A stretch of 64,000 nt of DNA from an uncultured delta proteobacterium (GTDB taxonomy: Bacteria; Desulfobacterota; Binatia; Binatales; Binataceae): positions 1,088,001-1,152,000 of the forward strand of contig CAVXXK010000001.1 in NCBI GenBank assembly GCA_963765675.1, given 5' to 3'. This document shows positions 1 to 64,000 of this stretch, piece after piece. Under the pieces are notes generated by a model. It made no database searches. It saw only the letters and a list, made by a program, of their open reading frames with translations, and was not told the DNA's origin. The position numbers were made by a program, and so were the translations under genes. Every line of letters starts with the position of its first letter. Position 1 is the stretch's first letter.

Positions 1-86
1 CTTGCCCACATTCGCAGTGTGACGACCTTCATGCCGAGCCGCTGCGCGGCCTGTTCCAAGGTGAGGAGATTTTCTCCGGTATTCAT
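1..86 (-). CDS. Excisionase-like HTH protein (5' part only, runs off the window edge)
   Basis: Manual translation from ATG 86: MNTGENLLTLEQAAQRLGMKVVTLRMWA, an HTH_17/MerR-like excisionase start; close to an integrase. Confidence 0.8.
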   Translation of the reverse strand, partial: MNTGENLLTLEQAAQRLGMKVVTLRMWA

Positions 87-171
87 GCGGTAAGTTTAGC
101 GATGCCAATCGCTATCGACAACGTTCCTATAAAAGATTAAAGTAGTACCGACATGAGGCTTCAATCCTGAA

Positions 172-1002
172 ATGAATGTTGTGCCAAAGATGCTGATCGG
201 CCACTCGCTTCGGGAGATAAAGTTGCTTCCGCTGGCCCACCAGCTTGCGGAAACAAACCGGCTGGCGCGGAAGCGGGTCGGCGACACCGCGATCGCGCGG
301 CTGCGCTGGCTGCTCCGGTTCTGCGCAGCTTCGCCTCGGAAGGTTTCAAGCGGCTCTCCGGTCCCGCTCTGCGCGATCTCGAAGCTGAGGCTTACAGCTT
401 TAGCTGTTGGAGCGGGATGCACCCGGAGCACGGCTGGATCGCGCTAACCAGCCCGGCTCCGATGAGATAGGCCAAGTGGCCGAGCACAAGCTCACGCCTA
501 AAGAGATGGGCGATCTTGCAGGCCAGCTAAACACGGCGATTCGCGGGTTGCTCGAAGGCCAACCGTGGATGTTGATGGTAGGTAAATCCGGGCTTGTGTG
601 GCGCGCCATCAGCCAAAGTTTTATGCCTCCTGGGGCGGTGATCGCCGCGAGATTTTCTTGATGGCGGCATTGGACCTTCTCGTCGCTGAAGGTTCGCGCA
701 TTTCGCGATGCGCTTGGGAGCCGTGCGGAAAATTGTTTGTCCGCCGCAAGCGCGGGGCCTATTGCTCGCGTTCGTGCTCTCAGAAGGCCAGAACGGCGAA
801 ATATCGGGAACGGATCGGAGAGGAAAAGTGGCGCGAGAAGCGCCACGAGATTTATCGAGCAGCGAATCAGAAAGTTGACCCGCAAGCCAAAGCTGCGGGT
901 TCCGAGGCGCAAACGGAGAAAGGGAGCATAGGCGATGAGTACTTTCAAACGCGGAGAGGTTTACTGGTACGAATTTCAATTCAACGGCTCGCGCATCCGT
1001 GA
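172..1002 (+). pseudogene. CGNR-like zinc-finger protein, split over several frames
   Basis: C-terminal CAWEPCGKLFVRRKRGAYCSRSC motif in 598..1002; upstream frames 172.. and 407.. appear to be continuations of the same gene. Confidence 0.55.
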
Positions 1003-2100
1003 GAGCGCGCATACGCCATCGAAAACGATCGCGAAGCAGGCGGAACAGCAACGCCGCCGCGACCTGGAGCGCGCGATAAATCGAATCCCGAAGCCCGCGA
1101 CTATGCCGCTGTTCAAACTCGCGGCGGAGCGCGTAATCGAAGACAAGCGCGCGCGCAGGGCATGGAACACAGGCGAGCTCTACCGCTACGCACTCAAGCC
1201 GGTGATCGAGGAATTCGGCGGCCGGTTGGTTTGCGACATTTCGCCCGAAGACATCGCCGCCTACCAGACGAAGAGACTTGCCTTCGGCATGTCGCCCGGA
1301 CGGTCAATCTCGAAGTCGGCGCGCTCCGGGCGGTACTGAAGGCGCATCGTCTGTGGGGTCCGATCGCCGATGCGGTCGAAATGCTGCGAGAACGGAAAGA
1401 CGTCGGCCGGGCAGTCAGCTATGAAGACGAACAGAAACTCATCGACGCGGCTGGAAAGAGTCGATCGCCCGCGCTTCTGCCGCTGCTCGTCCTGACTCTC
1501 GATAGCGGTCTTCGTGCGGCGGAGATTCGCGCATTGCATCGCGAAGACTTAAGCGTGGTCTGGAAGGATGGCGTCGTCGAGCACGGTCGGCTGACGGTCC
1601 GTAAATCGAAGACGGAAGCCGGAGCGGGGCGCACAATCCCGCTGACACGGCGCGCGTGCGCTGTCCTTACCATCTGGCTCGCACGATTCCCGCAGGCAAC
1701 GCCAGAGTCGTTCCTGTTCCCGCGCCACAGCGTCGGGCTGATCGGTAACAACAGAATTCCCGGCCTCCACGGTATCGAGATGGACGAGCCGATTGGATCA
1801 TGGAAGAAGGCTTGGAGGGTTTGCTGCGACGCCGCAGGCGCCCGGTATCGGTGGCACGATCTCAGGCACACGTTCATCACGCGCCTTGCGGAGCGGCCGG
1901 AAGTCTCGGAGCAGACAATCATGAGCCTCGCGGGGCATGTGTCTCGCTCGATGCTCGCGCGGTACAGCCACATTCGCTCGCAGGCGAAGCAGGCCGCGAT
2001 CACGGCACTGGAGCAAGCAGGAGAAACGGCCGCTTTTGAGGCACGGTCCCCACAAAAGTCCCCACAGTCGATCGCCGCGTCGAAGCCCGTCCTGAACTGA
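935..2100 (+). CDS. Tyrosine recombinase/integrase (one frameshift near 1295)
   Basis: Arm domain YWYEFQFNG; catalytic GLRAAE, HDLRH, LAGH, RYSH; adding one C to the CCC run at about 1295 joins the ORFs as MSPRTVNLE. Confidence 0.92.
2046..2066 (+). repeat. Tandem GTCCCCACA direct repeat, probable integrase arm-type sites
   Basis: Copies at 2046-2054 and 2058-2066, about 70 bp from the tRNA att. Confidence 0.5.
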
Positions 2101-2136
2101 ATCTCCGAAAACGCGAGGATAGGAAAGGGATTTTAT

Positions 2137-2214
2137 TGGTGGACGCAGCAGGATTTGAACCTGCGACCCCATGCATGTGAGGCATGTGCTCTAACCGAGC
2201 TGAGCTATGCGTCC
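2137..2214 (-). tRNA. tRNA-Val(CAC)
   Basis: Cloverleaf with GGACGCA/TGCGTCC acceptor, anticodon arm CATGC-CTCACAT-GCATG, T loop TTCAAAT, encoded CCA. Confidence 0.97.
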
Positions 2215-2346
2215 ACCGGGAATCGCGATTATCGCGCCGGCGCATCAGCCTAGCAAGCCCGTTCGTCGCGCTCGCGCTTGACTCCGCCCCGGTGCTCGGA
2301 CAGCTATTCTAGCGCGGGCCATGCCGGTCCGTATTTGGTTCCCAAA

Positions 2347-3744
2347 GTGCGCAGAATAGCTATTATCGGCGCCGGCTTCAGCGGATCGATCCTCGCGGTA
2401 CAACTGCTGCGCCGGCTCGGGACCGACGCTGCCGCCGATCTGCATATCGATTTGATCGGCAAACGCGGATTCGCCCGCGGACTGGCTTATTCGACCACCA
2501 GCGAACGCCATCTGCTCAACGTTCCCGCCGGCAAGATGAGCGCGTTTCCCGCCGAGCCTGACCACTTTCTCAATTGGCTGCGAAGCCACGCGGAGTTGGT
2601 TGGCGATTCTCAAATCAAACCCACCAGCTTCGTTCCGCGGCTTATCTATGGGCGCTATCTCGAAGATCTGCTCGCGCAGGCGAGCCGAGCGAATCCTGAA
2701 CGAATCACGGCGCATCGCGAGACCGCGATCGCGGTCAAGGCGCTCGGCGACGGATTGCGAGTCAGCTTTGCGGACGGCAAAAATCTGGACGACGATTTCG
2801 TGGTGCTCGCGCCGGGAAATTTCGCGCCCGCGGATCCTCCGGTGGCCGATCCGGCCTTCTACAAGTCCTCTTTCTATCGACGCGATCCTTGGGCCGACGG
2901 CGCACTCGATCAAATCGAACCCAACGCGCCGGTTCTGTTGATCGGTGCAGCTCTGACCACGGTCGATATTGCGATTTCGCTTATCGAGCGCGGCCACATC
3001 GGCGTGATTCACGCGATCTCGCGTCATGGATTGCTGCCGCGCCGCCATCTGGCGGCTTCTGCGGCTCCCGCGATCGCGCCGTTCGAGCTCGACGCGCTGC
3101 CGGCGTCGGCGCGGGCGATGCTGCGTGCGGTTCGCACGCGAATCGGTGCCGAATCGGCGCGCGGAGTTCCGTGGCAATCTGTAATCGACGCGTTGCGTCC
3201 TGTCACGCAGGACTTATGGCGCCGCGCGGCGATGGCCGAACGTACGCGCTTCCTGCGCCATCTGCGGCCGTGGTGGGACGTCCACCGGCATCGCGTCGCG
3301 CCGGGGATTGGTGCGCGTATCGATGCGGCCCAGGCCTCCGGCCAGCTTGTCTTCCATGCCGGGCGGATTGAGCGTTACCGAATCGAAGGCTCGACGGTGC
3401 GCGTCGAATATCGAAGTCGCGAGTCGGCCGAGCTCGAATCTCTGCGAGTCGCACGGGTGATCAATTGCTCGGGACCGTCCTCGGATTATCGCAAGATCGA
3501 CGATCCGCTGATTCAGTCGATGCTCCGAAGCGGGATCGTCCGCACCGACCAGTCGCGCCTGGGACTCGAAGTCACCGCCGATCTTCGTCTGGTCGCCGCT
3601 GACGGCGCTGCGAATCCACGTTTGTTCGCACTCGGCTCGATAACCAAGGGTGCATATTGGGAAATTATCGCCGTGCCTGATTTGCGCGTGCAGTGCGAAG
3701 CTCTCGCCGAGCGCATCGCGCGCGAGGCGGGCGAGATTGCGTAA
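2347..3744 (+). CDS. FAD/NAD(P)-binding oxidoreductase (NAD_binding_9-like)
   Basis: IAIIGAGFSG, GLAYST..HLLNVPAGKMSAF, WDVHRHR, INCSGP; GTG start chosen at 2347. Confidence 0.88.
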   Translation: MRRIAIIGAGFSGSILAVQLLRRLGTDAAADLHIDLIGKRGFARGLAYSTTSERHLLNVPAGKMSAFPAEPDHFLNWLRSHAELVGDSQIKPTSFVPRLIYGRYLEDLLAQASRANPERITAHRETAIAVKALGDGLRVSFADGKNLDDDFVVLAPGNFAPADPPVADPAFYKSSFYRRDPWADGALDQIEPNAPVLLIGAALTTVDIAISLIERGHIGVIHAISRHGLLPRRHLAASAAPAIAPFELDALPASARAMLRAVRTRIGAESARGVPWQSVIDALRPVTQDLWRRAAMAERTRFLRHLRPWWDVHRHRVAPGIGARIDAAQASGQLVFHAGRIERYRIEGSTVRVEYRSRESAELESLRVARVINCSGPSSDYRKIDDPLIQSMLRSGIVRTDQSRLGLEVTADLRLVAADGAANPRLFALGSITKGAYWEIIAVPDLRVQCEALAERIAREAGEIA

Positions 3745-3831
3745 TCCGCGCGGCTGCATTTGACCTGAGCGTTGCGCCTGCGCGAAGGTTGCGAAAGCCG
3801 GCGCGCCACGGCGCGCCACAGGAGGACGGCT

Positions 3832-4440
3832 ATGGGGCGACTCAAGCAAGTGAGCCTCGGCGAGGCTTCGCCCGAGGTCAAGGAACTCTACAAACAGTTT
3901 TTCGGCGACCGCGATCCGGTTAAGCATCCGGGCACCGCAACCGGCACTCCCGGCGACTACTGGACCACTTTCGCGCTGGTGCCGGATCTACTTTTCCAGG
4001 CCCGAAATTCCCTGATGGCCCTGATGCAGCCCGGGCGCAAGCTGCCGGCCAAGCTGCGCGAGCTCGCGATCTTGCGCACCGGAATCGTCGGCGATTCGAG
4101 GTTCGAGTATTCGCAGCATCTGAAAGTCGCACGGATGGTCGGTGTCTCCGACGACAAACTCGCCGCGATCAAGAGCTGGCCGCTGTCCGATAAATTCAGT
4201 CCGGCCGAGCGCGCCGTGATGCAGGTGACTGACGAAATCGTGGGGCGTAATCTGGTCGAAGATGAGTCATTCGCCGCGCTCAAGGAGCATCTCGAGGACG
4301 CGCAGATCATGGAGCTGTTCTACGTCATCGGGCTATGGCGGATGCACGGGATGATCGTGCGCGCGTTGCATCTCGAATTCGACGGCGATACCACCGCGCG
4401 GATGAAGGAAGTGCCGGCGCCCGCACCGGCCAAAGGTTAA
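3832..4440 (+). CDS. Carboxymuconolactone decarboxylase/AhpD-like protein
   Basis: LRELAILRT..FEYSQH..AERAV motif; GGAGG RBS before ATG 3832. Confidence 0.85.
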   Translation: MGRLKQVSLGEASPEVKELYKQFFGDRDPVKHPGTATGTPGDYWTTFALVPDLLFQARNSLMALMQPGRKLPAKLRELAILRTGIVGDSRFEYSQHLKVARMVGVSDDKLAAIKSWPLSDKFSPAERAVMQVTDEIVGRNLVEDESFAALKEHLEDAQIMELFYVIGLWRMHGMIVRALHLEFDGDTTARMKEVPAPAPAKG

Positions 4441-4463
4441 CGGCGACGGAAAATCCGGAGGCG

Positions 4464-4700
4464 ATGACGATGAAGATCGTGGTTTATACGCAGGACCGCT
4501 GCCCCGCGTGCCATCAGGCGATGGAATATCTTTCGCGCAACCAGGTTGCGTTCACTGAAAAGAACATCACGCATGATTCCGTGGCGCGCGACGAGTTGAT
4601 CGCCAAGGGCTTTCGCGCGACGCCGGTCACGATGTTCGACGATCAACCGATCCTCGGCTTCAGCCTCCCGCAATTCAGAAAAGCCCTCGGCCTTAACTGA
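4464..4700 (+). CDS. Glutaredoxin/NrdH-like protein
   Basis: VYTQDRCPAC, ATPV, ILGF. Confidence 0.88.
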   Translation: MTMKIVVYTQDRCPACHQAMEYLSRNQVAFTEKNITHDSVARDELIAKGFRATPVTMFDDQPILGFSLPQFRKALGLN

Positions 4701-4752
4701 TCTATCGGATTAGGGAAGATACGCTTTTCGTGGTTGATTTATTTAGGTGATT

Positions 4753-4771
4753 TGACTAGTCTGTCTAGTCA
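4753..4771. promoter_or_regulatory. Palindromic operator upstream of the TA operon
   Basis: TGACTAG-N5-CTAGTCA, overlapping a TTGACT -35-like hexamer, 26 bp before the antitoxin ATG. Confidence 0.6.
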
Positions 4772-4796
4772 GAAGCGATTCTAACGCGGATTTTCG

Positions 4797-5036
4797 ATGA
4801 AGTGGCAGATCCAGCAGGCCAAGGCACGGTTCAGCGAGTTCGTTGATCGCACGCTGAAAGAAGGACCGCAAACCGTTACGCGTCGCGGGAAAGCGGTCGC
4901 CGTGCTGGTTCCTGCTGACGAATATCGCCGCCTTCGAGCTGGCGGTAAAAGCCTCAAGGCGTTATTGGCGGCGGCTCCGCTTGAGGGCGTCGAGATCATT
5001 CGGCCGAGGGACACCGGTCGAGTCGTGGATCTCTAG
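4797..5036 (+). CDS. Phd/YefM antitoxin
   Basis: WQIQQAKARFSEFV..GPQTVTRRGK. Confidence 0.92.
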   Translation: MKWQIQQAKARFSEFVDRTLKEGPQTVTRRGKAVAVLVPADEYRRLRAGGKSLKALLAAAPLEGVEIIRPRDTGRVVDL

Positions 5037-5052
5037 AATACTTCCGTTTTCC

Positions 5053-5469
5053 GTGTACCTGATCGACACCAACGTTATCTCCGAGATCCGTAAGGGCATC
5101 CGCTGCGATACGAAAGTTGCGGCGTGGTTCCGGCAGGTGCGGGACGATGACCTCTACCTGAGCGTGTTGGTAATTGGCGAAATTCGGCAAGGGATCGAAC
5201 GGGTCCGCGCGCGAGACCCCAGCCAGGCTCGAGCGCTGGAGGATTGGCTCGAAGAACTACTCGCCGGCTTCGCGGAGCGCATTCTGAAGATTGACAATCG
5301 CGTCGCTCAAACTTGGGGACGCCTTAGCCCACTCGGTAGCTTCCCGGTCGTCGATGCATTGCTCGCTGCGACCGCGCTGACGCACGGTTTGACGCTGGTG
5401 ACCCGCAACCTCAACGACGTGGAGCGATCCGGCGTGCGATGCCTCAATCCGTTCGAGTTCGAAACCTGA
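5053..5469 (+). CDS. vapC: VapC PIN-domain toxin
   Basis: YLIDTNVISE, DALLAATA, LVTRN. Confidence 0.92.
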   Translation: MYLIDTNVISEIRKGIRCDTKVAAWFRQVRDDDLYLSVLVIGEIRQGIERVRARDPSQARALEDWLEELLAGFAERILKIDNRVAQTWGRLSPLGSFPVVDALLAATALTHGLTLVTRNLNDVERSGVRCLNPFEFET

Positions 5470-5895
5470 TCAGACGGCGTTCATCAGGCGGATAACTTCG
5501 GCGCGGCCCCATTCCACTTCGGCGCGATGATGATTCGCCATCGCGGAGAGAAAATCGTGGATCGGGCCGCTCGGCGGCGCGACCGCGAGCGCGTCCTCGC
5601 TCTTGCGTGCGGCCCATTCCTGCCCGCGCGACAGCAGGCTCAGACGCTCGCGAACCGTCGGCAGCGCGGCGACCTTGGCGGCGAACGGTCCAGTCTTGTC
5701 CGACGGTGCGCCGCCGTTCGTGCGAATCAGCGCCTCGAGTTCGCGGACGTTGCGCGCTTCTTCTTCGCTCGCGCCGCGCAGAAAGACGCGCAACTGCTCC
5801 TGCTCGACCTCGCGGATCAGCTCCTCGAGCGCGAGCGTTCCGGCCCGCTCGGATTCGAGCAGCAAATTGAGGGCATCCTGAAGCCGCGGGTCCAC
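5470..5895 (-). CDS. Ferritin-like four-helix protein (DUF6306-like)
   Basis: LNLLLESERAG, LSRGQEWAARK, HRAEV. Confidence 0.7.
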   Translation of the reverse strand: MDPRLQDALNLLLESERAGTLALEELIREVEQEQLRVFLRGASEEEARNVRELEALIRTNGGAPSDKTGPFAAKVAALPTVRERLSLLSRGQEWAARKSEDALAVAPPSGPIHDFLSAMANHHRAEVEWGRAEVIRLMNAV

Positions 5896-5964
5896 GGCGC
5901 GAATCTAGTAAGGGTGACGCGCAGGCGCAAGCCGCAGCCGTCGATTGGACGGGCAGTCGGCGGA

Positions 5965-6324
5965 CTACTTCATAAGCATCCGGATCGAGACCGCTATCAG
6001 GAAGATCGCAAACGCGCGGCGCAGGAGGACCGGCGCGATGCCGACCGCGACCTTTCCTCCGAGGTATCCTCCGAAGATGAGCCCGAGCGCCAGCATCGCG
6101 GCGAATCCGATGTTCACGTTGCCGGTCTTGTAATACTCGTACGCGCCGAGAATCCCGACCGGCGGCAGCAGCGCCGCCAGCGAGGTGCCGACCGCCGCAT
6201 GCATCGGCATCGCAAGCAGCACCACCAGCGTCGGAACGATCAAGACTCCGCCGCCGACTCCGAAAAAGCCGCTCAGAACGCCGGCAATAAGTCCGATTGC
6301 CAGAACGATCAGCATCTCGCTCAT
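5965..6324 (-). CDS. TauE/SafE (TSUP) family membrane protein
   Basis: GFFGVGGGVLIVP, AVGTSLAALLPP. Confidence 0.88.
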   Translation of the reverse strand: MSEMLIVLAIGLIAGVLSGFFGVGGGVLIVPTLVVLLAMPMHAAVGTSLAALLPPVGILGAYEYYKTGNVNIGFAAMLALGLIFGGYLGGKVAVGIAPVLLRRAFAIFLIAVSIRMLMK

Positions 6325-6422
6325 GTAGGATCTCGTCTCGATGGCCGTGTTTGATTGCATCGCAATTCCGTCAGGATGCGGACAGTAGCAGAGCCGCGCA
6401 ATCGGATCGAAGAGCGCCGGAG

Positions 6423-7406
6423 CTAGCGTTCGACGGCGGACTTCGCGAGCTTGTCGCTCAGCAGTTCGGCCAGGCGTTCGGCGGGCAGGCGGCGAAGATC
6501 CGCGATCGCGAAGCCTGACGCGGCGGCGTGTCCGCCTCCGCCAAAACCCTCGGCCAGCAGCGCAAGGTTGATGTCGCAATCCGCGCTGCGGCGCAGGCTG
6601 ACTCCCTGGCTGCGAAGGTCGAACAGCGCGACGACCGTGCGATGCTGCCCTTCGTAGAGGTGCGAGGCCACTTCGCTGCTGTAGCCGAAGCAACACGCGG
6701 TGCGTACCTTGATTCCGTTGGCGAGCTTCCGATCAACCATCGTGGCGCGTGCGAGCTCGAGGCTTTTTTGCATCCCCTCTTTCCCGGCTTCCAGGGCGGA
6801 GCGAAGCCGCCGCGTCATCACCGGCTCGTGCAGGCGAAGAATTTCGCGATATGAATTCCTTCCGCCCAGGGTCTGCACAGCGAGTGCCCAATCGGCGGAC
6901 TCGGGAATCTTGTGGATCCAGCGATCGTGATCGTCGGCGATCGCGGCGAAGGGCGCGAACGCTTCGAACTCTTCGCGCCGCCTGGCCGGCATAGAATCGC
7001 GAGCCAGCTTGCGCAGATAATTGAAGGTCAGGCGCGCGGCCGAGTATTGCTCGGAAAGAATCTTGACGGTGAATGGAACCTTGAACTCTGGCGCGCCCGC
7101 GCGGGACACTGCGGTGCGATGATGATCGATCCAGAAGACCCGCGCCCCGCGTTCGATCAGCGAAGTCAGATGCGCGCCGGTCTCGGGCAGGGTCCACGAC
7201 AGATCGGTGATCCAGATTTCGTCGTTTTTAGCGTTCGACGACTTGAGCTCGAGACCGCGAATCGTCCGGTCGGCTTCGTTGTTGCCGGCCAGCGTCGCGA
7301 TCACATGCTCGCCATCATAAAAGCGGGCGACCGCCGCGGCCGCCATCACGCCGTCGAGGCATGAGGGTCCGTGGCTGACGATCTGGATAGTGCGCGATTC
7401 GGGCAT
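6423..7406 (-). CDS. DHH/DHHA1 phosphoesterase
   Basis: CLDG, ITDLS, WIDHH, GGGGHAAASG. Confidence 0.9.
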   Translation of the reverse strand: MPESRTIQIVSHGPSCLDGVMAAAAVARFYDGEHVIATLAGNNEADRTIRGLELKSSNAKNDEIWITDLSWTLPETGAHLTSLIERGARVFWIDHHRTAVSRAGAPEFKVPFTVKILSEQYSAARLTFNYLRKLARDSMPARRREEFEAFAPFAAIADDHDRWIHKIPESADWALAVQTLGGRNSYREILRLHEPVMTRRLRSALEAGKEGMQKSLELARATMVDRKLANGIKVRTACCFGYSSEVASHLYEGQHRTVVALFDLRSQGVSLRRSADCDINLALLAEGFGGGGHAAASGFAIADLRRLPAERLAELLSDKLAKSAVER

Positions 7407-7985
7407 GGGGATGCGACTATAAGGAAAAGCGCGTCGGCAAGCGAACGGGAGCGCCCACCGCTTCGCGCGCAGGCGGCCAACGCGTTGACGATCGCGCGTT
7501 TCGGACTGGCCGCGGCATGGATCGCGATCTATCTGGCAGCGCCCGCGGCGCGGCTTGCGTTTGCTGTGATCGCGATCGCGGCGGCGGCCAGCGATTTCCT
7601 TGACGGCCGGCTCGCGCGACGCCTCGGAGTCGGCGGCGGAGCGGGACGATGGCTCGATCCGGTGGCCGACGTCACCTTTGTGCTGGCCGCGCTCGGTTGC
7701 GCCGCGGCGGCAGGCGCGATTCCACTCTATATTCCGATTCTTATCGTCGCTTCGTTTTCACAATACGCGATCGATTCGAGAATACTGCAGCGAGCGGACG
7801 GTCCCATCCGAAGCCGGCTCGGACACTACGGAGGCGTCGTCAACTATGCGCTAGTGCTGGTGCTCGCGCTGACGCCGCCGGGAGGGGCTGCGGGCGCCGC
7901 GATCAAAACCGCGGCGCCCGCGATTGCGCTGTTCTATGTCGCGGCGATTATCGAGCGCGCGCTGGCCTATCGGTCGCACGGCTGA
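7371..7985 (+). CDS. CDP-alcohol phosphatidyltransferase (start uncertain)
   Basis: DFLDGRLARRLG..GRWLDPVAD signature. Confidence 0.85.
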   Translation: MADDLDSARFGHGDATIRKSASASERERPPLRAQAANALTIARFGLAAAWIAIYLAAPAARLAFAVIAIAAAASDFLDGRLARRLGVGGGAGRWLDPVADVTFVLAALGCAAAAGAIPLYIPILIVASFSQYAIDSRILQRADGPIRSRLGHYGGVVNYALVLVLALTPPGGAAGAAIKTAAPAIALFYVAAIIERALAYRSHG

Positions 7986-8013
7986 GTGGCGCTTCGCAGC
8001 AATCAGCCTGTTC

Positions 8014-8544
8014 TCAGGAAATCTTCGCCAGCAGATTCTTCATATCGTCGGCGTGCTCTTCTTCCACCTTCAGAATCTGCTCGATCAGGATTCGCGTGGT
8101 CGGGTCCTTATCGCTGAGCCATCGCACGATGTCCGAATACGATTCGATCGCGATTCGCTCGGCCACCAGGTCTTCCTTGATCATGTCGGTCAGAGAAGCG
8201 CTTTCGTCGTATTGGGAATGCGAGCGCTCGGCCATGCCCTCGGGGCTGTAGTTCGGCTTTCCGCCGAGCTGGCTGATGCGCTCGGCGATCCAGTCGGCAT
8301 GCTGCTGCTCCTCGCCGGCGTGCTGCAGGAATTCCTGGCGCGCGGGGTCGGCGTAGATGCCGTCGGCGGTGTAGTAGTGGCGCTTGTAGCGCAGCACGCA
8401 GACGATCTCGGTCGCCAGGACGTCGTTGAGCACCTTGACGACTTCCTTGCGGTCGGCCTTGTAGCCGTCGGTTACAGGACCTTCCTCCATATGCTTGCGC
8501 GCGCGCTCGCGGATTTTCTTAACGTCGGTGACAAATTTTGCCAT
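8014..8544 (-). CDS. Bacterioferritin/Dps-like protein
   Basis: LATEIVCVLRY, EEQQHAD, EDLVAERIAI, EEEHADD. Confidence 0.92.
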   Translation of the reverse strand: MAKFVTDVKKIRERARKHMEEGPVTDGYKADRKEVVKVLNDVLATEIVCVLRYKRHYYTADGIYADPARQEFLQHAGEEQQHADWIAERISQLGGKPNYSPEGMAERSHSQYDESASLTDMIKEDLVAERIAIESYSDIVRWLSDKDPTTRILIEQILKVEEEHADDMKNLLAKIS

Positions 8545-8734
8545 GCGATGAGGCTCCTTTCAGGTGTGGTGCAATCGTACCGCGTTTTGGACTCAGGATG
8601 CACGGTTTTTCCTACTACGCGTCCGGCTGCATCGGCAACAATCGCGCCGCCCGGAAAGCGCCTTTGGGGGGCGATGAAGAGCGGCGAGCGTCGTGCTAGG
8701 TTCTTGAGCGGCGGTTGGGGAGGACGAAGGGGGC

Positions 8735-10147
8735 GTGACTCCGGCCGCAAGGTCACCGGAATTGGAACCGCGCACTATTGTCCGCTCAGAGCATCCGATC
8801 TCGCGCCGCGATATCGATCCCAACGTATTGAAGGTCCTGTACCGCTTGGGCGCTGCCGGCCACGTCGCCTATTTGGTCGGCGGATCGGTGCGGGACCTGA
8901 TGCTGGGGCGGCGGCCCAAGGACTTCGACGTCGCGACCTCGGCGCACCCGCAGCAGGTCCGCGATCTGTTTCGCAACTCGCGCCTGATCGGGCGGCGCTT
9001 TCGGCTGGTCCACGTCTTTTTCGGGCCGCAAAATATCGAGGTCGCGACTTTTCGCCGCCAGAGCGAAGAGGTCGCCACCGAGGGCGACCCGCTGATTCGC
9101 GCCGACAATACTTTCGGTACTCCAGAGGAGGACGCGTTTCGCCGCGACTTCACCGTCAACTCGCTGTTTTACGACCCGCAGACATTTAACGTAATTGATT
9201 ATGCGGGCGGCGCAGACGACCTGCGGGCGCGGCTCATCCGGACTATCGGCGCGCCCGAACTGCGGATGCGCGAGGATCCGGTGCGGATGATGCGTGCTGT
9301 GCGCTTCGCCGCAAAACTCGGCTTCGAGATCGAACCGGCCACCCGCGCCGCAATCGAAACGCATCGTGGCGATCTCGCAAAGGCTTCCGTCCCACGTCTG
9401 GTTGAAGAGACCTACCGCACATTGGGCCAGCCTGCCGCTGCGCGCGCCGCCGCCTTGATGGACGAGATCGGCCTGCTCGAGGCGCTGATTCCATTTCTCT
9501 CGGAGCATCTCAAGCGGCATCCGGGCGATCCGGCCGATGCACCGACGATCCGCAACCTGGCGGCTCTCGGAAAGATGTTCGAGGGAGTCGCCACGCCCGA
9601 TCACGCTTTTGTGCTCGCCGCGATGATGCTTGATCTGGCGCGCCGCGATACCACCAGCCGGGGCGACTTCGATTTGCTCGGCGAGTTGCGCGCGCGCGGG
9701 TTTGCCCGCGGAGACACCGAGCGGATGCGCCTGATCCACGACGCGTTCGAGAACATGGCCACGCCCTCGCGCCGCACGCGGCGCCTGATGCGCCGGCCGT
9801 ACTTCGCCTCGGCGCGCCAGTTTTTCGAGGCGATGGCGCCGACCTACGGAATCGACACCCGAGTGCTTGCCCGCTATCTCGAAAATCCCGACGGAGTTGT
9901 TGCACGCTCGCAGCCGCAAGCCAACTCCGAAGCTCCGGCGGGCGGCGGCCACCGGCGCCGGAGACGACGCCGCCGTGGCGGCAGAATGCATCGGCGCAAC
10001 GGTTCTCCCGACAGGGTCACATCCGCCGCGCAAGTCCTCGACGGCCCGCACGCCATCAAGGCGGACGTCAACGGCGACGTACGCGTTGAAGCGTCGGTCG
10101 AATCTTCGCCGCCGTCCGGCACCCCGCACTCCGAACCTCGCAGCTAA
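8735..10147 (+). CDS. pcnB: Poly(A) polymerase I
   Basis: VGGSVRD, KDFDVAT, LIGRRFRLVHV (PAP signature), RRDFTVN, EDPVRM. Confidence 0.93.
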   Translation: MTPAARSPELEPRTIVRSEHPISRRDIDPNVLKVLYRLGAAGHVAYLVGGSVRDLMLGRRPKDFDVATSAHPQQVRDLFRNSRLIGRRFRLVHVFFGPQNIEVATFRRQSEEVATEGDPLIRADNTFGTPEEDAFRRDFTVNSLFYDPQTFNVIDYAGGADDLRARLIRTIGAPELRMREDPVRMMRAVRFAAKLGFEIEPATRAAIETHRGDLAKASVPRLVEETYRTLGQPAAARAAALMDEIGLLEALIPFLSEHLKRHPGDPADAPTIRNLAALGKMFEGVATPDHAFVLAAMMLDLARRDTTSRGDFDLLGELRARGFARGDTERMRLIHDAFENMATPSRRTRRLMRRPYFASARQFFEAMAPTYGIDTRVLARYLENPDGVVARSQPQANSEAPAGGGHRRRRRRRRGGRMHRRNGSPDRVTSAAQVLDGPHAIKADVNGDVRVEASVESSPPSGTPHSEPRS

Positions 10148-10181
10148 ACCCAGATCGTCACTTCGAGCTCTGGGCGAGCGG

Positions 10182-10592
10182 CTAGGCGCCGTCAGCCGCC
10201 TCTTGTAGGCGCTCGTCGGCGGTCAGGAGTTCCAAGCCTGCAATCTTCTCCCGCGCCAATACAAAAGTCGCCAGATGCAGCGCGTCCAGTGTTCGGAGCG
10301 CTTTTCCGGGTGAAACCCGCCGCGCCATCTCACACACCGACGCGGTTAATTCCCAAATGTCGCATCGTGCCCAGACCACATCGATCTCACGTTGCGCGTC
10401 GGCAAGTTGCGTTTCGCTCACTTGGCCGAGTTGGCGCAGGCGATGAATCGCGCGCGATGACTCCACGATCGAGAGCCGCGATGTAATGAGCGCCGGCGCT
10501 GCCGCGATTCGCGATTCGAGCGCGGGACTGGTCCCGTTTTCGACGACCGCTCGCAGAACGGCTGAGGTGTCCAGATAGAGGCAATTCGCCAT
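10182..10592 (-). CDS. vapC: VapC PIN-domain toxin
   Basis: LYLDTSAV, LRTLDALHLATF, LTADERL. Confidence 0.9.
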   Translation of the reverse strand: MANCLYLDTSAVLRAVVENGTSPALESRIAAAPALITSRLSIVESSRAIHRLRQLGQVSETQLADAQREIDVVWARCDIWELTASVCEMARRVSPGKALRTLDALHLATFVLAREKIAGLELLTADERLQEAADGA

Positions 10593-10601
10593 GGTTCGAG
10601 G

Positions 10602-10901
10602 TCAACGGTCGCCGCGAATTTCATCGAGAGCACCTGCAGCGGCGCCGCTCGGGAGTCCGAGCCCTCTGGCCTTCCACTTCCACCGTCCCTTCGGTTCTCT
10701 GGCGCGGGTCAGGTCGCCACGTTCGGACAGCGAATCCAGAAGATCGCCGAGCGACTCAGGCGTGCCGGGCTGTCTGCGCGAGGGGCGCAGCTCGGCCACC
10801 ACCTCGTCGCGGTCGGTCACCAATACGGTCTCGCCACCGCGCACTATCCGCAGGTATTCCGACAACCTCGACTTCAGCAGTTTTACGCCCACCGATTTCA
10901 C
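10602..10901 (-). CDS. Phd/YefM antitoxin
   Basis: VGVKLLKSRLSEYLR.V..GETVLVTDR. Confidence 0.88.
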   Translation of the reverse strand: MKSVGVKLLKSRLSEYLRIVRGGETVLVTDRDEVVAELRPSRRQPGTPESLGDLLDSLSERGDLTRAREPKGRWKWKARGLGLPSGAAAGALDEIRGDR

Positions 10902-11042
10902 TCTTTTATAGTAGTCACCGGTGGTCACGTAATCAACAGACCGCGGTGCATGCGTGCGGCTTGTCCGCCGATTACCCATCGACTAACTTCTAGCGGTGGA
11001 AGGCGCCCTGACGGCGCCGATTCTTTCCCTAGAGGTTTTCCC

Positions 11043-11969
11043 TTGGCGGCGACCAATCTGCGTACAGACAAGATCTGGATGGACGGAACCCTGGTGCCCT
11101 ACGACGAGGCCAACGTCCATGTCCTGACTCACAGCCTGCACTACGGGCTCGCGGTATTCGAAGGGATGCGCTGCTACAAGCTCGACGCGGGAGGCTCGGC
11201 GATTTTCCGCGGCAAGGAGCATATTCGCCGCCTGCTCGAATCGGCGCATATAGTCGAGATGCCGATGCATCACAGCTCCGAGGAGCTGCTTAAGGCCTGC
11301 GCCGATGTGGTCCGCGTGAACAAGCTCGCGGAGTGCTACCTGCGCCCGATCGCTTTTTACGGCGAGGGCGAGATGGGGCTTGCGGCGCGGGGCAACAAGA
11401 CTCGGGTCGCGATCGCGGCGTGGCCGTGGGGCGCGTACCTGGGCGAAGACGGCCTCAACAAGGGAGTCAGGCTCAAGACTTCATCGTTCGTGCGGTTTCA
11501 TCACAACTCGATGATGCCGGCGGCGAAGGCGTCGGGGAATTATATCAACTCGATCCTCGCCGGCTACGAAGCGCGCCGCGGCGGCTACGACGAGGCTCTC
11601 CTGCTCGACACCCAGGGCTTCGTGGCCGAGGGCAGTGGTGAGAACGTGTTCGTGATTCGGGACGGAATCGTGCGCACGCCGACACTGAGCTCGATCCTGC
11701 CGGGCATCACGCGCGACTCAGTCATAAGGATCCTGCACGACAATTCGATCGAGGTGCGCGAGGAGCTTTTCGCGCGCGACGCCTTCTATGTCGCCGATGA
11801 GGCGTTCATGACCGGCACCGCCGCCGAGGTTACTCCGGTGGTCGAGCTCGACGATCGCCGCATCGGGAGCGGCACGCCAGGACCGATCACGCGCATCGTG
11901 CAAAAGGCGTTTCAGGACGCGCTGCACGGCCGCGGTGGAAAATATCCCGAGTGGCTCTATCGGATCTGA
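11043..11969 (+). CDS. ilvE: Branched-chain amino acid aminotransferase
   Basis: HSLHYGLAVFEG, AKASGNY, EGSGEN, LPGITR, TGTAAEV. Confidence 0.96.
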   Translation: MAATNLRTDKIWMDGTLVPYDEANVHVLTHSLHYGLAVFEGMRCYKLDAGGSAIFRGKEHIRRLLESAHIVEMPMHHSSEELLKACADVVRVNKLAECYLRPIAFYGEGEMGLAARGNKTRVAIAAWPWGAYLGEDGLNKGVRLKTSSFVRFHHNSMMPAAKASGNYINSILAGYEARRGGYDEALLLDTQGFVAEGSGENVFVIRDGIVRTPTLSSILPGITRDSVIRILHDNSIEVREELFARDAFYVADEAFMTGTAAEVTPVVELDDRRIGSGTPGPITRIVQKAFQDALHGRGGKYPEWLYRI

Positions 11970-11978
11970 GGAGTCGAT

Positions 11979-12587
11979 ATGAAGATGCTCGCAACCGGAT
12001 TGGTCATTGCCGCGGTGGTGATCCTCGCGGTGGTAGCGCTCAGGCCGCGCGTCGCGCGCGCCGAGCTACTCAAGCAAGGGCAAGTCGCGCCCGGCTTCTC
12101 GACCCAGATGGTGGAGGGCGATCAGACAGTTCCGATCTCGCTGGCCGATCTGCGCGGCAAAACGGTGGTGCTGTATTTCTACCCCAAGGATGACACGCCA
12201 GGATGCACCAAAGAAGCGTGCGCCTTCCGCGACGGCTTCGCGCGCTTTCAGTCGGCGGGATTGGTGGTGCTCGGATGCAGCGTGCAGGACTCCGACCAGC
12301 ATCGCGCGTTTATCAAGAAGTACAATATCCCGTTTCCGTTGCTGCTCGACCCGGATAAGAAAATCGCAACCGAGTACGGCGCCGCCAACGGAATTCCGAT
12401 CCTCGGGCTGGACCGGCGCATTACCTACGTGATCGATGGCGACGGCCGAATCGCTAAGGTTTATCCGAGCGTCGATCCGTCGGTGCACGCAACTCAGATT
12501 CTGACCGACCTGAAAATTCCGGAGCATCCCGCCGCCGCGCCCTCGCCGGCTGACGCCGTCCCCGGACCGGGTGCCTCCGCTGATTAG
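11979..12587 (+). CDS. Peroxiredoxin Bcp/PrxQ with N-terminal signal/anchor
   Basis: YFYPKDDTPGCTKEAC. Confidence 0.92.
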   Translation: MKMLATGLVIAAVVILAVVALRPRVARAELLKQGQVAPGFSTQMVEGDQTVPISLADLRGKTVVLYFYPKDDTPGCTKEACAFRDGFARFQSAGLVVLGCSVQDSDQHRAFIKKYNIPFPLLLDPDKKIATEYGAANGIPILGLDRRITYVIDGDGRIAKVYPSVDPSVHATQILTDLKIPEHPAAAPSPADAVPGPGASAD

Positions 12588-13318
12588 CTTGCGGTAGCCT
12601 CGACGGGCGAGTAGCCGAGGCTGACTGCCAGCATCACCGACGCCGCGGCCAGCACCGCGGCGTCGTTGATCTTGCTTATGCGCACCGCGAGGGCCGCCAG
12701 ATGCACGAACATCTCGGTTTCCTCATCGTCGCGGCGGCCTACCAGTCCGTCGAGGTCGAACATCGCGTCGATTAACGGATTAGGATCATAGCCCGACTCG
12801 GCCAGCGCCTCGCGCGTGGCGACGCGCCAGAATTCGCGCGGCTCGATTTTCTCGAAGTCGACCAGCTCGGCGATTCGCGCGCGAATCCGCGGAATCAGGC
12901 GCCGGTAGCGATCGTTTGCGTCCAGATATTCGGCAACATCCTGCCCCTCGAGAAAATCTCCGACCGTGCCGTCGTCGCCATAGACGCCGAGCGAGCCGGG
13001 CGCCGGTTCGAGCCGGACGAATCTCTCGCCGCGTCCGTCGGGAGCACGCTCGAGACCGAGCGGATAGAGCCGGCAGGAGAGAGGACGGCCCTCGTGGATC
13101 CGGCATCGCACGCCGTCGAGCATCGAGCATGCGCCGCCCGCCTCGAATCTGAGAATCGATCCGCGCCGCAGCGTGAAGCGCGCGATCGCCTCGCGCGTCG
13201 AAACTCCGGCAGCCCGCGCGATACGCAACACGTCATACGGCGCGAGCGTGATCACTTTGTCGCGGCAGCATTTTCCGCACGCCTTGCAATCGTAGGAGAA
13301 TGGTGTAGCGCGGTTCAC
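12584..13318 (-). CDS. YkgJ-family cysteine-cluster (CxxCxxCC) protein
   Basis: CKACGKCC..C..C.IHEGRPLSCRLYP; GTGA overlap with the upstream gene. Confidence 0.85.
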   Translation of the reverse strand: MNRATPFSYDCKACGKCCRDKVITLAPYDVLRIARAAGVSTREAIARFTLRRGSILRFEAGGACSMLDGVRCRIHEGRPLSCRLYPLGLERAPDGRGERFVRLEPAPGSLGVYGDDGTVGDFLEGQDVAEYLDANDRYRRLIPRIRARIAELVDFEKIEPREFWRVATREALAESGYDPNPLIDAMFDLDGLVGRRDDEETEMFVHLAALAVRISKINDAAVLAAASVMLAVSLGYSPVEATAS

Positions 13319-13749
13319 GACTTGGTGGCGGAGGCTAAATCTCCGGGAACGAAGCCCGGCACCCATTTCTCGTACTTCGGTAAATCGTCGTCGAGGTTCA
13401 CCCACGCGGCCTTTGACGACGTGAACACATGCATCGAAGGGCGTACGCCCGGGTCGTCCTCCAATACGCCGGCCGGAACGCTAACCATACCAGTCGCGTC
13501 GACGAACTTCGGAGCGGGCGAGCCGCATCGGCTACAGAAGCTCCGCGCATGGCCGGGGGTCCATTCGTATCCCGGGTTGATCAAATCTTCGCCGCTCAGG
13601 AGCTTGAACCTTTCGGAACGCACATGCGCAAACGTTGCGACTGAGGCCCCGGTGGTCTTGCGACAGACCGAGCAATGACAGTAGGTCATCGCGCGCACCT
13701 TTTCGATTTCGAACCTGATTCCTCCGCACATGCAGCTTCCGTGGATCAT
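13315..13749 (-). CDS. GFA/CENP-V family protein
   Basis: GSCMCG, CHCSVCRK, FCSRCGS. Confidence 0.92.
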   Translation of the reverse strand: MIHGSCMCGGIRFEIEKVRAMTYCHCSVCRKTTGASVATFAHVRSERFKLLSGEDLINPGYEWTPGHARSFCSRCGSPAPKFVDATGMVSVPAGVLEDDPGVRPSMHVFTSSKAAWVNLDDDLPKYEKWVPGFVPGDLASATKS

Positions 13750-14014
13750 GGCTACCTCCCGATCGATTTTGCACTGGATCTGCTTCAAGAGATCGGAGTA
13801 ATCGTTCTGTACTCCAGTCTGAATTTTTCTCGTTTTGATTTCACATGCAACCATCGCCTGATCGCGCCGATTCAGCGCGATTATCCAATTCCATTGAACG
13901 ATCGGTATTTTTTCGCTTCGCCGGCGCTTGCAGGAGGCTTCGTGGCGCGCTACCCAAACGGGGCCGGCTTCGATAGCATCGGAATGCGGAATCAAACAGG
14001 AAGGTTAGCTCGCG

Positions 14015-15199
14015 ATGGATTTTAACTGGTCGCCCGAACAAGAATCCTACCGAATGGAAGTCAGAAAGTGGCTCGAGGCCAATCAGCCTCCGCCGCTTGC
14101 GCAGATCGACGAAGAAAACAGCGGCGATGATGTTGTTTGGAATCGCCTCAAGGCCTGGCACACCAAGCTCTACGAGGCGGGATGGGCCGGGCTCACGTGG
14201 CCCAAAGAATACGGCGGCCGCGGCGCAACCTTTATCGAGCAGGTCATCTTTCAGCAGGAGCTCGGGCGGCTCGGACTGCCGATGGGATGCAACGTGCTGG
14301 GCGTGATCATGAACGGCCCTGCGCTGATGCAGTGGGGCACCGAAGAACAGAAAAAACGCTACCTGCAGCCGATCCTCGCCGGCGAAGAAATCTGGTGCGA
14401 AGGGATGTCGGAGCCGGGCGCCGGCTCGGACCTGGCCGCGATCCAGTGCCGCGCCGAGTTGAAGGGCGACGACTTCGTCGTCAACGGGCAGAAGGTTTGG
14501 ACCACGATCGCGCATCGCTCGCACTTCTGCCAGCTTTTCGTCCGCACCGATCCCGACGCACCCAAGCATAAGGGGATGAGCGCGCTGATCGTCGATATGA
14601 AAAGTCCGGGAGTCACCGTGCGTCCGCTCAAGCAGATCACCGGCGATTCCGAGTTCAACGAAATTTTCTTCGAGGACGTAAAGGTTCCCAAGGAAAATCT
14701 GCTCGGACCGATGAATCAGGGATGGCAAGTGCTCGTCGCCACGCTGATGCACGAGCGGTTCGGAATCGGCGAGACGATCGGAGGCACCGAGCAGACCCTG
14801 CACGCGCTGGTCGAGTTGGCCAAGCGCGCGCAGATTAACGGGCGTCCCGCGATCGAAGAGGACGATATCCGCCAGCAACTCGCGCAATTCGCAATCGAGG
14901 TCGCGGCGAAGAAGTACAACGGATTGCGTTCGCTCTCGCGGCGGCTCAAGGGCCTCCAGCCCGGCTCCGAGGCGTCGATCTCGAAGCTGGTCTCGACCGA
15001 TCTCGGCCAGCGGATGGTCAAGTTCACGACGCGGCTGCTCGGCGAATACGCGATGCTCGAGTCGCATACGCCGTTCGCCCCGCGCGGCGATTGGATGAAG
15101 CGCATCCTCCAATCCGAGTCGATGACGATTGCGGGCGGCACCTCGATGGTGCAGCGCAACATGATCGGCGAGCGAATCCTCGGACTGCCGAAGGGCTGA
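14015..15199 (+). CDS. Acyl-CoA dehydrogenase
   Basis: SEPGAGSDLA, NGQKVWT, FNEIFF, TIAGGTS. Confidence 0.95.
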   Translation: MDFNWSPEQESYRMEVRKWLEANQPPPLAQIDEENSGDDVVWNRLKAWHTKLYEAGWAGLTWPKEYGGRGATFIEQVIFQQELGRLGLPMGCNVLGVIMNGPALMQWGTEEQKKRYLQPILAGEEIWCEGMSEPGAGSDLAAIQCRAELKGDDFVVNGQKVWTTIAHRSHFCQLFVRTDPDAPKHKGMSALIVDMKSPGVTVRPLKQITGDSEFNEIFFEDVKVPKENLLGPMNQGWQVLVATLMHERFGIGETIGGTEQTLHALVELAKRAQINGRPAIEEDDIRQQLAQFAIEVAAKKYNGLRSLSRRLKGLQPGSEASISKLVSTDLGQRMVKFTTRLLGEYAMLESHTPFAPRGDWMKRILQSESMTIAGGTSMVQRNMIGERILGLPKG

Positions 15200-15225
15200 G
15201 TCTCCCGCGAATACGTCGAAGCAAC

Positions 15226-15261
15226 GAAGGGCGGTTCGTCATGAGCCGCCCTTCTTTTTTT
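15226..15261 (+). terminator. Intrinsic terminator
   Basis: GAAGGGCGGTTC/GAGCCGCCCTTC stem followed by T7. Confidence 0.88.
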
Positions 15262-15424
15262 GATTGGGAACCTCGCCGTAGAGGCATCGATTTTGCTCGA
15301 TTCCTCGGCAACGGCATAAACCGCGTTGGCGACGGGGGTTACTGCCGAATCGTTGGGCGACTGCTGCTCATACGGGCGGCATCGGTGTATCTGGCGCTTT
15401 TGACGCCATTATCGGAGGCTCCTG

Positions 15425-16786
15425 ATGGCTCGCAGGGATGCGCTCGCGCGTAGTTCCGTCCTTTTCACAACCTTTCTCGTAATTGCCGCCGCGTCATTGT
15501 TCGTGATCGCAGGCGCGTCCTCGGCGCACGCAGCGATTCCGGGCGCGCCGAAGATCAACGGCGCCGATACCGCATGGGTTCTGCTCTCAGCGGTGCTGGT
15601 CCTGATGATGACGATTCCCGGCCTCGCGCTGTTTTACGGCGGGATGGTGCGGCGCAAAAACGTGCTCTCAACGCTGATGCAGAGCTTCATCCTTGCGGGG
15701 CTCGTGTCGATTCAGTGGGTGCTCTTCGGCTACAGCATCGCGTTTGCGCCCGGCAGCGGATTCGCCGGCGCGCTCTCGTGGGCCGGCCTTGCGGGCGTCA
15801 GCGCGACACAGCCGTACGCCGCATATTCCGCGACGATCCCGCATCAGGCCTACATGATCTATCAGTGCATGTTCGCGATTATCACCCCGGCGCTGATTAC
15901 CGGCGCGATCGCGGAGCGGATGACGTTCAGGGGATTCGTGATCTTCAGCCTGCTCTGGACGACGCTAATTTACGATCCGCTGGCGCATTGGGTGTGGGGC
16001 TCCGACGGATGGATCCACGCGATGGGCGCGCTGGATTTCGCGGGCGGCACGGTGGTGCACATCTCGTCGGGTGCTGCCGCGCTGGCCGGCGCGCTGCTGG
16101 TCGGCAAGCGGCGCGGGTATCTGAAGGAGCACATGGCGCCGCATAATCTGACGCTGACGATCACCGGCGCGGGCCTCTTGTGGGTCGGATGGTTCGGGTT
16201 CAACGCGGGCAGCTCGCTTGCGGCCGACGGCCTGGCGGTCTCGGCGTTCGTCGCGACGCATCTGGGCGCGGCGGCCGCGATGCTCTCGTGGGTTGCGGTG
16301 GAATGGTTCGTCGCAGGCAAGCCGACCACGCTCGGCGCGGCTTCGGGAGCGGTCGCGGGACTGGTCGCGATTACGCCCGCCTCGGGCTACGTGGGACCGA
16401 TGCCGGCGATAGTCATCGGAGTAGTCGCCGGAGGGCTATGCTTTGGCGCGGTGCGGATGAAATCGCTCTTCGGCTACGACGACGCGCTCGACGTGGTGGG
16501 CGTGCACATGATTGGCGGAATCTGGGGTGCGCTCGCGACCGGAATTTTCGCCAGCCTCGCAATCAATGCGGCCGGCGGCAACGGACTAATCGAGGGAAAT
16601 CCGCATCAGCTCCTGGTGCAGGCGATCGCGGTGGTCGCGAGCGTCGCGTTCTCATTCGTCGGCAGCGCGGTGCTGTTCAAGGTGACCGACGCGCTGGTCG
16701 GAATCCGCGTCGACGACGAAGGCCAGTACATGGGCCTCGACCTAAGCGAGCACGAGGAGAACGCCTACGCCTTCGTCGAGGGCTGA
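15425..16786 (+). CDS. amtB: Ammonium transporter
   Basis: PGLALFYGG, DFAGGTVVH, GWFGFNAGS, DDALDVVGVH. Confidence 0.96.
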   Translation: MARRDALARSSVLFTTFLVIAAASLFVIAGASSAHAAIPGAPKINGADTAWVLLSAVLVLMMTIPGLALFYGGMVRRKNVLSTLMQSFILAGLVSIQWVLFGYSIAFAPGSGFAGALSWAGLAGVSATQPYAAYSATIPHQAYMIYQCMFAIITPALITGAIAERMTFRGFVIFSLLWTTLIYDPLAHWVWGSDGWIHAMGALDFAGGTVVHISSGAAALAGALLVGKRRGYLKEHMAPHNLTLTITGAGLLWVGWFGFNAGSSLAADGLAVSAFVATHLGAAAAMLSWVAVEWFVAGKPTTLGAASGAVAGLVAITPASGYVGPMPAIVIGVVAGGLCFGAVRMKSLFGYDDALDVVGVHMIGGIWGALATGIFASLAINAAGGNGLIEGNPHQLLVQAIAVVASVAFSFVGSAVLFKVTDALVGIRVDDEGQYMGLDLSEHEENAYAFVEG

Positions 16787-17035
16787 CAGCGGCCTTCCAC
16801 CGGCAAGCGCCGCATCCACGGGAAGCGCGGTCCCATCGGTATCTTGGTCTCCGTTTGTCGGGGTATCGGCACGGCCGTCCACAGGCTTATGTATTGCTAG
16901 GTCATAGGAGAGTTGGAATTTAAGGCCACTATAACTATAATCTCTTAAGAATATGGACAACGCCGGGTATTGTGTTTAGCTTTGTTTCGAGGGGTTGATA
17001 CTCGGTTTTGACCTTTAAGGTAAACCGCTCAAAGT

Positions 17036-17839
17036 ATGAGAATTTCCTTTCTTCGCGCACCTTTGGTAGAGATTATCGCAGAATTGCGCTGGGAACCATC
17101 AATATCGCCTCTCCCTCAGGCCGGCCCGCAACCCCTTCCGGCTCTATATCTGGGGGCCAATCAGGTCGAGAACTTCCTACATCGGTTTGGCGGCGAGATC
17201 TACTCACAGGGTTTTGATCGCACGGAGCGGCTCCTTCCCAGCGGTGTTCCCGTGCCTCAAGGCCAAGTCATGGCGCGTTTCAAACGCAAGATGACAGATG
17301 ACGCCAACGTCCTCTATCAGGCTGGAATCGGCGTCTTTTCAGCAAATGCAACTCCTCCTTACCATTCTTGGGAAGCGTTCGCCCCGGTCGTCAAAGTGGG
17401 GGTGGAAGCGCTTTTGCGGTCGCGCGAAGATGAGGAAAAATCGACTAAGTTCAGCTCGGTTAGCTTAAGATATATCGATGCATTCGGGGCAGACTTGAGA
17501 GGCGGTCGCGAGCCTCTGGAATTCTTGACCAGCGTTCTTCAGATAAATGTTGGTCTTCCTAGGGTGGTGCTCGATCACTCGATAAAAGGGCAGCCACCAA
17601 AGCCCTTTGTGATGGCTGCGATTTCAGTGCCTGAGGGGGTACTTCGGATCAATGCTGGTGAGGCAACTGTCAGCGGTACAAATGCTGTATTGCTCGATAT
17701 GACGCTCTCGACGAAAGAACCAGTAGATCCTGTTTTAGAAGCTGTGATGGATTCACTGGAACGGGAGCATTCGATCATCCACGACATATTCATGGGGCTT
17801 ACTGAACCCATTCGGGAGTTGATGCTGCCGGCTCATTGA
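17036..17839 (+). CDS. TIGR04255-like protein
   Basis: APLVEIIAELRW, YHSWEAF, SLRYID, LLD, HSIIHDIF pattern; low-GC island. Confidence 0.78.
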   Translation: MRISFLRAPLVEIIAELRWEPSISPLPQAGPQPLPALYLGANQVENFLHRFGGEIYSQGFDRTERLLPSGVPVPQGQVMARFKRKMTDDANVLYQAGIGVFSANATPPYHSWEAFAPVVKVGVEALLRSREDEEKSTKFSSVSLRYIDAFGADLRGGREPLEFLTSVLQINVGLPRVVLDHSIKGQPPKPFVMAAISVPEGVLRINAGEATVSGTNAVLLDMTLSTKEPVDPVLEAVMDSLEREHSIIHDIFMGLTEPIRELMLPAH

Positions 17840-17868
17840 AGACAGTTCAAAGAGGATAGTAGGAAGAG

Positions 17869-18420
17869 ATGAGTATCTGGTTACCTCCCCGCGACTTGGC
17901 GCTGATGGTTTCGGTCGATGTTTACGAGTCAATTGGTATCTCATCCGCCAATTATTTTCTGCAACCCCAGGTCGAGTATCGCGTTTCGGCGCATCATGAT
18001 TTCGAGTTCGAACGAGCGAAAGGCGAAATCAGAGAAATAGCAAAACTAGAATCGAACTGGGACGGTTACGGCGCTGCCCCAATTCAAAACCAGACGAAGC
18101 AAAATGCATTGGAGGCCGCCGATCTGATATTTGGCACAGCTCCAATTCCGGAAATCGCGCCGAATCCCAATGGGACGATCTCCATGGAGTGGGAGTCTGA
18201 GGCAGGCATAGCCCAGCTAGAAATTGGACTTTCGCGGTGGAGCTTTTTTATAGAACGGAAAGGCGGTGCGCCAATTTTGGAGGATGGACCAGCAAATCGG
18301 ATTCTACCGCAATTGGGGCTACTAGTTTCTGCGAATCTATTCCCCGCGTTACCTGCGACGACCACCTCTACGACCATTGAATCAAATGTGCAACCTGCCG
18401 ATCCACGTAGCGAACTCTGA
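17869..18420 (+). CDS. Hypothetical protein (NWDGYGA motif), antitoxin-like candidate
   Basis: LESNWDGYGAAPI..PEIAPNPNGTISMEW..LEIG; lies in an operon between the TIGR04255-like gene and a toxin-like gene. Confidence 0.6.
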   Translation: MSIWLPPRDLALMVSVDVYESIGISSANYFLQPQVEYRVSAHHDFEFERAKGEIREIAKLESNWDGYGAAPIQNQTKQNALEAADLIFGTAPIPEIAPNPNGTISMEWESEAGIAQLEIGLSRWSFFIERKGGAPILEDGPANRILPQLGLLVSANLFPALPATTTSTTIESNVQPADPRSEL

Positions 18421-18846
18421 AAAAATCGTTCGGGCTATCATGAGCCCGTACCATGTCGACAGGAAGGGGAGGTTGAGACCCCGCGCGTTCCGGCCGGCAT
18501 CGGGTACAGACGAAGTTTCGGTTATTCGGCAATCTCACATGGGATCCGATTTCTGCAAGGACAAGGCGAAGGAAATCGCAGAACGCATTCCAGGAAAAAC
18601 ATATATTGGGTTGGCATCGGTCAGCGCCAACAGATTCGTAGCACGGGAGCCCAGATTGTTGATTCGCGAGCTGAGTTCTGCGGACACGCGCACATAAGCT
18701 ACGGAATCGTTGTTCAAAGGGACGAACCGCAGCAATCTGAACTCAATCGCCGATTAACGGAGTTTGCGCGCAAGATCCTTGACCTCGCGATCTTTCGCAT
18801 AGATCCCGACCCAAGCGCACCGACGTGGACTGGTGAAGCTCTCTGA
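18386..18846 (+). CDS. Putative ADP-ribosyltransferase-like toxin (frameshift near 18628)
   Basis: EKIVR..RAF..EVSVIR, then in the shifted frame IRSTGAQIVDSRAEFCGHAHISYG..WTGEAL*; R-S-H pattern suggests an ART-like fold (inference). Confidence 0.5.
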
Positions 18847-18974
18847 TTTCGCACTTCTCTGTGGTCATATCTTCCTCATTCTGAAAGCCTGAAGGCTCAT
18901 CGACAGTCTGGAGCGCATTTTGCCTTCGCAAACCTCGCGTTGACTAACGGATCAATTCAAGTGCCGCGACTCCG

Positions 18975-19299
18975 CTAGAAACGACGCCCTATCGGATGTC
19001 CGCGGAGCGCGGTGAGGAGCGTGCAGGTGCCTTGCATCAGATGGCCGAGGCCGCCGGCTACTTGCGCGGTCGTGCGCCACGCCTGGTTGCTCTGATTGCG
19101 AGAGATGGTCTTCGAGATGCATTTTCTGTTGCGGTGTTAGCGAGTTGTATCCGCCTTCGTAGTAGAGCGGGGCGTAGTTCTGCGCGGCGGTCTGCGGATA
19201 CATCGCGGTGCATCCGGTTGCGCCGGTCAGAACCGCAAGAAAAAGCGCGAGCGCTACCGAGCGCGTCGCGCGGAATTCCAGGTTGCTGTCGGGCTTCAT
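18975..19299 (-). CDS. Putative lipoprotein, paralog of the adjacent gene (frameshift near 19097)
   Basis: ATGC lipobox; QKMHLEDHLS, then shifted frame NQSNQAWRTTAQVAGGLGHLMQGT. Confidence 0.6.
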
Positions 19300-19330
19300 C
19301 GCGAGTACTCCGGCGATGAGCTGGATTAGT

Positions 19331-19669
19331 TCATCGCTTGACCGCCCACAGCAGGACGCCCGTTCCCTGGGTCAGCGTACCGAGGCCGCCGGCGACCGAT
19401 GCGGTCGTGCGCCACGCGGCGTTGCTCTCGTTGGAGAGATGGTCCTCTAGCTGCATCTTCTGCTCGGGCGAGAGCGAGCTGTACTGCTGGCCGTTGTAAT
19501 AGCTCGGCGTGGCCTGCTCCGCCGCGCCCTGCGGATTGAACGCGGCGCATCCGCCGAACGACAGGATCGCGGCGACGCCGATCAGAAAAACCAGCACGGC
19601 GGGCCATCGCATCTGGATCCGGTCCACCCCCGGTGCGGTTGAGAATCGAGGCTCATCGATGCTGGCCAT
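19331..19669 (-). CDS. Putative lipoprotein
   Basis: Hydrophobic segment plus FGGC lipobox; QKMQLEDHLSNESNAAWRTTASVAGGLG. Confidence 0.7.
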   Translation of the reverse strand: MASIDEPRFSTAPGVDRIQMRWPAVLVFLIGVAAILSFGGCAAFNPQGAAEQATPSYYNGQQYSSLSPEQKMQLEDHLSNESNAAWRTTASVAGGLGTLTQGTGVLLWAVKR

Positions 19670-19935
19670 TGTGGTACCGCTCCTCAGCGGAAACTCAGCT
19701 TCCGCGGTTTCTCAGAGCGACGATCGTGCCATCGAGCCGCGGCGCGGCGAGCATCGTGGATGCTGCTGATTCTGGCGTGCGGATTAACACCTCGTCAGGA
19801 TTGAGGCACGCGCGCCGTGGCCCGATTTGCGAGATCGTCACGACCCTTTGACGCAATCGTGCACGCGCCCGTTTCAAGCAAAATGATGACAGTACGTTAA
19901 GGCGCGGCGCGGTTACGCGCCTGCACAGATGCCGA

Positions 19936-20184
19936 TTAGCGCTGCATCGCCTGGAAGATGAATGGCCCGGCTTCGGCCATCACCTCGCCGACGATTTCGG
20001 ACAGCGGCTTGGACGGGATCGCTAGCTTCTCGGTCAGGTTGGTCATCACGGTCAGATAACGCTGCTTCATCTCGGGGCTGATGGTTTCGAGTCGGACTGA
20101 TTCCATCACCTCGACGAAGCGCCGATGAACCTCGACGATTGCTATATCGGCGGGATCAGTGAACTTCTTCGACGAACGCGCCAT
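19936..20184 (-). CDS. Hypothetical protein (82 aa)
   Basis: Clean ORF, GAGGG RBS, host-like codon use. Confidence 0.7.
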   Translation of the reverse strand: MARSSKKFTDPADIAIVEVHRRFVEVMESVRLETISPEMKQRYLTVMTNLTEKLAIPSKPLSEIVGEVMAEAGPFIFQAMQR

Positions 20185-20275
20185 AACGCTACCCTCGCGC
20201 AGAGAAATCGGGCTGAGACTTGATCATATCACGCGCGCTGTCCCTTCGATGCGATGCCAGCGGAGCCGGAGATCA

Positions 20276-22600
20276 CTATGACGCAGCGCGGGCCGGCTCC
20301 GGTTGAACGTCTATCGACAGAGCCGGACCTCTTCGGAGATTCGCGTAGGTTTTGAGCGCGGCGATCACGAGTGGAGCGACGCCCAGCACGATGAAGATCA
20401 GATCGCCCGGCAGCCGCGCCCATTCGAGCGAGTGCATCAGGGTGCTGTGCCCGAACGCTTCGCTGCGCGCGTGCCAATATCCGTTCTGCAGCACGTCATA
20501 GAGTTGCAGCACGCCGCCGGGGAATAGATTGGTCACGATCATCAGCACCAGTCCCAAGTTGAGTCCGAAGAACGAAACCCGGATATATTTTTCCGTGTCG
20601 CGCCATTGCTCGTCGGAAGAGACCTGCCGAAAGGCAAAAACCATCAGCGCGACCGCGAGCATCCCGAACACGCCCATAAACGCGGCGTGCGCGTGATTTG
20701 GCGTGAGCATGGTGCCGACCTCGAAGTAGCTGACGATCGGCATGTTGATGAGGAAGCCGAAGACGCCGGCGCCGACGAAATTCCACACTCCGACCGCCAT
20801 CAGGAAGTAAAACGTCCATCGATGCGGCACCGAAATTTCCTCGCCGCAGGTATCGCATCGCCCCTGGGTCAGTGCGATAAAATCCCACGCGTCGAGCGTC
20901 AGCAGCGTCAGCGGGACGACCTCCATCGCGGAGAAAACCGAGCTCAGCGCCATCGCGATCTGTCCCTGACCGGTGAAGTACCAATGATGCCCGGTGCCGA
21001 TGATCCCGGCGCCGAGATAGAGGAGAGCGTCGAGATAGACGACACGCGAGGCGGTCGTGCTCGAGACGATTCCGAGCTGGTAGAAAATGATCGCAACGGC
21101 GCAGGTGACGAATAGCTCGAGAAAGTTCTCGACCCACAGATGGATTATCCAGAATCGCCAGAGATCGACGATCGTGAAGTTGGTCGCGGTGTTGTAGAAG
21201 AACGCGGGCACGTAAAACACCGGAATCGTGACGGCGGCCGCGATAAAAAGCCACGAAAGTTCGCTCGATTCGTGGCCGCTCAGCCGCGGCGCGATCGCGC
21301 GGTAGAGCAGCACCACCCACAGGACCAGGCCTGCCGCGAGCATCATCTGCCACGCGCGTCCGAGGTCCAGGTATTCCCATCCCTGATCGCCGAACCAGCT
21401 CCAGAACCTGCCGAACCACTGATGCACTCCGGCGAATTCGCCGAGCAGGCTCCCGACGACGACCAGCACCAGCGCGGCGAACAGGACATTCACCCACAAA
21501 GCTTGTGCGCGCGGCTCGGCGCCGCCGATGACGGGAGCCAGGAACAGTCCGCCGGCGACGTAGGACGCCGCGATCCAGAAAATCGCGAGTTGCAGATGCC
21601 AGGTGCGCAGAATTTGACTGGGCAAAATCGCCGAGAGATTGATTCCATAGAAGCTGCCCGAGTTCGCGCGGTAGTGCGCAGTGCCGCCGCCGACCAGCGC
21701 CTGAGCAAGGAACAGCAGCGCGATCAGCGCGAAATATTTGATCGTCGCCCGCTGGCTCGGCGTCGTCACGCCGGGGAGCATCCTCGGATGCACATGCCCG
21801 CGTTGCCGCCGCCATCCGAGGAAATCGAAGCGGCCGAATGCGAACAGCACCGCCGCGGTAGCACCGAGCAGCGTGATCACGCTGAGCGCGCTCCATAGCA
21901 CCGCGCCGCTGGTCGGCAGATTGCCGGCCGAAGGATCATAAGGAAAGTTGCTGGTGTACGAGTAATTCAATCCGGGCCGATTCGCGACCGAAGCCCACGC
22001 CGCCCATGCGAAAAACGAGGTCAGCTCGCGCAGTTGCGTCGGGTCGTTGATATAATCGCGCGGAAGGCCGGCGTCCTGCGATGGATTCGTGAAGTAAGCG
22101 GTCCATAGAGCGATCTGATGCTGGTAAGAGGCGGCCTCCGCTTCGGTGAATGTCAGAGTTTTGGTGACGGGATCGTAGCGGTTGCGCTTGAGCATCCGTG
22201 TGACTTCAGCGTTGACGACAAGGCGCTGGCGCGGCGCAAGCTGCGCCGGCATCACGAAGCCGTGACGCTCGGTGATACTCTTTTCAGTGTCGATTGCGAG
22301 CGTGTGCAGGTACTGGGCGGAAAAGTCGGGACCCAGGTATGCGCCGTGTCCCCAGATGGTGCCGTTCTCCATCAATCCGTAGCGCAGAAAGACCTGTTGA
22401 CCGGCAGTGACATCGGCGGCGGTGAACAACACGGCACCGTCCGGACTGACGACGCGTTCAGGAATCGGCGGCGCGTCGGTGTAGGTCAGCTTCGCGAGCC
22501 ATCCGAGCACGCAGAAACACACGACGATCGTGGCGATCGCAGCAGCGTCGCCACCAAGGTGAGAGGGCTTGATCCTCGGGCATCGCAACTCCTTGTTCAC
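20276..22600 (-). CDS. norB: Quinol-dependent nitric oxide reductase (qNor)
   Basis: WGHGAYLGPDF, HLWVE, GTGHH, HAHAAF heme/Fe ligands; 774-aa single subunit. Confidence 0.95.
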   Translation of the reverse strand: MNKELRCPRIKPSHLGGDAAAIATIVVCFCVLGWLAKLTYTDAPPIPERVVSPDGAVLFTAADVTAGQQVFLRYGLMENGTIWGHGAYLGPDFSAQYLHTLAIDTEKSITERHGFVMPAQLAPRQRLVVNAEVTRMLKRNRYDPVTKTLTFTEAEAASYQHQIALWTAYFTNPSQDAGLPRDYINDPTQLRELTSFFAWAAWASVANRPGLNYSYTSNFPYDPSAGNLPTSGAVLWSALSVITLLGATAAVLFAFGRFDFLGWRRQRGHVHPRMLPGVTTPSQRATIKYFALIALLFLAQALVGGGTAHYRANSGSFYGINLSAILPSQILRTWHLQLAIFWIAASYVAGGLFLAPVIGGAEPRAQALWVNVLFAALVLVVVGSLLGEFAGVHQWFGRFWSWFGDQGWEYLDLGRAWQMMLAAGLVLWVVLLYRAIAPRLSGHESSELSWLFIAAAVTIPVFYVPAFFYNTATNFTIVDLWRFWIIHLWVENFLELFVTCAVAIIFYQLGIVSSTTASRVVYLDALLYLGAGIIGTGHHWYFTGQGQIAMALSSVFSAMEVVPLTLLTLDAWDFIALTQGRCDTCGEEISVPHRWTFYFLMAVGVWNFVGAGVFGFLINMPIVSYFEVGTMLTPNHAHAAFMGVFGMLAVALMVFAFRQVSSDEQWRDTEKYIRVSFFGLNLGLVLMIVTNLFPGGVLQLYDVLQNGYWHARSEAFGHSTLMHSLEWARLPGDLIFIVLGVAPLVIAALKTYANLRRGPALSIDVQPEPARAAS

Positions 22601-22692
22601 CGGCGGTCACGAGATACCGAACACCTTTGCGCTCGCACGATCAAGCACGTCGGCGCGGTTTGTAACCCTTTCTCGATAGGACCAGGCATCAG

Positions 22693-22800
22693 GCGGCCAC
22701 TAAGACACAAAGACACAAAGAAGAAATTATTTGAAAGTGCCCGGGTCCTTATTTTGGAGCCGGTGCTTTCTTCTTGGTGTCCTCGTGTCTTAGTGGCCGC
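22693..22800. repeat. 34-bp inverted repeat (REP/MITE-like hairpin)
   Basis: Arms 22693-22726 and 22767-22800 with 3 mismatches. Confidence 0.8.
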
Positions 22801-22827
22801 TTGGTGCCTTGGTGTTTACCTCAAGTC

Positions 22828-23934
22828 TCAGAACAGGAAGCGGCGCGTGTTGATGCTAATTAGCAGGCCCATCGCACCCATCATCAGGATCAGCGACGAG
22901 CCGCCGTAACTCACCAGCGGCAGTGTGATTCCGACGACCGGCAGCATCCCGGTCGCCATCCCGATATTTATTGCCACCTGCCAGAACACGATCGAGACCA
23001 GGCCGATCGCGAGCAGCGCGCCGAAGCGATCTCGCGCGTGGCGCGCGATCCATGCGCCGCGCAGGATCAGCGCCGCGTACATCGCGAGCAGCGTCAGCGT
23101 GCCGGTCAGCCCGAACTCTTCGGCGAAGACCGCGAAGATAAAATCCGTGCTCTGTTCCGGCAGAAAATTGAGCCGCGCCTGTGTGCCCTTCAGAAATCCC
23201 TTGCCAGTCGGGCCGCCGGCGCCGATCGCGATTTCGCTCTGGATGATGTGATAGCCCGAGCCGAGCGGATCGGCCTGCGGATTGATGAAGCTGACCAGGC
23301 GCTGGCGCTGATATGGCTTCAGGTAATGCCAGCCGAGAGGAGCCGCGCACATCGCCGCTAGCGCTAGCACCACCATCATGCGCCAGTTGAGTCCGCTCAC
23401 GAACACCAGCGTCACGGTGATCAGAACCAGAATCAGCCCAGTCCCGAGGTCTGGTTGCTTGAGCACCAGCACGACCGGAACCGCCAGGAGGAGCGCCGGG
23501 ATGATCATCTGGCGCAGGCTCCAACCCCCCTTGGGCGGCTCCTCGCGAAAATACCGGACCATCGTGAAAACCACCGCGAGCTTCGCGAACTCGGAAGGTT
23601 CGAGATGAAAGAAGCCGAGGTTGATCCAGCGCCGCGAGCCGCCGGTCGAGTGGCCGATCACCTGCACCGCGATCAGCAGAGCGATCGCGATCGCATAGAT
23701 CGGATAGGCATAGGTTTGGAGCGCGCGATAGTCGAACAGCACCGCCGCGATCAGGATTACGACGCCGACCGCGATCCAGATCATCTGCCGAATGACCAGT
23801 GGATCGAGATGCTTGTGCGGACCGGCGTACGACGCGCTCATCACACTCAAGAGCCCGATCACGGCCAGCGCGATCACCAGCCAGAAGACGGTCCAATCGA
23901 AATGCAGAACCAGACGGCGATCGATCGCGGCCAC
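22828..23934 (-). CDS. rodA: Rod shape-determining protein RodA
   Basis: PSEFAK, QPDLGT, LPEQSTDFIF, LPLVSYGGSS. Confidence 0.96.
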   Translation of the reverse strand: MAAIDRRLVLHFDWTVFWLVIALAVIGLLSVMSASYAGPHKHLDPLVIRQMIWIAVGVVILIAAVLFDYRALQTYAYPIYAIAIALLIAVQVIGHSTGGSRRWINLGFFHLEPSEFAKLAVVFTMVRYFREEPPKGGWSLRQMIIPALLLAVPVVLVLKQPDLGTGLILVLITVTLVFVSGLNWRMMVVLALAAMCAAPLGWHYLKPYQRQRLVSFINPQADPLGSGYHIIQSEIAIGAGGPTGKGFLKGTQARLNFLPEQSTDFIFAVFAEEFGLTGTLTLLAMYAALILRGAWIARHARDRFGALLAIGLVSIVFWQVAINIGMATGMLPVVGITLPLVSYGGSSLILMMGAMGLLISINTRRFLF

Positions 23935-23938
23935 GGGT

Positions 23939-25867
23939 CTAGCGTTCGCCGCCGTCGGAATCGTCGTCCAACACGCGCGCGATTGCGGTCTTGGGCGCGG
24001 AATCGTCGTCGCGCGTCAGGTCGGGTGCGGCGGGCGGCGGATAGAGTTGAAAGAAACGTTTCATCACCGCCGCGACTTCCGGCGCGGCCGCGCTGCCGCC
24101 GTGGCCTCCATGCTCGACCAGGCAGGCGATCGCGATCTGCGGATGCTCCTTGGGCGCGAACGCGATGAACCATGCGTTGTCGCGGTATTTCTCGGGCATC
24201 TTGGATTCGTCTTCGCCCGCGGTCAGGCTGCCCTTGTCGCCGACGACCTGCGCGGTTCCGCTCTTGCCGCACACCGTGATTCCGTCCAGGGCAGCCTTGT
24301 GTCCCGTGCCGCCGGGGCCGTTTACCACGTCGGCCATCGCGTCCTTCACTATCTCGAGATTATCCGGCGAGATCGGTACGCGCTCTTCAACGACCGGCGG
24401 GTAGGCCCTTGCGACTCCGCCGTCGAGTCCTTCGACTTCCTTGACGAACTGCGGGCGATAGCGCGTGCCGCCGTTGGCGACCTCTGCCGCAAGCTGTGCA
24501 AGTTGGAGCGGAGTTGCGGCGACATAACCCTGCCCGATCGCGACCGAGAGCGTCTCGGCGGGGTACCATCGCTCGTGATAGCGTTTTTCCTTCCACGCCG
24601 ACGAGGGCATCAGGCCGGGTTTTTCATTGTCCAATCCGATGCCGGATTTCACGCCGAATCCGAGCAGTTTGGCCCAATGCGCGAGCTTGTCGATTCCGAG
24701 ATGCTCGCCGACTTCATAAAAATAGACGTCGCACGAACGCACGATCGCGTTATGCAGTCCGATTTCGCCGTGACCCTGTTTACGCCAGCAATGATATTCG
24801 CGGCCGCCAAACCATAGCCCGCCCGGACAATCATAAACCGTGTCTTCGGTGAGGGTGCCTTCCTGAAGGCCCGCGATTGAATCGACAATCTTGAAGGTTG
24901 AGCCCGGCGCGTAAGTTCCCTGGATTGCACGATCTTCGAGTGGATGATCCGGGTCGGTCATCAGCGCGCGCCACTCCGCGGGCTTGACTCCGGCGCCGAA
25001 GACGTCGGGATCGAACGCCGGATGTGAAACCATCGCGATGATGTCGCCGTTATTTGGATCGATCGCGACCATCGCGCCGTTCTTGCCCTGCATTGCCTGC
25101 TCCGCCGCCTGCTGCACGTCAAGGTCGATAGACAGGACGACGCTGTCTCCGGGAGTGTCGGGGATCTCCTTGAGTACCCGCAGCCGCCGACCGACCGCGT
25201 CGACCTCCACCTCCTGGCCTCCCGCTTCGCCGCGCAGATACGGTTCCCATCCGCGCTCGAGGCCAAATTTGCCGATCTCGTCGCCCATGTGATACGCAGT
25301 GAGCCGCCGCAGATCATCAACACTGACCTCGCCGACGTAACCGAGCAGATGCGCTGCCAGCTCGCCGTACAGGTAATGGCGTCCGGGTGTGATTTCCAGG
25401 CTGACACCCGGAAGCTCGAGCTGATGGGTTTCGAGCGCGACGACTTGTTGCCAATCCAGGCGCTCGGCGACGATCACCGGTTCGTAGGGCGGCCGGCCTT
25501 CCTCCTCGGCGGAGGCGATCTTGTCGGCTACATCAGTCACGCCTAGATAGTGCTCGAGCTTCTCGATCGTGGCGGACAGATTGTCCGAGTCTTCGGGCAC
25601 CATCTCGGCATCAAAGGTCGGGCGCGTATCGACCAGCGGGCGATGACGCCGGTCGAAGACCAGTCCGCGCGGAGCGGGCACACGCCGGATTCGGATCCGG
25701 TTGCGATCGGCCAGTTCGGCCATCTCCGAATGATGAATCACCTGCAGGTAGTAAAGGCGCGCGCCGACGACCGCGAAGACCAGCGCCATCAGGGCGGTCA
25801 ACACGGCGACCCGGGGCTCAAGCTTCGGGATCGGACGATTTCGGGTTTTGGGGCGGAACTTCGCCAC
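23939..25867 (-). CDS. mrdA: Penicillin-binding protein 2
   Basis: PGSTFK, SCD, KSGTAQ; position in the mre operon. Confidence 0.96.
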   Translation of the reverse strand: MAKFRPKTRNRPIPKLEPRVAVLTALMALVFAVVGARLYYLQVIHHSEMAELADRNRIRIRRVPAPRGLVFDRRHRPLVDTRPTFDAEMVPEDSDNLSATIEKLEHYLGVTDVADKIASAEEEGRPPYEPVIVAERLDWQQVVALETHQLELPGVSLEITPGRHYLYGELAAHLLGYVGEVSVDDLRRLTAYHMGDEIGKFGLERGWEPYLRGEAGGQEVEVDAVGRRLRVLKEIPDTPGDSVVLSIDLDVQQAAEQAMQGKNGAMVAIDPNNGDIIAMVSHPAFDPDVFGAGVKPAEWRALMTDPDHPLEDRAIQGTYAPGSTFKIVDSIAGLQEGTLTEDTVYDCPGGLWFGGREYHCWRKQGHGEIGLHNAIVRSCDVYFYEVGEHLGIDKLAHWAKLLGFGVKSGIGLDNEKPGLMPSSAWKEKRYHERWYPAETLSVAIGQGYVAATPLQLAQLAAEVANGGTRYRPQFVKEVEGLDGGVARAYPPVVEERVPISPDNLEIVKDAMADVVNGPGGTGHKAALDGITVCGKSGTAQVVGDKGSLTAGEDESKMPEKYRDNAWFIAFAPKEHPQIAIACLVEHGGHGGSAAAPEVAAVMKRFFQLYPPPAAPDLTRDDDSAPKTAIARVLDDDSDGGER

Positions 25868-25891
25868 TGAAGGGTTCCTGTCTATATCTAT

Positions 25892-26398
25892 CTATTCACG
25901 CGCGAGCGCGACAGGCAATCCGGCGATTCGTTTGAGCAATGCGACAAGCCCAAACACCAACGGTGCAACGATCGCTGAAATGGCAGCCTGCGTCGCAATT
26001 CCCGGCAGCATCGGGCCGACAGCCGCGAGCCCGGCGGCGCCGTCGGCGAGCAGAAGCGCTCCAATCGAGGTGACGATCACGCCCAGAAAGACAAACGTCG
26101 CGCCGACCGCCGCGTTGGTTACCAGCAGCCGGCTCGAAATTTCGTAGGTCAACAAAAAGACCATCGTGATCAGGAACGCATTGACGCCGAGCGTCGAGCC
26201 GGAAAACGCATCGGTCGCATAACCCATCCCAAAGGCCAGAATTGCCGGAACCACGCCGTGATTGCGCAGGCCCAAGTCCACCGCGAGGATTACGATCAGG
26301 TTTGGAATCAGGATCCGGGTCTGGATCCAATAGGGCACCGAGGTCTCAATGGCGAGCGCGAGATAGGTTAAAGTCGCGAACAGGATCACCAGCCGCAC
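25892..26398 (-). CDS. mreD: Rod shape-determining protein MreD
   Basis: Hydrophobic protein with GYATDAFSG; between mreC and mrdA. Confidence 0.88.
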   Translation of the reverse strand: MRLVILFATLTYLALAIETSVPYWIQTRILIPNLIVILAVDLGLRNHGVVPAILAFGMGYATDAFSGSTLGVNAFLITMVFLLTYEISSRLLVTNAAVGATFVFLGVIVTSIGALLLADGAAGLAAVGPMLPGIATQAAISAIVAPLVFGLVALLKRIAGLPVALARE

Positions 26399-26403
26399 GC
26401 CGG

Positions 26404-27285
26404 TCAGCCTCGAATGTCGGGCGGCGCGGGAGGTGCCTGCTGGGTGACGATCAGCACCTGTTCGAGCGCGTGGAAATCGACCGCAGGACGCACCTGCACC
26501 AGAAGAAACAGGCCGGGGCCTTCGCGATGGACGCTCGCGACGGTGCCGACCAGGAGTCCGCGCGGAAAAATTCCATCGAGTCCCGAGGTCACGATCGTGT
26601 CGCCCGGTTTTAGATCCTCCGAGCGATCGACGTATTTCATGATGATACCGTCATCGACCACGCCCGCAACAATCCCCCGCGCGCGCGAGCGCTCGTCGAA
26701 GCCGTCAAGGGCGGAGTTATGATCGTCGATAAGCAGCACGCGCGCGGCGTTCTGGCTGGTATCGATAATCCGGCCGACGACGCCGCGGTTCGACAACACC
26801 GCCATCCCGGGCCGCAGCCCGCTCGACGATCCCTGGCCGAGCACGAGGGTATGCGCAAGTCCGGTCGCGTCGCTGCCGATTACGCTGGCGGCAACCGCGT
26901 CTAGTCCGAGCGCGTCGCGGAGTTCGAGCAGGCTGGCGAGGTGCTGATTTTCCGTCTCGAGTTCGGTGATCTGCGTGCCTTCGCCCTTAAGCTCGGCGAT
27001 CTGCGCGCGCAGCCGCTTATTCTCTTCACGCACGCCGACCAGGTCCAGATAGTTGTGTACGATTGCCGACGCGCCGTCGCCCAGCCGCGCCGTGGCAGCC
27101 TGCACTGGGCGCATAATTTCGAGCATCGCGAAGGCGGGCGCCGCCGCGTAATCGGCGCGGCTCAAGCCTCCCGTCAGCAGATGCAGCGAAATCAAAAGCA
27201 ACGCGCCGGCGGTCAGCACCACGCGGTTGCGCCACAAAAATGTACCCGTGATTTTGCCCCGAGCCGCAGGCACACTCTGCCTCAT
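26404..27285 (-). CDS. mreC: Rod shape-determining protein MreC
   Basis: Coiled coil plus VTSGLDGIFPRGLLVG. Confidence 0.94.
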   Translation of the reverse strand: MRQSVPAARGKITGTFLWRNRVVLTAGALLLISLHLLTGGLSRADYAAAPAFAMLEIMRPVQAATARLGDGASAIVHNYLDLVGVREENKRLRAQIAELKGEGTQITELETENQHLASLLELRDALGLDAVAASVIGSDATGLAHTLVLGQGSSSGLRPGMAVLSNRGVVGRIIDTSQNAARVLLIDDHNSALDGFDERSRARGIVAGVVDDGIIMKYVDRSEDLKPGDTIVTSGLDGIFPRGLLVGTVASVHREGPGLFLLVQVRPAVDFHALEQVLIVTQQAPPAPPDIRG

Positions 27286-27303
27286 CGCGGGACGCGCGAA
27301 CGC

Positions 27304-28395
<1,092 letters not shown>

Positions 28396-28592
28396 TTATC
28401 GAATCTTCGTCGCTTAGGTATCCCTTGGACGAAGCCGAAGTTGCTCAGGATAAAGACCTGGATCAGGGGGAGAAACCGGCTCCTCGTCCACCCATCCTCT
28501 GGGCGATGAAGCTAACAGATGGCCGACGGGTGGAGCAAGCGAGTGCCCTCCAATTGCGCGCCGAAAGGCCGCTTGGATATGATTGGGGCGCC

Positions 28593-30512
28593 ATGCTCGA
28601 TTTGATGCGCCGCCACGCCTACTCGTGGGTAACGCGGACAATACTAATTCTGATCACTATTATCTTCGGCTTCTGGGGAATCGGCACCGGGTTCTTCGCC
28701 CAGGTTCATCCGGTGGCAACCGTGAACGGCAACCGGATTCTTGCGGTCGAGGTGGATAAGGAATCCCAGCAACTGCAGGAGCTCATCCAGCAGATGTACG
28801 GCGCGAATGCCGCCGCGGTGATAAAGAACATGAACATGCGCCAGGAGGCGCTCGACCGGATTATCGAGAACCGGCTCATCGCCACCGAGGCGCGGCATCT
28901 CGGACTGCATGTGAGCGACGCCGAGCTGCAGCAGAAGATCGCGACCCTGCCGGGGTTTCAGTCAAACGGCCAGTTCGATTTTGATCAATACCAGGAAGTC
29001 CTGCGCGAGCGCGGGATGATGCCGGCCGAGTTCGAGTCCTCGATGCGCACGGAGATGACGCAGGACACGCTTCAGCAGATGGTCGATCAAGGTGTGCAGG
29101 CAAGCGATCGCGAAGTCCGCCACGCATTCAACCTGCGCAACCAGAAGGTCGGGCTGGCTTACGTCGAGTTTCCGTGGAACGACTTCACCGCCTCGATAAA
29201 TCCAACCGACAAGCAGGTCGCGGATTTCTACAACGCCCACGTCCAGGACTTCCGCGAACCCGAGCGCGTCCAGATCATGTTCATTCACTACGAACCGCTC
29301 ACGCTCGCAGCTAAGTTCACGCCCTCAGATAAAGACATTGAGTACTACTACAAGACCAATCTGAAGAGCCATTTCACGCATCCCGACACGGTTCACGCCC
29401 AGCACATCCTGGTCGCCGTTCCGGAACACGCAACCGACAAGGAAAATGCGGCGGCCAAGGCGAAGGCCGAAGACATCCTGAAGCAGGCGCAAGCCAAGGG
29501 CGCGGATTTCGACAAACTCGCCGAGAAGTATTCCGATGATCCCTCGAACAAGGATCATGGCGGCGATTTGGGCTCGTTTGGACGCGGTCAGATGATCAAG
29601 CCGTTCGAAGATGCCGTGTTCTCGATGAAGCCCGGCGAGATTCGCATCGTCGAGACCAAGTTCGGTTACCACGTGGTCAAGCTCGAATCGTTCACGCCCG
29701 CGCATACCGACACTCTCGCCGAAGCGCGGCCCAAGATTATCAGCGACCTGCGCCAGCAGACCGGAACCCGGCTCGCGCGCCAGGCGATCGACGAAGACTT
29801 GACCGCCGCCCTCGGTGGTGCCGATTTGGCGGACCTCGCGAAGAAACGCGGAATCGACGCGGTCATGTCGACGCCCTTCGCCAAGGGCGAGTCGATAGCG
29901 GGTGTCGGCCAGGATTCGAAGCTCACCGACGCGGCGCTCGCGCTCGACAAGGGACAGGTTCGCGCGGTTCCCGAACAGGACGCGCCCTACCTTATCAAGG
30001 TGATCAACAAAACGCCCTCGCATGTTCCTCCGCTGAAGGATATCGCCTCGACCGTGCGACAAGCCTATATCCGGGCATACGCGGAAATTGCGGCGCACCA
30101 TCAGGCTCAGAAGCTGATGGCGCAGATAAAGACGCCCGCCGATTTGCAGAAAGTCGCGACCGCCAACAAGCTCACGATTCATAATGTCGATCCCTTCGAG
30201 CGCGCGAGCCATGCGATATCCGGAATCGGCCAGTTTCCAGAAGTCACCGACGCCGCTGGAATTGTTGCGACCGTCCCAGGGTTGATTCCGAACGTGATGG
30301 AACAGGACGGCAACGCCTTTATCTTCGAAGTAACCTCGCGCTCCGATCCCGACGATGAGCAATGGGAGAGCGCGAAGCAGGAGTTCACCGATAATTACCT
30401 CGCGCAGCGCAGAGCGCAGGTCTGGAACCAGTTCCTCGACCAGCTGCGCGCCCAGGCCAATATCGTGATTCATGCCGACGAACTGGGTGCCTCGTCCGAT
30501 TCCGGGATGTAG
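28593..30512 (+). CDS. ppiD: PpiD/SurA-type periplasmic chaperone with parvulin domain
   Basis: N-terminal TM (FGFWGIG), HILV, YSDD..GGDLG.F, FGYHVVK. Confidence 0.9.
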   Translation: MLDLMRRHAYSWVTRTILILITIIFGFWGIGTGFFAQVHPVATVNGNRILAVEVDKESQQLQELIQQMYGANAAAVIKNMNMRQEALDRIIENRLIATEARHLGLHVSDAELQQKIATLPGFQSNGQFDFDQYQEVLRERGMMPAEFESSMRTEMTQDTLQQMVDQGVQASDREVRHAFNLRNQKVGLAYVEFPWNDFTASINPTDKQVADFYNAHVQDFREPERVQIMFIHYEPLTLAAKFTPSDKDIEYYYKTNLKSHFTHPDTVHAQHILVAVPEHATDKENAAAKAKAEDILKQAQAKGADFDKLAEKYSDDPSNKDHGGDLGSFGRGQMIKPFEDAVFSMKPGEIRIVETKFGYHVVKLESFTPAHTDTLAEARPKIISDLRQQTGTRLARQAIDEDLTAALGGADLADLAKKRGIDAVMSTPFAKGESIAGVGQDSKLTDAALALDKGQVRAVPEQDAPYLIKVINKTPSHVPPLKDIASTVRQAYIRAYAEIAAHHQAQKLMAQIKTPADLQKVATANKLTIHNVDPFERASHAISGIGQFPEVTDAAGIVATVPGLIPNVMEQDGNAFIFEVTSRSDPDDEQWESAKQEFTDNYLAQRRAQVWNQFLDQLRAQANIVIHADELGASSDSGM

Positions 30513-30518
30513 CGCGGC

Positions 30519-31436
30519 GTGAGGGCCGCATCGATGCGAAACGAAACGGTGATCGACTCTTCCGGGCGGAATCCTTCGGACGCTTCCGGGATGAAATCTT
30601 CTGACGACGAACCTCCGTCGCAGATTGCGCACGGTCGTCCTGCCGCAGGAGTTGACAAGCGCGAGTTCTTTTTCCCCGGTCAAGGATTGAGCGCACTGCT
30701 GATCCACGGACTGACCGGCACTCCGTATGAAATGCGATGGCTGGGCGAGCGGATGGCGGCGGCTGGAATCCGCGTACGCGGCGTCCGTCTTGCCGGACAC
30801 GCGGGCGCGCCCGAAGAGCTGGGTGCCGCGAACTACGACAACTGGTACGAAAGCGTAGTGCGGGGTTTCGAGGATCTGCGCCAGTACGGCGACCCGAATA
30901 TCGTGGTAGGCCTGTCGGCAGGCGCGGTCTTGGCCGCGCGGCTGGCGATAGACCAGCGCGAGGCGGTGGCGGGAATCGCGATGCTGGCGCCGGCATTTTA
31001 TCTGCCGCGCTCGACGATGCTGCTGCTCAGGATGGTGCAGAAGCTCGGTCGCTTCTCGCGCCAGCTATATCTTAACAGCCCTGGCGACTCCGATATCCAC
31101 GACGCGGCCGCGCGCCGGATTCATCCGACCACCCATCTGTTCCCGATCCTGGCGCCGATCAATCTACTCGATATGTCGAAGATCGTGCGCCGCCGCCTTC
31201 AGCGCATAACTCAGCCCGCACTCGTGATCCATTCGCGGCTCGATCACACCTGTCCGTTCGAGCGCAACGTGAAGTTCGTGATGAAGCATCTCGGCAGCGC
31301 GGAGAAACGCTGCGTCGTTCTGGAAGAGAGCTACCACGTAATTACGGTCGATACCGAAAAGGAGCGGGTTGCGGACGAGGTGCTGAACTTTGCCGCGCAG
31401 TTCCGCCAGCAAGCGCCCAAAGCGGCCAGCGGATGA
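30519..31436 (+). CDS. Alpha/beta-hydrolase carboxylesterase (start uncertain)
   Basis: LLIHGLTGTP, GLSAG nucleophile elbow, DH, SYHV. Confidence 0.9.
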   Translation: MRAASMRNETVIDSSGRNPSDASGMKSSDDEPPSQIAHGRPAAGVDKREFFFPGQGLSALLIHGLTGTPYEMRWLGERMAAAGIRVRGVRLAGHAGAPEELGAANYDNWYESVVRGFEDLRQYGDPNIVVGLSAGAVLAARLAIDQREAVAGIAMLAPAFYLPRSTMLLLRMVQKLGRFSRQLYLNSPGDSDIHDAAARRIHPTTHLFPILAPINLLDMSKIVRRRLQRITQPALVIHSRLDHTCPFERNVKFVMKHLGSAEKRCVVLEESYHVITVDTEKERVADEVLNFAAQFRQQAPKAASG

Positions 31437-31442
31437 TCGAGG

Positions 31443-31766
31443 CTACTGGCGCGCGGAATCGTAGAATTCTTCGAGCAGGTATTTCACGTCGGGGCGCCCC
31501 AGCACCTCGACGAAGCAGATCTCGTTGCGATCGTTTAAATCGATGATGAGCTGCCCTTCCATCGAGGCAAGCTCGACGTAGTTGGCGACCTTCACTTCCG
31601 GCGCCGTCGCAAAGCTCGCACAATTCTCGTCGCCGCAGTCGCATACCGACTCGATCGTGAGCGCGCGCAGGGGCGCTTCGAGCGGATCGGCACCCTGCTG
31701 CTTGAGCAGAAACACCATCTCCTCGAGCAGATCGGGAAGCACGTCATTCAGCATCGGTCCGGGCAT
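31443..31766 (-). CDS. Hypothetical protein
   Basis: CDCGDENCASF..ICFVEVL; clean ORF. Confidence 0.7.
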   Translation of the reverse strand: MPGPMLNDVLPDLLEEMVFLLKQQGADPLEAPLRALTIESVCDCGDENCASFATAPEVKVANYVELASMEGQLIIDLNDRNEICFVEVLGRPDVKYLLEEFYDSARQ

Positions 31767-31854
31767 AACGTCCAAGCCTAGTCGATCCGCCTCGCCGATC
31801 AAATCCCGGCGCGCGCGGGTGATGTGCCGGATCAATTGATGATAAGTTAGGGCA

Positions 31855-32202
31855 ATGGCAGACGCACTCGATGACGTTCTGGTGGTGACCACCAACGACG
31901 TGCCGGGTTACGAGATAGTTTCGGTGTACGGCGAGGTTTTCGGGCTGATCGTGCGCGCCCGCAACGTGTTCTCGAACGTCGGCGCGAGCCTGCGCACACT
32001 CGTCGGCGGAGAGGTCGGCGGCTACACTTCTCTCCTGACGGAGAGCCGGCTTCACGCGGTTCAGCGCCTGCGCGCCGCCGCGGTCGAGAAAGGCGGCAAT
32101 GCAGTTGTCGCGATGCGCTTCGATTGCAACGAGATCGGCGGCATCATGAGCGAGATCGCCGCCTACGGCACCGCAGTCACGATCCGCCCCAAGAAATCGT
32201 AA
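31855..32202 (+). CDS. YbjQ/UPF0145 protein
   Basis: VTTNDVPG, LVGGE, NAVVAMRFD, AYGTAV. Confidence 0.93.
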   Translation: MADALDDVLVVTTNDVPGYEIVSVYGEVFGLIVRARNVFSNVGASLRTLVGGEVGGYTSLLTESRLHAVQRLRAAAVEKGGNAVVAMRFDCNEIGGIMSEIAAYGTAVTIRPKKS

Positions 32203-32228
32203 TCAGTGCGCTTAGCCCCCGGGACCCC

Positions 32229-32894
32229 TCAGACGCCGCGGGTATTGGGCGGCCAGATGTGCTTGTGCATCTGCAATTGCATTCGCGCGGGAAGGCTGTC
32301 CTCGAGGATCCATCCTGCCAGCTTCTCGGGATCCATTTCGCCGAACGCCGGGCTGATCAGTATCGCGTTCACGCGCGCAGCCAGATCGCGTGAGCGAATC
32401 GTCTCACGCGCCCATTCGTAGTCGACGCGGTCGGCGATCACGAATTTGATCTCGTCGTGCGGGCGTAGATGATCGAGGTTGCTCCACAGGTTGCGCTCCG
32501 ATTCGCCGCTGCCGGGGCATTTCAGGTCCATGATCTTGATCACGCGCGGATCGAGACGGCTGACATCCGACGCGCCCGAGGTTTCGATCATCACCGTGTC
32601 ATCCGCCGCGAGCAGTGCGTCGATTAGCGGATAGACGCCTTCCTGCAAGAGCGGCTCGCCACCGGTTATCTCAATCAGATTGCACAGATGACGTCCGACC
32701 GCAGTCGAGATCTCTTCGATCGTCATCCGCTGCCCGCCGTAGAACGCGTACGCGGTGTCGCACCATCGGCAACGCAGATTGCATCCGGTCAGACGCACGA
32801 AGACGCAAGGGCGCCCGGCGTGCGTGGACTCGCCCTGGATGCTGTAAAAAATTTCGGTGATATTGAGCCGTGCGGAAGTCATCGCCAAGGTCAT
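32229..32894 (-). CDS. queE: 7-carboxy-7-deazaguanine synthase (radical SAM)
   Basis: EIFYSIQGE, CNLRCRWCDT, TGGEPL, QMHK. Confidence 0.93.
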   Translation of the reverse strand: MTLAMTSARLNITEIFYSIQGESTHAGRPCVFVRLTGCNLRCRWCDTAYAFYGGQRMTIEEISTAVGRHLCNLIEITGGEPLLQEGVYPLIDALLAADDTVMIETSGASDVSRLDPRVIKIMDLKCPGSGESERNLWSNLDHLRPHDEIKFVIADRVDYEWARETIRSRDLAARVNAILISPAFGEMDPEKLAGWILEDSLPARMQLQMHKHIWPPNTRGV

Positions 32895-32910
32895 CGCAAG
32901 ATTTTCGCGC

Positions 32911-34125
32911 TTAGCCGAACTTCGCGCGCGCCGCCGCGCGCGCTTCTTCCATCACGACGCGCAGCGCGACGCCATGATTTATCGCGGCGTGGCGGCAATC
33001 ATCATACTCCGGCGAGATCGTAACCTCCGCGCGCGAACGAGGATACGCGTGTGCGTGCGGATGAGGATGCGGCTGGTCGCCGGAGATTTTTACCCGGATC
33101 TTTCCGAAGCGCGTCTCGACTTCCTGGACCTCGCGATGCAGTTTCAGGCGCGAGGCCGAATGAAAACGCAACCCAATAGTCGAAGTCTCTTCGAAGATTA
33201 TCCGCGCCAGTTTGTCGCGGTCGGCGGCCTCGGCGATCACGCCTAGCGTCACCGCCGGACGCCCTTTTTTCATGATCGTCGGCGTGAGCGTCACGTCACG
33301 CGCGCCAGCGCCGAACAGGCGCTCCATCACGTGGTCGTAGATTTGCGGATTCAGGTCGTCGATATTCGCCGCGATCTCGATCATTTCGTCGCTCTCGAAG
33401 GGCGAATGCTCGCGACCGAGCATCATGCGCAGCACGTTGGGCCGATCCGCCAGCGTCCGCGACCCTGCGCCATAACCGATTTTCTCGATTTCAAAATTCA
33501 GCGGCAGCGTAGCTGGCCGCGCGAGCGCTTTGACGAACGCGGCGCCCGTCGGCGTCACCATCTCAGCCGCCCCGTCTCCAATGCGCACCGGAAATCCCGC
33601 GAGCAGCTCCGCGGTCGCGGGCGCCGGAACCGGAATGATCCCGTGCTGCGACCGCGTGAAGCCCGCCCCCGCCGGAAGCGGTGACACAATCAGGTCGCCC
33701 ACTCCCAGATGCTCGAGTCCCCACGCCGCGCCAACGATATCGATGATCGAATCGACGGCGCCGACTTCGTGGAAATGCACTTCGTCTGGCGTGGTGTTGT
33801 GAATTTTTGCTTCGGCGTCGGCGAGCACCTGGAAGATCGCGATCGCGCGGCGCTTGACTGGTTCGGCGAGTGTCGCGGCGCTTTCGATCATTGCGCGAAT
33901 CTCGCCGAAATGGCGCTCGGGCTGGCGCTCGGCAACTTCGACCTCGAATTTGACCGCCGAGATTCCGGAGAGCACGCGGCGGCGATGCGATAGCTGGTAG
34001 CCGGTGAGCGAAAGCGAGGCGAGCGCGCGCTCGAGCTCGGCGAAGTCCGCGCCGCAGTCGAGGATCGCGCCGACGATCATGTCGCCGGACAGGCCCGAGA
34101 AAGCGTCTAGATATGCGGTTCTCAT
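32911..34125 (-). CDS. larC: Nickel pincer cofactor nickel insertase LarC
   Basis: GLSGDM, VHFHEVGAVDSIID, PVPAPAT, TPTGAA, MKKGRP, PEYDD. Confidence 0.95.
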   Translation of the reverse strand: MRTAYLDAFSGLSGDMIVGAILDCGADFAELERALASLSLTGYQLSHRRRVLSGISAVKFEVEVAERQPERHFGEIRAMIESAATLAEPVKRRAIAIFQVLADAEAKIHNTTPDEVHFHEVGAVDSIIDIVGAAWGLEHLGVGDLIVSPLPAGAGFTRSQHGIIPVPAPATAELLAGFPVRIGDGAAEMVTPTGAAFVKALARPATLPLNFEIEKIGYGAGSRTLADRPNVLRMMLGREHSPFESDEMIEIAANIDDLNPQIYDHVMERLFGAGARDVTLTPTIMKKGRPAVTLGVIAEAADRDKLARIIFEETSTIGLRFHSASRLKLHREVQEVETRFGKIRVKISGDQPHPHPHAHAYPRSRAEVTISPEYDDCRHAAINHGVALRVVMEEARAAARAKFG

Positions 34126-34195
34126 GTCCCGAGCTTTACATGCTATCAGGGCGCCGATAGAATCAATAACTCGGCTCGTGCCGGAACGACCAACC

Positions 34196-34555
34196 ATGAG
34201 GCAAAGAGACCTCAAGCTTTTCAGAAAACTGCTCGAAGACCGAAAGAGCGAGATCCTAGCCGAGGCGGAGCGCGCCGTCGGCTCGATGAACAGCGGCCCG
34301 GAAGAAGCTTTCGCCGACCCGACCGATCGCGCGACGCTCGAGTCGGATCGCAATTTTCTGCTCCGGATGCGCGATCGCGAGCGCAAGCTGCTCAGCAAAA
34401 TCGAAGAAGCGTTCGCGCGCATCGACGACGGCAATTACGGACGCTGCGAGGAATGCGGCGGAGAGATCGGCACCGAGCGGCTGCGCGCCCGTCCCGTCAC
34501 CACGCTGTGCATCGCGTGCAAATCCGCCCAGGAAGCCCGCGAGCGGCAGACCTGA
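34196..34555 (+). CDS. dksA: RNA polymerase-binding protein DksA
   Basis: ADPTDRA, RDRERKL, CEECG..RLRARP.TTLCIACK. Confidence 0.95.
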   Translation: MRQRDLKLFRKLLEDRKSEILAEAERAVGSMNSGPEEAFADPTDRATLESDRNFLLRMRDRERKLLSKIEEAFARIDDGNYGRCEECGGEIGTERLRARPVTTLCIACKSAQEARERQT

Positions 34556-34583
34556 GCACGCAATCGCTCGCGCGTTTCGTCTC

Positions 34584-35450
34584 ATGAAAATCACCAAGGC
34601 GGTTATTGTCGCGGCTGGATTGGGAACGCGGATGCTCCCCGCGTCGAAAGTTATTCCCAAGGAAATTTTGCCGGTGATCGATACGCCGGCGATCCAGGTG
34701 GTGGTCGAAGAGGCGGTCGCCTCCGGAATCCGCGACATCTTCGTCGTCGTCGCACCTGGGCGGACGATCGTGCTCGATCACTTCAAGGCCGCGCAAGAAC
34801 TCGAAATGCATCTTGAAGAGCGGGGCAAACACGAGGTCCTCGAGACCGTGCGGCGGACCAATACGCTCGCGCGCTTCACCCCCGTCGAGCAGGCCAAGCC
34901 GCTGGGACTAGGCCACGCGGTCCTGCAGGCGCGCGAGGTGATCGGCGACGAGCCGTTCGCGGTGATGCTGCCCGACGACATTTTCGACTGTCCGCGACCA
35001 TGCCTCGCTCAACTGATTGCGGCAGCCGAAGCCAAAGACGCGCCCGTGGTCGCACTGCTCAAAGTCGCGCGCAGCGAGATTCCAAAGTATGGGATCGTCG
35101 AAGCGAAGCCGGTTGGCGATCGGCTCTACGAGCTCACCGGTATGGTCGAGAAGCCGGCGATCGACAAGGCCCCGAGCGACCTCGCGATCATGGGGCGCTA
35201 CGTACTGACGCCCGATATCTTCGAACTGCTCGCCTCGGGAAAGCCCGGGGCGGGCGGCGAGATTCAACTGACCGACGCGTTGATGGCGTTGGCGCGCCGG
35301 CGCAAGCTCTACGGCTATCAATTCGAGGGTGTGCGTTACGACCTTGGCGACAGGGTTGGGTTTATCGCGGCGCAGGTTGGCTTCGGGTTGAAACGCCCCG
35401 ATCTGGCTGATAGGTTGCGCTCTTACTTGCAGACGATTCTAGCGTCATAA
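34584..35450 (+). CDS. galU: UTP-glucose-1-phosphate uridylyltransferase
   Basis: AAGLGTRMLPASK..PKE, LGLGHAV, MVEKP, GEIQLTDA. Confidence 0.96.
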   Translation: MKITKAVIVAAGLGTRMLPASKVIPKEILPVIDTPAIQVVVEEAVASGIRDIFVVVAPGRTIVLDHFKAAQELEMHLEERGKHEVLETVRRTNTLARFTPVEQAKPLGLGHAVLQAREVIGDEPFAVMLPDDIFDCPRPCLAQLIAAAEAKDAPVVALLKVARSEIPKYGIVEAKPVGDRLYELTGMVEKPAIDKAPSDLAIMGRYVLTPDIFELLASGKPGAGGEIQLTDALMALARRRKLYGYQFEGVRYDLGDRVGFIAAQVGFGLKRPDLADRLRSYLQTILAS

Positions 35451-35474
35451 TCAGTACCAATCTCCGCACAGGAT

Positions 35475-35550
35475 GGGGCAGTAGCTCAGCTGGGAGAGCA
35501 CCACGTTCGCAACGTGGGGGTCGAGGGTTCAAATCCCTTCTGCTCCACCA
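35475..35550 (+). tRNA. tRNA-Ala(CGC)
   Basis: GGGGCAG/CTGCTCC acceptor with G3:U70, anticodon arm CCACG-TTCGCAA-CGTGG, CCA end. Confidence 0.97.
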
Positions 35551-36880
35551 TTTTTTCCTTGTAATTCAAAGGGTCTTTCCTCGAGTTTGCCCCTTCATGG
35601 GGCAAACGTGGGGCAAACTTCACTTTTCTGGCGTCCATTGGGTCGATCTTGGCAAGCTCCAATGCGTCAGCATGGCTCGCATGAATGAAGCGTCCGTAGT
35701 GGGTGCGAAGGGTACTCTCCATGACCCCGGTCTGCTCCGAAAGCCACGTCAGGTTCACGCCCTTGGTCAGGGCGACGGACACATAGGTGTCCTTTGTCGC
35801 ATAGAGGTCGCGCAGTCTAATTCCCAATGCGCGTTGCGCGGCGCAGAAGATCTTGTAGAAACTTCGTTGATCGATCGGACGGCCGAGTGAATTCTTGAAA
35901 ACATAATCGTCCGGCTCCGCGCGCAACTCGATCACCTGTTTCAGAACTTCTACATTTCGAGCGGTGAGCCGGACGACGCGTGCCGCAGCGGAAGTCTTGG
36001 GGGCGGACTCAGTGCTCAGGGAACGCGATCGCTCTACGAACAGAGTTCCCGCCGCCAGATCGAGAGATCGCACACGGAGAGCGACCGCTTCCGAGGGTCT
36101 CAATCCCGTGTAGAAGAGCGTGAAGAGAAACGCGTAGTAAGGGAAGTGAACGCCATCACGGTAAGCACCGAGGTTTCGGCCCAAACGCCAATGCTTGCGA
36201 AGAATGAATTCAAGCAGCCGATCCCGCTCATCTTCGATAAATGGATCAGGGCCCGGTACGACGCTCCGCGGCCATTCGACGTCCGTGAACGGAAATCCCG
36301 CGGCGATTCCGGCCTTCCGCGCGTCGCGCACCATTGCACGCAGCGAACTGTCGATGACGTTTCGCACAGTCTTCACGCTCAAATGCCGGTCGATTTGAAG
36401 CCGCGCTCTGAGTTCTTCAAGATGCCTCAGCGATAAATCTTTCAACGCCACATCGCCGACGTAAGGCAGGATGTAAGTATGGAAATGGTTGCGGTAGTCG
36501 CGAGCCCTTGAAGGGCGGACTATCGGTGGCACCCTTCGAGCGACCCAAGCCTCGTAATATTGGCCGATCGTGGGCTGGGCGTCGGCCTCGATGGATTCCG
36601 TTCCCCGAGACTCCGGGTGAAAATAGGCGTCCTTGCTGCCGTTCGGAAACCAGCTTAAGTAGTCGAAGTGGTCTGCCGCGATCTCCGCGCCGATAATCGC
36701 AGCCTGTTTGGAGAGGGCGGCGCGATTTTCGGGAATATCGCGCAGCGCGGTGGTTTCCGAGAACTTGTGAAGGCCGGTCGCCGATGGAATCCGCCACCGG
36801 AACCGCAAGCGCAAAAGTCCGCTGGCGGTCGCCTCGATCCAGCAACCCTGACGCCGCGCCTTCAGTTTACGAGGCGCCAT
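35486..36880 (-). CDS. Tyrosine integrase with N-terminal arm-binding domain
   Basis: FDYLSWFPNGSK arm domain, TGLRPSE, APKT, YATKDT, TG..HYGRFI; the ORF runs through the att core into the tRNA. Confidence 0.93.
   Translation of the reverse strand: MAPRKLKARRQGCWIEATASGLLRLRFRWRIPSATGLHKFSETTALRDIPENRAALSKQAAIIGAEIAADHFDYLSWFPNGSKDAYFHPESRGTESIEADAQPTIGQYYEAWVARRVPPIVRPSRARDYRNHFHTYILPYVGDVALKDLSLRHLEELRARLQIDRHLSVKTVRNVIDSSLRAMVRDARKAGIAAGFPFTDVEWPRSVVPGPDPFIEDERDRLLEFILRKHWRLGRNLGAYRDGVHFPYYAFLFTLFYTGLRPSEAVALRVRSLDLAAGTLFVERSRSLSTESAPKTSAAARVVRLTARNVEVLKQVIELRAEPDDYVFKNSLGRPIDQRSFYKIFCAAQRALGIRLRDLYATKDTYVSVALTKGVNLTWLSEQTGVMESTLRTHYGRFIHASHADALELAKIDPMDARKVKFAPRLPHEGANSRKDPLNYKEKMVEQKGFEPSTPTLRTWCSPS
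35525..35548 (+). repeat. attL core (24 bp)
   Basis: GGGTTCAAATCCCTTCTGCTCCAC, identical to 59695-59718. Confidence 0.95.
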
Positions 36881-37127
36881 TCAGGAACCCTCCTCGCTGA
36901 AGCGGTATTCCAGCGTGGTGCTGCGCGTCACGATGCTCAATGAAGCCGACAATCGCCTCCCATTTGAATACGGGCCTGCGTCCCACGTGGAAGAAGTGCT
37001 CGCCTTCACGCATGATGCCCTTAGCCATCATGGTGCGAATGGCCTGTTCGGTCCACGGCGTCAGTGCGGAGAGCTCGCGAATCGATATGTAAGGCTTGGG
37101 TTGGGTCGTAGTCTGATCGGGAGCCAT
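36867..37127 (-). CDS. Excisionase-like winged-HTH protein
   Basis: YISIRELSALTPWTEQAIRTMM..EGEHFF..GRRPVFKWEAI; directly upstream of int. Confidence 0.8.
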   Translation of the reverse strand: MAPDQTTTQPKPYISIRELSALTPWTEQAIRTMMAKGIMREGEHFFHVGRRPVFKWEAIVGFIEHRDAQHHAGIPLQRGGFLNGAS

Positions 37128-37191
37128 AACTAATGCGAACGACAGGGATGTTAAGAGTGCGCATAGTCGGCGCGCACCTGTCGTCGAACCG

Positions 37192-37231
37192 ATCATAGGC
37201 TCAGTGCCATATAATTGTCAAATTCCATAAT
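37192..37231 (-). promoter_or_regulatory. Sigma70-type promoter of xis-int with overlapping operator
   Basis: Minus strand TTGACA-N18-TATGAT; ATTATGGAATTTGACAAT (37214-37231) overlaps the -35. Confidence 0.7.
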
Positions 37232-37257
37232 TCTTATATATCGGACAGGTTTCACGA

Positions 37258-37926
37258 TTAGGTCAGCAGCAGACCCAACCGCAGGAGCCGGACCCGCGCG
37301 GCCTGTTCAGAGACCTGGCAACGCCTCATGATCCGCGCGACCACGGCGCGCCCGGGCTCCGAATCAACGTCCAGCGGGAACTTGCTCCCATCCCGCATCG
37401 CGATCTCGCCGCCCATTACGAGCACGTACGACCGCGGCATCAACAGCGCGCCGCTAATGTATGCCGCCTGCCATTCCATCCAATCGTTCTCCGGAGCGGT
37501 CACGATGGTGTCGCGGTGGCAAGTCCATGATGGCGCGGCAGGTTCGCGCTGCGCTTCTGGCCCGGACTTTCTCCACAGCGGAGCGTGAAACCAAACGTGG
37601 CCGTACTCGTGTCCGAGAGTAGTGCGGAGCCGGTTTTTGTAGCGCGGATCCGAGAGTCGTTTCGCAATCAGTACTCTCGGCTTTCGGTCGAAAAAGAAGT
37701 CGGTATGTCCGTCTTCTTCTTGCGGGAGGTCGGCGTACATGTCGAGATCGTCGGCCTCGGCCTCAATCATGCGGATCAGGTCATCGGTTGGGATCGGAAG
37801 CCTGAAGCCGCCAGCGTGGAGATCCATGAAGTCCACGACGATCCGTTCGCATCGGTCATCAAGCTCCCCGGTCTTGAAGTAGAGACGCTTGATCGGGCGT
37901 CCGAGCGGATCGCGAAGCAGCTTCAT
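37258..37926 (-). CDS. ImmA/IrrE family metallopeptidase
   Basis: RLRTTLGHEYGH, EWQA..SGALLMP, VSEQAARVRL. Confidence 0.92.
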   Translation of the reverse strand: MKLLRDPLGRPIKRLYFKTGELDDRCERIVVDFMDLHAGGFRLPIPTDDLIRMIEAEADDLDMYADLPQEEDGHTDFFFDRKPRVLIAKRLSDPRYKNRLRTTLGHEYGHVWFHAPLWRKSGPEAQREPAAPSWTCHRDTIVTAPENDWMEWQAAYISGALLMPRSYVLVMGGEIAMRDGSKFPLDVDSEPGRAVVARIMRRCQVSEQAARVRLLRLGLLLT

Positions 37927-38252
37927 TTTCGCTTGCCGGTCGGCTTGACTCCCAGCGCCTTGCGGAACGCGCGGTAGGCAGCCTCGACCCGCGGCTGGTC
38001 GGCCTCGGTCTTCACGTCCGGGGGCTGGCGATTCGCATGAAAGTACAGCACATCGGGCGAGATGCCGACAATCTTCGCGAGCTGCTCGATCAGATGGTCG
38101 TCGGGCGGATAGCGGTGATCGTGCTCGACCGCGTTGAGGTGAGGCGGATCGACGGGCCGGCCGTCTTCACGCCTTAACCGGGCAGCAACTTCTCTCTGGG
38201 TGAGCCCCGCCTTTTTCCGAGCCTCTCTGAGCACCTGGCCAAACGTCTTCAT
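37923..38252 (-). CDS. XRE-family HTH repressor
   Basis: TFGQVLREARKKAGLTQREVA; ATGA-coupled to the ImmA gene. Confidence 0.9.
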   Translation of the reverse strand: MKTFGQVLREARKKAGLTQREVAARLRREDGRPVDPPHLNAVEHDHRYPPDDHLIEQLAKIVGISPDVLYFHANRQPPDVKTEADQPRVEAAYRAFRKALGVKPTGKRK

Positions 38253-38433
38253 TCCGATTGATCCGCGCGAACCATCGCCACTCGCCGCCTCCTGATCGCT
38301 GAAGGTTAACAGAGTCCGCAGGAAATGTCATCGGAAATCCGAAATATAATAATTGTCTAATGCGAGGGAATCCGCGCACCGCCCAGCCGATCGACTCTCG
38401 TCGTAGGTCCGATCAGCGGCCGGATTCGGTTCT

Positions 38434-38721
38434 CTAACGTCCCGTCTTCGGCGCGCGCTTGCCTACGGCTCGGCGGGAATTCTTTACTGGCTCGAGTACA
38501 TTCACGCGCTGACGCATCTCGCGGACCATATCGACGATTTCCTCTCCCGAGACGTCGCTATCGATGCCCGCCACGTCGAGCGGCGAGCGACGCGAGCGTT
38601 CGGGCTGAATGAGGAACACCTGGCCGTCGCGGCGTTTCACCCGCACGGCGCCCTCGCGCCGCGCGCGTTCGAGAAGAGCGGCGAACTTCTGTCGTGCTTC
38701 GGAAAATGTATAGACCGTCAC
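38434..38721 (-). CDS. Phd/YefM-like antitoxin
   Basis: YTFSEARQKFAALLERARREGAV.VKRRDG. Confidence 0.88.
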   Translation of the reverse strand: MTVYTFSEARQKFAALLERARREGAVRVKRRDGQVFLIQPERSRRSPLDVAGIDSDVSGEEIVDMVREMRQRVNVLEPVKNSRRAVGKRAPKTGR

Positions 38722-39115
38722 GGTTGTATCTCCAATATTTTGATTCCCGCGCGGGCGGCGGCGGTCACCAACCCGTGATCGAGCGAGAGCAACGCGCAGT
38801 GATGCTGCATGGCGCAGACGAGCACATAGGCATCGTAAGCGTAGAGATCGAACTTCTGAGCCACTTCGAGCGCCCGATCAGGTCTATGTCTGAAAAGCGG
38901 ATCGGAATCTGCTGGTACGCTTCGAGTGCCCGGTGCGCGGCGCGAAGGGTGAGCCGACGGCGCTTGAACATGGCGGAAAATGCGTTGCCGACCTCCCAAT
39001 GAACCGAGGGCGGTGCAAGCAGATCCGCGGATGCGGTGGCTTTCACCAGAGCGGCGCGGTGAGGTTCGCGGACAAGAACCGCGATGATGACGGACGTATC
39101 GACCACGATCTCCAT
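38718..39115 (-). CDS. vapC: VapC PIN toxin (frameshift near 38878)
   Basis: IVVDTSVII..HWEVGNA, then shifted frame YAYDAYVL..LLSLD. Confidence 0.85.
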
Positions 39116-39461
39116 ACCTGTGCAATTGTACAATAAGACTCTCACAGTTTCCACCTGGCCCGCTGATTCGGGAGCATCCACCCGCGCGCGCCGGTCAATT
39201 ACCCTCCTTAGGCTCACAGCGAACGATCGAAGACGAGCGTCCGCATCCCCGAAGGGGCAGGACGCGCTTGTGCGGTATGGGCTTGCGTGAACATTTTGAA
39301 GGCGCGCTCCCCTCAACCGAAATAGGGGGAGCGCGCAGGATTCCGGGACGCGCGAAGCGCAACGCTGCACGGCGTGACAAGCGAAGCGTCAGGCGAAAGC
39401 CGGTGGCGCACCGTGCCCGTGGAGCGAGCGCCACCGAATTTGGCGGCGGGCGGCAGGTTAA

Positions 39462-42192
39462 TCACCTTCGCATCCCGTGGCCCCGATTTAGAATGTGCCG
39501 CTGCTCATCCGGCAGGACCGTGAACGCGGAGTGGCGAACGCCAATCTGATGCGCGATCGCCATGGATTTCTCGCGGGTACGAGCGACGGCGGGTCTCAGG
39601 CGTGCGCGATTATCCGTGAAGATCGTGAGCGCGTTTCGCGCGCGGCTGATCGACACGTAAAACTGCTTCCGATTGACCAGTTCCGGCGAGAGCCGCGTAT
39701 CGATATCGACAATGACGCGATCGACGGTCGCGCCTTGCGCGGAGTGCGACGTGGAAGCGTACCCGTGGTCGATGTGACGTAGACGATCCGCCGCGACGCT
39801 CAATTCCTTGCCGTTGTCCAAGCACAAAACGGCGCGGCGAGCGTCTACAGCTTTGATTGTGGCGAAATCGCCATTGGCAACTCCGAGTGTCCGGTCGGGT
39901 GCGCGGAACTGTATACGGTCGCCTCGTGAGAGGAGTCCTTTGTTCCTCGCGAAAGACTTCGACGCCGAACAACCGAACTGGATTGTACTCGATGCACCGC
40001 CCGCGACCCGTGTTGATCGTAAGCATGTTCGCGTCTCGGTCGACTTTTTCGACATCCCCATAGGCGCCTTTGGCGATCGCGAACTGTTTGCTTCCGCGCG
40101 TGAAGCGAATCACGTCGCCCGCCTCATAGTTGTAGGCGATCGAGCGTTGCGCGCCAGAGAGGCCGCGATTCACCAAAATGGTCTGTTCAGTTCCGAGCGG
40201 CGATATGTGACCGCGCGCGATCAGCTCGGCTCGGATCGCTCTGTTCAACTCGCGTCGCTCGTCGTTCGCCGGACTGACGACCAGAACTCGCTCCCCTGAT
40301 TGATGGGCAGCAACGTACTCGCGCGCAATCTGTTTGCGGCGCTGATCGAGGTCGGCAACTTCGCGGATATCGCCGCGGTGCTCAAGAATCGCGAGCGACT
40401 CCGCTACTTCGCCTTTGGCGGCGTGCATCACCGCTTCGCGGAGCTCGGGATCGCGTTGGCGGCGGATGGTATCGAGCCGGGTGATCAGCATTCCGTCCTC
40501 TTGCATCTGATAGATGGGCCGCCCGGCTTCGATCGCATGATGCTGGCCTTGGTCGCCCACAAAGACGATCCTCGCGATGCTTTGCTCACGGGCCTTGTGG
40601 AGAAGCCGGTTAACCTGCCGGGTCGGGAGCAGGCTCGACTCGTCCACGATCCAGACTTCGTTTGAAGCAACTCGGGTTGATGGACTTTCGAGGAGGCTGG
40701 CGACGGTCCTGGCCGACACGCCGGCCTCGGCGAGCGACTTGACCGCACGCGTCGTGGGTGCGAACCCGCAGACGATGTATCCCTGGTTTTCCGCGAATTC
40801 GCGTATCGCGCCGACCGTCGTGGTCTTGGCAGCGCCGGCGCGGCCTTCGATTGAGGTGATCCAGTCGGTGGACGCAAGCGTGAGTTCGGCGACGGCAGTC
40901 TGATCAGGAAGCAAGTTGCGCTGGCTCGCCCATCGGCGGATCTCGTTCGAATTGCTGATCGCCACCGCCCTGCCCTGGCCCGCACGCATCAGTTCGATGT
41001 TCCCGCGCTCGAGCGCGATCATCTCTGGCGTCGTGTAGGCGCCTCGTGGCGAGTTCACAGAGTCGCCGGCGACAATCAGCCGGCCTTTTGCTGGAACTGC
41101 TCGCTCTCAGCGCGTATCTGATGAAGGTCAGCTCTACCCCATCGCGTGCTGCAGAGCCTTCGCTTCAAGCGCACGGCGATCAATGATTGCTTCGCGCTCG
41201 ATATTTTCGTCGATACTCTGGCGAATGGCTTCTCCCGCCTTTTCCGGATGTCGAAACTGGATGGGGCCGCGTTCGTGCGACTGCGAAAGGTGGCGCTCGA
41301 TCTCGATTCCATATTCCTGCGCACGCGAGCGCCACTCCGCCTTGAGACTCGCTTCGTCGCGATGATCCTTGGCCAGCCGCGTTCGATGCGCGATGTTCTG
41401 CGCCGCCTCAGCGCCCGCGAGCCCTTCACGGGCGAGGGTCTGTTCGATGTCCTGGCGACGACGGGAGAACGCCATCACCTGCTCGCGCGTGTAGCCGTCA
41501 AGCTCCCATCGTCCGTCTTGTCCGGCGATCGTGATTTCGTATCCAAGCTGTTGAACCTCTCGGGCTAGTTCGGAGCGGTAAACTGCGGTCGCGAAGCTCT
41601 GGGCGCGATAGATTTCAATGGGATCGAGGCCGCGCCACTGTCCGTCCGGGCGGCGGGTCATGTTGGCGATGACGACGTGCGTGTGAAGATGAGGGTCGGG
41701 ACCGTAGCCGTCTTGAACTCCACTGGCGGGCCGAGCGGCAATGTGATCGAAGCGCGCGGCGACGATATTGCTGGTCACGACCCATTCGCTGCCGCCTCGG
41801 CGGCGCGAGAGCGCATATTGTTCGAGCTCCTCCAGTGCGCGGCTGACTGCCTTACGGTGCGCCTCGATAAGGCGGTGATCATCTCCGGCCAGCCCTTGGA
41901 TGCTCACCGATTTGGGTGCGTTGAACGTGGCGTCCCAACCTGCGCGCCTGTCGTCGTAGCCGTTCGCTTTATGAACGAGCACCTCTCCGGACGCGGGATG
42001 AAGCCCGCGCAGTACAGAGCGGAAGTCTTCGGTCGCAACCTCGCCGGAGAGTCCCAACTCTTCAGCGCCGCGGCCGAACCATTGACCTACGACCCGCTGC
42101 TTCTCGGTGTAGTAGTCGTCCTGCGAGTACTTCTCTTCGTAATAGGTCTCGGCTTGGGCGGCGGTGAGCGCGCCTTTGGACATTACCAGCAT
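39462..42192 (-). CDS. MOBF (TrwC-like) relaxase-helicase, split by three frameshifts
   Basis: YY..DDYY tyrosines, DATFNAPKSVS, DPHLHTH (HUH), GRAGAAKTT, DESS, HGYASTSHSAQGAT, YVSISRAR. Confidence 0.92.
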
Positions 42193-44013
42193 TAGTCCTG
42201 AATCCTCACCGGGGCGCCCGCGGTCCCGTTCGGAGGAGTCGGGCCGCGACTGATCGTCAGCGTCGCCAAGTCGGCGCTGGGCTCATCGCTGGCCGGCCTC
42301 GGAAGAGCGCGCGGAATGAACTCGACCTGCCGCCTGCGCGGAACGCACGGCTTCACTTTGACGCGGGCGCGATCGAGTCCGGCGATGCAGAGATAGCCTT
42401 CCAGCTTCGGCAGCCGCTGGATCTCCGACGCCATCACCACTGGCTCGGTCCGGCGCGCAGGATGGAGGTTGATACCGGTTGCCGTGCTCGGCCGTGCTTA
42501 TTCCGATCTCCTCGCGCAGCGCCTCGCGCTCGCCGATCTGCCGCGCGATGAAGGTGGCGGTCTCGGGCTCATCCACCCGCAGCAGGAGCTTGGTCGAAGG
42601 CATCGAGGCGAGCACCGCAGCCTGCTCGTGGCCATAGATCCGGCGCAGCTGTGCGATGCTCTGGAACCCCAGCACGGCGGCGAGTCCGCGCTTGCGTCCG
42701 CGCGTTACCAGCGTCTCGAGCTTCGCCTGACGGCCAAGCACCGGCAGCTCGTCCACCACGATCCAGACCCTTCGGCGATCGCCAGCGGAGTTGAGCAGGC
42801 GGCCGACAATGAGGTCGAGCCAGAGGTTCGCGAGCGGCAGCGCCGCCGAGTTGGACTCGTCGCGCATGGTCACGAACAGCCATCCTTCGGGATGCTCGGC
42901 CCATTGGAGCGCGCTCCATGGCGGTCGTCCGTCAGACGGCGGCAGGTACAGGAATGGTCTGGTCGCGTTGGCGACCGTCGCGATAATGCCGGCGCCCTGC
43001 TCGTGCGCGCCGGGATCAATCAGGCTGTATGCGGGCGTGCCGGAGATGGCCTGCTTCAACTTGTCGCGATCGAGTTCGAGCAGCTTCGGGATGCTCTGCG
43101 GCTCTCGCGGCGTGGCGACCTGAAGCAGGCTTTCGAGCAGGGTCCGGCTGGATTGCCGGAAGAAGTGGTCCGACCCACTCTCGTATCCGCGCGGCGGTTC
43201 GGGAATGAGGGACGCCGCGAGCGTCGCCGCGTCAGCCTGGTAGTAGCGCTCGCTCAATTCCAGCCACGGCGACCAGTACGGACAGCGCTCATCGACCGGG
43301 TTCAGGATCAGGTCTCCGCGCGCGGGCCGATAAAATTCCGACAGGTATTCGCACTCGGGATCGACCACGATCGCGAGCTCTCCGCGAGCCTGGATCTGGC
43401 GCAGCAGCGAGCGGATCGCCATCGACTTCCCCGCTCCGGTCGCGCCCGTGATGAGGAAATGCTCGCACTCGATCGAGCGCGGAATGCGCACTCGGGCGAG
43501 TTCGACTCCCGCCCGTTCGCTCCGCAACTCGCTGCGGTGAAGTTCGCGTGAGAGCTGGCGGGGACGGATCAGACTGAGGCCTCGCAGATGCTTCCCCTCG
43601 GGACGATCTTCGGGATCGCGGAGCAAGAGATAGCCGAGCGCGACGAGAGTCAGGCTCGCCGGTACCGCGCCCCAAACGCTGTAAGAGGCGAACCACTCCC
43701 CGAACGAGCGCCCCGAATAGAAGCGCCAGTTCAGGTATGCGTACACGCTTCCAATCGTGCAGCGATGGCCGTGGTACGGCAGCGAGAGGAAGTAGAGTGG
43801 AAGCTTCTGGGTGAAGAGCCAGGCGAGGAACCAGCGTCCGAAGTATTGATGCGCGCCCGCCACCAGCCGGCCACTCCAATACCAGACGAAGAAGAGATCC
43901 GAAGCCGCCCAGACGAGGATCCAAAGCAGCAGAAACCGGAGCCACAGGCGCAGCAGCATCGCGGCTGAACCGCAACTCAATTCGTACCTGATGGCAGTTC
44001 GTGACCAATTCAT
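42192..44013 (-). CDS. Type IV coupling protein (TrwB/TraD-like), frameshift near the C-terminus
   Basis: Two TM segments, HFLITGATGAGKS, VDELP, RGRK.G, GFQSIAQL; tail ASEIQRLPKLEGYL in 42192..42440. Confidence 0.92.
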
Positions 44014-44363
44014 ATCGTGGTTCTCCTGAGCCGCTGCATGTAGCGCTCGGCTTCCTGTTGCGCGGTCTGGCGGATCTGATCGGTAATTTCGGAGCCGACC
44101 TGATGATCGAGCAGATGCTGGAGGGTGAGCCGCGTGCGGGTGAGATCGAAGAGAATCTGGTCGAGGCTGCGCTGCTGGTTGGGTTCGCTGGCCCGCTCGT
44201 CAGGATGAGCGCCGCGATCTCCGGCGAAGTGCTCGGCGAGCACAGCACGGATCAATTTGCGCGGCGCAATTCCTCTGTCCCGCGCCGTCTTCTCGATCCG
44301 TTCCAACAGCTGCGGCGCCAGGCGGACGGTATATGGAATTTCCGGCATCGGACTGCTCTTCAT
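44010..44363 (-). CDS. Ribbon-helix-helix relaxosome accessory protein (TrwA-like)
   Basis: YTVRLAPQLLERIEKTARDRGIAPRKLIR; first gene of the RHH-T4CP-relaxase operon. Confidence 0.75.
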   Translation of the reverse strand: MKSSPMPEIPYTVRLAPQLLERIEKTARDRGIAPRKLIRAVLAEHFAGDRGAHPDERASEPNQQRSLDQILFDLTRTRLTLQHLLDHQVGSEITDQIRQTAQQEAERYMQRLRRTTI

Positions 44364-44374
44364 TTGTTCAAGGC

Positions 44375-44577
44375 GTACACGCCGTACACTTCAATGATTC
44401 CAAGGACTTAGGCTGACGTGCTTCGCGCGGACAGGCGCGCCGTACACGCTCTCGTGTACGAAGAAGCGCGCGCGACCAACGTCACTTTCCGCCGGTCCGT
44501 GTACGTTTCGGTACACTTCGTTCATCCAGAGGGATGAGTGACGTGTCATTCGTAAACACGTGCGCAGCACGTCAGCC
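44375..44577. other. Candidate oriT region
   Basis: Six GTACAC/GTGTAC hexamers and nested inverted repeats upstream of the mob operon. Confidence 0.55.
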
Positions 44578-44626
44578 GGCACCTCGATTAGAGAACTCAC
44601 GGTTGCACCTTCGCGCTGCCATTGGA

Positions 44627-44869
44627 TTAAGCCGGATTTACGACACAGCGCGGTTGGCTGTCAGCGGTGCGCAACCATGATTGGAATTCACGGTCAGCAT
44701 CGAGAAAGGCGTCGAGAATCTCTGGAATGAGCACCCGCATGTCCACAGTCTCGCCATGGACGTGCTCGTAATACTGCGCGTAACGTTCGAGGTTGGCGTT
44801 CAGGTCGCCGGTCAGCATGACCCGGACCTGGACGGAGCGAAGGGGTTTGGTGATGCGTGCGAGTTTCAT
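44627..44869 (-). CDS. DUF2274-like protein
   Basis: LERYAQYY..HGE..LIPEILDAFLDADREF. Confidence 0.8.
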   Translation of the reverse strand: MKLARITKPLRSVQVRVMLTGDLNANLERYAQYYEHVHGETVDMRVLIPEILDAFLDADREFQSWLRTADSQPRCVVNPA

Positions 44870-44913
44870 GTTGAACCTCCAAAACTGCGGAGTTTGAGTG
44901 ACTTCGAATTGAG

Positions 44914-45228
44914 TCAGGGGAAGACGTAATTCAACAGGTGGACGACAAGGAGAGCGATGCAGCCGCCGATTCCGGATCCGGCCAGCCGGCGCGCCTGCTC
45001 GTCGTACCCTCCAAGCGCGTAGAGGATTCCCGCGAGAGCAAACGCCAGCACGATGATCGCTGGCGCCATAGAATCAATCATGAAGTTCTGCAAGACAATC
45101 AGCGTCCGGTCCCACGGCAATCCGTCAGCAGTCGGACCGGCCAAGCAAGGACCTGCTGAGAGCAAGAAGGCGGACGCCACAGCAGTGGTCACAAGTCTGA
45201 TTGATGTGCGTGGGAATGATCGTTTCAT
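44914..45228 (-). CDS. trbC: TrbC/VirB2 conjugative pilin
   Basis: Signal peptide, GLPWD..L, two hydrophobic helices. Confidence 0.78.
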   Translation of the reverse strand: MKRSFPRTSIRLVTTAVASAFLLSAGPCLAGPTADGLPWDRTLIVLQNFMIDSMAPAIIVLAFALAGILYALGGYDEQARRLAGSGIGGCIALLVVHLLNYVFP

Positions 45229-45267
45229 CGCGGTTCCTTGTCCATCGAATGTTTCGGTGTTGACTGA

Positions 45268-45726
<459 letters not shown>

Positions 45727-45759
45727 GGCTTTTTCTTCATCACACGAGAGTGCTCAAGC

Positions 45760-46723
45760 TTATACAGGCCGCGCTCGTGCCACATTCATGAATTTTCCGT
45801 TCGCGACACGGCGCGCTCGGAAAATTTCGGCGACCCCTAGAAGGCGCAATTTGCTGCGATCTCCTTCGAACAGAGCCGGATGGGCCAGCAGGGCTTCTAT
45901 ACCTGCGCGGGACAGCGGCTGCAGCCAGATCGGCCAGACGAAAAACCATCCGTCACTTTCGCGAGTAGCTCCGACAACTTGCATTCGGCTCGCACGGGAT
46001 GCGGTCGAGAACGACAGAAACCCGATGGCGGCGAGACGATTCGCGCCGACCACCGTCGGCGCCGCGCCGGCGAGGCTGGGGTCATCGTATCTGAGCGCGT
46101 AGCGCTGATCGTCTTCGGGATCCCAACGGAATCCGTCCGCATCATCCTCGCGCCGCCAGGGCTGGAATAACGCTTCGGCGATTCTAGCGGCTTCGGTGAA
46201 ATCCGGAGGCGACTTGAGCTTCTGCAGGCGATTCGGAAGGCTGCCGCGCGCCACGTCGACCAGCCGTTCCAGAAAATTCTGATGTCCTTGTCCGAACATC
46301 ATTACCAAAGGCGCCGCAGAGAGGCGGCCGTCTTTTTTCTGGAGCTTCTGGGGCCACTCCGCCGTCAACGCCGAGGCGAGGGCGGCTCCAACGGATTTCT
46401 TCTGCATGCGAGTGGCGTATGAACGATAATCCTCGGCGGTAAAATCAACGTTCGTACGTTGATCAACGTCGAAATGCTGAGTGAGCTCCGCAAGTCCTTC
46501 ATTCGCCGCCTGCGCGATCTCTATCTGCTCCGGAAAAGCGGCGAGGTGTAACTGTGCCGCCCACGGCGGACCCTTCAGGAGATGCGCGGCTGCCAATCGG
46601 GCCGTGCGGTTTCGAGCGCGTGAAGAAGTCCGAGCAGCGCCAGAATGCTAATAGATTATCGGGTTCGAGGCCCGGCATCGGAAGCGATTGCGTGTCGCCT
46701 GCGGGATCGAGCGGCGTCATCAT
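45760..46723 (-). CDS. Type I-G short large-subunit-type Cas protein (Cas8g/Csb3-like), two frameshifts near the 5' end
   Basis: GLEPDNLLAF(L)ALLG, MMFGQGHQNFL, RWDPEDDQRYALR, GANRLA, WPIW; ATGA-coupled to cas3; indels at about 46644 and 46576. Confidence 0.8.
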
Positions 46724-49656
46724 GGTCGATCCTCGTCCTGTTCCGCCTCCGACCGGCGATGGTCGGCCAGACGCAATATCGCTTCGAGCCGCGCCAGGCC
46801 CCAAACGCTATAGCGGCGCTTGAGGCGTTCGGAGATATCGAGCCACGCCGCTGTCAGGTCGGCCAGTGAACGCGCGGGCTTGGAGACGATCGTGCCGTCC
46901 CCGAGATCGGTTGCGAAAGTTTCTCCCTCGCCCGGCCATTCACGTTCGGGCGACGGAAAGAACGGCCGGCCGTGGCCATGATGGGTTCCGATCAGCCAAA
47001 GAATAAGATCGGGATCGTTGGCGAGGCCGAAACGCGGATGCGCTTCTGCAAAGCGCAGCGAGGCGACCTCGTGGCGCGCTCCTTTTGGTAGACCGGCGCG
47101 GATACGCACCTCTTCCCAGGCGCGCGGACTGTCCGGCAGCTTGGCCAGCTTGGCGCTTTTGGCGAGGTCGGGTCCGAAAGTTGCGGCGATTTCGTCTGCG
47201 CCATAGAGCATGAGCTTGAAGTTAGGCTGCGCCTTTCCTGCATCATGAAGATAAGCGGCCAGAATCAGATCCTCCGCGACGCCGGAAGGCAAACCGGCCT
47301 GTTTGGCGAAGCGGCCCGCGTAACTCTCGACGCCCTTGGAATGCTCGCCAAGAGTGATGCTTTTTTGCGGACCGGCGCGGAGGCTTTCATCGTCTTCTGT
47401 AACGGCGTCGCCGCCAGAATCGCTTTGTGTTTTTCTGCGAAGGCTTAGCAGCTTGCGCTCGATGGCCAGCGGTCTTCCGTTCGACGCTCGGATAACCCGC
47501 GGCTTCGTAAAATCGGCTTCGTCAGTTCCTTCGGAATATTTTCCAAATTGATCGAGGATCACTTTGGCGGGCCAATCGGTCATTTCGGCAGTCGAACCGG
47601 CCTTCTGCTCGCTTAGTTCAGCTTTCGTAAGCCTGAAAATGTCTCGGCCACGTTGCTGAAGATTGGCTTTGCGCGCCAAGTCCTTAACTCGGTCTTTCGA
47701 TCCTGGCGCCCATCCCCACCGATCGCACCCGCCGCGCGACGCCGGAACGACGATTATGTCGCCCGGCCGCAGATCGCCCGCGATTAACTCGGTGCCTTTG
47801 TCGCTCTTGCCGCGCCACCGAAGCGCCTTGCATGGTCGCGACGAAAAACGCTGCGCCGACTCCTCGATCCCAGCCTCTACGTCCGCGAGCTCGCCAGCCG
47901 GTTGTCCGCGCAACCATCGCCGAGCCTCGGCTATCGGAACCGAAACCGCCTCCAGGCTGGACGGTGGGCAAACCGCGATGCGCTCTCGCCAGACCTCCTG
48001 TTTTTGTCCTTCATCGACCTCATCATCGAGATCGGCGCGCCATACGATTTCCACATCCGGTGGGCCGCTTTCCGGACCGTGCAGATACAGAGACACCTCC
48101 GGATCGGCGGCTGGTCTCGGCGAGGTGCGGCTCCAGAATTCGATCGCGCTCGGCAGCAAAACCGGAGCATCCTTTCGCGGAGCCAGACACGACGCCAGCG
48201 CTCCGCCTTGCGGAACCCAGGCGGCGGAACGCTCGATGCCAAAATCGATAACGTGCCGAGCTGCGTTGCCTCGATCCTGCACTTCGCTGTTTTCCATCAA
48301 AAGATTCCAGGTGGATTGCGAGGCGTGGCCATAGATTGGATCGGGCGGTGCACTTTTCCGGATCTGATCCGGAGACGCAATGATCGCGGCTCGCGCGTCT
48401 ATGTCGCGGCCCATGCGGTTGAGACGGCCGAAGCGTTGGCGGAGGCAATCCAACGGAGCGATTTCAGTGATCAAGGCGTCGAAATCCAAATCGGCACCCG
48501 CCTCTATGCACTGCGTGGCAACGACGAGCAGGGGAGCGGTTCGAGGTTTTCTTCCTGGCCCCGCCTGGACAAAAGGCAGCAGCCCGCGCGTGATTTCATC
48601 GCGATCGAGATCGCGCGTGCGGCCGATCAGCAAGGCGGCTTCCGGCGAGGAAAGCGAATCCTCCTGACACTCTGCCTCCGGGAACGGGCGCGCGACATTC
48701 TTTAGCAACGTCTCGAACACCAGACGCGCCCGTTTCACGCGATTTACGACCACAGCAACAACGCTGCCGCCACCGATCCTGGTGGCGAGTTCCCAAGCCT
48801 TGTCGGCCAACTCGCCTGGTAGAGCGGCCTCGCTCGCCTTCGTTTCGATCAGTTCGGCGGGCTTTGAGGCGCGCAGCCGCTTGCCGAGCCGCGAATTGCC
48901 ACGATCCTCGTCTGCGATCCGGAACGGGTGTTCGGCAGGCTCGCCGCGAGTATTCTCCGCATACGTCGCGGAAAGAGTCACGATGCCAAACGGCGCGGCA
49001 GCGGCATCCCCGCTCCATGGCTGCTTTCGAAAGATCAAAGTGTCGCGCGCCGTCTGAACAAACGGCTGAGAAAGATGCGCTTCATCGAGCAGGAGAAGCG
49101 TATCGCAGCCGAGCAGTCCCGCATGAATCGGCTTCATCGAATCCGAAACTCCATAGCCTCGGAACAGGAGCCGAGATCCAACCTGGTCCACAGTCGAAAC
49201 GACCACCGTGGGTTGCGCCGGGGTGCGCACCCAATCAGGTTCCTTGGGCATGCCGCCGCGCAGCCTCGCGACCGCGAGCGGATGGTCCTCGTCTTCGGCA
49301 AGAAAGCGCAGTCGGTCGGCGACGCGTCTCAGAACTCCTTCTTTCGCTTCCGCAAGCTTCGTTGCAATCATTTGCGCGCGGCCATAGGCGTCATCAACGA
49401 TCAGGCGTCGATCGACCACGAACAGGATCCGCACGGCGGCGTGGCGTTCGGCGCCGCGCGTTGCTTCCAGTGCCAAGTGAAACACCGCAACATCGATCGC
49501 GGCCGTCTTGCCGGCACCGGTTGGAATATCGAGGGCCCGGGGCCATCCTTCCGCGAAAACCCTCTGTGCCAGCCGCTCCTGCCAGGGAAAAGGCACCAAG
49601 CCATGCAGTTCACTGAAAAATTCGCGAAATTCGTCCGGGCGAAGATCAGGATTCAA
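46720..49656 (-). CDS. cas3: Type I-G Cas3 (helicase with C-terminal HD nuclease)
   Basis: PFPWQ, PTGAGKT, DRRLIVD, DEAH, QRFGRLNR, HDAGK, HHGHGRP, ADHRRS. Confidence 0.96.
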   Translation of the reverse strand: MNPDLRPDEFREFFSELHGLVPFPWQERLAQRVFAEGWPRALDIPTGAGKTAAIDVAVFHLALEATRGAERHAAVRILFVVDRRLIVDDAYGRAQMIATKLAEAKEGVLRRVADRLRFLAEDEDHPLAVARLRGGMPKEPDWVRTPAQPTVVVSTVDQVGSRLLFRGYGVSDSMKPIHAGLLGCDTLLLLDEAHLSQPFVQTARDTLIFRKQPWSGDAAAAPFGIVTLSATYAENTRGEPAEHPFRIADEDRGNSRLGKRLRASKPAELIETKASEAALPGELADKAWELATRIGGGSVVAVVVNRVKRARLVFETLLKNVARPFPEAECQEDSLSSPEAALLIGRTRDLDRDEITRGLLPFVQAGPGRKPRTAPLLVVATQCIEAGADLDFDALITEIAPLDCLRQRFGRLNRMGRDIDARAAIIASPDQIRKSAPPDPIYGHASQSTWNLLMENSEVQDRGNAARHVIDFGIERSAAWVPQGGALASCLAPRKDAPVLLPSAIEFWSRTSPRPAADPEVSLYLHGPESGPPDVEIVWRADLDDEVDEGQKQEVWRERIAVCPPSSLEAVSVPIAEARRWLRGQPAGELADVEAGIEESAQRFSSRPCKALRWRGKSDKGTELIAGDLRPGDIIVVPASRGGCDRWGWAPGSKDRVKDLARKANLQQRGRDIFRLTKAELSEQKAGSTAEMTDWPAKVILDQFGKYSEGTDEADFTKPRVIRASNGRPLAIERKLLSLRRKTQSDSGGDAVTEDDESLRAGPQKSITLGEHSKGVESYAGRFAKQAGLPSGVAEDLILAAYLHDAGKAQPNFKLMLYGADEIAATFGPDLAKSAKLAKLPDSPRAWEEVRIRAGLPKGARHEVASLRFAEAHPRFGLANDPDLILWLIGTHHGHGRPFFPSPEREWPGEGETFATDLGDGTIVSKPARSLADLTAAWLDISERLKRRYSVWGLARLEAILRLADHRRSEAEQDEDRP

Positions 49657-51113
49657 AAGTCTCGCTCCTCAGCCAGCGGCAGGCACAGACCAAAACCGTG
49701 AAAGCGACCGGCACCGATGAGCACGGGACCCTCGACCGGCTCGGGGAATCTCAGGATCACATGGCGGCGCGGCCGGCTGGCGAACTTTGCGCCGTCGGGG
49801 AAGCTCCAGTCAGGTCCGGGACGTTTTCCGCCCGGCGAGTACGCCGATGGAGCGCCCTGCACGGCGGGATGCTTGTGAATCTCGATCTCCACGGGCTCGG
49901 GCAGTCCGATATTGCCGCAGGCTGCGGCAATCAGGCGACCCTCTTCTATCGGATCTCCATGATCGGGATATCGGTCCAGGAGCACGGGTGTGGCGCTGGC
50001 CCACGAGATGGCGGCCCGGCACCAACGTTCGGGCTTGAGAGAGGCGCGCGATGGTGTAACCGTACGCTCGACGCGCCAGAGCATTGTGGAGGAGAGGCGC
50101 AACTCCGCATACGCCTCGCTGTCCTCATTGACAGGTGCAAATCCTCCGAGCGCGCGTAGAACGCGGTTCCGGTCAGTACCCTCCGCAGTGCGCGGCAGGA
50201 TAACCGCGAAGCCAAGCAAATCCCCTGTTGCATGAGACCATCCAACATTGGCAAGGGGAACGATCGCGAGATGCGGCCTGGAACTAGCTTCACCGCCGGG
50301 CGTATGACCCGAGATGATCTCCGGGCTCGGTTGCGGTCCATGCTTCATCAAGGAAGCGCGTACGCACTTCGCCACGTGCGCAAAAGCCAAGAGATCGGGG
50401 CGAACACCGCCCGCGTCTTCGAATACGAACCAATCCTGCGCGGCGCCGAAAACGCTTTTGGTCGCCTGCGTCGGCGGTGGCGGCTCGGGTTCGAGGTAAC
50501 GGATCGACATGCCGCTTTGCGGCCGCTCGTCTTTAGAGAGCCAGTCTTCCAGGCGCCGCAAACGACCGGGATGTGCGACTCGCAGCGCGACGTTTCCATC
50601 GGTGTCAGGGTGCCAGAGCAGCGAGCCGTCTTCCGTCGCATCGATGAAGGCGAAACGAACTAGGGAAGCAGAATGCCCGAGGCTCGCAACGCGATGGGCC
50701 AGAGCCTCAAGCGCAGTTCGGTGCTCGGACTGGCCGGGCGCTTCGTGCCAGATCAATCTAACGGTCGAATGGACCGGAATCGCGACCTGAAAGTTGCGGG
50801 CTTGCCGGGACCTGCGGTCGGGGAGCAGAGCAATCCTGTCCTTATCTCTGGGCGAATCGTTCGGCGGAACAAAAACCGTTGGTGTCGAGCGTTGGTCGCA
50901 GCCCCGCATCGGATCAGCTTCTATGCGGGGTGCGGTAAGAGATTCCAGCCATTCAAGGGCCGCGCGCTCCTTGACATCACACCCGCCGTAACCCCAAGCC
51001 TGCACCAATGCCGAGAACGCGCGCTCCGGATGCGGCGGCCATTCCGCGGCAGAATTGTCCGGCAACGCGGCGCGGTAAACGCCGGTGAGCAACTCGATTT
51101 CGAGTGCAAGCAT
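49653..51113 (-). CDS. csb2: Type I-G Csb2 (Cas5-Cas6 fusion)
   Basis: EWPPHPERAFSALV, FVPPND, GHSASLV, WASATP, GPVLIGAGRFHGFGLC. Confidence 0.93.
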   Translation of the reverse strand: MLALEIELLTGVYRAALPDNSAAEWPPHPERAFSALVQAWGYGGCDVKERAALEWLESLTAPRIEADPMRGCDQRSTPTVFVPPNDSPRDKDRIALLPDRRSRQARNFQVAIPVHSTVRLIWHEAPGQSEHRTALEALAHRVASLGHSASLVRFAFIDATEDGSLLWHPDTDGNVALRVAHPGRLRRLEDWLSKDERPQSGMSIRYLEPEPPPPTQATKSVFGAAQDWFVFEDAGGVRPDLLAFAHVAKCVRASLMKHGPQPSPEIISGHTPGGEASSRPHLAIVPLANVGWSHATGDLLGFAVILPRTAEGTDRNRVLRALGGFAPVNEDSEAYAELRLSSTMLWRVERTVTPSRASLKPERWCRAAISWASATPVLLDRYPDHGDPIEEGRLIAAACGNIGLPEPVEIEIHKHPAVQGAPSAYSPGGKRPGPDWSFPDGAKFASRPRRHVILRFPEPVEGPVLIGAGRFHGFGLCLPLAEERDF

Positions 51114-51119
51114 CGCGCG

Positions 51120-52409
51120 TCATTCCTTCGCGGGCTCGGCGTCCGTTTCCTCTTCGGCTTTTCCCTGGAGAGCCAATTCGCGGCTCGCGCTGACCAGTTG
51201 CACCAGCTTCGCTTGCGGCTTCAGAACAAGATCCTCCTCGTTCCAGCCGAGTCCCGCAGCCCTCGCAGCCCCAACGGCCTCGGTCGCCAAACGGGTAGCC
51301 TGGCCGAAATCGAGGTCCACCATTTCGATGGCGCCGTTGGTATCGATGATTTCGAAGCCGGGCGCGGAATTCCCCTCAGGGATAAGATCGCATCGCGAGC
51401 GCAGAAAATATCCATTGCGATCCTGCGCGGCGACGGCGGCAAGGCCTAAGGCGGCCAGTGCAGTCTGCGCCGCCCAATCCGCAGCCAAACCGCTGGAACC
51501 GGCCACGAAGCGCAAGCGGCGCAAGGCCGCGAAAGAAAGCACGAAGCTATGCAGCACGTAGTCGACGCTGACTCCGAGTAATGCAACGGTCGGCGCGATA
51601 TTGGAATGATTGATCTCCGACGGCCTCACTTCCTTTGGCGCATCTTTACCCTTTTTCTCTTTCGGCGGCTCGAGAGACCAATCACCGTTTGGAAATTTGT
51701 AGACCGTTATGCCGCTTCGGATGCCGAGCGGATCGATACGGCTGCCCGTCCGCTTTCCCGAAGGTTGGTCAAGCACTTCAAGCTCGCCGGTACGGCGATT
51801 GAGGAACGGTTCGCGCTCCGTTGCCACTCCGACGCCAACGATCTCCGATACGACGCAGCGAGGAAACTTAGCGCCGAGACCGCCGCCTTCTGAGGTTGAA
51901 TTCCAAGCGCCGAATACCAGCGCGGTCGGCGAAAGCTCATAGACAGCGCGCGCATTGTTTGATTTTGCTTCTGTGAGACGGCGACCTTGTTCTGTCTCCC
52001 GGAAGCGGATGCCGTTCAGTTCGGAATCCCGGATGATCGCGTCGAAAACACGATGCGGCGCATCGAGCGTGGTGATGCGGCCGATGTCAGCAACCTCGGT
52101 GTTCGAAAAATCGACGGTGATCATTGGGAAGTTAAGAGCGCCCGTCTCCCGCGCGACCTTCAGCGCCTCCTCTAGGCGGTTAGCCTGACTCTGCACGCTG
52201 TCGATCAATACGCAGAGCACATTCTCGCCCCCGATTCGTCGCCGCTCGAAGACATGGCGCGGCGGCACATTACGGCCGCCACGGTCACCTGGATAGGTTG
52301 GCGGGAAGATCTTGTCGCCGGGGCCGCCAGTAGGCTGTAGCTTCCGAACGCGCCGGATTGCGGCCGCGTTCGCAACTGAGGTGCGCAATTTTTCCAATGT
52401 AACGATCAT
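51120..52409 (-). CDS. csb1: Type I-G Csb1/Cas7
   Basis: KIFPPTY, IDSVQSQANRLE, APHRVFDA, PTALVFGAWNS, SRIDPLGI, LRSRCDL. Confidence 0.95.
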   Translation of the reverse strand: MIVTLEKLRTSVANAAAIRRVRKLQPTGGPGDKIFPPTYPGDRGGRNVPPRHVFERRRIGGENVLCVLIDSVQSQANRLEEALKVARETGALNFPMITVDFSNTEVADIGRITTLDAPHRVFDAIIRDSELNGIRFRETEQGRRLTEAKSNNARAVYELSPTALVFGAWNSTSEGGGLGAKFPRCVVSEIVGVGVATEREPFLNRRTGELEVLDQPSGKRTGSRIDPLGIRSGITVYKFPNGDWSLEPPKEKKGKDAPKEVRPSEINHSNIAPTVALLGVSVDYVLHSFVLSFAALRRLRFVAGSSGLAADWAAQTALAALGLAAVAAQDRNGYFLRSRCDLIPEGNSAPGFEIIDTNGAIEMVDLDFGQATRLATEAVGAARAAGLGWNEEDLVLKPQAKLVQLVSASRELALQGKAEEETDAEPAKE

Positions 52410-52641
52410 CGGTATTCTCCTCTGCGGCTACTTTCGAGAGCCAACCTCGGCGATGGGGCTTCGTGAGCGCATCAGCGTTTTCGAAAGGCTGCTCGCCATC
52501 GCGTGTGATTTCCAAGAAACGCGATTCGGATTGAGTTAACTCGACGATTTCGCGAGCGGAATAACGGCGGGAATGAATCGCCCGCTCATTTATGGTTACG
52601 CGGTCGTTCGTTATAAGGAATCTAAGAGTGATCTGCGCCAT
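52285..52641 (-). CDS. Small hypothetical ORF leading the cas interference operon (3' end uncertain, overlaps csb1)
   Basis: ATG 52641, MAQITLRFLITNDRVTINERAIHS..; fills the 230 bp between the promoter and csb1. Confidence 0.45.
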   Translation of the reverse strand: MAQITLRFLITNDRVTINERAIHSRRYSAREIVELTQSESRFLEITRDGEQPFENADALTKPHRRGWLSKVAAEENTDDRYIGKIAHLSCERGRNPARSEATAYWRPRRQDLPANLSR

Positions 52642-52715
52642 GTGTTTTCTCGCCGCATGGTTACAAAGATGCGTGAGATTTACCAGTCCTTTTTTGCGAA
52701 TGCAACCCCCGCCCT

Positions 52716-52734
52716 TACCCACCCCTGATTGGAA
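52716..52734 (-). promoter_or_regulatory. Predicted target of the mini-CRISPR guide (TTC PAM plus partial protospacer)
   Basis: Minus strand TTC-CAATCAGGGGTGGGTA versus guide CAATCCGGCGTGGGTA (14/16); about 10 bp upstream of a TTGCAT -35-like hexamer. Confidence 0.75.
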
Positions 52735-52739
52735 AGAGA

Positions 52740-52768
52740 TTGATTCTGGCGTATGGGCCTGCTAGCTT
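52740..52768 (+). promoter_or_regulatory. Promoter of the mini-CRISPR RNA
   Basis: TTGATT-N17-TAGCTT with extended TG; predicted start near 52775. Confidence 0.65.
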
Positions 52769-52775
52769 TAAGTTG

Positions 52776-52869
52776 TGTTCCGACGTCGGCCTTATTGAAG
52801 GCAATCCGGCGTGGGTAGGCATCGCCCAAACTGTTGCATTTTCCGCCCTCCCGGCGGCCTCTTTGGGGA
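52776..52869 (+). ncRNA. One-spacer mini-CRISPR / crRNA-like RNA (CreA/CreR-like)
   Basis: Degenerate repeat TGTTCCGACGTCGGCCTTATTGAAGG, 36-nt spacer, degenerate repeat ATTTTCCGCCCTCCCGGCGGCCTCTTTGGGGA. Confidence 0.8.
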
Positions 52870-52894
52870 CGGATTACCCGTCCCCTCCTTTTTT
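52865..52894 (+). terminator. Intrinsic terminator closing the mini-CRISPR transcript
   Basis: GGGGACGG-ATTAC-CCGTCCCC stem, then TCC-T6. Confidence 0.78.
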
Positions 52895-53019
52895 CAGGAC
52901 GCCGTGACTGCTTTCTCTTAACAAATAGTGTACAGAAAGAATAGTAGCGCATCGCGGCACTGATGCGCGGCGGGAACCTTCTTTTAGCAAATCGTGTAGA
53001 GAAAAACGGGAATAATCCC

Positions 53020-53349
53020 ATGCGCAAGACCTACCTCGTTTGCTACGACATTCGCGACGACAAGCGGCTGCGGACCGTGTACAAGACCATGCGCGATTTT
53101 GGGGATCATCTTCAGTACTCGATTTTCGAATGCCAGTTCACTGCCGCTGATCTCGTCCGATGCCGTCATGTTCTCAGCGAAATCATCGACCATCGAAAAG
53201 ACCAGGTGCTGTTCGTCGATCTCGGTCCGGTCGAGGGGCGTGGCGATCGCGTGATAACCGCGCTCGGGCAGGCATACTCGCCGATTGATAGTCCTTGCAT
53301 CGTTGTCGATGACGAATCCGAATCGCGGACCAAACAAGATCCATTGTAG
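53020..53349 (+). CDS. cas2: Cas2
   Basis: YLVCYDIRDDKRLR, LQYSIFEC, DQVLFVDLG. Confidence 0.96.
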   Translation: MRKTYLVCYDIRDDKRLRTVYKTMRDFGDHLQYSIFECQFTAADLVRCRHVLSEIIDHRKDQVLFVDLGPVEGRGDRVITALGQAYSPIDSPCIVVDDESESRTKQDPL

Positions 53350-53363
53350 CGAGGCGCACCCTT

Positions 53364-55193
53364 ATGGCGGATCCGGCAAAAGCCAGTCCAATTTTAATCG
53401 GCGCGAAGCGCTTGGAGAAAAGTGGGAGCGAGCCCAAGCGGCGTGTGGAAGTTGACCTTCCGGACTATTTGCCGGCGCGGATGCTCAACGAGTTCGTCTA
53501 TTGCCCGCGCCTGTTTTTCTATGAATGGGTCGAAGGAATCTTCACCCATAGCGCCGACACGATCGAGGGCGCGCTGCGCCACGAGAAGCTCGAAACCAAG
53601 TCCGATCCGCTGCCGCCGCCGGACCAGGAGTCGCACATCCATTCGCGATCGGTCACCTTGAGCAGCGAGACTCATCGATTGATCGCCCGGATGGACCTGA
53701 TCGAAGGTGAAGCCGGAGTGGTCGTTCCGGTCGATTACAAGAAGGGCAATCCTCGCGATACGGACGACGGTCCCGAAGCGTGGCCGGCGGACCGCGTTCA
53801 ACTTTGCGCGCAAGCGCTGATCCTGCGCGACAACGGCTACCGGTGCGACGAGGCCGTCGCCTATTACCATGCGACCCGCCAGCGGGTCCGGGTCGCTATC
53901 GATGACGGTTTGGCCGCAGAGACGCTTCGAGCAATCGAAGACGCGAGGATGCTTGCGCTCAGCGCAGAGATTCCCGCGCCCTTGATTGATAGCCCCAAGT
54001 GTCCGCGCTGCTCGTTGGTGGGAATCTGCTTGCCGGATGAGACCGTGCTCTATGAATCAATTATCGAAGCAGTCGCCGAACCTCAGCTCTCGTTATTCTA
54101 CGGTGGCGCCGACGGGTTGGCTTCCGCAGCGGGCCGCGGTGATGAACCGGTTCGCCGACTCATCCCCGCGCGCGACGATCTCCGTCCCTTGTACGTTACC
54201 GGCCACGGCCTCATCGTCGGCAAGACCGGTGAGGTGCTGCAAATCAGGGAACGCAAGAAGCCGGTCCAGGAGGTCCGCGTCGGCGAGATTTCGCAGGTGA
54301 ATGTGTTCGGCAATGTGCAATTCACGGCGGCTGCGCTCCAAGGACTGTGTTGGGCTGAGAAGCCGATCGCGCACTTCTCGTACGGCGGATGGTTCTACGG
54401 CCTGACTCAAGGATTGGGCCTGAAAAACGTATTTCTGCGCAAGCGGCAATTCACCCTGGCTGAGGAGCCGTTTTTCGGCCTCTGCGTGGCGCGCGAGTTT
54501 GTCGCGGCAAAAATCCGTAATCAACGGACGCTGCTGCGCAGAAACCATCTCGAGCCTCCGCCGATCGCGCTCGCGCAGCTCAAGCGTTACGCGGAAGCCG
54601 CTCTGGGCGCGGAAGACCTCGGCGAATTGCTCGGCATCGAGGGCAACGCGGCGCGCATTTATTTCGCGAACTTTAGCGGCTTGCTGAAGGCTGGCGGCGA
54701 TGATGGAGCCCCGACGCCTTTCAACTTCGAGTTCACCCACCGCAATCGACGGCCGCCCACGGATCCGGTCAATGCTCTCCTCTCGTTCGCCTACAGCATG
54801 CTCGCCAAAGACCTGACCATCATTTGTCACAGCGTCGGCTTTGACCCATTCATCGGCTTCTATCATCAACCGCGCTTTGGCCGCCCGGCGCTGGCGCTGG
54901 ACCTGATGGAAGAGTTCAGGCCTCTGATCGCCGACTCCGTGGTGATCGGGGCAATCAATACCGCGATGGTCGGCCCCGAGGACTTCATCCAAGTCGGCCC
55001 GGCGGTCAATCTGACGCCAAGGGGGAGGAAGGGATTTTTACGCGCCTACGAGCAGAGAATGGACACACTCGTGACGCATCCGTTGTTCGGCTACAGGGTA
55101 AATTATCGACGCGTACTTGAGATTCAGACGAGATTGCTGGCGCGGGTGCTGACGGGTGAAGTACGGCGGTACGTCGGGTTCGAAACGCGCTAG
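53364..55193 (+). CDS. cas1: Cas4-Cas1 fusion
   Basis: Cas4: YCPR, DLIE, VDYKKG, QLCAQ, CPRCSLVGIC; Cas1: LLGIEGNAA, RRPPTDPVNALLSFAY, GFYH, LALDLMEEFR. Confidence 0.96.
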   Translation: MADPAKASPILIGAKRLEKSGSEPKRRVEVDLPDYLPARMLNEFVYCPRLFFYEWVEGIFTHSADTIEGALRHEKLETKSDPLPPPDQESHIHSRSVTLSSETHRLIARMDLIEGEAGVVVPVDYKKGNPRDTDDGPEAWPADRVQLCAQALILRDNGYRCDEAVAYYHATRQRVRVAIDDGLAAETLRAIEDARMLALSAEIPAPLIDSPKCPRCSLVGICLPDETVLYESIIEAVAEPQLSLFYGGADGLASAAGRGDEPVRRLIPARDDLRPLYVTGHGLIVGKTGEVLQIRERKKPVQEVRVGEISQVNVFGNVQFTAAALQGLCWAEKPIAHFSYGGWFYGLTQGLGLKNVFLRKRQFTLAEEPFFGLCVAREFVAAKIRNQRTLLRRNHLEPPPIALAQLKRYAEAALGAEDLGELLGIEGNAARIYFANFSGLLKAGGDDGAPTPFNFEFTHRNRRPPTDPVNALLSFAYSMLAKDLTIICHSVGFDPFIGFYHQPRFGRPALALDLMEEFRPLIADSVVIGAINTAMVGPEDFIQVGPAVNLTPRGRKGFLRAYEQRMDTLVTHPLFGYRVNYRRVLEIQTRLLARVLTGEVRRYVGFETR

Positions 55194-55373
55194 GTGATGC
55201 GAGCGGCGAGGTGACGACGAAAACCGGGCAGCCGCTCGATGCCTTGAAGAGCTTGCATATATTGGACTTTCCGACTACGCGAAGGAGAGGCCGCCGATTT
55301 ATCGCGCGGGTGGCGATGGACACTCGCAAAGCGTCTCAAAGTTCTTTGAAAATTCAATAGTTAGAAGCGGTCG
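55194..55373 (+). promoter_or_regulatory. CRISPR leader
   Basis: Non-coding, AT-richer at its 3' end, abuts the first intact repeat; the degenerate repeat is at the far end of the array. Confidence 0.75.
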
Positions 55374-58361
55374 ATTTCCGCGCTCATCGGAGCGCGGCCC
55401 CATTGAAGTTTTCGCCTCGATTGCATGGGTATGGCCAGTAGCTTCGCATTTCCGCGCTCATCGGAGCGCGGCCCCATTGAAGTAACCGGCCAACGCTTCG
55501 CGGCGATCCCCGCGTTCACTACATTTCCGCGCTCATCGGAGCGCGGCCCCATTGAAGTCCTTTGGCGTCCCGGTGGCCCAGATGCCAGAAGTGAATTTCC
55601 GCGCTCATCGGAGCGCGGCCCCATTGAAGTGTCGAGTCCGCAGTGCGCAATCTCCAGCGGTTTTTCATTTCCGCGCTCATCGGAGCGCGGCCCCATTGAA
55701 GTATTTCTTCGATCCGGTCAACGCGGTGGTGCGTCTGGTCTCATTTCCGCGCTCATCGGAGCGCGGCCCCATTGAAGTAGCGTCGCGAAGAGCAGTTCCG
55801 CGCCTTCGAGGCGGCAGAAATTTCCGCGCTCATCGGAGCGCGGCCCCATTGAAGTTACGAAATCAGCTTTTACGCGAACCGACCGACATTCATCATTTCC
55901 GCGCTCATCGGAGCGCGGCCCCATTGAAGTTCGTTCCCCGCTGGCGGCTCAGTTGATCAGATTCTCATTTCCGCGCTCATCGGAGCGCGGCCCCATTGAA
56001 GTCGACTGCAGGCGCGAATAGCAACATCACGTCGCTGAATTTCCGCGCTCATCGGAGCGCGGCCCCATTGAAGTCGGATGATGGGGCGAAAGCGCACCGG
56101 CGAGAGATCGAATTTCCGCGCTCATCGGAGCGCGGCCCCATTGAAGTGATATACACGATTTCGCAAACGTCGATCCCGCGATGGTATTTCCGCGCTCATC
56201 GGAGCGCGGCCCCATTGAAGTCTCGTCACCACCGCCGTTCACCTTCCGCAGTGCGCATTTCCGCGCTCATCGGAGCGCGGCCCCATTGAAGTACCAATAC
56301 TACCATTCCGCAGATCGAGATGTTCTCGATATTTCCGCGCTCATCGGAGCGCGGCCCCATTGAAGTCTGATCGACCTCGCGCAGAACCAGACGCAAATCC
56401 TGACCAATTTCCGCGCTCATCGGAGCGCGGCCCCATTGAAGTAAGACGGCGTAACCGGAACCGCCGGCGAGCGGACCGCCCGATTTCCGCGCTCATCGGA
56501 GCGCGGCCCCATTGAAGTATCACGAAGTCCGAGAAGCGCGGCGGGCTCTCCCATATTTCCGCGCTCATCGGAGCGCGGCCCCATTGAAGTTGAAAAACGA
56601 GGTTGTGCTCGGCATCAACGCAATCGGATTTCCGCGCTCATCGGAGCGCGGCCCCATTGAAGTGTGCGCGCGTCGCTGGTGGATTTGACGCGGCTGACGA
56701 ATTTCCGCGCTCATCGGAGCGCGGCCCCATTGAAGTGCGCCGGGCGACCGGGTGATCCAACTGAGTAATGACTAATTTCCGCGCTCATCGGAGCGCGGCC
56801 CCATTGAAGTGTAGAAAGGGACGGCCGCATCCAGCGCAGCAGTCCGTCAATTTCCGCGCTCATCGGAGCGCGGCCCCATTGAAGTGCGGATCATCTGGTC
56901 GATGATCGGTTGCGGCACATCATTTCCGCGCTCATCGGAGCGCGGCCCCATTGAAGTGGCGCCGGTCGCGGTGCACGCGCCCGCAGCGCTCTTGCCAAAT
57001 TTCCGCGCTCATCGGAGCGCGGCCCCATTGAAGTGGCGATAGTGGCACTGTGTCTCGTCGCCCATTTCCACATTTCCGCGCTCATCGGAGCGCGGCCCCA
57101 TTGAAGTCTGAATAGCACGGGGCTGCTGTGCTCGGACGGTACTTACATTTCCGCGCTCATCGGAGCGCGGCCCCATTGAAGTTCAAGGTGTTGTCGCCGC
57201 GCTGCGCAAGGGGTTCAGATTTCCGCGCTCATCGGAGCGCGGCCCCATTGAAGTGTAATCCGCCCTGCCGCGTCGAGCGAGTTCTTTCTCGAATTTCCGC
57301 GCTCATCGGAGCGCGGCCCCATTGAAGTAACGCCCGTCGGGGTCTGTTCCGACTCGTGTGTTTCAACATTTCCGCGCTCATCGGAGCGCGGCCCCATTGA
57401 AGTCTGAAAAGCATGCGCGCGCTGTCGCCAGCGTGGGACGCGATTTCCGCGCTCATCGGAGCGCGGCCCCATTGAAGTTTCCGCAGCCCATGCCTCTGTG
57501 CGCTGCTTGCTCGGGATTTCCGCGCTCATCGGAGCGCGGCCCCATTGAAGTGTAGCCTCGCGATACGGTGTCTACGATGTAGGTAACTTGCGAATTTCCG
57601 CGCTCATCGGAGCGCGGCCCCATTGAAGTGCATCGCTGACGGTGCATATCGCACCCACCGGTGGATTTCCGCGCTCATCGGAGCGCGGCCCCATTGAAGT
57701 GATAATCCCGATTTTGCCAGTGGCGAGGACAATCTCGCATTTCCGCGCTCATCGGAGCGCGGCCCCATTGAAGTCGCGCGAACTTGCCCAGATGCGGCGG
57801 CAGCTTGCGGATTTCCGCGCTCATCGGAGCGCGGCCCCATTGAAGTGATTTCCTGTTCGGATACGTCGGTAGCCGCGGGCATATTTCCGCGCTCATCGGA
57901 GCGCGGCCCCATTGAAGTGAGAGCATCGCGCCGCCGGCCGTCGGAGCGCCGAAGATATTTCCGCGCTCATCGGAGCGCGGCCCCATTGAAGTCCGAGCGC
58001 GAGGGCTAGCTTAAAGAGGAATCGCCGATTTCCGCGCTCATCGGAGCGCGGCCCCATTGAAGTTTCGGATCGAGCGGTGGGCCCGCGCACCGGAAAATTC
58101 ATTTCCGCGCTCATCGGAGCGCGGCCCCATTGAAGTAGTTGTGGCCGCGATGGCTGATGATCGGCGGATGCAGATTTCCGCGCTCATCGGAGCGCGGCCC
58201 CATTGAAGCAGGATCGTCGCCGTGCCGCTGGAACCCGCGCCATCGTGACAATTTCCGCGCTCATCGGAGCGCGGCCCCATTGAAGTCGCCTACGCTTTGC
58301 GGGACGTTGACCGGCTGCTTGACGAATTTTTGCGCTCATCGGAGCGCGGCCCCATTGAAGC
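55374..58361 (+). CRISPR. Type I-G CRISPR array, 41 repeats / 40 spacers (35-42 nt)
   Basis: 36-bp repeat ATTTCCGCGCTCATCGGAGCGCGGCCCCATTGAAGT with stem CCGCGCTC/GAGCGCGG, counted by hand; terminal repeat degenerate (ATTTTTGCG...GAAGC). Confidence 0.98.
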
Positions 58362-58626
58362 GTGCTCGCGCGCGCGTCGCGGCGCCGAAGGACACATACC
58401 GAGCATCGAAGATGACGAGGACGCGCTTGAGGACCATTTCACAATCGACCGGGTAGAGCGTGGGCGAATATGGCTTGAGGCAATGGACGGAAAGGATTTG
58501 GGCCCAATCGCACTGCGCCCAGCTCTCGCCCGTCAATGCAAGGTCGGATGGGAGATCGCCGGTGTCGTCAGCCGGGTGCGCGGCAGATGGCAATTGCTGG
58601 AGGTGTGGAACGTCTATCCGCATTGA
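58362..58626 (+). pseudogene. C-terminal fragment of a hypothetical protein, truncated at the array end
   Basis: EDHFTIDRVERGRIWLE..GPI..CKVGWEIAG..GRWQLLEVWNVYPH*; no start codon outside the array. Confidence 0.6.
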
Positions 58627-58633
58627 CGCCGGA

Positions 58634-58786
58634 TGGAGAGACGTCGCTCAGCACTCTTGTGGCGGTGCTCCGGGCTTTGGGAGCCGATCCGAAGATCGTC
58701 GCGAGCTTTCCGACTACGAAGTGCGGATTTCCAACTTGCGCAAGCTGGCGCGGAATCGGGAAACAGTGAGACAGTCCCGCGCCTGA
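58634..58786 (+). pseudogene. C-terminal remnant of an XRE/HigA-like antitoxin
   Basis: SLSTLVAVLRALGADPKIVASFP, then shifted frame DYEVRISNLRKLA. Confidence 0.5.
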
Positions 58787-58872
58787 ACCGTTCGGCGTAC
58801 AGCTTCATCTTGAGCGCGGTCGCGGTTCGCTGCATGCTAGTAAATCAGCATCGTTTCGGAAGGAGGCAATTT

Positions 58873-59130
58873 ATGCCCAACCGTGTCACGGTACGTAATG
58901 TCAGAGCAAAGGAATTGAGTGCTGCGCTCCGCCGACGCTTCCATCTTGTACCTGATGAGGAGGTCAGTGTCACCGTGACCAGAGCGAGCGCGAGAAATGC
59001 GCCGCGCCGGAATGATCCGTGGGTGGAGATTCGGGGTACGCTTACCGCCGACGAGGCCGACGCGATGGTCCGCGCGATTCACACAAGCCGACGCAACAAG
59101 AGTGACGCTCCCGAGGTCGACGCGCCGTGA
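58873..59130 (+). CDS. Putative antitoxin (VapB position)
   Basis: AGGAGG RBS; 85 aa; GTGA-coupled to the PIN toxin. Confidence 0.75.
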   Translation: MPNRVTVRNVRAKELSAALRRRFHLVPDEEVSVTVTRASARNAPRRNDPWVEIRGTLTADEADAMVRAIHTSRRNKSDAPEVDAP

Positions 59131-59525
59131 ATTGGCTCCTGGATACAGACACGATCGTTTACTACATGAGGGCGATGCCGGCAGTGGTCGGGCAGCTTGA
59201 GGCGACGCGCGTCTCAAGCCGTTATGTTTCGCTGATAACGCTTGGCGAGCTCTACTTCGGGATTTTCCGCTCCGCGCAGGTAGAGAAAAATTTGCGGAGG
59301 TACCGCCGATTCTTTGCAAAGGTGAAACTCTTGCCTTTCACTCCCGCGATTGCCGAGCGGTTCGGTGTAATAAAAGCCGATCTGGCAAGGCGCGGTGAAA
59401 TAATAGCCGATCATGATCTCTGGATTGCCGCGCACGCGCTTGTACAAGGGGCAACGCTCGTGACTAACAACGAGCGCGACTTCGCGCGCATTTCAGGCTT
59501 GCGGATCGAAAACTGGGCTAAGTAG
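59127..59525 (+). CDS. vapC: VapC PIN toxin
   Basis: WLLDTD, ITLGELYFG, DLWIAAHA, LVTNNERDF.RISGLRIENW. Confidence 0.93.
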   Translation: MNWLLDTDTIVYYMRAMPAVVGQLEATRVSSRYVSLITLGELYFGIFRSAQVEKNLRRYRRFFAKVKLLPFTPAIAERFGVIKADLARRGEIIADHDLWIAAHALVQGATLVTNNERDFARISGLRIENWAK

Positions 59526-59603
59526 GCGCACGCAGGCTTGGCAGTTTGTCGGGTCGGAGCAGTGCGAAGAACGAAATGTATGATTTTGCACCAGCGCCTG
59601 TAG

Positions 59604-59627
59604 AGTTTGCCCCACGTGGGGCAAACT
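59604..59627. repeat. Perfect 24-bp palindrome, probable integrase arm-type sites
   Basis: AGTTTGCCCCACGTGGGGCAAACT; the same GGGGCAAAC motif occurs three times at 35585-35618. Confidence 0.75.
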
Positions 59628-59694
59628 GTACCAAAACAGCCACTTTGGGACACATTTCGGGCCGAAAAACCTAAGGTTTTCCGGGCTTTCTTGG

Positions 59695-59718
59695 GGGTTC
59701 AAATCCCTTCTGCTCCAC
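59695..59718 (+). repeat. attR core (24 bp)
   Basis: Duplicate of the tRNA-Ala 3' end. Confidence 0.95.
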
Positions 59719-60191
59719 ACCTCAGTCGCCGCGGTTTCGGACATCGCGGAGAATCTTGCAAAATCTGCGCGTGTGCGCGCGATTCGCGATCGCGCGCGGA
59801 CCCGGAGAATCTCTCCGGCAGCGCAAATGCCCAAAATCTGGCAAAAGCTCTCTGGGCGCGATTTGCCTAGGTCCGCGGATCATCGCCATTCATTCGCCGG
59901 CTCAAGAATGCCGGTGCTGAGAGCCACCCGCCAATATGCTCCTCTCTAGTTTTCTGCTGCCACCCTGCTAGCAAGGCTCATCCGCGCGGCCCAAGCGCTT
60001 ATCGCTCGACTCGTCTTTGGCCGATTCCACTTCCCCGTCTTCCTAGCGTATAGGCTCGACACTTCCTTTTTTCCGCGAAAGTTCAGATCGAGTTCAGACG
60101 AAGTTCAGCCGAAAGGCATTGGCGGCCAGCTTCGACTGCCTTACGATTCGCGTAGCGGGGAAACATCGAATGGCCTCGAGGGGGTTTGATC

Positions 60192-60893
60192 ATGGGCACA
60201 ATCAAGCTGATTACAATGTACGGATCGCCATGGTCGGAGAGGGTCCGATGGGCGCTCGCATTCAAAAAACTGCCCTACGAGAAGCAGAATTACGAGCCCG
60301 GCATCGACGAGGCCGCGGTGAAGAAGTTGACCGGCCAGGCGATGGTGCCTGTGTTGGTCACCGGCGATAAGGTGATTCCCGATTCGAGCGCAATTTTGGA
60401 TTGGCTCGAGGAAACGAGACCGGAGCCGGCGCTGTTACCCAAGTCGGCGAAAGAGCGCGCGATGGTGACGCTATGGGAGGAGATCGCGCTTAACGCGATG
60501 GGGACTCATGGTCGCACATTGATCACCGGGCGCCTGCTCCGCATCGACGATCCTGAAGCGCAAAAAAGCGGAAAGTACTTCGCGGAAAAGTACGGCTACT
60601 CAGAATTTGCGGAAGAGCAGAGCAGGCTCACTGCCATAAGGATCCTTACAAGTCTCAGGGACACGCTAAGCGGGCGTCAATACCTGGTCGGCGACACGTT
60701 CTCTCGTGCCGACCTGACCGTCGCAGCGATGCTGATGCTGTGGAAAGCGGCGCCCCAGGAGTTTTTCGTCTTTACGCCGGAACTGCGGTTCGTTTACCTC
60801 GACCGGCTTGGCGACGATCCTGCGTTCTCCGAGGTATTCGCCTGGCGCGACCGGATGTACAAGGACCATCGCGGCGAAGTGGTCAAGCCGTAG
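60192..60893 (+). CDS. Glutathione S-transferase family protein
   Basis: SPWSERVR, MVPVL, DSSAILDWLE, YLVGDTFSRADL. Confidence 0.92.
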   Translation: MGTIKLITMYGSPWSERVRWALAFKKLPYEKQNYEPGIDEAAVKKLTGQAMVPVLVTGDKVIPDSSAILDWLEETRPEPALLPKSAKERAMVTLWEEIALNAMGTHGRTLITGRLLRIDDPEAQKSGKYFAEKYGYSEFAEEQSRLTAIRILTSLRDTLSGRQYLVGDTFSRADLTVAAMLMLWKAAPQEFFVFTPELRFVYLDRLGDDPAFSEVFAWRDRMYKDHRGEVVKP

Positions 60894-60909
60894 CGCCCGG
60901 AATCGGCTG

Positions 60910-63900
60910 ATGCACTGCAAAAAGTGCGGCTCCGAAAATCCGCCCGGCACCAGATTCTGCGCTGAGTGCGGGAATCCTTTTCCCGCCAAGTGTCCGAAGT
61001 GCGGCGCGGAGTATTCGCCTCCGGCGAAGTTCTGCCGCGATTGCGGCGCCCCACTCGAAGCGAAAGCGCGTGCTACGAACGCGGCTGCGAACCAAGCCGC
61101 GCCCGTGCCGGAGCAGCACGAGCCCTCCGCCAGTGAAGGCGAGCGGAAGACTGTCACCTCGCTCTTCGCCGATATCAAGGGATCGATGGAGATGATCGAG
61201 AACCTCGATCCCGAAGAGGCGCGCGCAATCGTCGATCCGGCCCTTCAGCTGATGATCGAGGCAGTCCACCGCTACGGCGGCCATGTCGCCCAATCGACGG
61301 GCGATGGAATCTTCGCCGTTTTCGGGGCGCCGATTGCGCTCGAGGATCATCCGCAGCACGCACTTTATGCCGCGTTGCGTATGCAGGAGGATCTCAAACG
61401 TTACTCGGATCGGCTGCGAGAGCGTGGCGAGCCACCAGTCTTGATCCGAATTGGGGTCAATGTGGGTGAAGTGGTGGTACGAACGATCAAGACCGGCGAG
61501 ACGGACACCGAGTATACACCGATCGGTCACTCGACAAGCCTGGCTTCGCGATTACAGGCACTGGCGCCACCGGGATCGATCGCGATCAGCCGCGCAGTGC
61601 GCCAATTGGTCGAGGGCTACTTCACCATCAATGACCTCGGGCATGCGCGCATCAAGGGGGTTACCGAACCGGTCGAGGTGTACGAGGTAACAGGGTTGGG
61701 GCCACTGCGTACTCGTCTGCAACGCTCTGCAGGACGCGGCTACACCAAGTTCGTCGGGCGCCAGAATGAAATACAAGCGATGAAACGCGCCGCCGAGCAG
61801 GCGAAAGCGGGGCACGGCCAGATCGTCGCGGCGGTGGCCGAGGCGGGCGTCGGCAAGTCGCGTCTCCAGTTCGAGTTCAAGGCCGTATCGCGATCGGGCT
61901 GGATGGTGCTCGAAGCATTCTCGGTCTCACACGGACAGGCTTCGGCCTTCCTGCCGGTGATCGACTTGCTGTACTCGTACTTCGAGATTTCGTCCGAAGA
62001 TGATGCGCGCAAGCGGCGCGAAAAGATCAACGGAAGGGTACTGACGCTCGATCGTTCGCTGGAAGATACGCTTCAATACCTGTACGGGCTGCTCGGCATC
62101 AGCGATGAAGGCAATCAGATTGCGGAGATCCAGGCGCAAACTCGAAAGCATCGCGCGCTCGACGCGGTCAAGCGGATCCTTTTGCGCGAAAGCCTGAACC
62201 AGCCGCTCATCGTCGTATTCGAAGACCTGCACTGGCTCGATAGTGAGTCGCAGGCGTTTCTGAACTTGCTCGCGGACTCTATCGGCACCGCGCGCATTCT
62301 GCTCATGGTCAACTATCGGCCGGAGTACCGCCACGAATGGGGGAACAAAACCTACTATACGCAGTTGCGGCTCGACCCGCTTGGTAAGGAAAGCGCGGAT
62401 GAGATGCTAACTGCTCTGCTAGGGAGCGAGCCGGATTTAGCACCGCTCAAGCGGATCATCATAGAGAAGACCGAGGGCAACCCCTTCTTCATGGAAGAGA
62501 CTGTACAGGTTCTCCTTGACGAAGGAGCACTGGTGCGCAACGGCACTACAAGGCTCACCAAACCGCTGCGCGAGCTGAAGATCCCACCCACGGTTCAGGC
62601 AATCCTGGCAGCGCGCATCGACCGCTTGCCGCCGGACCAGAAAGATTTGCTGCAAACGCTCGCCGTCATCGGAATGGAGTTCGAGCTCGGGCTGGTCCGT
62701 CAGGTATGGCAGCCGCCAACCATCTCGGCGACTGCGGCGCGCGAACCTGGGAACATCTGACCTGGAGTCGATGCTGTCCGAGCTCCAGCTGGGTGAATTC
62801 ATCTACGAGCAGCCGGCGGTGGGAGACCTTGAGTACACGTTCAAGCATGCGCTTACCCACGACGTAGCGTATAACTCGGTTCTCAACGAGCGCCGGCGGC
62901 TTTTGCACGAACGGATCGGCTCCCGCCTGGAATCGGTCTATCGCGACAACCTGGGCGATCACCTCGCAGCACTGACGCATCACTACGCCCACAGCGGCAA
63001 TTCCTGGAAAGCAGTTGAGTATTGCCTTCTAGCGATCGAGCGGAGCACCGAGCGCGGCTCGGTCGCCGAGGCAGTCGCGCTCTTCGAAACCGGACTCGAT
63101 CTTCTGCAGAAGCTTCCCGACGACGACTCGCGCGCCGACCGGGAGTTGGACCTGCGCAACGCGGCCTATAGCGCCCTCGGAGATATAAAGGGACTCGCTT
63201 CGCCCGAAGTCGAACGCACGATCGAGCGCGCAATCGCTCTTTGCCAACGTCCCGGCGTCAAGTGGGAAAAAAGCTGGTGGGCACTCTTCTCTCTTTTCTT
63301 TGTCCAACAGCTGCGCCCCGATGTTTGCAGAGCAGAAGCGATCGCTTCCGAATTGACCGCACGCGCCGAGGAACATCGCGCCGACGGACTCCTCGCGGAA
63401 GTCGGCAACTGGCTGGCTTACACCAAAATGGTCTCGGGCGATTTCGAGCCGGCCGCCGATGCTTTCGATCGGACGTGGACCATTCTCGAATCGATAACCA
63501 AACCGGCACTGGGTCCCCGCCGAGCACGCCGCACGGAATTCCGAGGCGCGGACATGGGTCGAGCGGCTGTACACAGCGGAAAACAACCGCATCATTTCGG
63601 GCTGGAACCTATGGTTTCTCGGTTACCCCGACCGCGCGCTGGAGCGAATGAATACCGCGGCTGCGATACCTCATCATAGTTCAAAGGGCTTGCTCGGTGA
63701 CTTACACGGATTCGCCTCGTACATTTGCGAGCTTCGGCGCGAAACCCCGCAAATGCGCGCCAGCGCGGGGGCCAGACTCGCGATCGCTACCGAGTCGGGT
63801 TTCTTCAGCGGCCGGGCCATCAGCGAAATCTATCTTGGATGGGCCGACGCGCTCGACGGCGACCTGGAGCGTGGCATCGCGAGGATGAGAGCCCATATGT

Positions 63901-64000
63901 CGCAGCTTAAGGCCGGCGGCTCCGAATACATAACCGATCGGTGTCTTACATTTGTCGCGACGGCGTTAGGCCGCGCCGGTCGGTTCGAAGAGGGACTCGC
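60910..64000 (+). CDS. Double zinc ribbon + adenylate/guanylate cyclase + AAA ATPase + TPR protein (frameshifted, runs off the window)
   Basis: CxxC x4, ERKTVTSLFADIKGS, GDG, FVGRQNE, AEAGVGKSRL, EDLHW, GNPFF, FKHALTHDVAY; breaks near 62750 and beyond about 63530. Confidence 0.88.

Follow-up and report, generated by a model that had tools for sequence, protein, structure and literature searches.

Some integrative mobilizable elements (IMEs) carry their own relaxase and coupling protein (T4CP) and borrow the type IV secretion system (T4SS) of a helper. Such elements are the subject of a survey (PMC10201445, available portion). Among integrative elements that carry CRISPR-Cas systems, the pKLC102-like ICEs of Pseudomonas aeruginosa have type I-C, and CampyICE1 of Campylobacter has a Cas9-only type II-C system (available portions of PMC4669384 and PMC8743540, respectively). 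The element described here resembles the former in that a mobile island has integrated at a tRNA and brings a complete type I CRISPR-Cas system as its cargo, and the latter in being an integrative element with CRISPR; cases of the CampyICE1 kind are also the source of the view that such cargo serves in warfare against rival elements. As described in those portions, the pKLC102-like ICEs exceed 100 kb and have their own conjugation machinery (PMC4669384), whereas the present element measures 24 kb, lacks a channel ATPase, carries type I-G, belongs to a soil lineage that is uncultured and, in this copy, has transfer genes that are broken. CampyICE1, in the same sense, is conjugative and without adaptation genes, with 63.7% of its spacers mapping to plasmids (PMC8743540); here Cas1, Cas2 and Cas4 are all encoded, and no target is known for any of the 40 spacers. 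With helper-dependent IMEs the element shares an integrase, att sites, a relaxase, a T4CP and the lack of VirB4; unlike in them, the transfer operon of its family starts with genes for a VirB2/TrbC-like pilin and a DUF2274 protein. We conclude that this is a real family of CRISPR-carrying mobilizable elements, of which the present element is a decayed member: with a probability of about 0.7, it is a stranded IME copy of a common Binataceae-type soil family, its CRISPR-Cas system being kept for host immunity.

The features of the 24.2-kb element are collected in Table 1; the window is the whole stretch of 64,000 nucleotides that was analysed. Both ends of the element are formed by an exact 24-nt repeat, the sole non-CRISPR direct repeat of at least 18 nt between positions 34000 and 61500, and the same core is present at the tRNA loci of all eight relatives inspected. 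In G009, G001, G005, G013 and the unpublished G010 the tRNA runs straight into the sequence found here after attR, while in G007, G003 and G004 the site is occupied by sister elements that share the attL arm and the integrase of this one. As the tRNA site of relatives is thus either empty or filled, the borders are real, and the integration at tRNA-Ala with an exact att duplication, as proposed in the preliminary description, stands. The element therefore has, as an IME should, a site-specific recombinase and a specific target site bounded by att repeats. Its GC content (0.607) is the same as that of the host (0.615), and hence there is no compositional sign of a recent arrival. Could the CRISPR-Cas locus be chromosomal, with a mobile element that merely landed beside it? 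The nearest relatives of its effector module (L045, L046, L048 and L053) do lack element genes in their 10-kb flanks, but the att cores enclose both the cas genes and the array, the empty sites of relatives have neither the element backbone nor a CRISPR system, and sister elements at tRNA-Pro and tRNA-Val likewise carry type I-G systems adjoining trbC. We therefore consider a chromosomal origin highly improbable.

Table 1. Features of the element and its insertion site (positions in the window).
Feature	Position	Strand	Basis
tRNA-Ala(CGC), integration target	35475..35550	+	ARAGORN; Rfam tRNA 66.9 bits
Tyrosine integrase, 464 aa, arm-binding N-terminal domain	35486..36880	-	Pfam Phage_integrase, Arm-DNA-bind_2, Phage_int_SAM_3
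attL core, 24 nt, 3' end of tRNA-Ala(CGC)	35525..35548		Exact direct repeat
Candidate arm-type integrase sites in attL, three GGGGCAAAC copies	35585..35618		9-mer clustering
Putative Xis/AlpA-like ORF, 109 aa, overlapping int start	36867..37196	-	Conservation; neighbour cluster
ImmA-like M78 protease (37258-37926) and XRE repressor (37923-38252)	37258..38252	-	Pfam Peptidase_M78, HTH_31/HTH_3
PIN toxin pseudogene, then intact Phd/YefM-type antitoxin (38434-38721)	38434..39180	-	PIN domain split across two frames
MOBF (TrwC-type) relaxase-helicase pseudogene	39462..42192	-	TrwC, AAA_30, UvrD_C spread over three ORFs
TraD/TrwB-type T4CP, frameshifted; main ORF 42283-44013	42192..44013	-	TrwB_AAD_bind
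RHH/CopG-like protein, probable relaxosome accessory factor	44010..44363	-	CopG_antitoxin E 1.2e-4, under curated cut-off
TrbC/VirB2-like pilin gene (44914-45228) and DUF2274 gene (44627-44869)	44627..45228	-	Pfam TrbC 36 bits, DUF2274 47.8 bits
Sigma-70-like promoter TTGACA-17 nt-TAATTA overlapping perfect palindrome ATTATGAAATTTCATAAT, candidate transfer-operon operator	45298..45324	-	Sequence reading
Scar of earlier cas3g gene, model positions 144-183 only	45373..45492	+	TIGR02621 E 6.6e-13; PADLOC Cas3g E 1.5e-14
Short Cas8g large subunit (NCBIfam "Cas3-extension family")	45760..46596	-	PADLOC PDLC01514 E 1.3e-55; NF049934 132.6 bits
Cas3g helicase-nuclease, 978 aa, intact, C-terminal HD (residues 770-940)	46720..49656	-	TIGR02621 769.8 bits, positions 1-854 of 854
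Csb2 (Cas5-Cas6 fusion), intact	49653..51113	-	TIGR02165 270.7 bits (cut-off 45), positions 1-491 of 492
Csb1/Cas7g, intact	51120..52409	-	Pfam Cas_GSU0053 174.5 bits; TIGR02570 70.3 bits (cut-off 38)
Adaptation module: cas2 (52963-53349), cas4-cas1 fusion (53364-55193)	52963..55193	+	NF049935 735.4 bits, positions 1-546 of 546; Cas2
Leader (55194-55373) and CRISPR array (55374-58361)	55194..58361	+	Repeat detection
165-aa ORF of no known family overlapping VapC PIN toxin gene (59127-59525), probable TA pair	58633..59525	+	Profiles
Candidate arm-type sites in attR, two GGGGCAAAC copies, inverted pair	59605..59626		9-mer clustering
attR core, native tRNA downstream sequence beyond	59695..59718		Exact direct repeat; flank matched in empty sites

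The integrase gives single-segment matches with 94-98% identity in G007, G003 and G004; its ORF reads across the att core, and its C-terminal tail was compared in the integrated and excised forms. With respect to the "int/xis" pair of the preliminary description, the integrase is clear and the excisionase is putative: the 109-aa ORF overlapping the int start matches no family in Pfam, NCBIfam or PHROG, but it is kept in G007 (90% identity) and in a copy on contig C6 of the same genome (62%), and 77% of the members of its atlas neighbour cluster (score 0.94) carry HTH_17. Together the two proteins would recombine the 24-nt core at the 3' end of the tRNA gene, and the element may still be able to excise. 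Of the six copies of the GGGGCAAAC 9-mer in the window (0.41 expected in its whole length), five fall within some 100 nt of one or the other end of the element. The proposed XRE-ImmA switch is indeed present, and its two products would control the element; the likeness of the pair to CapP/CapH is weak. ImmR/ImmA-type switches reportedly operate in ICEs such as ICEBs1 and TnSmu1. The arrangement here is like theirs in that the XRE repressor gene overlaps the M78 protease gene and adjoins int, and differs in the place of the candidate operator palindrome, namely the trbC promoter, where regulation is predicted. As for the two toxin-antitoxin pairs said to flank the cargo, the VapC pair near attR is a probable one: the toxin scores 53 bits with Pfam PIN and 125 bits with NF047863 (below its cut-off of 140 bits), and the region is 99% identical in G003. 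The PIN-Phd pair, however, sits between the relaxase and XRE genes and away from the cargo, with its toxin frameshifted.

The cargo was correctly recognized as a type I-G CRISPR-Cas system with 40 spacers; it extends over about 12.6 kb, and the element has no other sizeable cargo. Between 45760 and 55193 the type I-G genes encode Csb2, Cas3g with a C-terminal HD domain, Cas7g, Cas8g, Cas4-Cas1 and Cas2, adjacent to the array, and all seven cas ORFs have full-length profile matches. The system of Thioalkalivibrio sulfidiphilus, as presented in the available portion of PMC9638904, likewise has Csb2, Cas7g, Cas3g with a C-terminal HD, a Cas4-Cas1 fusion and no Cas11 gene; unlike in that system, the effector operon here is divergent from the adaptation genes, and a short Cas8g of 278 aa, whose gene lies downstream of cas3g, takes the place of the large Cas8g1 (Csx17). 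The same portion gives three size variants for Cas8g (PMC9638904). In L046 a homologue of the short Cas8g is fused to Cas3g. Cas8g1/Csx17 (TIGR04113) was not found in the element's own genome, in a search whose control matched nowhere. The adaptation module is 96-99% identical to those of G005 and G003, and the cas3g scar is also present in G048. The array consists of 41 repeats of 36 nt (39 of them identical) and 40 spacers of 35-42 nt, and the degenerate last repeat indicates its polarity. Judged from the intact genes and near-perfect repeats, the system is probably active. Matching the spacers, as the preliminary description had proposed, found no protospacer of any kind for any of the 40, and consequently no PAM was derived; its suggestion that they are used against competing mobile elements thus found no support.

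The proposed RHH-T4CP-MOBF module is present, with the RHH gene at a position that is conserved among family members. From the sigma-70-like promoter an operon of TrbC-like pilin, DUF2274, RHH, T4CP and MOBF relaxase would be expressed, and its products would nick the element and pass its DNA on to the mating channel of a different element. The promoter and palindrome are conserved in G048, and the paralogues of the operon elsewhere in the same genome have a TTGACA promoter at the equivalent spot. The statement that there is no VirB4 or any other channel gene holds for the ATPase alone: VirB4 (PF03135) occurs neither in the element nor in its own 95.6%-complete genome (the control matched in Caulobacter), but the pilin and DUF2274 genes are there, and they are the only mating-channel genes on the element. 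Classification as an ICE, which requires a complete T4SS with a VirB4-type ATPase, was considered and rejected on the absence of PF03135 from this genome.

In some proteobacterial ICEs, trb operons are bordered by trbC and DUF2274 genes. Here the two genes are neighbours and the element has no further channel gene; they might be vestiges without a role, left when a self-transmissible ICE ancestral to the family lost the channel genes between them. However, the transfer operon begins with them in all family members inspected, and the pair is found in both paralogues of this genome and in most of 60 related loci; where matched, DUF2274 is 62-90% identical, even when the T4CP has drifted to about 50%. 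Such retention, directly behind the operon promoter, argues for selection rather than for vestiges. Moreover, VirB4 loci retrieved from G009 and G048 showed no relatives of trbC or DUF2274, the sole match being a 28% TrbC in two other loci. Descent from an ICE with vestigial genes is therefore considered unlikely. The pilin-like subunit and DUF2274, together with the T4CP and relaxase, may constitute an undescribed way for an IME to exploit the channel of a helper; short of a dedicated literature search, we found no description of this pair heading an IME transfer operon.

Although its borders are sound, the element is not "complete" in the sense first proposed: its transfer and toxin genes, about 5.3 kb in all, contain six single-base indels. 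In alignment with intact orthologues (909 aa in G005 and G048, 907 aa in L083), the relaxase has three, near 41130, 41085 and about 39935. The T4CP has one extra T near 42472, where G007 and L083 read through (607 aa); its true C-terminus is in the "orf82" frame (42192-42440), and the TrwB_AAD_bind match covers positions 3-342 of 387 here against 3-376 in the paralogues. The PIN toxin has two 1-nt deletions, near 39153 and 38879; an intact PIN of 153 aa is found in G048. An IME has a working relaxase of its own, with or without a T4CP; here these genes are present but broken, whereas sister copies have them intact, and no oriT was located.

Errors of sequencing or assembly might account for the indels, or the lost functions might be complemented in trans by intact paralogues of a sister element at C1:83-88 kb (a 994-aa relaxase and a 603-aa T4CP in the same genome), with the channel of a plasmid or ICE absent from the assembly; either way the element would still be a working mobilizable vehicle. 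In keeping with this, the element has kept its integrase, Xis-like ORF, XRE/ImmA pair, two att cores and arm sites intact, 9 of the 121 family genomes have VirB4 genes, plasmids are often missed by MAGs, and one gene elsewhere on the chromosome, for a glucodextranase (L040:14319-16899), is also split over two ORFs. Nevertheless, there is no indel in 9.4 kb of cas coding sequence, all 38 chromosomal ORFs examined in the window are whole, and the affected positions are outside long homopolymer runs. Soil contigs from runs X1, X3 and X4 lack four of the indels (about 39934, 41085, 41130 and 42472), the extra T4CP base being missing from nine contigs; these contigs did not come from the source sample, and the best public run, searched as contigs, had only 27% of the sampled words. 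With a DNA identity of only about 68%, recognition of the element's oriT by the paralogues is doubtful, and no VirB4 is available in the genome. On balance the frameshifts look real by sequence comparison, and continued mobility of this copy seems unlikely. The preliminary description had taken a lack of excision, together with real frameshifts in the relaxase and T4CP, as the sign of a fixed relic, which largely applies to this copy, and the lack of a mating-channel ATPase in the genome argues in the same direction: it is probably not now a working vehicle. We therefore prefer a stranded copy, the transfer genes being inactivated while the integrase, regulators, att sites and cas genes are intact. 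In this account, the slot upstream of the trbC promoter is filled by Cas7g, Csb2, Cas3g, the short Cas8g, Cas2, Cas4-Cas1 and the 40 spacers; the indels have knocked out the relaxase, the T4CP and one toxin, and the copy, no longer able to promote its own transfer, would persist through the benefit of CRISPR-Cas to the host.

The idea of a vehicle that spreads immunity through a borrowed T4SS, unlikely for this copy, is better suited to its family, whose transfer would depend on helpers. The 60 T4CP-related loci, nearly all of them in MAGs of Binataceae or "uncultured delta proteobacterium", mostly also have TrbC, DUF2274 and a relaxase, and members are inserted at tRNA-Ala, -Pro, -Val, -Asn and -Glu, so that the family uses five tRNA sites or more. 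Among the 23 close loci (T4CP identity of at least 76%), cas genes occupy the same slot in five (L083, L089, L090, L111 and L133), but L089 and L090 are not independent of the G005 and G048 genomes since their proteins are 100% identical. L083 is a fully intact counterpart: all its transfer and cas genes are whole, cas3g, cas8g, cas7g and csb2 among them, with a T4CP of 607 aa and a relaxase of 907 aa, and its integrase lies next to tRNA-Val. A search for sister elements, recommended at the outset for tRNA-Ala, recovered the same backbone with type I-G in the same slot in other genomes, including one of a different genus, and at different tRNA genes; the locus is not identical in all relatives. 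Three types of Cas8g are found in the slot: a Csx17-type Cas8g1 in G048, a Csb3-type in L083 and the short Cas8g here, in a copy where the cas3g scar would be left from a former occupant. It is possible, if still doubtful, that in this uncultured phylum type I-G systems have repeatedly been carried by the backbone, that the slot by the trbC promoter took in or swapped no fewer than three effector modules while the adaptation genes and the repeat stayed nearly unchanged, and that the pilin and DUF2274 serve a hitherto undescribed exploitation of helpers. In G048, which belongs to another genus, DNA identity is 89% for the relaxase region of the backbone, compared with 74% for 12.6 kb of core genes.

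The borders of the element can be fixed by comparison with its relatives. The exact att duplication of the preliminary description was confirmed: the attR core repeats, without a mismatch, the final 24 nt of the tRNA acceptor/T arm (see the table of features), the two cores enclose 24.2 kb, and this is the sole non-CRISPR direct repeat of at least 18 nt within 34000-61500. According to the same description, an identical locus in all relatives would have spoken against a mobile element, but among the eight relatives whose tRNA-Ala loci we compared the site varies. Five genomes have it empty: G009, G001, G005, G013 and the unpublished G010, in which the tRNA runs straight into what lies beyond attR in the window. 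The attL arm is the same in G007, G003 and G004, with integrases 94-98% identical; the attR end is present in G003 too, its VapC pair being 99% identical. This mixture of empty and occupied sites means that the locus is variable and that the att cores are the true junctions. The window contains six copies of the 9-mer GGGGCAAAC, where 0.41 would be expected, and five of these fall within ~100 nt inside the two element ends; they are likely arm-type sites for the N-terminal domain of the integrase. Since the integrase ORF reads across the att core into the tRNA (35486-35548), its last ~12 residues would change on excision, from a protein of 464 aa when integrated to one of 459 aa when excised; the catalytic region stops short of this core-dependent C-terminal tail. 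The att-att joint was not seen in the contigs of four public soil-metagenome runs (X1-X4) over 39801-59800, a stretch that has attL outside it; among public runs, the best match reached 27% of the sampled words, as contigs only. A core-like 24-mer inside the G005 cas3g arises by coincidence from the coding of a Cas3 motif and is not an att site. A third core copy (23 of 24 nt) lies just beyond the window, 5.5 kb past attR; its adjoining ~160 nt resemble the downstream flank of the tRNA (71%), and the interval is without an integrase and carries genes of the GST, cyclase/AAA/TPR and DUF924 kinds. Second core-plus-flank copies also occur in G009, G005 and G013, some of them at a distance of 37-50 kb from the tRNA. 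The extra copy beyond attR may stem from an older island or from tandem accretion at this tRNA.

The gene complement bears out the tyrosine integrase, XRE repressor and ImmA-like protease that had been claimed. Two toxin-antitoxin pairs, the VapC one a probable pair, are present as well, but they do not frame the cargo as had been described, the PIN-Phd pair not being beside it. PIN toxins abound in this genome, to judge from two more PIN-domain genes in the chromosomal part of the window. The Xis-like ORF, the 165-aa ORF, orf69 and an 88-aa ORF have no match in Pfam (E up to 5) or PHROGs, nor has the 165-aa ORF a usable match in Atlas, and the structure prediction for the Xis-like ORF (pLDDT 43.7) is too poor for a fold search. 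The Rfam scan returned tRNA only. Three other ORFs, without a family match and lying across genuine genes or the region of the divergent promoter, are probably not genes.

Features of the tRNA-Ala element and its surroundings (window coordinates unless a contig or locus is named; G000 is the window's own genome; element genes in the order read on the minus strand starting at attL)
Feature	Coordinates	Strand	Remarks
Truncated tyrosine integrase	1162-2100		312 aa, N-terminally truncated
tRNA-Val(CAC)	2137-2214		adjoins truncated integrase
Chromosomal PIN-domain genes	4981-5469; 10182-10592		
tRNA-Ala(CGC)	35475-35550		ARAGORN
attL core	35525-35548		
Tyrosine integrase		minus	464 aa; arm-binding domain
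Xis-like ORF		minus	109 aa; overlaps integrase gene; no library family
ImmA-like protease, XRE repressor		minus	
Phd-type antitoxin, PIN toxin		minus	
MOBF relaxase	indels near 41130, 41085, 39935	minus	
TraD/TrwB-type T4CP (coupling protein)	extra T near 42472	minus	
RHH protein		minus	
Small ORF, DUF2274 protein, TrbC/VirB2-like pilin		minus	
cas3g scar	45373-45492		40 residues
Segment that looks swapped in	~45700-53014		
Cas3g			978 aa; 769.8 bits
Csb2			270.7 bits
Cas4-Cas1			735.4 bits
Cas7g, Cas2			full-length matches
Probable non-genes	45692-46102; 52285-52722; 52680-53027	plus; minus; minus	
Leader, as placed	55194-55373		
Spacers 24 and 28	57108-57442		
165-aa ORF, VapC gene			after CRISPR-Cas block, before attR
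attR core	59695-59718		
Third core copy	~65269 (L042:6270)		
CRISPR-less own-genome members	G000:C1:1-5300, C1:81600-89600 (L039, L040); C6:1-3500 (L041)		
Split glucodextranase	L040:14319-16899 (G000:C1 ~92.3-94.9 kb)		

All of the cas ORFs match over their full length in profile searches. Csx17/Cas8g1 was not found in the window's own genome, by a search whose control gave no match anywhere. The 278-aa protein downstream of cas3g, assigned by NCBIfam to a 'Cas3-extension family', matches the Cas8g large subunit in PADLOC (E 1.3e-55), so that the effector looks complete, as a short-Cas8g variant. This protein is fused to Cas3g in one relative, L046; its predicted structure (pLDDT 37.2) is too poor for a fold search. 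Three size variants of Cas8g are noted in a type I-G structure paper (PMC9638904). The divergent cas layout of the window recurs at the related loci L045, L046, L048 and L053, none of the four with element genes in its flanks. The array comprises 41 repeats of 36 nt, 39 of them identical, and 40 spacers of 35-42 nt; the leader was placed from the last repeat, which has three changes. One X4 soil contig (window 55366-58100) joins the leader straight to repeat 38, so that only the three oldest spacers would be common; this single contig hints that the other 37 were either gained in this lineage or lost by the variant. Spacers 24 and 28 are alike in 17 of their 22 first bases (other spacer pairs more weakly), a likeness that may be accidental or reflect related targets having been sampled repeatedly. 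No spacer target was found in the own genome (best match 26 nt with 2 mismatches), in the relatives' loci examined alongside, or among PLSDB plasmids and INPHARED phages (blastn, whole array, E 0.01 or better), and the first 26 nt of three of the 40 spacers had no exact match in IMG/VR. With no target found in these searches, no PAM was derived; for type I-G, TTN is the reported PAM (PMC9638904). The suggestion of the preliminary description that the element may use its spacers against competing mobile elements gains no support from these searches.

In G005, cas2 and cas4-cas1 are 99% and 96% identical to those of the window and the repeat is the same, in 71 copies; the effector genes are collinear and different, with cas3g truncated to 667 aa and csx17 missing. 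The effector module of G048 is of the Csx17 type and fragmented, and the window array has no spacer in common with that of either genome. The window's short-Cas8g module lies in inverted orientation, and the cas3g scar is common to the window and G048. Given the differing effectors, the inversion and the scar, the segment at ~45700-53014 looks as if it was swapped in while the adaptation genes and array stayed. Cover of the cas effector genes by X1-X4 is low. At tRNA-Val, the locus L083 (1-21542) encodes a 946-aa Cas3g, a Csb3-type Cas8g, cas7g, csb2 and part of cas4-cas1 on a backbone of trbC, a 607-aa T4CP, a 907-aa relaxase, XRE/ImmA and integrase. It is apparently a fully intact CRISPR-carrying sister element and the family member best suited to functional tests.

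With respect to the mating channel, the preliminary description had found neither VirB4 nor other channel genes. The former stands, VirB4 (PF03135) not having been found in the 95.6%-complete own genome; the latter does not, as the element encodes a pilin-like TrbC and a DUF2274 protein. Directly upstream of trbC, a perfect 18-nt palindrome overlaps a sigma-70-like promoter, and both CRISPR-less paralogues on contig C1 of the own genome (1-5.3 kb; 81.6-89.6 kb, at tRNA-Asn) keep the order trbC-DUF2274-...-T4CP-relaxase with no other channel gene. To judge from this arrangement, trbC and the DUF2274 gene are not debris. Across the bacterial family, 9 of 121 genomes have VirB4, and its loci in G009 and G048 contain no relative of the element's TrbC, DUF2274 protein, T4CP or relaxase.

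The genes of the RHH-T4CP-MOBF module are present as described, but both relaxase and T4CP are frameshifted. Set against its intact 909-aa counterparts in G005 and G048, the relaxase has three single-base indels, the T4CP has one extra T where those of G007 and L083 read through to 607 aa, so that its conserved C-terminus is shifted into the 'orf82' frame, and, compared with G048, two 1-nt deletions near 39153 and 38879 break the PIN toxin. Soil contigs from X1, X3 and X4 are without the indels at 39934, 41085, 41130 and 42472; being relatives, they show the intact state and not the correctness of the window bases. These six indels could be an assembly artefact, and one chromosomal gene elsewhere, a glucodextranase, is indeed split across two ORFs; however, the lesions lie outside long homopolymers, all six are confined to ~5.3 kb, and the seven cas ORFs are all whole, as are 38 of 38 chromosomal ORFs in the window. 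The two glucodextranase ORFs overlap and cover Glucodextran_N positions 1-133 and 135-262; the gene may be a true pseudogene or the split an indel of the assembly, which bears on the trust to be placed in single-base indels here. We consider it most likely that the present copy is immobilised. Taken alone, it is an ordinary decaying island.

The family to which it belongs is a different matter. A T4CP scan gave 60 loci, nearly all labelled as Binataceae, Binatus or 'uncultured delta proteobacterium' MAGs, and most of them also have TrbC, DUF2274, relaxase and XRE/ImmA. The sister elements sought at tRNA-Ala were found: L079, L081 and L131 lie, like this copy, at tRNA-Ala(CGC), while other members occupy tRNA-Pro(GGG) (G048), tRNA-Val(CAC) (L083) and, in the own genome, tRNA-Asn and tRNA-Glu. 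G048 is of a different genus; over 12.6 kb its core genes share 74% identity with the window, whereas the relaxase region is 89% identical and the XRE protein 97%; a backbone more alike than the core genes indicates horizontal spread. Cas genes are found in the flank of 5 of the 23 loci with T4CP identity of at least 76% (L083, L089, L090, L111 and L133), although the L089 and L090 proteins are 100% identical to those of G005 and G048 and hence not independent of these genomes. When 87 of the 89 cargo ORFs at 13 loci were scanned, PADLOC detected cas genes only in L083, along with AbiE in L080 and a PDC-S15 candidate in L086, L088 and L112. On these counts CRISPR-Cas is a recurrent but minority cargo of the family. 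The cas region itself was matched (E 1e-40 or better) in 22 of 121 genomes of the bacterial family, a tally that takes in the unpublished G010, G067 and G083. The proposed vehicle for spreading adaptive immunity therefore fits the family, with its CRISPR cargo across genera and tRNA sites, but not the present, most likely immobilised copy.

CRISPR-Cas systems are already known from conjugative islands and plasmids; to our knowledge, full adaptive systems on small helper-dependent islands are much less documented. Full-text searches on CRISPR in Binatia/Binatota and on CRISPR-Cas in ICEs and integrative mobilizable elements turned up nothing of this kind, and none is known to be described for Binataceae. 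The general kind is established by P. aeruginosa ICEs that carry CRISPR-Cas of type I-C (PMC4669384) and by the CRISPR system of the integrative element CampyICE1 (PMC8743540). Unlike these elements as described there, the present one is small and presumably helper-dependent, carries type I-G, comes from an uncultured phylum and has a pilin-like gene at the head of its transfer operon, and this copy is decayed. The family offers a view of how type I-G systems travel between genera and tRNA sites, of effector modules that are exchangeable while array and adaptation genes remain, and of repeated decay of transfer genes once an island becomes resident, as seen in the frameshifts of this copy, the IS21 that interrupts the G005 T4CP gene and the frameshifts of G048, whose T4CP is split in three. 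Among the CRISPR-less members in the own genome, the compact copy at tRNA-Asn encodes an intact relaxase of 994 aa together with a 603-aa T4CP, another is cut by a contig start, and an int/XRE/ImmA/Phd/PIN fragment at tRNA-Glu has a frameshifted ImmA. Finally, the truncated integrase beside tRNA-Val(CAC) in the window is 63% identical to that of L083, likewise at tRNA-Val, and is probably what remains of another member of the family.
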